In this document: one piece after another, positions 1-29,813 of the stretch
How the letters are laid out: each line of letters begins with the position of its first letter
How positions within the stretch are numbered: the stretch's first letter is position 1
DNA from: Opitutales bacterium
GTDB lineage: Bacteria; Verrucomicrobiota; Verrucomicrobiia; Opitutales; UBA953
Length of the DNA: 29,813 nt
Assembly (NCBI GenBank): GCA_964201505.1
Contig: CAXNEN010000001.1
Location: forward strand, 1-29,813
Direction of reading: 5' to 3'
The notes under the pieces: model-generated
The model's database searches: none
What the model was told of the DNA's origin: nothing
What the model saw: the letters and a program-made list of their open reading frames with translations, nothing else
Translations under genes and position numbers: made by a program

Positions 1-51
1 TCACGCCCGCCGGTCAGCTTCCTTGGCGGAACTGAGCGACGGCGCTTTCCT

Positions 52-125
52 TGGTGCGGGTAACCAGATTCGAACTGGTGTATCCACTTTGGAAGAGTGG
101 TGTCCTACCACTGAACGATACCCGC
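52..125 (-). tRNA. tRNA-Gly (anticodon TCC), CCA encoded
   Basis: Reverse complement reads GCGGGTATCGTTCAGTGGTAGGACACCACTCTTCCAAAGTGGATACACCAGTTCGAATCTGGTTACCCGCACCA: acceptor GCGGGTA/TACCCGC, anticodon stem CCACT/AGTGG with loop CT-TCC-AA, GTTCGAATC T-loop. Confidence 0.97.
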
Positions 126-141
126 GTGGCCAAGGACGCTC

Positions 142-170
142 ACTATTCCGAGCCGTTCGCCCGGGGTCAA
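142..170 (-). promoter_or_regulatory. Putative sigma70 promoter for tRNA-Gly
   Basis: Minus strand TTGACC (170-165), 17-bp spacer, AATAGT (147-142), just upstream of the tRNA 5' end at 125. The -10 match is only 4/6. Confidence 0.4.
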
Positions 171-254
171 GCCTCGCCCGTCGTCCGCCGGGGCGCCGCG
201 CAGGGCGATAGCGTTTGCGCTTCACGCAGGGCAGAGTTCCGTCATCCTGTGCCC

Positions 255-1439
255 ATGGCCCGCTCCGCTCGCCCCTTCGCCCCAGCCGTCCGCGACGTGC
301 TGATGATGGCGACCCCCTCCAAGAACGCCGACCTTCGCTGGTTCGGTGGTTTCCACGCCTCCGATCCGTTCCCGGCATTCTCCGCCAAGGGACGCCGCAT
401 CGGGCTTCTGCCCGGCATGGAAGTCGGGCGTGCCAAAGCTGAATCGGCTTTCGACGAAGTGCTCAACCTGACCGCCACCATCACCGATCTCCGCAAGACT
501 AACCCGAAGGCTGGCGTAGCTGACGCCATCGTCTTCGCCGCGCTCCAGCAGGGCATCCATCGCTTCCGCGTGCCGGCCGATTTCCCGGTGGGACTCTATG
601 AGCGCCTGCGCCAGCTCGGCCTCGAGCTCCATCCGGTCGGCGCCCAGCTCAACGAGCGCGGCTTACCTGAACTCTTCCCAGCTCGTCAGGTGAAGTCGAA
701 GGCGGAGCTCGCCGGCATCCGCGCGGGTAATGCCGCCGCGGTCGCGGGCTTCAAGGCCGTCGAGAAGGTGCTCGCGGAATCCAAGGCCGACAAGAAGGGC
801 TTCCTGCAGTGGCAGGGCCAGACGCTCACGGCCGAGATACTGAAGGAGGAAGCTCAAGTCGCCATTCTCCGCCAGGGCGGGCTATGCGATATCGGCCTCA
901 TCATCGCCCCGGGCGACCAGGCGGTCGATTGCCATTGCTCTGGCTCCGGCCCGATTCGCGCCCACGAACTCATCGTCTGCGACATCTATCCGCGCCACAT
1001 CGCCTCGCATCACTATGGCGATATGACGCGCACCTACCTCAAGGGGAAGGCGAACGCGAAGCAGCGTAAGATGGTCCACGCAGTCCTCGAATCCCAGCGT
1101 CGCGCAATCAAGGCCATCCGCGCCGGCGTGACGGGCGTCAAGGTGCACACGGTCGTGCAGGATTATTTCAAGTCGCTGGGTTATAAGACAGGCCTAGTGA
1201 AAGGAGTCTACGTGGGCTTCTTCCACGGCACGGGCCACGGGCTCGGCTACGATATCCACGAAGAGCCTGGGCTCTCCATCCGCAGCCCGCACCCGCTCAT
1301 CGCGGGCAATGCGGTCACGGTCGAACCAGGGCTATATTATCCCGGTATCGGCGGCTGCCGTTTCGAGGATTGTGTGGTGGTCACGAAGAAGGGCTGCGAG
1401 CTCCTTTCCTCCCATCCCTACAACTGGGAGATTGCCTGA
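255..1439 (+). CDS. Xaa-Pro aminopeptidase family (M24) metallopeptidase
   Basis: M24 metal-binding motifs CDIYPR, YGDMTRT, HGTGHGLGYDIHE, VTVEPGLY, GCRFED. The ORF-track start at 51 overlaps the tRNA, so ATG 255 is preferred (ATG 303/306 region also possible). Confidence 0.9.
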   Translation: MARSARPFAPAVRDVLMMATPSKNADLRWFGGFHASDPFPAFSAKGRRIGLLPGMEVGRAKAESAFDEVLNLTATITDLRKTNPKAGVADAIVFAALQQGIHRFRVPADFPVGLYERLRQLGLELHPVGAQLNERGLPELFPARQVKSKAELAGIRAGNAAAVAGFKAVEKVLAESKADKKGFLQWQGQTLTAEILKEEAQVAILRQGGLCDIGLIIAPGDQAVDCHCSGSGPIRAHELIVCDIYPRHIASHHYGDMTRTYLKGKANAKQRKMVHAVLESQRRAIKAIRAGVTGVKVHTVVQDYFKSLGYKTGLVKGVYVGFFHGTGHGLGYDIHEEPGLSIRSPHPLIAGNAVTVEPGLYYPGIGGCRFEDCVVVTKKGCELLSSHPYNWEIA

Positions 1440-1441
1440 GT

Positions 1442-1738
1442 ATGGTCCAAGGGCGGGGCAGGGCCGGGTCGCACACTTCGCTGACGGATGCGGCCCGTCC
1501 CGTGGCGGAAGCCCTCGAACGTTATGGCCGCGTCTCCCGCGGCGTCATCAGTGCGCGCGTCCGCGCGAGCACGCTTTCAATCAAGATTATGAAGATTGGC
1601 GGCGGACTGCGCATCACGGTCGTCTCCAAGGGCTCGCGCCAGGAACTCCATGTCTACGGCCTCACCGCGGAGCGGGCGGGCCAGATCTTATCGGGGCCGG
1701 ACTTTTCTGGCTACAAACTGAACTTCGCTGATGAGTGA
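1442..1738 (+). CDS. Small hypothetical protein, DUF2103-like
   Basis: 98 aa from ATG 1442, 2 nt after the peptidase stop; the stop overlaps the next start. Pattern HTS...RGVI...GGLRITVVSKGSRQELHV resembles DUF2103 from memory; not verified by HMM. Confidence 0.6.
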   Translation: MVQGRGRAGSHTSLTDAARPVAEALERYGRVSRGVISARVRASTLSIKIMKIGGGLRITVVSKGSRQELHVYGLTAERAGQILSGPDFSGYKLNFADE

Positions 1739-3203
1739 GGTCCCAGTCGTCATCGCTGAAGTCACGGCTGCCGACTGGTCTGACGCCGGCACGGGCTGGA
1801 CGCACCTACCGTACCTTGCGCGCTTTCGCGCCGACCGTCTCCCGCTTTCGTGGGAAGGCTTCTTCACCGGCCGTCATCATGCGGTGCTGGAAAGCGGCCG
1901 CTCCGGCAGCCTGACGATTGCGGTCCCCGCCGCCGCCCGCACGACGGTCTTCTTCGCCAATGGACGCGTGGTTATGCACGCCGCCGATGGCGCCCATGAA
2001 GAGGCTACCGAACAACCGCTCGCTTACCTTCGTCGCTGGTCGCGCGAAGTCCGCGCCCCGCGCCTGGCCGGCTGGCCAGTTTTCCAGGGCGGCCTGATCA
2101 CCCTCTTGGGCTATGAGCTTGCCGCGCAGTTCGAGCCAGTGAAGTCCGCGCCGGCTGACGTCCTGACGCCCCTCGCGGCTTTCCTCGAGGCACATGAGGC
2201 TTGTGTCTTCGACGCCGCGAAGCGCGAGCTAACCGTCGTCGTGCTTTGTCCCGTCGGCTCGCCGAACTCCGCTCTCCGCGCCGCCCGCGCCCGTGCCCTC
2301 GATCTCGCCGCCCGTTGGGATGCCGCTTGCGCGCAACCAGCGGCCTCGCTGCCTCCGGCCGACATCCCGTCGGCACCCCTCGCGCAATCGCTCGATGAGC
2401 CCGCTTTCATCCGTGCTGTTGAGCGATGCTTGGATTACATCGGCGCCGGGGATACTTATCAGGTCAATCTTTCCACGCGCCTCGAGGTGCCACCGGTTGA
2501 TGCGACGTTGGCCTACGAAATCCTGCGGACGGCGAATCCTTCGCCCTACATGGGTCTGGTCCGCCTGCCGGGAGCGACGCTCGTCTGCGGTTCACCAGAG
2601 CTACTGGTCGAGGTCTCGGAGGGCCGGATTGCATCCCGTCCAATCGCTGGCACCCGACCGCGCGGGGCCGATGAGGTCGCCGACCTAGCTTGGGCGCAGG
2701 AACTTTCCGGCGACACGAAGGAGAAGGCCGAACACCTGATGCTCGTTGATTTGCTGCGTAACGACGTCGGGCGCGTCGCGCGGCCGGGTACGGTTCGCGT
2801 GCCAGAGTTCATGGCAATCGAGCGCTATTCGCACGTGATGCATCTCGTCTCACAGGTCGAAGGCGTTCTCCAGGCTTCCGCCGGCCCGGCCGACGTCATC
2901 CGCGCGCTCTTCCCAGGTGGCACCGTCACGGGTGCGCCGAAGGTCCGGACGATGCAGGTCATTGCCGAACTCGAGCCAGTCGCGCGTGGCTATTATACTG
3001 GCTCGCTTGGCTGGATCGGTGCTTCCGGCGATCTCTGTCTCAATATCATCATCCGCTCCCTCTGGTCCGCTGAAGCGCGCACCTTCATCCAGGCCGGGGC
3101 CGGTATCGTCGCCGATTCCATTCCCGCTCACGAATACGCCGAAAGCCTACGCAAGGCCCAGGCCCCATTGCTGGCTGCCGCGCGCGCGGCACTCCGTCCA
3201 TGA
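1731..3203 (+). CDS. pabB: Chorismate-binding enzyme, aminodeoxychorismate synthase / anthranilate synthase component I
   Basis: GDTYQVNLS, NPSPY, SPELL, RPIAGTRPRG, KEKAEHLMLVDLLRNDVGRV, YSHVMHLVS, FPGGTVTGAPK, RGYYTG, IIIRS, QAGAGIVADS. The adjacent class IV aminotransferase favours pabB over trpE. Confidence 0.85.
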   Translation: MSEVPVVIAEVTAADWSDAGTGWTHLPYLARFRADRLPLSWEGFFTGRHHAVLESGRSGSLTIAVPAAARTTVFFANGRVVMHAADGAHEEATEQPLAYLRRWSREVRAPRLAGWPVFQGGLITLLGYELAAQFEPVKSAPADVLTPLAAFLEAHEACVFDAAKRELTVVVLCPVGSPNSALRAARARALDLAARWDAACAQPAASLPPADIPSAPLAQSLDEPAFIRAVERCLDYIGAGDTYQVNLSTRLEVPPVDATLAYEILRTANPSPYMGLVRLPGATLVCGSPELLVEVSEGRIASRPIAGTRPRGADEVADLAWAQELSGDTKEKAEHLMLVDLLRNDVGRVARPGTVRVPEFMAIERYSHVMHLVSQVEGVLQASAGPADVIRALFPGGTVTGAPKVRTMQVIAELEPVARGYYTGSLGWIGASGDLCLNIIIRSLWSAEARTFIQAGAGIVADSIPAHEYAESLRKAQAPLLAAARAALRP

Positions 3204-4057
3204 TTGGCTGGCGCCAAGGCGAATGGGTCACGCTACCTGACGGTGCCGAGGTCTCCGCCCTTGTCCCCGGCCCGTCGCTCTTCGAGACGTTTGCCTTACG
3301 CGCGGGTCGCATCGCGTGCCTTACGGATCATTTGGATCGCCTCGCCCTCGGTTGTCCCCGCCTCGGCCTCGTTTCGACTCGTCTCATGCTCGGCGCGGAT
3401 GCGGATGTGGCGCGCTGGTCCGCCCCGCTCGGCGGCTTGCTTGGGCGCAATACGTTAACGAATGCGATTGTCCGACTGCTCGTGGCTCCGCGCGGCGACG
3501 GCCTTGCCACGGAATGGCTCACGGTTCGGCCGTTGCCGGCCACACCTTCGGCAATCGACCTCTATCAGCTCAGCCTCTGGCGGGATGCGCCCGAATGGCT
3601 GCCACGCCCGAAGAGCGGACCGTGGAAGAATTCCGCGGACGCCTGGCGCGAGCTTCGCGCCCTCGCCGATCGGCCGGACGCCGAGGGCGTCCAGTTCGAT
3701 GCGCGGGGTTGCCTTAGCGAAGGCGTGCGTAGCTCTTTGGCTTGGTGGGACGGCGCCTGCTGGAATTTTCCTTCAGTCGAGACGGGCCGGCTACCTGGTA
3801 CGGCGGCGGCGCAGCTTCGCGGCGTGCTCGCTCAGGCTGGCCGCCCCGTCCGTGATGTCTCTTGGCCTGGTTTTCCGGCGAATGCTCTATCGGTATTGGT
3901 GCTCCGTTCGACGTTCGACGACGGCGCGGTTCCCGCGCGTTCCTATCACGCCGAGGGCAGACTGACGTGGCAGCCGAGCGGTCCGCAGGTTGAAGCAACG
4001 CGGGCCCTTGCCCTGCTCGCCGCGTGGCGGGCTCAGCGCTGCATGAGCTTCGCGTAG
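3200..4057 (+). CDS. PLP-dependent aminotransferase class IV, divergent 4-amino-4-deoxychorismate lyase-like
   Basis: LFETFAL, DHLDRL, candidate PLP lysine in PKSGPW, SEGVRSSL, GRLPGT. ATGA overlap with the pabB-like gene. Confidence 0.75.
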   Translation: MIGWRQGEWVTLPDGAEVSALVPGPSLFETFALRAGRIACLTDHLDRLALGCPRLGLVSTRLMLGADADVARWSAPLGGLLGRNTLTNAIVRLLVAPRGDGLATEWLTVRPLPATPSAIDLYQLSLWRDAPEWLPRPKSGPWKNSADAWRELRALADRPDAEGVQFDARGCLSEGVRSSLAWWDGACWNFPSVETGRLPGTAAAQLRGVLAQAGRPVRDVSWPGFPANALSVLVLRSTFDDGAVPARSYHAEGRLTWQPSGPQVEATRALALLAAWRAQRCMSFA

Positions 4058-4413
4058 ACTGGCAAAGCGGTCGCGAGCACTAGCAGGCCGAGGAAGACAA
4101 CACTCACCAAGGCGGAAAAGCAGGTCGCGACGAGTAACTTGGCAATCCGCACGACCGGGTCCTCATCCTTACGCAAGTGAGCGCGCGCTGCGTAGGTGGT
4201 GATGGCGAGGCCGACGACGAGTAGGGTCACCAAGACGGCGCCGAAGTGGTTGAAGTAGAGTCCGGTCAAACCAGGCAGGGCGCCGTCCTCGCCGGTGATC
4301 GTCGCCACGAGGATGGGTTGGGAACGAAAGGCGATTGCGCCAGCGGCGGCGGGGAGGGTGGCGGTCAGGAACACGGCCAAGGCGGAGACGATTTGGAGCT
4401 CGTGAGGGGTCAT
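4033..4413 (-). CDS. Hypothetical membrane protein (about 3 TM segments)
   Basis: 126 aa from ATG 4413 (MTPHELQIVSALAVFL...), three hydrophobic stretches; fills the gap between flanking genes, with a short convergent overlap with the pabC-like gene. Confidence 0.6.
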   Translation of the reverse strand: MTPHELQIVSALAVFLTATLPAAAGAIAFRSQPILVATITGEDGALPGLTGLYFNHFGAVLVTLLVVGLAITTYAARAHLRKDEDPVVRIAKLLVATCFSALVSVVFLGLLVLATALPVYAKLMQR

Positions 4414-4500
4414 GAGTTGAGTATTCCCAGCCCTGCTGGCAGGGTCAATGTTGGGATTATCCCTCGCCAAACTCGGCGGTTCGTCCTACGGAAGGTGGAC

Positions 4501-5598
4501 ATGGACTCCGCTTGGTATCTCTGGCCGGTCTTCGTTCTCCTCAACGGCAGTGCGGCCGGGATTGCGCTCGTCGCCGGGGTGGTCTCAGCCCTTTCGCATA
4601 CCGAGCTGGAAGATCTCCGCCGGCAGGACGCCAAGGCCGCGGTCTCGATCGAACGGTCGCGCGGCGACCAAGGGAACACCCTTGCCGCCTTCGAGGTGCT
4701 CTCCGGGGCCTTCGTCGGCATGAGCGCTTTGCTGGGCGGCATCCTTCTTGGCTCACGGTTCCTGGAGCGCATGTCCGAGAGCTGGCCGGTCGCCGTCCTC
4801 ACGGCCCTCGCCTTCATCGCAGTCTCCTTCGTGATGGCCTGGCTGACGATTATGCTTCCGCGTAAGGTGGGCATGCACTTCCGCGTCACCCTGGCCCCGC
4901 GCATCGCCTCTTCACTCAAGCTCGTCCGTGGCGCCGCGAAGATTCTTCGGACCTTTGGCAAACTGCATGACTCGCTTGCGCCGCCAGAGGAGCCGGGCGT
5001 CGATCGCGCCGATGCCGATATCGGCAGTCTCGCCCAAGCCGCCGCCCGCGAAGGCAAGATCACGCAAGCGGAGAGCAACCTCGTGGCCAACGCCGTCCGG
5101 CTGGACGACATCCCCGTCTCGCATGTCCTAACGCCCCGCCCGGTCGTGACCTCCATCGAGGCCGACCTCACGGTCGCCGACGTCCTCCGCCTTTACCCGA
5201 CCGTGCCGCATGGCCGCATGCCGGTCTGGGAGCAGAATCCTGATCGCATTGTCGGGGTTGTGCGCCGTCGCGACATCTTGAAGGCCGCCGGCGAGAACCG
5301 TCGCGAGATCCGGATCCGCGAACTTATGGGCAAGGCGCACATCGTGCCCGAGAGCGCCACGCTTTCCGACGCTCTGCATGATCTCGTCCGCGCCCACCAG
5401 CACCTCGCGGTGGTGGTCGATGAGTTCGGCGCCTTCGCCGGCGTGATCACGCTCGAAGATGTGTTTGAATCGCTGCTGGGTATCGAAATCTACGAAAAGG
5501 ACGACCCGCACCCCGATATGCGTGAGCTGGCTCGCCAGCGCGGCCACCGCGTCGGTCGTCGCCCCGGCTCGGAGACTCCGCCCAAGGCTGGAACATGA
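4501..5598 (+). CDS. CNNM (DUF21) transmembrane + CBS-pair protein, hemolysin/CorC-like
   Basis: N-terminal hydrophobic helices, LPRKVG, then VLTPRPVV, HGRMPVWE, IVPES, HLAVVVDEFGAFAGVITLEDVFESLLGIEIYE. Start set at ATG 4501. Confidence 0.85.
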   Translation: MDSAWYLWPVFVLLNGSAAGIALVAGVVSALSHTELEDLRRQDAKAAVSIERSRGDQGNTLAAFEVLSGAFVGMSALLGGILLGSRFLERMSESWPVAVLTALAFIAVSFVMAWLTIMLPRKVGMHFRVTLAPRIASSLKLVRGAAKILRTFGKLHDSLAPPEEPGVDRADADIGSLAQAAAREGKITQAESNLVANAVRLDDIPVSHVLTPRPVVTSIEADLTVADVLRLYPTVPHGRMPVWEQNPDRIVGVVRRRDILKAAGENRREIRIRELMGKAHIVPESATLSDALHDLVRAHQHLAVVVDEFGAFAGVITLEDVFESLLGIEIYEKDDPHPDMRELARQRGHRVGRRPGSETPPKAGT

Positions 5599-6398
5599 TC
5601 GCCGCCGCGCTCGCTTACTGGACCCACGACCTCGATCCGGTCGCGATTCATTTCCCGGATAGCTGGGGCTTGCGCGGTGTGCATTGGTACGGGCTCGCCT
5701 ACGCGGCGGGCTTCATGGCCGCAGCTTATCTCCTCGGCCGCTGGCGCCGCGCGGGGCTCACGCCTTTGCGCGGAGCGCTCGACGAATCCACGCTAATCAC
5801 CGCGGTGATGGTGGGCGTCATCACCGGCGGCCGCCTGGGCCACGTCTTCCTTTATGCCCGCGATGAGTTCGCGGCGGATCCGATGATGGTCTTCCGGATC
5901 TGGCAGGGCGGGATGGCCAGCCATGGCGGCTTCCTCGGCGTGCTCCTCGCGGGCGTCTGGTTCGCTCGTCGCGCCAAGACTGATTTCTTCGCTGTGGGCG
6001 ATTTGCTCTGCGCCTTGGCGCCTGCCGGCCTCCTCTTCGGTCGTCTCGCCAACTTCGTGAATGGCGAATTGGTGGGTAATCCGTCTACGGTCGCCTGGGC
6101 GGTGATCTTCCCACATGACGGCCCGATGCCTCGCCACCCGTCGCAGCTTTACGAGGCGTTCGGGGAGGGCCTGTTGCCGCTCCTCTGGGTGCTCATCCGC
6201 TACCCGCGCCGCCTGCCGCCGGGGCGTCTCGCCGGTGAATTTCTCCTGCTCTACTCCGCCGGACGGATCGCCAGCGAGTGCTTCCGCTCCGCTGAGGATG
6301 GTCATGTGCTCGGGCTCACCGCTGGTCAGTTCTGGACGTTGCCACTCGCGGCGCTTGGGCTTTTCCTAATCTTTCGCTCCCGTCGCGCGGCTGAATGA
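5595..6398 (+). CDS. lgt: Prolipoprotein diacylglyceryl transferase
   Basis: HWYGLAY, GGRLGHVF, WQGGMASHGG, GRLANFVNGEL, HPSQLYEA are Lgt signature motifs. Confidence 0.95.
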   Translation: MIAAALAYWTHDLDPVAIHFPDSWGLRGVHWYGLAYAAGFMAAAYLLGRWRRAGLTPLRGALDESTLITAVMVGVITGGRLGHVFLYARDEFAADPMMVFRIWQGGMASHGGFLGVLLAGVWFARRAKTDFFAVGDLLCALAPAGLLFGRLANFVNGELVGNPSTVAWAVIFPHDGPMPRHPSQLYEAFGEGLLPLLWVLIRYPRRLPPGRLAGEFLLLYSAGRIASECFRSAEDGHVLGLTAGQFWTLPLAALGLFLIFRSRRAAE

Positions 6399-6440
6399 TG
6401 TTGCCCGTGTGGGCGGACGGTGGGAAAACTCCCTTGCGCC

Positions 6441-7604
6441 ATGACGAACGTCCCGCTCCTTGATCTCGGCCCGCAGAACCGCGCCCTCGAGGGCCAGTTC
6501 GAGACCGCCTTCCGCGATGTCCTTCGCTCGAATATGTTCATCATGGGCCCCCGGCTCGAGGCCTTTGAGAAGGACTGCGCCACTTTCCTCGGGGTAAAGC
6601 ATGCCTTCGGCGTCTCCTCCGGCACTGATGCGCTCCTGCTCGCGCTCATGGCACTCGATATCGGTGAAGGCGACGAGGTTCTCCTGCCATCCTTTACCTT
6701 CTTCGCCACCGCAGGTTCTGTGGCCCGTCTCGGCGCGACCCCGGTCTGGGTCGACGTCGATCCGCACACCTTTAATATCGACCTCGCGGATGCTGCCCGG
6801 AAGGTCGGTCCGTGCACCCGTGCAATCATGCCGGTGTACCTCTTCGGCCAGTCTCTCAATCTCGACGATCTCCAGGCGTTCGCCTCCGCCCATAAGCTTC
6901 GCGTGATCGAGGATGCCGCCCAGTCTATGGGCGCCCGCTGGAAAGGCCGCGCCACGATGTCGTCCGGGGACTTCGGCGCCACGAGCTTCTTCCCGTCCAA
7001 GAACCTCGGCGGCATGGGCGATTCGGGCCTTGTCACCACGCAGGACGATGCGCTCGCCGAGCGAGCGCGCATCCTCCGCGTCCACGGCATGCAGCCAAAA
7101 TATTTCCATCGCGAGGTTGGGGCAAATTTCCGGATGGATCCGCTGCAGGCGGCGCTCCTGCACATCAAGCTGCCGCACCTGCCGGAGTATAACTGCGCAC
7201 GTGCGGGCAACGCCAACTTCTACCACGCCGCACTCAAGGGCGCGGCCGGCGTCACCGAGAACCGTCCCGGCGCCGACAAGGCGGCAAAAATCCTCTTACC
7301 GGTCGACTTCTCCGGTCAGGGCATCTGGAACCAGTTCACGTTGCGCGTACCGGGTGGCCGCCGTGACGCGCTCAAGGCTTTCCTTACCGCCCGCAAGATT
7401 GGCTGCGAAATCTACTACCCGATCCCGCTCCATCGCCAGCAGTGCTTCGTGGACCAGAAATATCGCGGCTTCGATAGCGTACCGGTCTCCGAACGGCTTT
7501 CCGCCGAAGTGCTCAGCATCCCAATCTTCCCCGAAATCCTCCCCGAACAGCGTCAGTGGGTCGCTGATTCGCTCGCCGATTTCGCCGCTGGGAAGAGTGA
7601 GTGA
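6441..7604 (+). CDS. DegT/DnrJ/EryC1/StrS family nucleotide-sugar aminotransferase
   Basis: SSGTDAL, PSFTFFATA, IMPVYLFGQ, IEDAAQS, SFFPSKNLGGMGDSG (PLP lysine), NFRMDPLQAA, YYPIPLH. Confidence 0.92.
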   Translation: MTNVPLLDLGPQNRALEGQFETAFRDVLRSNMFIMGPRLEAFEKDCATFLGVKHAFGVSSGTDALLLALMALDIGEGDEVLLPSFTFFATAGSVARLGATPVWVDVDPHTFNIDLADAARKVGPCTRAIMPVYLFGQSLNLDDLQAFASAHKLRVIEDAAQSMGARWKGRATMSSGDFGATSFFPSKNLGGMGDSGLVTTQDDALAERARILRVHGMQPKYFHREVGANFRMDPLQAALLHIKLPHLPEYNCARAGNANFYHAALKGAAGVTENRPGADKAAKILLPVDFSGQGIWNQFTLRVPGGRRDALKAFLTARKIGCEIYYPIPLHRQQCFVDQKYRGFDSVPVSERLSAEVLSIPIFPEILPEQRQWVADSLADFAAGKSE

Positions 7605-7636
7605 CGAAGGGGCAGTCTATCCGCGCTTTGTCTTGG

Positions 7637-7661
7637 GTAGGGCGGGCTCTCCGAGCCCGCC
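7637..7661 (+). repeat. Single GTAG-type REP palindrome between convergent genes
   Basis: GTAG foot followed by GGCGGGCTC-TCC-GAGCCCGCC, a perfect 9-bp stem. Confidence 0.75.
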
Positions 7662-7677
7662 GGAGAGCTACGTTATC

Positions 7678-8013
7678 TTAGAAAAACCGAACCGTCTTGA
7701 TCCGCATTTTCTCGTGTTCGGCGTCGGTGCACGGGGCGTCGATTGGTACGGCGGGAGCCTTGTCGTTCGGGACCACGAACTTGTTCGCGAGTAGATACTG
7801 TTCGACCTCGGCGCCAGAAATATCGGGCAGCATGACGCCGGCGATTTCAACGCAGGGGGAAAGGCGTTGACCGCTCTTCTCGACCATCTCGGCGTAGTTC
7901 GCCGGATTATTAATGATGTCCACGTCCTGGTAGTTCAGGGCGTACTTCGCCATGATGGCGCGCACGCCATTACTCCAGCCACAACTGGGTTTGAGGTAAC
8001 AACGGATATCCAT
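7678..8013 (-). CDS. Glutaredoxin-like protein (monothiol CGWS)
   Basis: YLKPSCGWS at the N-terminus, SGQRLSPCVEI cis-Pro region; thioredoxin-fold spacing. Confidence 0.8.
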   Translation of the reverse strand: MDIRCYLKPSCGWSNGVRAIMAKYALNYQDVDIINNPANYAEMVEKSGQRLSPCVEIAGVMLPDISGAEVEQYLLANKFVVPNDKAPAVPIDAPCTDAEHEKMRIKTVRFF

Positions 8014-8044
8014 AGCCGTACCAATGCCTGCCTTCGGCTAGTAA

Positions 8045-8818
8045 TCAAGCCCGGCGACCTTTTGGGGCTGCCTTTTCCTCGGCGGCTCGCGTCGCTGGCT
8101 CGTACCAGTAACCGATCCCGTGAATCGTCCGCAGGCACTCCAGGGATTTACCGTGGGCGGCGTAGGCATCGCGGATTTTAGCGATATATTGGTCGAGCGA
8201 GCGGCTGCGGATGTCGGCATGCACACCCCAGACGGCGTGGATTAGGCTGTGCCGGCTAATGATGACGCCCGGATTTGCGTGTAGGTGATAGAGGATGCCG
8301 AGCTCTTTGCGACCCAGCTTGCGGGTCTTGTTGCCGGCGAAGACGATCTCGAGCCGCTCTGGATGGACCTCGGCTCCGTTGAAGATGAAGATGTCGGTCC
8401 CGAGCGCCGCGTTGTCCGTGAGGCGGCTATCGCCAGAGGTCTCGCTGCGGCGGAGTACGGCCCGGATGCGCGCGACGAGCTCCTCGGGATGGTGCGGCTT
8501 GCCGATGAAGTCATCAGCTCCGGCCTCGAGCGCTTGCGCGACATGCTTACCGTCGCGCTGCGCTGAGAGGAAAATCACGGGGGGCGAATGGCTCATCCGG
8601 CGTATCGTGTCCAGCACCGCGAGCCCATCCAGATCAGGCAGACTGGGGTCGAGCAAGACCAGATGGACATAGGATTCCCCTACAAACTTAAGCGCGGTGG
8701 CGCCCTTGTGAAAGACTTGGGTGGAAAGGCCGGCGGTCAGGAGATCGTCTGCGAGCGAGGCCGCGAGGCTACGATCGTCTTCGATGATGACCACCAGTGG
8801 CTTCTGCTTGGGGCTCAT
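8045..8818 (-). CDS. OmpR/PhoB-family response regulator
   Basis: Receiver motifs IIEDD, LVLLDPSLPDLDG, AGADDFIGKP; winged-HTH tail KELGILYHL...VWG...RSLDQYIAKIR...RTIHGIGY. Confidence 0.92.
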   Translation of the reverse strand: MSPKQKPLVVIIEDDRSLAASLADDLLTAGLSTQVFHKGATALKFVGESYVHLVLLDPSLPDLDGLAVLDTIRRMSHSPPVIFLSAQRDGKHVAQALEAGADDFIGKPHHPEELVARIRAVLRRSETSGDSRLTDNAALGTDIFIFNGAEVHPERLEIVFAGNKTRKLGRKELGILYHLHANPGVIISRHSLIHAVWGVHADIRSRSLDQYIAKIRDAYAAHGKSLECLRTIHGIGYWYEPATRAAEEKAAPKGRRA

Positions 8819-8915
8819 GCAGAATCAGAGGAGGGGGGTAAGACTAGGGGTAATCACATATGTAAAAAATCCCCCGAGGTTGCCAAGCCTCATTAAATGC
8901 TTCACTGTAATTGAT

Positions 8916-9098
8916 ATGAGTGATGCCCCCGAGCCCTCCTCCCGGCGTAAGCTGACGGTCCGGATTTTCTTGGTCCTGTTCGTGGCGTCCGCGATCTTCA
9001 TGTCTTGGTTCGGGGTTAAGCAGCAGCGGCTGCATGGCCCGAAATCCGACGGCAAGGCCAAGGACCCCTACGAAGATCGCAGTCTGTTCGGCCGCTGA
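8916..9098 (+). CDS. Small single-pass membrane protein (60 aa), hypothetical
   Basis: MSDAPEPSSRRKLTVRIFLVLFVASAIFMSWFGVKQQ...: basic residues then one hydrophobic helix; GC-rich third positions; divergent from the regulator across an AT-rich gap. Confidence 0.55.
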   Translation: MSDAPEPSSRRKLTVRIFLVLFVASAIFMSWFGVKQQRLHGPKSDGKAKDPYEDRSLFGR

Positions 9099-9138
9099 TC
9101 TGTCCGCAAAGGGGTGGGCAGGGTATTTTTCAAAAATC

Positions 9139-9166
9139 TTGACCAGAAGGCCTTCGTTCCTAAATT
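9139..9166 (+). promoter_or_regulatory. Putative sigma70 promoter for tRNA-Glu
   Basis: TTGACC (9139-9144), 16-bp spacer, TAAATT (9161-9166), preceded by an A/T tract (TATTTTTCAAAAATC) resembling an UP element. Confidence 0.55.
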
Positions 9167-9183
9167 CCTCACTTCCACCGACC

Positions 9184-9261
9184 GCCCCCTTCGTCTAGCC
9201 CGGTCCAGGACACCTCGTTTTCATTGAGGTAACTGGGGTTCGAATCCCCAAGGGGGCGCCA
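9184..9261 (+). tRNA. tRNA-Glu (anticodon TTC), CCA encoded
   Basis: Acceptor GCCCCCT/AGGGGGC, anticodon stem CCTCG/TGAGG with loop TT-TTC-AT, T arm TGGGG-TTCGAAT-CCCCA, ends GCCA. Confidence 0.96.
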
Positions 9262-9354
9262 GGTGGAAGCTTTTTGATCCGTTTACTCCATATGGGAGGA
9301 CGGACCTTAGATTTGGGCTTACTCACATTGCCCCTTGCCTAAGTTCAAAAATTA

Positions 9355-9918
9355 ATGAAACATTGGTTCACCCTCAGCCCAGCTGGCCTAACCCCGATGA
9401 AGCTTCCTTCCGAAAAGTCCGCCGGCCGGCGTAAAAGTCGCCCCACTTTCGAGTCCCTTCAGCCTCACGAGATCGAGCTAGCTGACTTCTTCGTCCGCAT
9501 GGCCGGCATCTTAGGGGTGCCGCGCTCGGTCGCCGAGATCTACGCTCTCCTTTACGTTTCTCCCGGCCCCTTAGATTTCAACCTTATTCAAGGTCGACTT
9601 GGGATGAGCAAAGGCTCTGTCAGTCAAGGACTTAAGTTCCTAAGGGGTCATGAGATGATCCTGTCTGTCAAAGAGAAGGGAGCCCGCCGCGAATGCTGGC
9701 AACCCACCCCCTCGCTGGCCGCCTCCCTCGTCGCCTTGCTTCGCAGTCAGGTCCTGCCGGCCCTCGAGCAAGCCCAGCCATCATTACAGCGCGTGCTGGC
9801 CGACGTCCAACAGCGCGGCTCTAAACCCGAAGTGATTGAGCGCCTCACCCGGCTCAATCGCTGGAATAGCCGAGCGCTTGAGCTCGCCCCCTTACTACTC
9901 CCCCCGCCGGGAGCCTGA
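9355..9918 (+). CDS. GbsR/MarR-family winged-HTH transcriptional regulator
   Basis: ILGVPRSVAEIYALLYVS..PL...IQGRLGMSKGSVSQGLKFL...G.RRE.W pattern. Alternative start at ATG 9397. Confidence 0.8.
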   Translation: MKHWFTLSPAGLTPMKLPSEKSAGRRKSRPTFESLQPHEIELADFFVRMAGILGVPRSVAEIYALLYVSPGPLDFNLIQGRLGMSKGSVSQGLKFLRGHEMILSVKEKGARRECWQPTPSLAASLVALLRSQVLPALEQAQPSLQRVLADVQQRGSKPEVIERLTRLNRWNSRALELAPLLLPPPGA

Positions 9919-9985
9919 CCCTTACTGCCGGCTCGGCCGGTGACAGTTTCCTTAATCCGTACGTGCAGGCGAAATCTCCTCCACG

Positions 9986-9997
9986 TGCGGTAGCCTG
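9986..9997 (+). promoter_or_regulatory. ops-like element (RfaH/NusG-paralog loading site)
   Basis: TGCGGTAGCCTG matches the ops consensus GGCGGTAGnnTG at every specified position except the first; sense strand, about 90 nt upstream of the first biosynthetic gene. Confidence 0.55.
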
Positions 9998-10046
9998 CCC
10001 AAATACCGCGCTCAAAAAAACCGGAAACCGGAAAGCAAGAAGTTAC

Positions 10047-10072
10047 CCCAGCCAATATTCCGGTTCCCCTTT
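10047..10072 (+). repeat. Conserved intergenic C-motif, copy 0 (shortened)
   Basis: CCCAGCCAATATTCCGGTTCCCCTTT, a variant with one heptamer core; the complementary AACCGGAAACCGGAAA lies at 10019-10034. Confidence 0.7.
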
Positions 10073-10089
10073 AATCTCCTAAATCTTCT

Positions 10090-10527
10090 ATGCGTATCGC
10101 CATCACCTCCGGCTATTTCGACCCGATGCATCGAGGCCATCTCGAGCTCCTAGACCTCTCCCGCACCCAAGGCGACGCCCTTTGGGTCATCGTCAATACC
10201 GACGCCCAAGCTGCCTTGAAGAAGGGCAAGGCCTTCATCGATCAGGATACTCGCCTGGCGGTGACCTCCGCGCTGCGCGTCGTCGACCGTGCCGTGCTCT
10301 CGGTCGACACGGACGGCTCAGTCTGCGCCACGCTCGACTGGCTCATCGGCGAGGCCAAGGCCCAAGGCCATGAGGCCATCTTCTGCAAAGGCGGCGATCG
10401 CCACGCCGGCAACATCCCCGAGATGACGGTGCTCAATAAGCATGGTGCGAAGCTCATCGACGGCTTGGGCGCCAAGATTGACAGCAGTTCCCGTATTATC
10501 GCCCAAGCTAAAAAGCCTTCCGCTTGA
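10090..10527 (+). CDS. Cytidylyltransferase-like nucleotidyltransferase (TagD/RfaE-II/RibL type)
   Basis: SGYFDPMHRGH (HxGH motif), VIVNTD, LKKGK, FCKGGDR, KIDSSSRI. Confidence 0.85.
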   Translation: MRIAITSGYFDPMHRGHLELLDLSRTQGDALWVIVNTDAQAALKKGKAFIDQDTRLAVTSALRVVDRAVLSVDTDGSVCATLDWLIGEAKAQGHEAIFCKGGDRHAGNIPEMTVLNKHGAKLIDGLGAKIDSSSRIIAQAKKPSA

Positions 10528-10559
10528 ACGAAAACCTTTCCTGACTCATCACCTATCAT

Positions 10560-11621
10560 ATGAAAAAACGCGCGCTCATCACGGGTATCACGGGCCAAGA
10601 CGGTTCGTACCTCGCCGAATTCCTCCTCGCCAAGGGCTATGAGGTTCACGGCATCATCCGCCGCTCCTCCTCCTTCAACACGTCGCGTATCGAGCACCTC
10701 TACATGGAGGACCTCGTGCGCGATATCCACACGAAGAAGATTCAGCTCCACTACGGCGACCTCGGCGACGCGACGGGCCTGATCCGCCTGATCGGCGACA
10801 TCCAGCCAGATGAGATCTACAACCTTGGCGCAATGTCCCACGTGAAGGTGTCTTTCGACATCCCAGAATATACCGCTGACACGGACGGCCTCGGTACGCT
10901 TCGCCTCCTCGAGGCGATTCGCATTCTGAAGATGGAGAAGAAGGTCCGCATCTACCAGGCCTCGACCTCCGAACTCTACGGCAAGGTCGTCGAAGTGCCG
11001 CAGTCCGAGACGACACCCTTCTACCCGCGCAGCCCTTACGGTGTCGCCAAAATCTACGCCTACTGGATCACCCGCAACTACCGCGAGGCCTACGGCATGT
11101 TCGCCTCCAACGGGATCCTCTTCAATCACGAGTCTGAGCGCCGCGGCGAGACGTTCGTCACCCGCAAGATTTCCCTCGCGGTCGCTAATATCATCCACGG
11201 CCGCCAGGACTGCCTCTTCCTCGGTAACCTTTCCTCTCAGCGTGACTGGGGCTACGCTCCCGACTTCGTGCAGTGCATGTGGCTCATCCTGCAGCACAAG
11301 CAGCCGGACGACTTCGTTATCGCGACGGGTAAGATGTACACGGTCCGCGAATTCTGCACCCACGCTTTTCGCCATGCCGGCATCGAACTCGTCTGGCAGG
11401 GCACGGGCGCCGACGAGAAGGGCGTTGACTGCAAGACGGGCAAGACGCTCGTCGCCGTCGACCCGCGCTACTTCCGCCCGACCGAGGTCGAGCAGCTGCT
11501 CGGCAACCCGGCCAAGGCCGTCCGCGAGCTGGGCTGGAATCCGCAGCAGACCTCCTTCGAACAGCTGGTCCAGAAGATGGTCGACCATGACTTGAAGTTG
11601 GTCGCCCACGAAAACCGCTGA
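10560..11621 (+). CDS. gmd: GDP-mannose 4,6-dehydratase
   Basis: [74 protein letters not shown]. Confidence 0.98.
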
Positions 11622-12562
11622 TGGGCCGCACTGCAAAAATCTACGTCGCCGGCCACCGCGGGATGGTCGGCTCCGCCATCGTCCGCGCGCTCCGCGCCGC
11701 TGGCCATACGGCTATCGTCACACGTTCGTCCGCCGAGCTCGACCTTCGCGACGGCGCCGCGACCCGCGCGTTCCTCGACGCGGAGAAGCCGGACGCCGTC
11801 GTCATGGCCGCTGCGCGCGTCGGCGGCATCAAGGCCAACTCGACCGAGCCGTACGATTTCCTTTACGATAATCTGGCGATGGCCGCTAACGTCATCGACG
11901 GCTCCCGCCGCGCCGGCGTCCGCAAGCTACTCTTCCTCGGCTCGAGCTGCATCTACCCCAAGCTAGCCCCGCAGCCGATCCGCGAGGACTCCCTGCTCAC
12001 GGGCCCGCTCGAGGTCACCAACGAAGCCTACGCGGTTGCGAAGATTGCCGGCATCAAGCTCTGCGATCACGCGCGCGCCCAGTATGGCTGCGACTTCATC
12101 AGTGCGATGCCCTGCAATCTCTACGGTACGGGCGATAACTTCTCGCTGGAGAATTCACACGTGTTGCCTGCCCTCATCCGTAAGATGCATGAGGCTAAGC
12201 TCCGAGGTGACGCCGCGCTCCGCCTCTGGGGTACGGGCACGCCGTTCCGCGAATTCCTACACGCTGACGATCTTGCGGAGGCCTGCGTTCTCCTCCTTGA
12301 GCGCTACTCCCAAGCGGGACATATCAACGTCGGCTCCGGCGAAGAACTCACCATCCGCCAGCTCGCAGAATTAATCGCGCGCGAAGTCAGCTTCACCGGA
12401 CGCTTAGAATTCGACCCAACGATGCCCGACGGCACCCCACGCAAGCTGATGGACATCTCGCGTATTCGCGCGCTCGGCTGGAAGCCACGTATCGCGCTCA
12501 AGGAAGGCATCCGCGGTGCCTACGCTTGGTATCTTGCCCATTCCGCCGAAGCGCGGAAGTAA
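11621..12562 (+). CDS. fcl: GDP-L-fucose synthase
   Basis: YVAGHRGMVGSA, AARVGGIKAN, LFLGSSCIYPK, TNEAYAVAKIAG, MPCNLYG, SHVLPAL, WGTGTPFREFLH, PDGTPRKL; coupled to gmd. Confidence 0.97.
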   Translation: MGRTAKIYVAGHRGMVGSAIVRALRAAGHTAIVTRSSAELDLRDGAATRAFLDAEKPDAVVMAAARVGGIKANSTEPYDFLYDNLAMAANVIDGSRRAGVRKLLFLGSSCIYPKLAPQPIREDSLLTGPLEVTNEAYAVAKIAGIKLCDHARAQYGCDFISAMPCNLYGTGDNFSLENSHVLPALIRKMHEAKLRGDAALRLWGTGTPFREFLHADDLAEACVLLLERYSQAGHINVGSGEELTIRQLAELIAREVSFTGRLEFDPTMPDGTPRKLMDISRIRALGWKPRIALKEGIRGAYAWYLAHSAEARK

Positions 12563-12573
12563 GAGTAGCGTTA

Positions 12574-12606
12574 GTTGACCCGTTGACCAGCTGACCCGTT
12601 GACCAG
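12574..12606 (+). repeat. Octamer tandem array X (GTTGACCM x4)
   Basis: gttgaccc gttgacca gctgaccc gttgacca; inverted partner ctggtcaa cttgtcaa at about 12835-12851. Confidence 0.85.
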
Positions 12607-12616
12607 ATGAAAGCTA

Positions 12617-12764
12617 TTTCAGGTCTCAGGTCTCGGCCCTCAGGTCTCTGGTACGGGTTATCAGGTACAGGTGCGGGTGCAGGGGTAAAATTCAGATCCC
12701 GAACTTGTACCCGAACCTGGTCACCTGAACCCGGCACCCGACGGCTGAGACCCGAGACCTGAAA
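12617..12764 (+). repeat. 148-bp hairpin element B, copy 1 (MITE-like)
   Basis: Terminal inverted repeats TTTCAGGTCTCAGGTCTCGGCC / GGCTGAGACCCGAGACCTGAAA (20 of 22 complementary); near-identical copies at 18916 and 25896. Confidence 0.85.
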
Positions 12765-12779
12765 ATGTGTTCTGCCCCG

Positions 12780-12810
12780 CCAATCATCCGGTCTCCGGTT
12801 CCCCTTTGAG
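12780..12810 (+). repeat. Conserved intergenic C-motif, copy 1
   Basis: CCAATCATCCGGTCTCCGGTTCCCCTTTGAG. Confidence 0.9.
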
Positions 12811-12866
12811 CCAGTCCGTTGTCTTCCTTGTCCACTGGTCAACTTGTCAACCGGCCAGCTAGATTG

Positions 12867-12912
12867 CCCCCTTGTCCACGTGCCCACGTGCCCCCTTGCC
12901 CCCTGAACTAAA
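12867..12912 (+). repeat. Octamer leader array Y abutting the kdsB start
   Basis: cccccttg tccacgtg cccacgtg cccccttg ccccctga actaaa ATG. Confidence 0.85.
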
Positions 12913-13647
12913 ATGCCCTCCGTCACTCTCTGTATTCCCGCCCGCATTGCCTCCACGCGTTTGCCCCGCAAGGTCCTGCTCGATCTCGGCGGTAAGCCGG
13001 TCGTGCAGCATGTCTGGGAACGCGCCAAGCAGGTCCGCCAAGCGGATCGCGTCGTGTTGCTCACGGATTCGGAAGAAGTCGCAGCCGTTGCGCGTGGCTT
13101 CGGTGCAGAGGTCTTGATGACTGACCCAGCCTGTCCTTCAGGTACGGCCCGCATGGCCAGCGTCATCGACCATCTGCCTGGCGACTTCTTCCTCAACGTC
13201 CAAGGCGATGAGCCGTTCATCCAGCCGGAGTTACTCGATGGGCTCATCACGCGCTGGAAGGAGACGAAGTGCCCGTTGGTCACCGCGGTTTCAAAAATCC
13301 ATGCGACCGAACGCCTACTTGCGACGAGCGTCGTGAAGGTCGTCCGCGCTGAGAACGGTGAAGCAATCTACTTCTCGCGTAGCCCGATCCCGCACCTCCG
13401 CGGCGTCGATCCGTCCGAATGGGTCAAGCGTCGCGACTATTGGGTTCATATCGGTGTCTATGGTTATGACCGCGCGACGCTCGCCGGCTACGCCCAGCTA
13501 AAGCCGACTGAGCTCGAGTCTACCGAATCGCTCGAGCAGCTTCGCTTCCTCGCCCACGGCCTCACCTTCCAGACGGTCGTCACGGATTATCACCCGGTCG
13601 CCATCGATACGCCTGAAGACCTCGAAGCCGCCCGGAAGATGATGTGA
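12913..13647 (+). CDS. kdsB: 3-deoxy-manno-octulosonate cytidylyltransferase (CMP-Kdo synthetase)
   Basis: IPARIASTRLPRKVL, PSGTARM, NVQGDEPF, VKVV, AIYFSRSPIP, HIGVYGY, ESLEQLRFL, IDTPEDL. Confidence 0.95.
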   Translation: MPSVTLCIPARIASTRLPRKVLLDLGGKPVVQHVWERAKQVRQADRVVLLTDSEEVAAVARGFGAEVLMTDPACPSGTARMASVIDHLPGDFFLNVQGDEPFIQPELLDGLITRWKETKCPLVTAVSKIHATERLLATSVVKVVRAENGEAIYFSRSPIPHLRGVDPSEWVKRRDYWVHIGVYGYDRATLAGYAQLKPTELESTESLEQLRFLAHGLTFQTVVTDYHPVAIDTPEDLEAARKMM

Positions 13648-13667
13648 CGCGCCGAAGGCGCGGCACA

Positions 13668-13934
13668 AGAGGCCCAGAGGCTCGGTTGACCAGAAGATGT
13701 AATGTGAGTTGACCCGTTGACCAGCTGGTCAGTTGACAAGAGAGACAACCTCTCAAGGGGAGACCGGAAACCGGAAATTTAGCTTCGGTTATATGTCCCC
13801 CACCAATCATCCGGTCTCCGGTTTCCCTTGGAGCTAACCCCGTGCCTTCCTTGCCCACTGGTCAACTTGTCAACCTGCCAGCTAGTGTGCTTCTGAGCCT
13901 CCAAGCCTCTCGCCCTCAAGCCCTCCAGCCCTCC
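13668..13934 (+). repeat. Nested inverted-repeat spacer between kdsB and kdsD (Z, X, anti-C, C, D/X', Z')
   Basis: gaggccca gaggctcg; gttgaccc gttgacca...gttgacaa; aaggggagaccggaaaccggaaa (13755-13777); C-motif 13803-13833; ctggtcaa cttgtcaa; gagcctcc aagcctct cgccctca agccctcc agccctcc. Confidence 0.85.
13803..13833 (+). repeat. Conserved intergenic C-motif, copy 2
   Basis: CCAATCATCCGGTCTCCGGTTTCCCTTGGAG. Confidence 0.88.
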
Positions 13935-13954
13935 ACTCTCCTCATCCCACTCCC

Positions 13955-14929
13955 ATGTCCACTCCCCTGAACTCCGCCCGTGCTCTCCTCCAGGCTGAAG
14001 CTGCCGCGCTCGCCGAACTCGCCACGCGGCTCGACGGCTCCTTTACGCAAGCCGTCGACCTCATCGCCGGGCACTCCGGCAAGGTCGTGCTCTGCGGCGT
14101 CGGCAAGTCTGGTCTCATCGGGCAGAAGATTGCCGCGACGCTGTGCAGCACGGGCACGCCCGCGATTTTCCTCCACGCCGGTGACGCGGTGCACGGCGAC
14201 CTCGGCATCCTTCAGCCCGGCGATCCGGTGGTGGTGATTTCTCGCTCTGGCACCACCGCCGAACTGGTCCGCCTGATCCCAGTGCTGCGCTCCTTCAAGT
14301 CCCCCATCATCGCCATTGTCGGCAACACGCAGTCGCCTTTGGCGACGCAATCCGACGTGGTCCTCGATATCGGCGCCCGCCCCGAAGCCGATCCGCTCGG
14401 CTTGGTGCCAACCACGAGTGCACTCCTGACCCTCGCCCTCGGCGACGCGCTCGCGGCGGCCCTCATGACGAAGCGCGGCTTCGGCCCCGCCGACTTTGCG
14501 CGAATCCACCCAGCCGGGCAGCTGGGTCGTAACCTGTCGCTCACCGTGGGCGAGGCGCTGCAGCCGCTCGAACGGTGTGCGTGCGCCCAGCCGGGCGATT
14601 CGCTCCGTGATACGGTCATCGCGATGACCCGTCATCCCCATGGCGCCGCCTGCGTGCTTGCCGCTGACGGGACGCTTGCCGGTCTCATCACGGACGGCGA
14701 TCTCCGGCGCGCGCTCAGCCGCGGGGTCGATATCAACGCCGCCCGGGCCGCCGACATCATGACAGTCAATCCCGTGCGCGCTCATGCCCCCATGTCCCTC
14801 GGCGAGGCGGCGCGCATCATGGAGGACCGCCCTTCGCAGATTTCCGTACTACCAGTCACCGACGCTGCGTCCAACCGCTGTCTCGGGCTCATTCGCATCC
14901 ATGATATTTATCAGGCCGGGATTGTTTGA
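13955..14929 (+). CDS. kdsD: Arabinose-5-phosphate isomerase (KdsD/KpsF/GutQ; SIS + CBS pair)
   Basis: GVGKSGLIGQKIAATLCSTGTPA, AVHGDLG, SRSGTTAEL, PTTS, HPAGQLG, GLITDGDLRR. Confidence 0.93.
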   Translation: MSTPLNSARALLQAEAAALAELATRLDGSFTQAVDLIAGHSGKVVLCGVGKSGLIGQKIAATLCSTGTPAIFLHAGDAVHGDLGILQPGDPVVVISRSGTTAELVRLIPVLRSFKSPIIAIVGNTQSPLATQSDVVLDIGARPEADPLGLVPTTSALLTLALGDALAAALMTKRGFGPADFARIHPAGQLGRNLSLTVGEALQPLERCACAQPGDSLRDTVIAMTRHPHGAACVLAADGTLAGLITDGDLRRALSRGVDINAARAADIMTVNPVRAHAPMSLGEAARIMEDRPSQISVLPVTDAASNRCLGLIRIHDIYQAGIV

Positions 14930-14945
14930 GCTGCCACTGTGTTGG

Positions 14946-15068
14946 GTAGGGACGTGATTGCCATCACGTCCGTTCGCTTGAAGCCGCTGGAGGCTGATTA
15001 ATTCGGCTAAGGCCCGACGACTTTACGACCTCGGTTTCGAACGGCGGCGATAGCAATCGCCGCCCTAC
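14946..15068. repeat. GTAG-REP doublet (REPIN/BIME-like), 123 bp, copy 1
   Basis: GTAG-GGACGTGAT-TGCC-ATCACGTCC-GTTCGC, 60-bp spacer, inverted CGAAC-GGCGGCGAT-AGCA-ATCGCCGCC-CTAC. Confidence 0.88.
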
Positions 15069-15076
15069 CCAAGACA

Positions 15077-15104
15077 CCCAGCCAATCATCCGGTCTCCCC
15101 TTGG
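15077..15104 (+). repeat. Conserved intergenic C-motif, copy 3 (one heptamer deleted)
   Basis: CCCAGCCAATCATCCGGTCTCCCCTTGG. Confidence 0.8.
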
Positions 15105-15120
15105 TTGCCATCTTTCTTCC

Positions 15121-15154
15121 GCCACCTGCCACCTGAGGCCGCCACCTGCCACCC
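15121..15154 (+). repeat. Heptamer array W (GCCACCT) upstream of the ligase-like gene
   Basis: gccacct gccacct gaggcc gccacct gccaccc. Confidence 0.75.
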
Positions 15155-15186
15155 GAAGCGTTTCAAGCCCTCCTGTCCTCCCTTAA

Positions 15187-16854
15187 ATGTCCTCCTCCTC
15201 CAAATTCACCTCCCGTGAACTGACCGTGATGATCCTCGCCGGAATCATCTTGTTGCTCGCGCCGTGGGGCTGGGCCGGCGTGGTGCTTTGGACGGTTTGC
15301 GCGGCGTTAGGTTTTGCGACCGCCGCGTTCTTGGCGGTCTTCACCGAGGCGCGGGCGCAACGACTCGCGATGGCGGTATGGTCGATCGGCCTACTGATCG
15401 CCCTAATCTCCGCGGCGGTCGAAGGCCATAGCCTCTTTACCTATCGCTGGCTGGATTACGTCTGCTTCCCGTTCTGTGCGCTCCTCGGCTCGGCGCTGGC
15501 TTCCTTTCTCCTTTCGCGTGACCTGACTTCGTATCCCGCCTCCGACGCTCGCTGGGAACTCTTCCGCTCGGTGCCTTTCTGGGCCGGCGTCGCGCTCTTC
15601 GCCTACTTCGCCATCCAGGATCTCAATGCCTGGGGTATCGTCGTCGATCGCGAGGCCTTTTGGGCGAAGCAAGGCCTGCCGGGCATCGAGGTCGGTAAGT
15701 TCGACGTCCGCCTTCAACCTTACCTGAGCTGGCTTCCTTCGGGCCTGAACGCTCCGTTCTCCGCCGACGATACGTCACAGCAGCCGATGAACGCCTGGCG
15801 CATGATGATGATTCTCGGTGCGCCTTGGCTGCTTTTCTGCGCGTTGCGCTCCGGACTTCGTCGCCGTCGCTCCTACGTCATCCTCGCCTGGGTCTCGGTG
15901 CTCATGTCCGGCGTTATCGGGGTCTTCGGCTTTCTCAGCCAGTATTCCTACGGCACGATCCTCGGCTATCCGGTGCCATTCAACGCCGTCTGCTTCGGTC
16001 CCTTCCTGTGCCGCAATCATGCCGGCGTGTATCTCTATCTCCACGCTGCCCTCGCGTTGGCGCTGACCTTTTGGCACATCCGGCGCGCGTCCGGCGACGC
16101 GATGCGCGGCGGCCCTCATCTGGTCGGCGCCTTCCTGGCCTTCGCCTTGAGCTTACTCGTCGCTCTCACCGGGAGCACCGCGGGCGTCGCGGTGGCCCTG
16201 GCGCTGATGTGCATCTCGGTTCCGCTCGCCTATTTCTTCGGCTTCCCGGGTTCACAGGGTTCGCGCCGGCAGATCATCGCAATCACGGGGGCTTCGATGG
16301 CAGTCGCCGCCGCCGCGATTCTGGCCACGGCCGACCTCAATCCAATCCTCGACCGCTTCAAGCAGAAGGCGGCGGCTTACCAGCTAGCCGGTACTGACGA
16401 TCGGGCGCCGCTCCGTCACGCCACCATAGCGCTCATCGCCGACGGTGCCCAGAGTGAGCGCGTTTGGGTCGGCTTCGGCGCCGGCTCTTACCGCTGGATT
16501 GCGCCACCTTATCAGGCGCAGCAGAAGGAGCTGCAGCGCGACGGCCGGCTCTTCTACCGCTCGATCCATGCGCACAACGATTGGCTGGAGATGCTCGCGG
16601 AGTGGGGCATCCTCGGGGTGCTTCCGGTCTTGGCCGGCCTCCTCTGGCTGAGTCGACGGATCATCCGCGCTTTCCACGCGGGCCATCCGGAAACGGTGCC
16701 GCTTGCGCTGGTGCTCCTGCTGATGGCGGCTCATGCCGCGATTGACTTGCTCATCTGGTTCACGCCGTTGATGTTCGCGGCCGCCTTCATCGCGGCCGCC
16801 ATGCTCTGCCTCACCGAACAGTCTTCGGCCGAGAGGGAACGCAAACTTCCCTGA
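15187..16854 (+). CDS. O-antigen ligase family (Wzy_C/WaaL-like) polytopic membrane protein
   Basis: Many TM segments; GPFLCRNHAGVYL, TGSTAG, GFGAGSY and HAHNDWLEMLAEWGILG motifs typical of O-antigen ligase family members. Confidence 0.8.
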   Translation: MSSSSKFTSRELTVMILAGIILLLAPWGWAGVVLWTVCAALGFATAAFLAVFTEARAQRLAMAVWSIGLLIALISAAVEGHSLFTYRWLDYVCFPFCALLGSALASFLLSRDLTSYPASDARWELFRSVPFWAGVALFAYFAIQDLNAWGIVVDREAFWAKQGLPGIEVGKFDVRLQPYLSWLPSGLNAPFSADDTSQQPMNAWRMMMILGAPWLLFCALRSGLRRRRSYVILAWVSVLMSGVIGVFGFLSQYSYGTILGYPVPFNAVCFGPFLCRNHAGVYLYLHAALALALTFWHIRRASGDAMRGGPHLVGAFLAFALSLLVALTGSTAGVAVALALMCISVPLAYFFGFPGSQGSRRQIIAITGASMAVAAAAILATADLNPILDRFKQKAAAYQLAGTDDRAPLRHATIALIADGAQSERVWVGFGAGSYRWIAPPYQAQQKELQRDGRLFYRSIHAHNDWLEMLAEWGILGVLPVLAGLLWLSRRIIRAFHAGHPETVPLALVLLLMAAHAAIDLLIWFTPLMFAAAFIAAAMLCLTEQSSAERERKLP

Positions 16855-16856
16855 CC

Positions 16857-18872
16857 TTGCGGCAGCTTATCCAGCATCTGGGCTCGGGTCACACCGAGCT
16901 CCTTGCCGTCCCCGCCCCGGGGCCGCGCAGCGGCCGCCTGCTCGTCCGCGCGACGCGCTCGCTGGTCTCCCTCGGCACCGAACGGATGCTGGTCGAGTTC
17001 GGCCGCGGCGGCTGGCTAAGCAAAGCCCGTCAGCAGCCGGAAAAATTCCGCGCGGTGCTTGCGAAGGTCCGCGCTGAAGGCCTCTTCGCTACCGTCGCTG
17101 CGGTTCGCAGCAAGCTCGCCCAGCCTATCCCGCTTGGCTACTGCCACGTCGGCCAAGTCCTCGATGCGGGCGACGTCCCCGGCTTCGCTGGCGGCGACCG
17201 CGTGGTCTCCAATGCTCCACACGCTGAAGTAGTCTCGGCCTCGCCCGCCTTTGCGGCGCGCATCCCGGCGGCGGTCTCCGACGAGCAGGCCAGTTTCACG
17301 CCGCTTGCCGCCGTCGCGCTCCAAGGGCTCCGCCTGCTCGCTGTCCAACCGGGTGAGACGGTTGTGGTGATGGGGCTCGGCCTTCTCGGCCAGCTTGCCG
17401 TCCGTCTGCTCCGTGCCCGCGGAGTCCATGTCGTCGGCATTGATCCTGATTCCGCGAAGTGCGCCACGGCTGCCTTGGCTGGCGCGGTCATCTGGTCACC
17501 CCCCGCTCCACTTCCGGCGATTTTGGCCGCCGGCGCCGCCGGGGTACTCATCACGGCCAGTACTTCCTCCGACGAACCAGTTAACCTGGCCGCCCGTCTC
17601 TGCCGTCGCCGCGGCCGCGTGGTGCTCGTGGGCGTCACGGGCCTCACGCTCAATCGAGCGGACTTCTACCAGAACGAGGTTTCCTTTCAGGTCTCGCGCT
17701 CCTACGGCTCCGCCGATCCGGCCGATCGTTCTTCGGCCCGCGCCAATTTCGACGAGGTCCTCGCGCTCCTAGCGTCCGGCGCGCTCGATGTCGCCCCCTT
17801 ACTGACGTCACGTCATACGTTCGATGAGGCGCCGAAGATCTATGATGACCTGCGTCGGCCCGGCGCCTACGGACTGCTCATCGAGTACGCCGTCTCGAAC
17901 GAATCCCTCGTGCGCACTTTACCTGGCTTAGATTGGGATAGCCGGACCACCGGCGGGGTCGGCGTCATCGGCTGCGGGAACTTCGCCGCCCGCGTCCTCG
18001 TGCCAGAGCTCCGTCGCCAAGGCGTATCGCCTTCGGTCTTCGCTTCGGCTAACGGCCTTTCGGCCAAGCTTCTCGCCGGAGCGGCCGCTGCCTTAACGAC
18101 CGATACTTTCGCGCTACTTGACCACCCGGGGGTCTCCACCGTCTTCATCGCGACCCGACATGATGAGCATGGTGCACTTGCCCGGTCGGCGCTGGTCTCC
18201 GGTAAATCTAGCTGGGTCGAAAAACCGCTCGCGCTCACCGAAGTGGACCTCGCTGCGACCATGGCGGTCGCGCGTTCTTCCTCCGGCCTCCTCGCCGTCG
18301 GCTTCAACCGTCGCTTCGCCCCGCTCGCGCTCCGTCTCCGCGCCGCGCTCGCCGCCCGCCAGGGCGCTCGCCGCTTCACCGTCGACGTGAACGCCGGTCG
18401 TCTGCCTCCTGACCATTGGACGCTCGACCCGAAGCAGGGCGGGGGACGAATCGTCGGCGAGGCCTGTCACTTCGTGGACCTGCTGCGCTTTCTCTCCGGC
18501 AGCGCCATCGTCTCCGTCCGCGCCATGTCGCGCGACGTCGATGGTCAGGACGGCGGCTGCTTCGAACTGAGTTTCGCCAACGCCGATCTCGCCGTTCTCA
18601 ACTACCGTACCGACCAACCGGCTCATCTGCCCAAGGAGCGCATCGCGGTCGAAGGCGAAGGCTGGTCGGCCGAGATCGACAACTGGAAATCTTTGCGGTC
18701 GCAGAACCTCCCCGGCGCCTCTGCATTGCCTGCCTGGCTCGGCGGCCCCGCCCGCGGTAAAGGCCATGCCGAAGCCCTCGCCGCTTTCCTTGTCGGTACG
18801 TCCGTCCCCCTCGCCGAGATCGAAGAAGTCTCTCGCTGGAGTATTCGGATGCAGGGGATGGTGCGAAGCTAG
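16857..18872 (+). CDS. Bi-domain oxidoreductase (Zn-ADH-like + Gfo/Idh/MocA)
   Basis: TTG start 2 nt after the upstream stop; SLVSLGTERML, PLGY, GLGLLGQ, QVSRSYG in the N-domain; VIGCGNFA, ATRHDEH, WVEKPLA, VGFNRRFAP, GGRIVGEACHFVD in the C-domain. Confidence 0.9.
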   Translation: MRQLIQHLGSGHTELLAVPAPGPRSGRLLVRATRSLVSLGTERMLVEFGRGGWLSKARQQPEKFRAVLAKVRAEGLFATVAAVRSKLAQPIPLGYCHVGQVLDAGDVPGFAGGDRVVSNAPHAEVVSASPAFAARIPAAVSDEQASFTPLAAVALQGLRLLAVQPGETVVVMGLGLLGQLAVRLLRARGVHVVGIDPDSAKCATAALAGAVIWSPPAPLPAILAAGAAGVLITASTSSDEPVNLAARLCRRRGRVVLVGVTGLTLNRADFYQNEVSFQVSRSYGSADPADRSSARANFDEVLALLASGALDVAPLLTSRHTFDEAPKIYDDLRRPGAYGLLIEYAVSNESLVRTLPGLDWDSRTTGGVGVIGCGNFAARVLVPELRRQGVSPSVFASANGLSAKLLAGAAAALTTDTFALLDHPGVSTVFIATRHDEHGALARSALVSGKSSWVEKPLALTEVDLAATMAVARSSSGLLAVGFNRRFAPLALRLRAALAARQGARRFTVDVNAGRLPPDHWTLDPKQGGGRIVGEACHFVDLLRFLSGSAIVSVRAMSRDVDGQDGGCFELSFANADLAVLNYRTDQPAHLPKERIAVEGEGWSAEIDNWKSLRSQNLPGASALPAWLGGPARGKGHAEALAAFLVGTSVPLAEIEEVSRWSIRMQGMVRS

Positions 18873-18903
18873 AGGCCCGGAGGCCCAGAGGCCCCGTTGA
18901 CCA
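18872..18903 (+). repeat. Octamer array Z starting within the stop codon
   Basis: TA-gaggcccg gaggccca gaggcccc gttgacca. Confidence 0.8.
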
Positions 18904-18915
18904 GAGGAAATATAG

Positions 18916-19063
18916 TTTCGGGTCCCAGGTCTCGGCCCCCAGGTCTCAGGTACGGGTTATCAGGTGCAGGTGCGGGTGCGGGGGTAAAATTCAGATCCTG
19001 AACCTGTACCCGAACCTGAACCTCTGAACCTAGCTCCCGACGGCCGAGACCCGAGACCTGAAA
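18916..19063 (+). repeat. 148-bp hairpin element B, copy 2
   Basis: Aligns base for base with copy 1 (TTTCGGGTCCCAGGTCTCGGCC...GGCCGAGACCCGAGACCTGAAA). Confidence 0.85.
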
Positions 19064-19075
19064 AGTATGTCCCCA

Positions 19076-19106
19076 CCCAGTCATCTGATCTCCGGTCCCC
19101 CTTTAG
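19076..19106 (+). repeat. Conserved intergenic C-motif, copy 4 (diverged)
   Basis: CCCAGTCATCTGATCTCCGGTCCCCCTTTAG, in the same position relative to element B and module D as in the fcl-kdsB gap. Confidence 0.7.
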
Positions 19107-19213
19107 TTACGCCGTCTGCCTCCCTTGCCCACTAATCAACTTGTCAACCGGCCAGCTAGTGTTCCCCTCCGGCCCTCGTGCCCTCCCTTCAGCCCCTCCA
19201 TTCCTCGATTCCC

Positions 19214-20437
19214 ATGCCCTCCCTCTGCGTCCTCGGCCTCGGCTACATTGGCCTTCCGACCGCGTCCATCTTCGCGACGAAGGGACGCCGCGTCCTCGGT
19301 GTCGACGTCTCGGCGTCGGTCGTTGAGACGATCAACAGCGGCCGCATTCATATCCAGGAGCCGGACCTCGACGTGCTTGTGCGCGCCGCGGTGCAATCGG
19401 GCAACTTGAAGGCCGCCACCACGCCAGCCGCCGCCGATGTCTTTATCCTCGCGGTCCCGACGCCTTTCTTCGCCTCGGCCGATGGCGCCCGTGTGCCGGA
19501 CCTGTCGTTCGTCGAGGCCGCGACCCGCTCGATCGCTCCTTTCGTCGCCGCCGGCAACCTGATCGTCCTCGAGTCCACTTCACCCGTCGGCACGACCGAG
19601 AAGGTGAAAGGCTGGCTCGAGGCCGAACTTGCGAAACTTGGTCGTAAGGCCGACGGCCTACTCTACGCCCATTGCCCTGAGCGCATCCTGCCCGGCCAGA
19701 TGCTCAAGGAACTCGTCTCCAATGATCGCATCTGCGGAGGCCTCACGCCAGCCGCCGCCGAGAAGGCCCGCGACCTCTACGCGACGTTCTGTACGGCGCA
19801 GATCTTCCTGACCGACGCCCGCACGGCCGAATTAGCGAAGCTGACCGAGAACGCTTACCGCGACGTCAACATCGCCTTTGCCAACGAGCTCTCGCTGATC
19901 TGCGATAAGCTCTCGATCGATGTCTGGGAACTCATCCGCTTGGCCAACCGCCATCCGCGCGTGAAGATTCTCCAGCCAGGCCCCGGGGTCGGCGGACACT
20001 GTATCGCGGTCGACCCCTGGTTCATCGTCGACGCCGCTCCGGCCGAAGCCCGCCTTTTGCGCACCGCCCGCGAGGTCAACGACTCGAAGCCGCATCACGT
20101 CATCGCCCAGGTCCGTGCCGCGGCGGGCAAGGACGCCGTCGTCGCCTGCCTTGGCCTCGCCTTCAAGGCGAACGTCGACGACCTCCGCGAATCTCCCGCC
20201 GTCGAGATTGCCGCGCATCTCGCGGACGCCGGTCTGAAGGTACTCGCCGTCGAGCCGCACGTCACCGCGCTACCGAAGGCGCTGCAGGGCAGGGCGGAAC
20301 TCGTTTCGCTCGCCGACGCGCTGGCCCGCGCCTCCGTCGTTGTCCTCCTTGTCGATCACCGCGCCTTCGCCGGTCTCACCCTTGCCCAGCTCTCCGGCAA
20401 GAAATTGATTGATACGCGGGGAGTGGTTCGGGCCTGA
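19214..20437 (+). CDS. wecC: UDP-N-acetyl-D-mannosamine dehydrogenase
   Basis: VLGLGYIGLPTA, IHIQEPDL, AVPTPF, ESTSPVGTT, CPERILPG, AELAKLTENAYRDVNIAFANEL, GPGVGGHCIAVDPWF, GLAFKANVDDLRESP. ATG 19214 preferred over GTG 19178. Confidence 0.92.
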   Translation: MPSLCVLGLGYIGLPTASIFATKGRRVLGVDVSASVVETINSGRIHIQEPDLDVLVRAAVQSGNLKAATTPAAADVFILAVPTPFFASADGARVPDLSFVEAATRSIAPFVAAGNLIVLESTSPVGTTEKVKGWLEAELAKLGRKADGLLYAHCPERILPGQMLKELVSNDRICGGLTPAAAEKARDLYATFCTAQIFLTDARTAELAKLTENAYRDVNIAFANELSLICDKLSIDVWELIRLANRHPRVKILQPGPGVGGHCIAVDPWFIVDAAPAEARLLRTAREVNDSKPHHVIAQVRAAAGKDAVVACLGLAFKANVDDLRESPAVEIAAHLADAGLKVLAVEPHVTALPKALQGRAELVSLADALARASVVVLLVDHRAFAGLTLAQLSGKKLIDTRGVVRA

Positions 20438-20498
20438 AGGCCCGACCATGCCGAGTTGACCCGTTGACCCGTTGGCAAGTTGACAAGGAATGCAATGG

Positions 20499-20522
20499 GT
20501 AGGGTCGGGACCGCGTCACGAC
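20499..20522 (+). repeat. Extra degenerate GTAG-REP in tandem upstream of doublet copy 2
   Basis: GTAG-G-GTCGGGAC-CGC-GTCACGAC (8-bp stem, one mismatch). Confidence 0.6.
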
Positions 20523-20535
20523 AGTGCTGCCTTGG

Positions 20536-20658
20536 GTAGGGACGTGATTGCCATCACGTCCGTTCGCCAAGCGACTCTGTCGCCTGTGCGACTTAGCTAA
20601 GACCCGACAACTTCGCGCCCTCGGTCCCGAACGGCGGCGATGGCAATCGCCGCCCTAC
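20536..20658. repeat. GTAG-REP doublet, 123 bp, copy 2
   Basis: Same arms as copy 1 (right loop GGCA), 60-bp homologous spacer. Confidence 0.88.
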
Positions 20659-20665
20659 CAAAAGC

Positions 20666-20706
20666 CCCAGCCAATCATCCGGTCTCCGGTTCCCCTTTGA
20701 GTTAAG
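20666..20706 (+). repeat. Conserved intergenic C-motif, copy 5
   Basis: CCCAGCCAATCATCCGGTCTCCGGTTCCCCTTTGAGTTAAG, 41 of 41 identical to 24241-24281. Confidence 0.92.
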
Positions 20707-20735
20707 CCCACTTGTCCCCTTGCCCACGTGCCAGC

Positions 20736-22682
20736 GTGTCCCCTCGTCCAGTGCTCCTTCCTCTCCTCCATCTCCTCGGACCGCGTTGGCTCGCCCGTCG
20801 CGTTTGCTGGGCGTGCGAGCGCAGGCTGGGAGTTTGGGAATGGCACTCGCCGATGCGGCCATGGAAGGATTTCGCAAAAGAGTTCTACCCTGCCGCCTGG
20901 CGTAAGTCCGCGCCGCGCCTGCCGATCGCGAACCTCGATCGGGCCCACCTCGCGCCGCCGCTCGAAGCCTGGTCCGTCGAATCCGGCTGCGCTCCGACCG
21001 CGGAAGCGGCCGCCTTCGCCCGCGGTTGCGCGCGCGTTTTCTCCCATCGCTTGGTCGAAGTCGGTCGCCCCGATCGCTGGACGTGCAGCGTCCTCACCGG
21101 GCATTCGACTGATCCTTACAAGCACTGGTCCCGGCTCCGTGACACGGACTCCGACGATATCAAGGGCGTTTGGGAGCTCTCCCGCTTCTCGTGGGCCTAC
21201 GCTCTCGTTCGTGCTTGGCTGCGCGATGGGGACGAACGTCATGCCGAACTTTTCTGGGCGACGCTCGAGGATTGGATGGCGCGTAATCCGCCCAACCGCG
21301 GCCCAAACTGGATGTGCGGGCAGGAAGCAGCCTTTCGCCTAATCGCCGTCACCTTCGCCGTTCAGGCCTTCCGCGATCACCCGTCTTCGACCGATGCGCG
21401 TCTGACGCTTGCGGCCCGCTTGGCCGACGCCACGGGTCGCCGCATCCGCTTCCACCTAGATTACGCGCTTTCGCAGCAGAACAACCACGGCATCGCCGAG
21501 GCTATTGGGCTACAGACCGCCGACGTGTTCTGGGCGGCGCCCTATTCTCCAACGCGGCGATACTTTGCAGGGGTGAGTGAGCTCACGGAGCAGTGCCGCG
21601 AGCTTATCGGCCCCGACGGCGGCTTCAGCCAGCATTCCTCAAACTACCATCGGCTGTTGTTGCAATTACTCACTTGGTCGGAAGTAACCGCGCGCTCCGT
21701 CGGTGATACCTTGCCCGAAGTAGTCCGAGACAAGGCCGCCGTCGCGACCGACTTCCTTGCCACGTTGATGGAGGCGGACGGTACCGTCCCGCGCTTCGGT
21801 GCCGATGACGGCGCAAACCTCTTGCCGTTGAGCGGATGCGGGTTCGAAGACTTCCGCCCAGCGATCGGTGCCGCCCTCGCGCTCTTCAAAGGTGAACGCC
21901 TTGCGGCGGGTCCGTGGGATGAGGCAGCCCTCCTCCTGCTGGGGCCTGTCTCCGCGAGCGCCAACCCCGCATTGCGCCCCCCCGCCGAGTTCCGTGATGC
22001 CGGCGTCTTCCAGCTCCGCCATCCGCGTGGGACGCTCTTCTTCCGGGCACCGACGGAATTCCGTACGCGCCCCTCCCATGCCGATCAGCTGCATGTCTCG
22101 CTCCGTTGGGATGGAGAGTGGATTACCGAAGATCCGGGTACCTATTCTTATAACGCCCCCGGAGGATGGGATGGTTTCGCCGGATCCCGCTTCCATAATC
22201 TTGTCTCGGTCGGGGAGTTCGACTCCATGCGTCGAATCGGCCGCTTCCTCTGGCTTCCCTGGGTCGGTTGCGAGTTGCGCTGGCAGTTTGATGGCGTCGC
22301 TGCCTCGCATCTCGGCTTCCCGGGCTTCAAGTCCCAGCGGCGCGTCGTCAAGGTCGCGAATGGCTTTGTGATCATCGATCGACTAACAGGCCTCCTGAAG
22401 CAAGACGGTCGCTTCACCTTACGTTGGCACGGGCGCACCCGCGAAGGCCTCGAGCAATTGACCGTCGCCTGTTCCGCGCCCTCGACGGAAGAATTTGTCA
22501 CCGCTTTACCCGACGCGGGGGAAGGGTGGCACTCGACGCACTATGGATCAAAAGACCCCTCCTGGTGTCGCCGCATCTCCGCCCTGGGCCATGACGTTAC
22601 TTTCGTCACCGCGCTCGGCTGTTCTCTGCGCCTTGAAGCCCACAGTTTTTTTGTCGACGGCGAAGAGTATCCGCTCGAGTGA
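20736..22682 (+). CDS. Heparinase II/III family protein (polysaccharide lyase-like)
   Basis: DIKGVWELSRFSW, NPPNRGPNWMCGQE, SQQNNH.IAE, DGGFSQHSSNYHR, PRFGADDG, HADQLH, DPGTYSY, HNLV. GTG 20736 chosen; the exact start is uncertain (20712-20751). Confidence 0.85.
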   Translation: MSPRPVLLPLLHLLGPRWLARRVCWACERRLGVWEWHSPMRPWKDFAKEFYPAAWRKSAPRLPIANLDRAHLAPPLEAWSVESGCAPTAEAAAFARGCARVFSHRLVEVGRPDRWTCSVLTGHSTDPYKHWSRLRDTDSDDIKGVWELSRFSWAYALVRAWLRDGDERHAELFWATLEDWMARNPPNRGPNWMCGQEAAFRLIAVTFAVQAFRDHPSSTDARLTLAARLADATGRRIRFHLDYALSQQNNHGIAEAIGLQTADVFWAAPYSPTRRYFAGVSELTEQCRELIGPDGGFSQHSSNYHRLLLQLLTWSEVTARSVGDTLPEVVRDKAAVATDFLATLMEADGTVPRFGADDGANLLPLSGCGFEDFRPAIGAALALFKGERLAAGPWDEAALLLLGPVSASANPALRPPAEFRDAGVFQLRHPRGTLFFRAPTEFRTRPSHADQLHVSLRWDGEWITEDPGTYSYNAPGGWDGFAGSRFHNLVSVGEFDSMRRIGRFLWLPWVGCELRWQFDGVAASHLGFPGFKSQRRVVKVANGFVIIDRLTGLLKQDGRFTLRWHGRTREGLEQLTVACSAPSTEEFVTALPDAGEGWHSTHYGSKDPSWCRRISALGHDVTFVTALGCSLRLEAHSFFVDGEEYPLE

Positions 22683-22698
22683 AGACACGAGCGATCGA

Positions 22699-22726
22699 GA
22701 GTATGGAGTATTGAGTATGGAGTATC
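22699..22726 (+). repeat. Heptamer array V (GAGTATK x4) with inverted partner at 22837-22856
   Basis: gagtatg gagtatt gagtatg gagtatc ... tatactc atactcc atactc. Confidence 0.85.
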
Positions 22727-22745
22727 GGGGGAGTGCTTGCCTTGG

Positions 22746-22807
22746 GTAGGGATGCGATGACATCGCATCCGTCAGCCACCAAGAAGGACGCGATAGTGAT
22801 CACGTCC
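22746..22807. repeat. Degenerate short REP doublet
   Basis: GTAG-GGATGCGAT-GAC-ATCGCATCC, 15-bp gap, GGACGCGAT-AGTG-ATCACGTCC lacking the CTAC foot. Confidence 0.7.
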
Positions 22808-22870
22808 CGGCCTTAATACGGTCTCCTGCCTCTTCCTATACTCATACTCCATACTCGACACTCTCGTATT

Positions 22871-22915
22871 TCCGCTTGTCCCCGTGCCCCCGTGCCAGCT
22901 TGCCCCCTAAACTAA
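22871..22915 (+). repeat. Octamer leader array Y abutting the wecB start
   Basis: tccgcttg tccccgtg cccccgtg ccagcttg ccccctaa actaa ATG. Confidence 0.85.
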
Positions 22916-24067
22916 ATGCCCTCCCTCGCCCTCATCGTCGGTACGCGCCCCGAGTGCATTAAGCTCGCGCCGGTGTTCGCCGAGTTGCGTCGTGCCGGCA
23001 AGGTGCGTCCGCTGCTCGTCTCGACCGGCCAGCATCGCGAACTGCTCGATCAGGCGTTGGGCTCTTTCGGCCTCAAGCCCGATGTCGACCTCGGCCTGAT
23101 GCAGCCTGGCCAATCGTTGCCGGAGCTTTCGAGCCGCGTGCTGACTAGCATGTCCGCCTGGCTCGCCGACGCGAAGCCATCGGCTATCCTTGTACAGGGC
23201 GACACTACCACGGTGTTGGGCTCGGCGATGGCTGCCTTCTACGCGGGCATTCCGGTCGGACACGTCGAAGCCGGCTTACGCACGGATGACCTACGCTCGC
23301 CGTTCCCGGAAGAGATGAACCGCCGCGTGACCTCTACGCTCGCTCGCTGGCATTTCTGCCCGACCGAACTGGCCAAGGCCAATCTCCTGCGCGAAGGCAT
23401 TCCCGCGGCCCACTGCCACGTCACCGGCAATACGGTCATCGACGCTCTGCTCTCCACCCGTGCGCGGATTGGCGGCATCGAGGCCGCCGCCGTCGGCGCC
23501 CGCCTCGGTATCGCCCCCGCGTTCGTCGCCTCGCATCTCGCGGCGCCGAAATCCCGCTGGATCTTAGTCACCGGACATCGTCGCGAGTCGTTCGGCCCCG
23601 GTTTCGAGAATCTGTGCCGTGGCATCCGTCAGCTGGTTGATGCCCACCCCGATCTCGGCGTTGTCTACCCCGTCCATCTCAACCCACAGGTCCAGGAGCC
23701 GGTCCGTCGCCTTCTCGGTGGTCATCCGCGTATCGCGCTCGCCGCTCCGGCGGCCTACGAGGATTTCATCTGGCTGATGGATCGTTCGGCTTTCGTATTG
23801 ACCGATTCTGGCGGCGTGCAGGAAGAAGCCCCTTCGCTCGGCAAGCCCGTGCTCGTCATGCGCGACAACACGGAACGCCCCGAAGGACTGGCCGCTGGTA
23901 CAAGTGAGCTCGTCGGTACGGACGCCGCCCGTATTTTCGCCGCCGCGACACGCTTACTTACCGACCCCGCCGAATACGCTCGTCGGTCCCAGCTTCGTAA
24001 TCCTTACGGTGACGGCACCGCGGCTGTGAAGATTGCGCGGCTGATGGAGTCGGAATTGCACGATTAG
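22916..24067 (+). CDS. wecB: UDP-N-acetylglucosamine 2-epimerase (non-hydrolysing)
   Basis: VGTRPECIKLAP, STGQHRE, VQGDTTT, HVEAGLRT, SPFPEEMNR, TGNTVIDAL, TGHRRE, YPVHLNP, TDSGGVQEEAPSLGKPVLVMRDNTERPE, PYGDG. Confidence 0.96.
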   Translation: MPSLALIVGTRPECIKLAPVFAELRRAGKVRPLLVSTGQHRELLDQALGSFGLKPDVDLGLMQPGQSLPELSSRVLTSMSAWLADAKPSAILVQGDTTTVLGSAMAAFYAGIPVGHVEAGLRTDDLRSPFPEEMNRRVTSTLARWHFCPTELAKANLLREGIPAAHCHVTGNTVIDALLSTRARIGGIEAAAVGARLGIAPAFVASHLAAPKSRWILVTGHRRESFGPGFENLCRGIRQLVDAHPDLGVVYPVHLNPQVQEPVRRLLGGHPRIALAAPAAYEDFIWLMDRSAFVLTDSGGVQEEAPSLGKPVLVMRDNTERPEGLAAGTSELVGTDAARIFAAATRLLTDPAEYARRSQLRNPYGDGTAAVKIARLMESELHD

Positions 24068-24098
24068 TTGACCCGTTGAAAAGTTGGCAAGTTGACAA
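24067..24098 (+). repeat. Octamer array X starting within the wecB stop codon
   Basis: TA-gttgaccc gttgaaaa gttggcaa gttgacaa; a matching array lies at about 20455-20486. Confidence 0.8.
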
Positions 24099-24110
24099 GG
24101 GATGCAATGG

Positions 24111-24233
24111 GTAGGGACGTGATTGCCATCACGTCCGTTCGCCAAGAGACTTGGTTGTCTGTGCGACTTAGCTAAGACACAATAACTTCGCGACTTAGGG
24201 CTCGAACGGCGGCGATGGCAATCGCCGCCCTAC
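24111..24233. repeat. GTAG-REP doublet, 123 bp, copy 3
   Basis: Arms identical to copy 2 between the GTAG and CTAC feet; 60-bp spacer homologous to copy 2. Confidence 0.88.
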
Positions 24234-24240
24234 CCATAAA

Positions 24241-24281
24241 CCCAGCCAATCATCCGGTCTCCGGTTCCCCTTTGAGTTAAG
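24241..24281 (+). repeat. Conserved intergenic C-motif, copy 6
   Basis: Identical to 20666-20706. Confidence 0.92.
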
Positions 24282-24290
24282 TTGGTTTGC

Positions 24291-24335
24291 TCCCCTTGCC
24301 CCCGTGCCCACGTGCCAGCTTGTCCCCTAAACTAA
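24291..24335 (+). repeat. Octamer leader array Y abutting the GT4 start
   Basis: tccccttg cccccgtg cccacgtg ccagcttg tcccctaa actaa TTG. Confidence 0.85.
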
Positions 24336-25553
24336 TTGCGCCTCCTTTACTTCCATCAACATTTCGCGACCCCACAGGGCGCAAGCGGCACGCGTTCCTA
24401 TGAGTTTGCCCGGGCACTGATTGCCCGCGGACATCAGGTCACGATGATTTGCGGTGCGCATGCGCAGAGCGGCCTGACGCTCCCGTATGACGAAGCCCGC
24501 GGCTGGCATCGCGGCGAAGTCGATGGAATCGATGTTATCTCGTTGCCGCTCGCCTATTCGAACCGCGATTCGTTGTTTCGCCGCGGCTGGACCTTCCTTC
24601 GCTTCGCCCTGCGTTCCGTCCGCCTCGCGCTCGAGCTCGATTGCGATCTGGTCTTCGCGACCTCAACGCCGATCACGGCCGTCATCCCTGGCCTCGCCGC
24701 TAAATGGCTGCGCGGGAAGCCCTTCGTCTTCGAGGTACGCGATCTCTGGCCAGAACTCCCTCGTGCGCTCGGCCTACGTAATCCATTCGTCCTTGGCGGC
24801 ATGTCGCTCCTGGAATTCTTCGGCTACCGTTCGGCCGATGCGTGCATCGGGCTCTCGCCCGGAATCGTTGAGGGCATCCGGGCCCGCTCCGACGAGCGTC
24901 TGCCGGTCGCGATGATTCCCAATGGCTCCGACCTCGAGCTCTTTCATCCGTCCAAGCGCACTCGCCTGACCTTGCCCGGCCTCGGACCCGATGACTTCGT
25001 CGCTGGCTTCACCGGCGCCCACGGCGTCGCCAATGGGCTCGACGCCTTACTCGACGTTGCTGCGGAGCTCAGGCGTCGCAGCGACACGCGTGTAAAGCTC
25101 GCCTTCATTGGCGACGGCAAGGAGAAGGAACGCCTCGCAGCCCGCGCCACCGAACTCGGCCTCACGAACTGCCTATTCTTCCCGCCAGTTCCCAAGACCG
25201 AGCTCGGTGCGATCACCGCCTCCCTCGATTGCGGGTTGATGGTACTTAAGGACGTCCCGGCGTTTTACCGGGGCACATCGCCGAATAAGTTCTTCGACTA
25301 TCTCGCCGCCGGGATTCCGGTCATGAACAACTACCCGGGCTGGCTGGCTGGCCTAATCACTGAGCACCAATGCGGCATCGTGGTTCCCCCCAGCAATCCG
25401 TCCGCCTTCGCTGACGCGCTACAGTCTCTCGCGGCTGATTCGGCCGGGCGTCGCGCCATGGGTACGGCCGCTCGCCACCTGGCAGAGAGGGAGTTCGCTC
25501 GCCCACGCCTCGCCGCAGAATTTGTACTTACGCTCGAAACCCACGCACTCTGA
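24336..25553 (+). CDS. Glycosyltransferase family 4 (WbuB-like)
   Basis: TTG start; YFHQHF..P.GASGTRSYE, FATSTP, FVFEVRDLWPE, IPNGSD, GAHGVANGL, IGDGKEK, SPNKFFDYLAAGIPV. Confidence 0.9.
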   Translation: MRLLYFHQHFATPQGASGTRSYEFARALIARGHQVTMICGAHAQSGLTLPYDEARGWHRGEVDGIDVISLPLAYSNRDSLFRRGWTFLRFALRSVRLALELDCDLVFATSTPITAVIPGLAAKWLRGKPFVFEVRDLWPELPRALGLRNPFVLGGMSLLEFFGYRSADACIGLSPGIVEGIRARSDERLPVAMIPNGSDLELFHPSKRTRLTLPGLGPDDFVAGFTGAHGVANGLDALLDVAAELRRRSDTRVKLAFIGDGKEKERLAARATELGLTNCLFFPPVPKTELGAITASLDCGLMVLKDVPAFYRGTSPNKFFDYLAAGIPVMNNYPGWLAGLITEHQCGIVVPPSNPSAFADALQSLAADSAGRRAMGTAARHLAEREFARPRLAAEFVLTLETHAL

Positions 25554-25555
25554 CC

Positions 25556-25852
25556 ATGCTCACCCGCGAACAAGCCCTTGCCCTCGTGCTTCGACGCCTC
25601 GCCCTGCTGGGCAAGGAACTCGGCAAGCCGGCGCTCGAACAGGCCGATGAGCAGACACGGCTCTTCGGCGAAGCCGCCGCCTTGGACAGTATCGGCCTCG
25701 TGACGCTCATCGCCGACCTCGAGGAGGATATTCGCGTCGCTACGGGCAAGACGGTCTTTCTCGCTGACGAAAAAGCCATGAGCCGCCTCACTTCTCCATT
25801 TCGCCGCACCGGTCTGCTGGCGGAGTATGTGGTTGAGATGGTCAACAAGTAA
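25556..25852 (+). CDS. Acyl carrier protein-like
   Basis: LFGEAAALDSIGLV carries the phosphopantetheine-attachment DS motif; 98 aa; next to an SDR and an AMP ligase. Confidence 0.8.
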   Translation: MLTREQALALVLRRLALLGKELGKPALEQADEQTRLFGEAAALDSIGLVTLIADLEEDIRVATGKTVFLADEKAMSRLTSPFRRTGLLAEYVVEMVNK

Positions 25853-25895
25853 GAGGCCCGGAGGCCCAGAGGCTCTGTTAATCGGAGCGATGCAG

Positions 25896-26042
25896 TATCG
25901 GGTCACAGGTCTCGGCCCTCAGGTCTCTGGTACGGGTTATCAGGTACAGGTGCGGGTACGGGGCAAAGTTCAGGTCCTGAACCTGTACCCGAACCTGAAC
26001 ACCTGAACCTGGCTCCCGACGGCCGAGACCCGAGACCCGAAA
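25896..26042 (+). repeat. 147-bp hairpin element B, copy 3
   Basis: TATCGGGTCACAGGTCTCGGCC...GGCCGAGACCCGAGACCCGAAA; bracketed by gaggcccg gaggccca gaggctct (25853-25876) and gagcctcc gagcctct (about 26050-26065). Confidence 0.85.
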
Positions 26043-26091
26043 ATACCCTGAGCCTCCGAGCCTCTGGTCAACTAAGCCTCTCATTAGTATC

Positions 26092-26139
26092 TCCCCTTGC
26101 CCACGTGCCCACGTGCCAGCTTGCCCCCTGAATAATACC
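26092..26139 (+). repeat. Octamer leader array Y abutting the SDR start
   Basis: tccccttg cccacgtg cccacgtg ccagcttg ccccctga ataatacc ATG. Confidence 0.85.
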
Positions 26140-26829
26140 ATGCCCTCCATTGCTCTCATCACCGGTTCTTCCCGTGGCCTCGGCCTGGCTTTGGCCGAGC
26201 GCCTGTTGGCCGAAGGCTGGACGGTCCATGGTTTTGCGCGTGGTCCGCAGGCGCTTGTCCACGAGCGCTTCCGCCCTCATGCCGTTGACGTCACCGATGA
26301 AGCCGCGGTGCGCACTGCCATCGCCGGCATCGCCGCCGAGGGTCGGATCGACCTACTGGTCAACAACGCCGGCACGGCCTCGTTGAATTCCGTCCTGCTT
26401 ACTCCGGGCGAGGTCGCCGCCGCGCTGATGCGCGTCAATTACCTCGGCGCGTTCCACTGTCTCCAGGCTGCGGGCAAGGTCATGGTCCGCCAGCGTTCCG
26501 GCCTGATTATTAACCTCACCACCGTCGCGGTGCCGCTCATTCTGGAAGGCGAAGCCGCTTACGTGGCCAGTAAGGCCGCCGTCGAAGCGCTTACCAAAGT
26601 AGCCGCAGCCGAACTCGCCCCCCAAGGCGTGCGGATCCTCGCCGCCGGCTTCGGGCCGGTGGACACTGCGCTCACGCGTGCGGTCCCACGCAGCAAACTA
26701 GCCGAAATCAACGAGCGGATCGGCCGGCCGCAGGGCACGACGATCCCGCAGGCCGTCGACTTCCTCGCCGCGCTGATCGGCGACGCCTCCATTCCATCCG
26801 GCTCGGTCCGTTACCTCGCCTCTTTCTAA
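26140..26829 (+). CDS. Short-chain dehydrogenase/reductase (FabG-like)
   Basis: ITGSSRGLG, LVNNAG, YVASK catalytic motif, FGPVDT. ATG 26140 preferred. Confidence 0.9.
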   Translation: MPSIALITGSSRGLGLALAERLLAEGWTVHGFARGPQALVHERFRPHAVDVTDEAAVRTAIAGIAAEGRIDLLVNNAGTASLNSVLLTPGEVAAALMRVNYLGAFHCLQAAGKVMVRQRSGLIINLTTVAVPLILEGEAAYVASKAAVEALTKVAAAELAPQGVRILAAGFGPVDTALTRAVPRSKLAEINERIGRPQGTTIPQAVDFLAALIGDASIPSGSVRYLASF

Positions 26830-28173
26830 GTGTCTACCTGGTTGCTCGATCGAATCCTTGGCTATGCCGCCAAGCCTGCCTTCGCCGGCGTCGGAGAAGT
26901 CGTGACTTATGGGGAGCTGCATGCCCTCGTCGGCAAGGCGCGCCAAGCGCTTGCCCAGCTGCGGCTCGACCGCCCGACCGCCTTTGGACTCGTCGGTGAA
27001 CACGGGCCGGCCTCTACGGCTTGGCTGCTCGCGCTCGCAGAGGCCGGGCATTACGTCGCGCCGCTGTCCGGCAATCCGGCCGAGCATCCGGCCAAGCTCG
27101 CAGTTATCCATGCGCAATGGGTCGTGGTGGTCGAAGGACTCGATTGGAAACTTCTCCCGCGTGTCGACGAGCCTTCGAACCATCCGCTGTTCGCGCAGCT
27201 ACGCGAGCAGGGAGCCCCGGGCCTCATCCTGTTCTCCAGTGGAACCAGTGGCGCACCGAAGGCGATGGTCCAGGATTTCGGTAAGTTGCTGTCGACCTAT
27301 GCCTCGCGCCACGAAAGCGACCTCTCGATGCTGGCACTCCTCGGCTTCGACCACATCGGCGGGCTGAACACGCTCTTCAACACCTTGGCCGCCGGCGCGC
27401 TACTGGCCGTCCCCACTTCACGTGCGCCGGGCGATGTCGCCGCGATGATCGCGCGTCACCGCGTCGCCATCCTGCCCGCGTCGCCGACGTTCCTGAACCT
27501 GCTATTGGCCGCGGGCGTCACCGGCGAACTCACTTCGCTGCGCGTGATCACCTACGGAACCGAGCCGATGCCGGAAGCACTGCTGGCAAGGCTCAAGGTC
27601 GCCTTCCCGCGTGCGCGCTTCATCCAAACCTTTGGCACGAGCGAAACCGGTATCACCCGCACGGAGAGCCCTGAGGCGGGGTCCACTTTCCTTCGCTTCG
27701 AGGACCCGAACTTGGAATGGAAGGTCATCGATGATGAACTCTGGTTGCGCAGCCGCACGCAGATCGCCGGCTACCTCAACGCGAGCAACGAGCGTTTTAC
27801 CGCCGACGGCTGGTTCCAGACGGGCGATAAGGTCGAGCAGGGGCCGAACGGCACGCTTCGGATTCTCGGCCGGATGGGCGAGATGATCAACGTCGGCGGC
27901 GAGAAGCTCATGCCGGCCGAAGTCGAAGCTGTTGTCCTGGGAGTCGCCGGCGTCGCCGATTGCCGCGTCCGCGGCGAACCGCACCCGCTCACCGGGCAGA
28001 CCGTCGTCGCCGATATCGTCTCGAGGGAAACCGATCAGGAAGCCCTGCGCTCCGCGATCCGCACCGCCTGCCGCGAACGCCTCGCCCGCCACAAGATCCC
28101 CACCCGCGTTACTTTCGTTCCTTCCGTCAGTGGTGAACGACTCAAGAAAATCCGCCCCGAGCCCGCCCGATGA
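26830..28173 (+). CDS. AMP-binding acyl-CoA/acyl-ACP ligase (ANL superfamily)
   Basis: LFSSGTSGAPK, FDHIGG, TYGTE, QTFGTSETG, WFQTGD, GRMGEMINVGGEK, HKIP; GTG start immediately after the SDR stop. Confidence 0.9.
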   Translation: MSTWLLDRILGYAAKPAFAGVGEVVTYGELHALVGKARQALAQLRLDRPTAFGLVGEHGPASTAWLLALAEAGHYVAPLSGNPAEHPAKLAVIHAQWVVVVEGLDWKLLPRVDEPSNHPLFAQLREQGAPGLILFSSGTSGAPKAMVQDFGKLLSTYASRHESDLSMLALLGFDHIGGLNTLFNTLAAGALLAVPTSRAPGDVAAMIARHRVAILPASPTFLNLLLAAGVTGELTSLRVITYGTEPMPEALLARLKVAFPRARFIQTFGTSETGITRTESPEAGSTFLRFEDPNLEWKVIDDELWLRSRTQIAGYLNASNERFTADGWFQTGDKVEQGPNGTLRILGRMGEMINVGGEKLMPAEVEAVVLGVAGVADCRVRGEPHPLTGQTVVADIVSRETDQEALRSAIRTACRERLARHKIPTRVTFVPSVSGERLKKIRPEPAR

Positions 28174-29504
28174 ATTCCCTCCTTCCTTACCTCGTCGTCG
28201 ACCTTTGCTTAGTGATTAGCCTAAGCCTACTGCTGATCAAACGACTCAGCTTCTGGCACCCAGCGACCGTTTACCTGGTCTTCCATTTCTACAGTTTTAC
28301 CTGGAGGGCCATCGGCTTGGTCAATGGCGCTCCGCCGATGTACGCTCAGAACCCAGCCGCTGACATGATTATGGCCCCCGAGTATGAGCGGGCCTTGTTG
28401 TGGGCGGACGTTGGGCTGGTCGCTTTCTGCATCGCCGCCTATTGGGCGCACCTTCGTTTCGAGCCGCGTAGTCATCGTCCCATCGTCCGCCGGACGCTTT
28501 CGCCGAGACTTGTGGTGGCGGTCTGTTGCGTAGCTCTACCTATAGGAATCTTGGCCTTATATGCGGCGAAATCCGATGTCTATGTCAGCGACGTCGTCGC
28601 CACGAGCGGTTACTTCCAGACATTGACGATGTGGCCGTTCGGTTGCTTGGCGATGCTGGTCTTCGCCTATGGCTTCCGCTGGTATTCCGTCATACTAATC
28701 TGCGCCTACATAGGCGTCGTCGCCCTGCAGGGCTACCACCGCTTCATGGTGCTTTTGCCCATCATCTTCTTCACGGCGTACTTCCTGCAGTCTCGCCGCC
28801 GCCTCTGGCCAACTTTGCCAATCATCTTGCTAGGGTTCGTCACGGCGATGATTTTCCCTCGCCTGAAATATATCGGACAGGCTTACCAGAACGGTGATAC
28901 AGCCGAGGCCATTAATCTAGTGTTCGAGTCTTTCGTGGAGCGGAAGTCCTACGAAGCGGTCAGTTACGGCGAAGATTTCTTCGACCAGTACGCCGGCGGA
29001 CTGACCATGACGGATGAGGCCGGGAAGTTCTATTTCGGGTCGACCTACTTAGCGATTGTTACCCTGCCGGTGCCGCGGGCAATCTGGCCCGATAAGCCGG
29101 GCCTGGCGGATCACGTGCATGATATCTCCACCACGCGGCGCCAATATAACGTCGAGGGCCGCATCCTGACGTACCTCGGCGAGGCTTACTTGAACTTCGG
29201 TTACCTCGGCATGGTGGCGATTCCGGCTCTGCTGGGATATCTGCTGACCATGTGGTGTCTGCGGGCGACTTCCGGCCCCCTGTGGCGTTTCGACCGCTAC
29301 CTGTACACCGTCTTCTTCATCGCGTTCATCCAGCTGTATCGTGACGGCCTATTGTCCCTCTTGGTCTTCACCATCGTCCACAACATCCCGATGGCCGTGG
29401 TTTGGTTCCTGCATCTCATCCCGGGCCTAGCGCCCAAGCTCCTAGATCTGCCGCCGGCCGATCCGCGCGCTCAGGATGACGGCGCCATCACGGTGTTACG
29501 TTGA
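28170..29504 (+). CDS. Polytopic membrane protein, probable O-antigen/polysaccharide polymerase (Wzy-like)
   Basis: About 10 or more hydrophobic segments, PRAIWPDKP and YLGEAYLNFGYLG motifs seen in Wzy-type proteins, visibly less GC-biased codons, location in a polysaccharide operon. Confidence 0.7.
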   Translation: MNSLLPYLVVDLCLVISLSLLLIKRLSFWHPATVYLVFHFYSFTWRAIGLVNGAPPMYAQNPAADMIMAPEYERALLWADVGLVAFCIAAYWAHLRFEPRSHRPIVRRTLSPRLVVAVCCVALPIGILALYAAKSDVYVSDVVATSGYFQTLTMWPFGCLAMLVFAYGFRWYSVILICAYIGVVALQGYHRFMVLLPIIFFTAYFLQSRRRLWPTLPIILLGFVTAMIFPRLKYIGQAYQNGDTAEAINLVFESFVERKSYEAVSYGEDFFDQYAGGLTMTDEAGKFYFGSTYLAIVTLPVPRAIWPDKPGLADHVHDISTTRRQYNVEGRILTYLGEAYLNFGYLGMVAIPALLGYLLTMWCLRATSGPLWRFDRYLYTVFFIAFIQLYRDGLLSLLVFTIVHNIPMAVVWFLHLIPGLAPKLLDLPPADPRAQDDGAITVLR

Positions 29505-29508
29505 GCTG

Positions 29509-29813
29509 ATGACCGCGATTCGCCACATCGTCTACGAGTGCGTGCCCGGCGCTTATGCCGGCGGCGTGCAGAAGATGGTGTTCGAGCTCGCCTCCGCCCA
29601 GCGTCGCCTCGGCGCCGACGTCGAGATCTGGACGCCCGACGCGATCCGGGCTGGCTCCACCGAAGATTTCGACGGGCTGCCGATCCGCTATTTCATGCCG
29701 AGCCGTGCCTTGGGGTTGGCGCAGTCCTCTCGCCTCGAGCGAGCGATCGCAGAGCTTCCGCCGGCTTCCGTCCTGCATGCGCACTCTACGTTCCATCCGC
29801 TTAACCTTCAGAT
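29509..29813 (+). CDS. Glycosyltransferase family 4, N-terminal part (truncated by window end)
   Basis: Not in the ORF track. ATG 29509 reads open to the end: MTAIRHIVYECVPGAYAGGVQKMVFELASAQRRLGADVEIWTPD...VLHAHSTFHPLNLQ, with the GT4 N-terminal GG.......LA....G.V...T and HAH pattern. Confidence 0.75.
   Translation, partial: MTAIRHIVYECVPGAYAGGVQKMVFELASAQRRLGADVEIWTPDAIRAGSTEDFDGLPIRYFMPSRALGLAQSSRLERAIAELPPASVLHAHSTFHPLNLQ

Follow-up and report, generated by a model that had tools for sequence, protein, structure and literature searches.

Hairpin-forming repeat families, spread genome- and genus-wide, occupy the spacers of a polysaccharide operon in a freshwater Opitutales bacterium

The window, i.e., the whole stretch of 29,813 nucleotides analysed here, belongs to a metagenome-assembled genome (MAG) of a freshwater Opitutales bacterium (65% complete, 250 contigs; genome size small, about 2 Mb). 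This genome is called G000, while G077 and L-numbers denote relatives, and distributions were counted in a sample of 61 genomes of the genus. The part from 9.9 to 26.2 kb carries an operon whose product is probably LPS or O-antigen-type sugars; the gene names first proposed for it from the letters alone were borne out by Pfam. Upstream, the 1–9 kb part was said to lack module-bearing gaps except for one lone REP, and this was confirmed: the GGGTAGGG-tagged REP hairpin (7634–7665, forward strand) lies between convergent genes, outside the operon. An Rfam covariance-model scan of the whole window (E ≤ 1) returned two tRNAs and no match of the repeat modules to known structured RNAs.

The sequence-only reading proposed that nine large gaps of the operon share modules, and this holds for eight of them. 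The first gap, 5′ of the cytidylyltransferase-like gene (9919–10089; this and all following spacers are given on the forward strand), is not a repeat cassette. It contains an ops-like 11-mer (9987–9997), an AACCGG(A) heptamer pair (10018–10034), and a weak C-like stretch (10047–10072), and neither the C-motif profile nor BLAST against all other gaps gave a match to it. The fcl–kdsB spacer (12563–12912) consists of an X octamer array (12574–12610), a B rod (12617–12765), a sense C-motif (12775–12810), a reverse-complement X array (12827–12851), and a C-rich octamer leader (12864–12912). In the kdsB–kdsD spacer (13648–13954), a small GC hairpin is followed by Z and X arrays (13668–13741), an antisense C-motif (13752–13784) paired as a hairpin with a sense one (13797–13833), reverse-complement X and Z arrays (about 13857–13935), and a C-rich leader. 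The kdsD–ligase spacer (14930–15186) carries a REP doublet (14938–15076), a truncated C-motif (15077–15102), and a GCCACCT heptamer array (15121–15153). The ADH/GFO–wecC spacer (18871–19177) starts with a Z array (18871–18894), the first bases of which lie within the stop codon, and continues with a B rod (18916–19064), a C-motif (19071–19105), reverse-complement X units, and a C-rich end. Between wecC and the heparinase-like gene (20438–20752), an X array (20454–20487) and a single REP-like unit (20496–20523) precede a REP doublet (20528–20665), a C-motif (20665–20701), and the octamer leader (20703–20752); the real start codon of the heparinase-like gene is probably located 3′ of the listed TTG. 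The heparinase-like–wecB spacer (22683–22915) shows a GAGTATG heptamer array (22699–22725) and its complement (22838–22856), with a degenerate REP pair (22738–22808) between them, and then the octamer leader (22867–22915). The wecB–GT4 spacer (24066–24335) is built of an X array (24066–24099), a REP doublet (24103–24240), a C-motif (24241–24276), and the octamer leader (24288–24335), and the spacers starting at 20438 and 24068 are near-duplicates. The GT4/ACP junction is a repeat-free gap of 2 nt. Finally, the spacer between the ACP-like ORF and the SDR gene (25852–26137) contains a Z array (25852–25873), a B rod (25896–26044), reverse-complement Z units (26048–26080), and the octamer leader (26088–26137), the SDR start probably being the ATG at 26138.

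The matches between these gaps are far above chance (BLAST E-values from 1e-24 to 1e-49), and each of the eight repeat gaps matches 4–36 gaps elsewhere on other contigs. Element B, 149 nt long, is present in three copies (12617, 18916, 25896) of 89–90% identity in gapped BLAST, every one of them itself palindromic. The REP doublet, of about 130 nt, occurs three times (14938, 20528, 24103) in addition to the degenerate pair, and a profile search located the C-motif six times in sense and once in antisense orientation (13752); the motif is half of a palindrome with a 36-bp stem. The tandem arrays of 7–8-nt units come as matched inverted pairs, and the C-rich octamer leader, 50 nt in length, stands 5′ of five genes. 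The spacers are therefore modular, with one module library reused at different junctions, as had been claimed; the proposed common order is seen in part, many parts being absent. It was also claimed that asymmetric modules always face the direction of transcription. In the window they do, since the single C-motifs are all sense, the antisense copy is the partner of a sense one, and the REP doublets agree in three cases of three; beyond the operon the orientation lock fails, with six sense and eight antisense C-motifs in co-directional gaps. The orientation of the bracketing arrays is uninformative because a palindrome is identical on both strands. Folding predicts rods on both strands, the minus-strand folds being equally or more stable. 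When G–U pairs were compared between the strands (44 vs 49 and 64 vs 46), the sense strand showed no excess, which indicates that the palindromy is a DNA-level property.

The earlier statement that no named system resembles this arrangement did not stand, as REP/BIME elements, inverted heptamer arrays, and cassettes of the intervening-sequence (IVS) type are named analogues. The REPs of the window belong to the GTAG superfamily by its definition: they are short imperfect palindromes with a stem of 6–9 bp, an unpaired terminal GTAG tag, and many intergenic copies. In 1.6 Mb scanned, 303 GGTAGGG heads were counted, 198 of them followed by a predicted hairpin below −8 kcal/mol, and the stem variants are compensatory. 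The REP doublet is a head-to-head dimer with BIME-like layout. Thirteen doublets were aligned: in 11 of them the A-type stem (ACGTGAT) comes first and a stem of another type, GCGGCGAT or GCGGTGAT, second, and the asymmetric core of the spacer, GCTAAGACCCGAC, is conserved in every one; two REP types thus alternate in orientation, with conserved motifs outside the palindromes. GTAG REPs were reported earlier for Opitutus terrae as families GTAG-17 to -20 (PMC3733652). With the REP/REPIN/BIME elements of E. coli, Pseudomonas, and Stenotrophomonas, the modules have in common hairpins some 30 nt long whose GTAG head (here GGGTAGGG) stays unpaired, stems that vary in a compensatory way, dimers joined head to head through a conserved spacer of some 60 nt, the alternation of two types like Y and Z in BIMEs, and sites near 3′ ends in both co-directional and convergent gaps. 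A possible further likeness is a RAYT-resembling gene with REPs around it in relatives: at L108 and L109, a 190-aa ORF has GGGTAGGG REP doublets on both sides. This ORF scores 27.8 bits with PF01797 (cut-off 23) and 73.7 bits with NF047646, which is under the cut-off of 80 (E = 1e-20), and PF01797 is above its cut-off in 28/61 genomes of the genus. Unlike in REP/RAYT systems, a RAYT-like gene was not found in G000, 65% complete as it is; unlike in REPINs, the two stems of a doublet are too dissimilar for mutual pairing; and unlike in BIMEs, the REPs are only one layer, inside or beside B rods and the palindromes of C-motif and array-armed type. In 400 kb of the relative G077 the REP-doublet profile found no match, and other GGTAGGG REPs are present there.

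The arrays lead to a different family. On contig C65 of G000, a PF05635 gene lies between inverted array arms, and the same arrangement was seen at 12 of the 13 loci tested (G000 and 11 of 12 loci of relatives), with inverted-repeat scores at PF05635 loci of 42–71 compared to at most 32 for shuffled flanks. PF05635 is above cut-off in 54/61 genus genomes. Array-armed PF05635 (IVP) cassettes exist as a family in G000 and in the genus. Arms from five of the eight repeat gaps match cassette arms at 82–94% identity, and the leader profile matches arms in eight of these cassette loci. The GCCACCT array at 15121–15153 is 85–91% identical to both arms of the genome's own cassette on C65, and the GAGTATG arrays at 22699–22725 and 22838–22856 are 94% identical to both arms around a PF05635 gene in the relative L168. 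The guess that the central slot of relatives might hold a four-helix-bundle gene proved right: at the orthologous wecB–GT4 junction of L018, a PF05635 gene (83 bits) is flanked by GTGCAAAR arrays. The C-rich leader and the arrays of types X, Z, and V are thus the arms of palindromic cassettes, present in the window gaps as derivatives without the PF05635 gene. As in MITEs, there are inverted arms and a gene-bearing relative; no target-site duplication was seen at the three B copies or the array arms. PF05635 is not known as a transposase. The C-motif, B, and REP-doublet profiles had no match in PF05635 cassettes, and they are therefore separate families.

Intergenic arrays of 7-nt units are also known from cyanobacteria (STRR). 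Small co-transcribed intercistronic repeats, such as Correia/NEMIS, ERIC, and the mycobacterial MIRUs, can change the stability of flanking cistrons and form mRNA hairpins or are fixed in their orientation to transcription; MIRUs are directly repeated and coupled to small ORFs, and in Correia elements the terminal inverted repeats are defined and a target-site duplication is present. None of them is related in sequence to the modules of the window, for which, unlike for Correia elements, a target-site duplication was not demonstrated. Likenesses are found in Xanthomonas, where inverted heptamer arrays (GGGAATC) are likewise built of short tandem units, lie mostly between genes near the upstream stop codon, and often form convergent pairs able to make stem-loops (Rehm et al., 2015; PMC4692102), and in the TAACTGA arrays of Beggiatoaceae (PMC4679880), which, like the octamer leader, stand in forward orientation directly 5′ of SD-less start codons. 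In contrast to both, many unrelated units coexist here (GTTGACCM, GAGGCCCR, GGGGACAC/GTGGGCAC, CAGGTGG, GAGTATG, GTGCAAAR, and others), and the arrays bracket other repeat families; in the parts of the two reports consulted (PMC4692102, PMC4679880), no link of heptamer arrays to a gene-carrying form was found. The 23S rRNA IVS with S23p of Coxiella burnetii (PMC4990558), Leptospira, and Salmonella likewise has a PF05635 gene in the loop of a long inverted-repeat stem, and it is regarded as selfish and is cut from the transcript at its stem by RNase III (PMC4990558). Unlike the rRNA element, the cassettes, with or without their gene, are found between protein-coding genes, short units in tandem make up their stems, and excision from mRNA is hypothetical.

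The modules are not confined to this locus. The C-motif has 40 matches on 23 contigs, the REP doublet is present on 27 contigs, and inverted pairs of arrays with 6–8-nt units are spread genome-wide. According to TRF, the intergenic 8% of the genome contains over half of all arrays with period 7 or 8; strict X/Z/leader counts against reversed sequence were uninformative, since a rotated X unit nearly equals its own reverse. One window spacer matches 55/61 genus genomes. Modules flank genes for AlaRS, TyrRS, Dxs, IlvB-like, TrxB-like, FeoB, ApbE, and DUF1501/1552 proteins, which does not support an architecture that is purpose-built or specific to glycan genes. They occur in both orientations, often within convergent gaps, and the REP doublets show a bias, with 16 sense and three antisense copies in co-directional gaps and 11 more copies in convergent ones. 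The genome-wide mapping nevertheless upheld one part of the claim, enrichment in the operon: in G000, 8 of 13 co-directional junctions within it bear repeats vs 39 of 758 elsewhere (5%; p = 1e-7, odds ratio 29), and in G077, 7 of 14 vs 20 of 203 (p = 4e-4, odds ratio 9).

In more divergent relatives, the gene order is unchanged and the junctions measure 0–60 nt, except for fcl–kdsB, with 88–136 nt in two of them; the cassettes are therefore not needed for the operon. Close relatives have differing module sets at one and the same junction. Module pieces are 82–98% identical between species, compared to 55–72% at third codon positions of flanking genes, which points to constraint or ongoing homogenisation. 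The best-conserved part of orthologous gaps (82–98%) is the leader of 45–50 nt, present even within the 88-nt junction of a compact relative. Elsewhere, it appears as its G-rich complement just 3′ of stop codons. SD-like motifs precede only 7% of genes genome-wide, and the last 20 nt 5′ of starts are generally C-rich and G-poor. A sigma-70 promoter scan gave no excess, so TTGACA-like octamers were rejected as promoters. Eight terminator-like sites were predicted vs 12.9 expected, none at the 3′ end of a rod. The ops-like 11-mer at the operon head is kept in seven loci, and this sequence suggests one long transcript that reads through every hairpin.

Taken together, the spacers are best explained, with reasonable confidence, as several hairpin-forming, probably selfish repeat families deposited in layers within an originally compact operon. 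The composition, distribution, and turnover of the spacers and their gene-carrying relatives are direct observations; the mechanism of insertion and any effect on RNA are inferred. Array-armed palindromes (X, Z, V, leader) would be MITE-like, gene-less derivatives of cassettes with the gene of the four-helix-bundle “23S rRNA intervening-sequence protein” (PF05635) in the loop; GTAG REP head-to-head doublets would presumably be moved by a RAYT-type tyrosine transposase; and the C-motif half-palindrome with the B rod would make a third family. Newer palindromes may nest inside or beside older ones, which would make the gaps read as G-rich arm, core, and C-rich arm, and the last 40–50 nt before a start would have to stay C-rich, G-poor, and unpaired because starts are mostly SD-less. 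The shared order would thus come mostly from nested palindromes and the genome-wide C-rich SD-less leader. Among the modules examined, neither a transposition event nor an RNA processing site was observed, and this, like the negative RAYT search in the incomplete G000 genome, counts against the explanation. Purely random selfish spread does not predict the enrichment in the operon, and the partial sense bias (doublets, 16 vs 3; single C-motifs of the window, all sense) and module conservation above that of synonymous sites also count against it; these three features are what is still unusual in the locus.

The same features, together with the leader kept in the compact relative and the ops-like 11-mer, would be expected if the host had domesticated the modules as a junction system of the glycan operon, setting stability and translation for each gene, with a protective or processable hairpin closing one cistron and a standard SD-less leader opening the next. 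This is unlikely, as the same modules adjoin unrelated genes, also in convergent gaps and antisense, relatives retain the operon with mostly 0–60-nt junctions, the junction content varies among close species, the G–U comparison gave no RNA-strand-specific pairing signal, and the promoter and terminator scans gave no signal. The leader itself is simply the C-rich arm of PF05635 cassettes, its G-rich complement being found elsewhere just past stops. Much less credible is the use of the spacers as portable homology, with recombination from junction to junction leading to the reordering, acquisition, or loss of glycan genes. At L040, the kdsD and ligase genes were relocated 3′ of the heparinase-like gene, and every breakpoint falls at a repeat-bearing junction, eight relatives have an extra 1–1.6 kb between GT4 and the ACP-like ORF, and the near-duplicate spacers at 20438 and 24068 also fit this reading. 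However, shuffling is rare, since 18 of 19 loci keep one gene order although their spacers turn over heavily; viable rearrangements break between genes in any case, the GT4/ACP indel falls at the junction that is repeat-free in the window, and wzy has strongly diverged (about 50% identity) in loci that are not rearranged. An assembly or binning artefact, e.g., collapsed or mis-joined repeats, might be suspected from the fragmentation of the MAG and from contigs of public runs that break at repeats with depth spikes, but it is highly improbable. An independent contig assembly from a lake metagenome reproduced 12833–14971, including the gap 13648–13954 and its flanks, with zero differences, and 19 independent MAGs have matching genes with spacers alike in size and kind, one of them from long reads (L051), with gaps of similar length. 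Misassembly of short reads does not account for the spacers.

The locus indicates that several repeat families can accumulate within an essential-looking operon of a small genome in an abundant freshwater lineage, and it ties the poorly understood bacterial 7–8-nt inverted arrays to PF05635-gene cassettes, also in Verrucomicrobiota. For annotation, it is worth noticing that a regular spacer “grammar” may arise from nested palindromes alone. Compact junctions in some species and 230–350-nt spacers in others offer a natural comparison for the effects of intercistronic hairpins. On one long transcript, the rods would be stable hairpins between cistrons, which could stop exonucleases or serve as RNase III substrates, similar to REP/BIME elements and rRNA intervening sequences. 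In a stronger version, which is rather doubtful, array-armed palindromes, with or without the PF05635 gene, would be mobile equivalents of the rRNA IVS in mRNA: the stem would be cut out by RNase III, and the 3′ arm would give each cistron a portable, C-rich SD-less leader. If correct, an operon that was compact and translationally coupled would, after insertion, have its cistrons processed one by one, and the host of this lineage would have come to rely on this for its envelope-glycan operon, which would account for the enrichment, for the sense bias, and for the leader being so strongly conserved. Three metatranscriptome runs, available as contigs only, cover small parts of the region, e.g., the heparinase-like gene, and these contigs, in which neither co-transcription nor processing is seen, end at or just inside the spacers.

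The nine large intergenic gaps of the polysaccharide operon had been read from the sequence as sharing one set of repeat modules that forms a new, purpose-built system of glycan gene junctions. The first part of this reading is largely right, as eight of the nine gaps share modules and only the gap before the cytidylyltransferase gene matches no other. The second part is not supported; the modules come closest to REP/BIME elements, inverted heptamer arrays, and cassettes of the intervening-sequence (IVS) type carrying a PF05635 gene (“23S rRNA intervening-sequence protein”). Repeat finding, TRF, and direct reading established in the window three B palindromes (149 nt each), three REP doublets of ~130 nt with one degenerate pair, the C-motif (by profile search, six copies sense and one antisense), 7–8-nt arrays present as matched inverted pairs, and a 50-nt C-rich octamer leader abutting five start codons. 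In predicted folds, eight gaps form long rods (dG −85 to −140 kcal/mol), in most of which the last 20–70 nt before the start codon are largely unpaired. The arrays resemble inverted heptamer arrays described before (PMC4692102; compare PMC4679880). This genome contains one PF05635 gene (contig C65), located exactly between (CAGGTGG)n and its complement. In the genus, PF05635 was found in 54 of 61 genomes, in up to seven copies each, and inverted arrays flank the gene in 12 of 13 loci, scoring far above shuffled flanks. Both arms of the spacer between the heparinase-like gene and wecB share 94% identity with those that enclose a PF05635 gene in a related locus (L168), the kdsD–ligase heptamers match the C65 cassette at both of its arms, and in four PF05635 cassettes the leader profile matches the two arms, the left one in reverse and the right one forward, with a match to one arm in four further cassettes. 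Because the window arms belong to the same array families as the cassette arms, the bracket arrays are gene-less versions of PF05635 cassettes, with REP doublets, B rods, or C pairs in their cores. The suggestion that relatives carry a small four-helix-bundle gene in the central slot was borne out at the orthologous wecB–GT4 junction of L018, where a gene for a 131-aa PF05635 protein (83 bits), flanked by GTGCAAAR arrays, lies on the strand opposite to the operon.

The REP doublets share with the GTAG REP superfamily, known from many bacteria, Opitutus terrae among them (PMC3733652), the GTAG head, a 7–9-bp stem with compensatory variants, head-to-head dimers, and a conserved spacer. Like a BIME, the doublet combines two types of stem, between which lies a conserved asymmetric core, GCTAAGACCCGAC, present in 13 of 13 aligned copies (e.g., window 20590–20610 and 24165–24185). 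E. coli BIME-1 contains an IHF site, and by analogy this core may serve to bind a protein. In relatives, a 190-aa ORF with GGGTAGGG REPs on both sides matches the REP-associated tyrosine transposase (RAYT) family (E=1e-20, just below the curated cut-off) and scores above the cut-off for PF01797, a domain that passes this cut-off in 28 of 61 genus genomes. PF01797/RAYT was not found in this genome, a 65% complete 1.6-Mb MAG in 250 contigs, of which the window is one whole contig (C1). A second class, Y1-transposase-like ORFs of ~310–330 aa, gives the strongest PF01797 matches (genomes G008, G009, and G023); it is present even in genomes without a match to the spacer and is, therefore, probably unrelated to REPs.

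The sequence-only reading also held that asymmetric modules always face the direction of transcription. For bracket arrays, orientation is uninformative, since the G-rich arm of a palindrome comes first whichever strand is read. The C-motif was found in 44 sense and 23 antisense copies in the operon of 19 relatives; the antisense ones mostly form the left side of a pair, antisense then sense, that encloses a core, so the motif makes up one side of a palindrome whose stem measures 36 bp. Lone antisense copies also occur, and contig C116 of this genome carries a clean 184-nt rod of the paired-C type. Outside the operon, six sense and eight antisense C-motifs lie in co-directional gaps and many copies between convergent genes. 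The truly asymmetric REP doublet is sense in 16 and antisense in 3 co-directional gaps (p=0.004; 9 vs 2 without operon copies), with 11 further copies in convergent gaps. Orientation thus stands as a bias but not as a lock. The bias could arise from replication-linked single-strand insertion or from selection.

Specificity for the glycan operon was contradicted by the distribution of the modules, which is genome- and genus-wide. In this genome, the C-motif gave 40 hits on 23 contigs, the REP doublet was found on 27 contigs, GGGTAGGG is the top enriched intergenic 8-mer, short-period arrays of many different units occur in inverted pairs across the genome, and 49 of 109 gaps of 200–500 nt match another gap. 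Such gaps adjoin unrelated genes, among them those for AlaRS, Dxs, FeoB, ApbE, acetolactate-synthase-like and thioredoxin-reductase-like proteins, DUF1501/DUF1552, gluconolactonases, and dehydrogenases, and in a 400-kb stretch of the related genome G077, TyrRS, pseudouridine synthase, and sulfatase are among the neighbors. One window spacer matches 55 of 61 sampled genus genomes, and candidate sites number up to >100 in a single genome; genus members with small genomes (~1.2–1.8 Mb) that gave no match also exist. Gene order is the same in 18 of 19 related loci, and in the more divergent L037, L038, L042, and L052 most junctions are 0–60 nt and repeat-free (fcl–kdsB, 88–136 nt in L037 and L038), whereas closer relatives have 120–840 nt at every junction. 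The operon is still compact in at least one genome that carries the repeats (probably G003/L042); hence the repeats colonized this operon in a subclade and not wherever they occur. At the kdsB–kdsD junction, six species show six different assemblies from one module library. Modules are 82–98% identical between species whose flanking genes are only 55–72% identical at third codon positions, which points to a library kept alike across the genus by constraint, recent spread, or homogenization (concerted evolution).

The proposal that spacers provide homology for gene shuffling is weakly supported by one rearranged relative and one indel, against the conserved order elsewhere. In L040 (7253–14882), kdsD and the ligase gene follow the heparinase-like gene instead of kdsB, every breakpoint lies at a repeat-carrying junction, and the ADH/GFO gene was not detected. 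An extra 1–1.6 kb, probably one gene, lies between GT4 and the ACP-like 98-aa ORF in L017, L031, L036, L037, L038, L042, L043, and L051; in the window these two are 2 nt apart (25553–25556). Repeat-bearing co-directional junctions make up 8 of 13 in this operon vs 39 of 758 elsewhere (p=1e-7), a count on which the fragmented assembly bears, as it may hide repeats outside the operon. In G077 they are 7 of 14 vs 20 of 203 (p=4e-4), and the two tests are not independent, the loci being orthologous. Even so, domestication of the modules by the host may lie behind this enrichment together with the sense bias and the conserved leader. The last ~45 nt of the gaps, the leader, are the only part regularly conserved at orthologous positions (82–98%), and the fcl–kdsB leader is present even in the 88-nt junction of a compact relative. 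Genome-wide, C is abundant and G scarce in the 20 nt that precede starts, and only 7% of genes have an SD-like motif, which explains why every spacer ends C-rich. The mechanical starts TTG 20712 (heparinase-like) and GTG 26113 (SDR) lie inside the octamer leader; alignments of the heparinase-like protein to relatives begin at residue 2–26, and the leader of the SDR gene is followed by an ATG at 26138. The real start of both genes is probably located more downstream, and these two spacers would then be longer than listed.

No fitting Rfam family, promoter, or terminator signal was found in the spacers, and the rods have no sense-strand G-U excess, so that their palindromy is a property of the DNA, as is typical of mobile palindromes. 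The operon's first gene is closely preceded by an ops-like 11-mer, GCGGTAGCCTG (9987–9997), which recurs without change in seven related loci, compact-junction relatives included (among others L037:570–580, L038:619–629, L040:4237–4247, and L122:9223–9233(−)), and a pair of NusG-family genes is present in each of two relatives with more complete genomes. These findings suggest a single long operon transcript under RfaH/LoaP-type antitermination, which would run across the rods. Judging from REP/BIME elements, and from rRNA intervening sequences that RNase III excises (PMC4990558), the rods are probably stability or processing elements between cistrons. The gene calls were upheld by Pfam: cytidylyltransferase-like, gmd, fcl-like epimerase, kdsB, kdsD, O-antigen-ligase-family, ADH/GFO fusion, wecC-like dehydrogenase, heparinase II/III-like, wecB, GT4, 98-aa ORF, SDR, AMP-binding enzyme, and Wzy-like. 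The 671-aa fusion (16857–18872) joins a zinc-type alcohol dehydrogenase domain to a GFO/IDH/MocA oxidoreductase and is kept in the operon across the genus. Two tRNA genes lie at 55–125 (−) and 9184–9258 (+); the former overlaps the listed start of ORF 51–1439, whose real start is, therefore, probably further downstream.

Follow-up and report, generated by a model that had tools for sequence, protein, structure and literature searches.

The C-motif of an Opitutales polysaccharide operon is probably one arm of a dispersed intergenic palindrome

We analyzed a 29,813-nt stretch (the window) of a freshwater Opitutales metagenome-assembled genome (MAG; 65% complete, here the source genome, G000) in which a short motif, the C-motif, recurs in the spacers of a polysaccharide/LPS gene cluster. 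Of the two arms of an imperfect palindrome of about 85 bp (81–87 bp), the C-motif is the right and better-conserved one. We consider it probable, at roughly 70%, that this C palindrome is a dispersed, non-coding REP/BIME/MITE-like intergenic repeat of one genus of freshwater Opitutales with small genomes and not a control signal of the polysaccharide operon. The right arm is found genus-wide between genes and in either orientation, which argues for selfish or mosaic repeat DNA rather than an operon signal. The C palindrome is a new family within a known class, the REP/BIME-like mosaic intergenic repeats; our literature search found no paper on the C-motif or on repeats of this genus.

Results

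C-motif copies in the window

A sequence-only reading of this DNA had described seven copies of the motif on the sense strand of the operon. Both a 31-mer scan and an nhmmer profile made from the C-motif copies of the source genome bear this out, with four near-perfect copies, one short form and two degenerate copies in the spacers of the cluster, all on the + strand. The 31-mer matches without mismatch at 12780, 20671 and 24246 and with 2 mismatches at 13803, and has no match in 100 shuffled sequences; the profile also recovers the short form and the weak degenerate copies. The distance from a C-motif to the next start codon is about 10–121 nt by our own ORF calls. The copies and the REP doublets (REPINs) beside them are as follows.

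10046–10071, + strand: degenerate C-motif with one heptamer (nhmmer 12.4 bits; sequence reading)
12775–12810, + strand: C-motif without left arm, directly 3' of element B at 12617–12764 (0 mismatches to the 31-mer; nhmmer 43.5 bits)
13752–13833, + strand: complete "empty" C palindrome (nhmmer 24.9 bits on the − strand, 42.1 bits on the + strand)
14944–15070, no strand assigned: GTAG REP doublet (REPIN) immediately 5' of the short-form C-motif (GGTAGGG at 14945, CCCTACC ending at 15070)
15077–15107, + strand: short-form C-motif with one CCGGTCT heptamer (nhmmer 23.4 bits, model positions 2–23)
19077–19104, + strand: diverged C-motif, 3' of element B at 18916–19063 (nhmmer 12.3 bits; 3 mismatches to the 17-mer core)
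20534–20659, no strand assigned: REPIN immediately 5' of a C-motif (from sequence), with an extra single REP ahead of it at 20497
20665–20701, + strand: C-motif without left arm, 5 nt past the REPIN end (0 mismatches; 47.4 bits)
22815–22826, + strand: probable C-motif remnant, AATACGGTCTCC (sequence reading; under the nhmmer threshold)
24109–24235, no strand assigned: REPIN immediately 5' of a C-motif (from sequence)
24241–24276, + strand: C-motif without left arm, 5 nt past the REPIN end (0 mismatches; 46.6 bits)

Two copies had been reported as identical at 41 of 41 positions, and they are (20666–20706 and 24241–24281). The spacers that hold them, the first at 20438–20711, are near-duplicates, with 198 identical positions in the alignment of 274 and 268 nt. 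The remnant suspected near 22815 is plausible, as it lies directly 3' of a decayed REP doublet (22744–22808). The short form (profile match 15077–15098) lacks one CCGGTYT heptamer and is followed on its 3' side by a GCCACC heptamer array. The spacer at 25853–26112 holds element B and no C-motif. The ORF at 9355–9918, the neighbor that had been read as a MarR regulator, gives a sub-threshold match to MarR_2 (E 0.006; 17 bits, cut-off 27).

The C-motif is one arm of a palindrome

Taken alone, the motif is not palindromic, as had been noted, but it proves to be half of a palindrome whose left arm is present at 13752–13787 and leaves a trace at 10019–10032, beside the degenerate copy at 10046–10071. 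The layout is a left arm, CTCAAAGGGAGACCGGAAACCGG..GCTGNGG..CAT, a short AT-rich loop and a right arm, CCCCAGCCAATCATCCGGTCTCCGGTTTCCCTTTGAG. In the complete copy at 13752–13833, left arm and AT-rich loop are followed by the right arm, the C-motif, at 13797–13833, and inverted GTTGACC-type heptamer arrays enclose the whole; the entire surrounding spacer is predicted to form a single nested rod (−115.6 kcal/mol, z −5.2). Many copies lack the left arm (103 solo right arms, 20 solo left arms), and most copies in the window are solo right arms.

The imperfect arms form terminal inverted repeats, CTCAAAGGGAGACCGG... / ...CCGGTTTCCCTTTGAG, with sharp outer ends. Target-site duplication is absent, 14 of 15 clean 81–87 bp elements having no flanking direct repeat of 2–10 nt. 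The same G.T wobble and A.C mismatch between the arms recur in 26 of 43 clean hairpins, indicating that C palindromes were copied from a master sequence. At its end, ...CCCTTTGAG, the right arm runs into variable sequence with no T run, unlike an intrinsic terminator. The arms (∼37 nt) carry no GTAG/CGTC tag, which agrees with the earlier statement that the motif is not a GTAG REP.

An information profile shows the unpaired inner part (CCCCAGCCAATCAT) to be conserved as strongly as the stem part, and the 37-nt consensus is almost invariant among species whose flanking genes share only 72–89% DNA identity. Such near-invariance must reflect a sequence-specific constraint, and a host function could supply it instead of a transposase. 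No mobilizing enzyme was identified for the C palindrome itself, and outward-facing arm pairs, sought as the ends of an autonomous parent element within 8-kb loci and the incomplete MAG, lie 1.1–3.9 kb apart with no recurrent spacing.

The loop is empty or filled with other hairpin elements

The "variable slot" that had been described 5' of the motif is the apical loop of the C palindrome. This loop is empty in 55 palindromes (gap 2–29 nt) and filled in 31 (gaps mostly 73–295 nt), 12 of the latter holding REP doublets and 19 holding element B or D, which are two kinds of rod-like heptamer hairpins. The doublets have the features of GTAG REPs, namely GGGTAGGG and an 18–20 nt hairpin, arranged in pairs as REPINs. 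A REP end is no more than 16 nt away from 17 of the 31 C copies in the source genome, against about 0.5 by our own estimate from the intergenic space; these 17 copies share a fixed orientation and a spacing of 4–7 nt between the REP end CCCTACC and CCCCAG. Arrays of the form REPIN-C-REPIN(-C) occur on four of its contigs (C165, C112, C186 and C174). At one orthologous spacer, four species have a REPIN inside the same C palindrome where a fifth species has element B. The suggestion that REP doublets and element B insert beside the motif is partly supported and agrees with these data far better than a binding or processing site does: the same arm pair is found empty or filled, states that either true insertion or recombination between mosaic spacers could produce.

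The C-motif is dispersed in both orientations across one genus

The source genome has 30 motif matches on both strands and ∼31 strong nhmmer matches. Of 24 sampled species of the genus, 17 carry the C-motif; among the genomes searched it is restricted to this genus, with no copy in 16 other families of the order. Matches in public data come from freshwater Opitutales/Opitutae MAGs.

Related loci contain 155 strong copies (116 loci), 148 of them intergenic. Between co-directional genes, 36 of these are sense and 37 antisense, while 38 lie between convergent and 8 between divergent genes; the counts depend on a simple ORF caller, on loci chosen by presence of the right arm, and on MAGs that break at repeats. 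The copies are mostly downstream of at least one gene and depleted between divergent genes. The sense-strand rule proposed for the motif holds inside the operon, but not elsewhere. Neighboring copies within single operons agree in orientation (7 sense/sense, 3 antisense/antisense and none mixed, small numbers that include the window copies). Orientation relative to local GC3 skew is even (86 negative versus 83 positive), in a comparison dominated by coding-strand skew (−0.285) and made on 8-kb loci too short for the purpose.

Orthologous spacers turn over rapidly

The spacer between kdsB and kdsD measures 22 nt in two relatives and 240–390 nt, in differing mosaics, in 13 others; the flanking proteins are mostly 92–98% identical (kdsD 81% in one locus). 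Only 7 of 16 such spacers, the source genome included, contain a C-motif; the short form recurs in the orthologous spacers of L141, L142 and L151. In L151, REPIN and C-motif seem to have arrived together, close relatives having neither. Since 22-nt orthologous spacers lack any repeat, no individual C site is required.

RAYT-like genes are flanked by REPs and not by C-motifs

The genus holds RAYT-like genes (140–180 aa) that have HUH and Tyr motifs and are bordered by GGTAGG/CCTACC. In relatives, the flanks of eleven such loci contain no C-motif core, or none closer than 800 nt. The best-scoring Y1_Tnp genes of the genus (310–330 aa) have none of these REPs in their flanks, and the source genome, at 65% completeness, gave no match to PF01797.

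Alternative explanations

The motif had been proposed to bind a protein or to direct RNA processing, for instance by reloading an antitermination complex along the operon. That it acts in mRNA as a processing, stabilizing or antitermination-reload signal for long operons now appears very unlikely. All seven window copies are sense and precede start codons, the kdsB-kdsD copies are all sense in seven genomes (G000 included) within at least four different mosaics, and the predicted spacer RNA is a very stable rod with a C-rich unpaired leader. Against these observations stand the genus-wide balance of sense and antisense copies, the copies between convergent genes, and the many relatives in which the same operon spacer has no motif. 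A covariance search with Rfam returned no match at 9900–26200 even at E ≤ 1, and two tRNAs as the only hits in the whole window at gathering thresholds. Both strands fold about equally well: the motif strand is not more stable than its complement (32 versus 64 copies, a set contaminated by non-hairpin forms), and the G.T and A.C mispairs are symmetric on both strands, so that folding lends no support to a strand-specific RNA. Two metatranscriptome libraries contain contigs spanning 12643–12810, which as contigs are no proof of transcription; they stop at the outer end of the motif, the usual behavior of assemblies at a repeat boundary. The four public runs consist of assembled contigs, which carry no RNA ends, strand or level, and joints seen in the DNA run are not assignable to this locus, given that the community contains multiple copies of the repeats. 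The motif also lacks the ops core GGCGGTAG, in keeping with the earlier remark that it resembles neither ops nor JUMPstart.

Two further readings treat the motif as part of a mobile unit or as a useful binding site. That the C-motif is the tail of a REPIN, so that a RAYT moves both as a single composite element, is suggested by the fixed arrangement of the 17 source-genome copies and by the joint appearance in L151. We judge it just as improbable as the mRNA reading, since about half of the C copies of relatives have no nearby REP, C and REP counts are only loosely linked (14/4 in G004, 15/3 in G024, 6/93 in G003 and 0/14 in G013), REPs rather than C-motifs flank the RAYT genes, and the non-REP rods B and D occupy the same position 5' of C. 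Slightly less improbable, though still unlikely, is a DNA site selected by the host, which an abundant DNA-binding protein (such as gyrase or an IHF/HU-like nucleoid protein) would recognize much as IHF binds the L motif of E. coli BIME-1; the site would spread within mosaic repeats but be retained for the usefulness of binding. Conservation of the unpaired inner part, the near-invariant consensus, orientation independence and placement between REP units (C165, C112 and C186), the last two recalling BIME linkers, are consistent with such a site; the lack of a known binding protein for the C-motif, the 7 of 24 species with no copy, and the repeat-free 22-nt spacers speak against it.

Relation to known repeats

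In E. coli BIMEs, conserved non-REP motifs link the REP/PU units; one of them, L, binds IHF. As in BIMEs, the intergenic mosaics place a conserved non-REP motif at fixed spacing beside or between GTAG REP units (REPIN-C-REPIN-C on C165), and this motif is independent of gene orientation and depleted between divergent genes. Unlike them, the C-motif is half of an 81–87 bp palindrome, very often has no REP, also hosts non-REP rods, belongs to Verrucomicrobiota and has no known protein binding.

Di Nocera et al. (2013, PMC3733652) described REP dimers inside "target palindromes" in Anabaena variabilis, Thermomicrobium roseum and Halothiobacillus neapolitanus, as well as mosaic intergenic regions, and noted the richness of Opitutus terrae in GTAG repeats. 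The C palindrome likewise has REP doublets at the center of a longer conserved palindrome and, as in T. roseum, many unoccupied copies; it differs in its sequence, in a loop that holds two further rod-like hairpin families, and in the frequent loss of the left arm. Likeness to REPIN-RAYT systems (Nunvar 2010; Bertels and Rainey 2011, PMC3116915) lies in the neighboring REPINs, the REP-flanked RAYT-like genes, a similar master-sequence pattern and the absence of target-site duplications, whereas the C palindrome has no GTAG/CGTC tag, does not flank RAYT genes and is loosely tied to REPs in copy number. With MITE-like palindromes (ERIC/IRU, Correia elements and enterobacterial RU-1/2/3; PMC2759123), which measure roughly 100–170 bp against ∼85 bp here, it shares imperfect inverted arms, intergenic location, multiple copies and lineage restriction, but it has no target-site duplication, and no related autonomous insertion sequence was found in the 8-kb loci and the incomplete MAG. 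The one resemblance to ops/JUMPstart, which recruit RfaH, is the context of non-coding sequence in a long polysaccharide gene cluster; the C-motif is multi-copy, lies on both strands and between convergent genes too, and is not conserved at orthologous positions.

Discussion

The data show how the C palindrome is distributed and built, what nests in it and how its spacers turn over. We infer that the C family spreads by means of a trans-acting protein specific for the conserved sequence, and that the nested REPINs and elements B and D entered by insertion into the loop of the C palindrome. Local copying of entire spacers, a process to which the two near-duplicates point, accounts best for the uniform sense orientation in the operon. 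Any effect on the operon, such as that of long RNA hairpins in a polycistronic transcript, would be incidental.

A more specific version of this reading, which we regard as possible but rather less likely than not to hold, is that the C palindrome is a dedicated "landing pad". The AT-rich apical loop just after the conserved CAT would preferentially receive insertions of at least three unrelated hairpin elements (RAYT-mobilized REPINs and two rod-like heptamer elements), and a putative trans-acting protein would maintain the near-invariance. If so, the family would be a natural system for studying directly how RAYT-type single-strand transposition chooses its targets and how palindrome-within-palindrome spacers grow.

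A dispersed repeat removes a tempting false lead, leaving a polysaccharide operon with no special repeated control signal, and documents a well-defined new repeat family in abundant, little-studied lake bacteria. It is relevant to the annotation of 5' and 3' UTRs, to the question of where REPINs insert, and to MAG assembly, in which these repeats interrupt contigs. The C family also shows unusually clearly how small hairpin elements nest and rebuild the intergenic spacers between close species.

C-motif copies in the polysaccharide gene cluster

The C-motif copies claimed in the sequence-only reading are present in the window. Searching with its 31-mer recovered + strand matches at 12780, 20671 and 24246 without mismatches and at 13803 with two, and the 31-mer had matches in none of 100 dinucleotide-preserving shuffles of the window. 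Additional copies were recovered with a profile built from genome copies, the 41/41 identity between 20666-20706 and 24241-24281 is exact, and a suspected remnant at 22815 is plausible.

Features of the window (+ strand coordinates)
10046-10071: diverged C-motif, weak profile match
12563-12616 / 12811-12900: bracket arrays
12617-12764: element B
13700-13745 / 13850-13885: bracket arrays
13752-13833: complete C palindrome
15077-15098: short-form C-motif lacking one CCGGTYT heptamer, profile match
18916-19063: element B
19077-19104: diverged C-motif, weak profile match
22690-22735 / 22830-22870: bracket arrays
about 25900-26042: element B

The LPS/polysaccharide cluster comprises the genes from 10090 to 29504, which encode GDP-mannose dehydratase, epimerase, KdsB, KdsD, Wzy_C ligase, UDP-glucose dehydrogenase, heparinase II/III, UDP-GlcNAc 2-epimerase and a GT4 glycosyltransferase. 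Upstream of it, an ORF at 9355-9918 matches MarR_2 below threshold only (E 0.006). A weak PP-binding (carrier protein) match was obtained for a 98-aa ORF (25556-25852), with an AMP-binding enzyme (26830-28173) encoded two ORFs downstream. C-rich tracts ending in ..CCCCT(R)AACTAAA precede start codons at 12895-12915, 15170-15189, 22900-22918 and 24315-24338, with no Shine-Dalgarno sequence visible before the start codons at these four tracts; they are reminiscent of the heptamer repeats that replace Shine-Dalgarno sequences in Beggiatoaceae and Cyanobacteria (PMC4679880).

The C-motif is one arm of an imperfect palindrome

Read in context, the C-motif is the right arm (CCCCAGCCAATCATCCGGTCTCCGGTTTCCCTTTGAG) of an imperfect palindrome, the C palindrome, with a left arm of CTCAAAGGGAGACCGGAAACCGG..GCTGNGG..CAT and a short AT-rich loop in the middle. 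Clean C palindromes measure 81-87 bp with sharply defined outer ends, and a flanking direct repeat is absent in 14 of 15. The arms were counted with separate left and right profiles; because the related loci had been chosen by the right arm, left arms standing alone are under-represented in them.

In the source genome the census gave 6 empty and 3 filled palindromes, with 19 right arms and 2 left arms standing alone; the corresponding numbers for the related loci were 49, 28, 84 and 18.

A GTAG REP doublet fills the loop in 12 cases, and a heptamer-built rod-like hairpin, either element B (TTTCAGGTC...GACCTGAAA) or a comparable rod of GTCACC type, does so in 19. Thus, the changeable stretch directly 5' of the C-motif, previously called the variable slot, is the loop of the C palindrome. 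Outside the window, left arms accompany filled as well as empty loops. Between the arms, an identical G.T wobble and A.C mismatch recur in 26 of 43 clean hairpins. The two mispairs are symmetric between strands, and the folding energies of C hairpins show no strand preference. Shared mispairs of this kind are what copies of a master sequence would show, not what compensatory change would maintain in a helix.

Element B, a heptamer-built rod-like hairpin of ~148 nt, has a right end (GAGACCCGAGACC) that is similar to the C left arm and can pair with the C-motif. Among relatives, element B is located in the C palindrome loop, as is the rod family built from GTCACC words (loci L100, L009, L029 and L111). 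Inverted arrays of tandem 7-8 nt words enclose each large spacer of the window, the left-hand arrays G-rich and the right-hand ones C-rich (GTTGACC.. / ..GGTCAAC, GAGTATG.. / ..CATACTC, GGTGGC.. / ..GCCACC), so that the entire spacer would fold as a single nested rod; the same words are seen again in relatives in different combinations. The spacer RNA is predicted to fold as a nested rod of very high stability (-115.6 kcal/mol, z -5.2) with a C-rich leader left unpaired, so that mRNA processing or stability may be affected incidentally.

Distribution and orientation

The window is one entire contig of a source MAG that is 65% complete (1.6 Mb), in which a 17-nt core occurs 30 times on both strands (reversed control, 0) and ~31 strong profile matches are nearly all intergenic. 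Of 24 species sampled from the genus, 17 carry the core, as do 0 of 16 genomes representing other families in the order, counts drawn from kin genomes that are not independent and from MAGs that break at repeats. A scan of public genomes for the motif returned freshwater Opitutales/Opitutae (Verrucomicrobiota) MAGs. The C-motif is not a feature specific to the window operon. We classified 155 strong copies in 116 related loci using gene calls from our own simple ORF caller, which relies on codon usage and was trained on the MAG; 148 are intergenic.

In the related loci, copies flanked by co-directional genes numbered 36 in sense and 37 in antisense orientation; 38 lay between convergent genes and 8 between divergent ones.

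The sense-strand placement noticed in the window operon therefore holds locally and does not extend to the related loci. Orientations agree in two-copy operons, which are few (7 sense/sense, 3 antisense/antisense, 0 mixed). The sole positional bias of C copies is avoidance of promoter-only regions, which REP-type repeats are known to avoid (PMC3733652). Third codon positions on the coding strand of the source genome are strongly C-rich genome-wide (GC3 skew -0.285), so that any replication-related skew would be swamped on short contigs. On the short related loci, no dependence of C-motif orientation on GC skew was reproduced.

REPIN neighbors and RAYT genes

The neighboring doublets consist of GGGTAGGG plus an 18-20 nt hairpin, arranged as inverted pairs, and by sequence these neighbors of the C-motif are REPINs. 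For 17 of the 31 source-genome C copies, a REP end lies 4-7 nt away, on the loop side each time; ~0.5 such copies would be expected by our estimate from the available intergenic space. The C and REP families are separable, because their counts per genome are only loosely linked (C/REP of 14/4 in G004, 6/93 in G003 and 0/14 in G013), no REP lies near about half of the relatives' C copies, and C-motifs are absent from RAYT gene flanks.

RAYT-like proteins (REP transposases) of 140-180 aa with HUH and Tyr motifs are encoded in the genus by genes that lie between GGTAGG and CCTACC; no RAYT-like gene was found in the 65% complete source genome. These proteins form at least 4 or 5 sequence subfamilies (loci L129-L139, from G015, G001, G022, G011, G007, G024, G010, G005, G044 and G003). 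Distinct Y1_Tnp proteins of 310-330 aa occur without these flanking REPs.

Turnover between relatives

We compared the orthologous kdsB-kdsD spacer in the source genome and 15 relatives, where the proteins on either side mostly share 92-98% identity (81% for kdsD at one locus). The spacer is 22 nt in two of the genomes and 240-390 nt in the remainder, and the longer mosaics differ widely: a C palindrome bracketed by GTTGACC or GCCACC words, C next to element B or to a rod, only REPINs, or other words, with C in 7 of the 16 spacers. One MAG, G072, holds two versions on contigs C68 and C41, one with a 22-nt and another with a ~286-nt spacer (contig C102 of G011 is noted alongside them), which represent either strain heterogeneity in the bin or duplication and could form a direct empty/filled pair. 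At a second orthologous spacer, the loop of the same C palindrome is occupied by a REPIN in four species and by element B in a fifth, and the palindrome is absent in others. Thus, no single C copy is conserved between relatives. Between species, the 37-nt consensus is nonetheless nearly invariant, although their flanking DNA is only 72-89% identical; such turnover with a nearly invariant consensus is typical of a repeat family continually renewed under sequence-specific constraint.

A probable dispersed palindrome with a proposed insertion loop

These observations are probably best explained (probability about 0.7) by a dispersed palindrome resembling REPs, BIMEs and MITEs, with a loop in which other hairpin elements preferentially reside. 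Uniform orientation in the window would derive from local copying of spacers, two of which (20438-20711 and 24068-24335) share 198 identical positions. A regulatory role, proposed as a site for antitermination, RNA processing or protein binding, is not supported by copies that are genus-wide, in both orientations and individually unconserved; the motif has no Rfam match even at E <= 1, and the ops core is lacking. The other proposal, an insertion target for REP doublets and element B, is partly supported, the loop being found empty or filled with REPINs or rods. The nested elements would have truly inserted into the loop, with recombination between mosaics as the alternative, a choice on which locus L151 bears, where REPIN and C-motif seem to have arrived together. 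This reading also posits a trans-acting protein.

As a REP, the C palindrome fails the definition (no GTAG tag, RAYT genes not flanked by it), as it does for a classical MITE (no target-site duplication, no parent element found in the 8-kb related loci and the incomplete source MAG). E. coli BIMEs, which are REP units joined by conserved linker motifs, are among the nearest descriptions to the C palindrome mosaics. So are the "target palindromes" enclosing REP dimers of Di Nocera et al. 2013 (PMC3733652), who also report Opitutus terrae to be rich in GTAG repeats. The C palindrome is a new family within a class of intergenic repeats that is already known.
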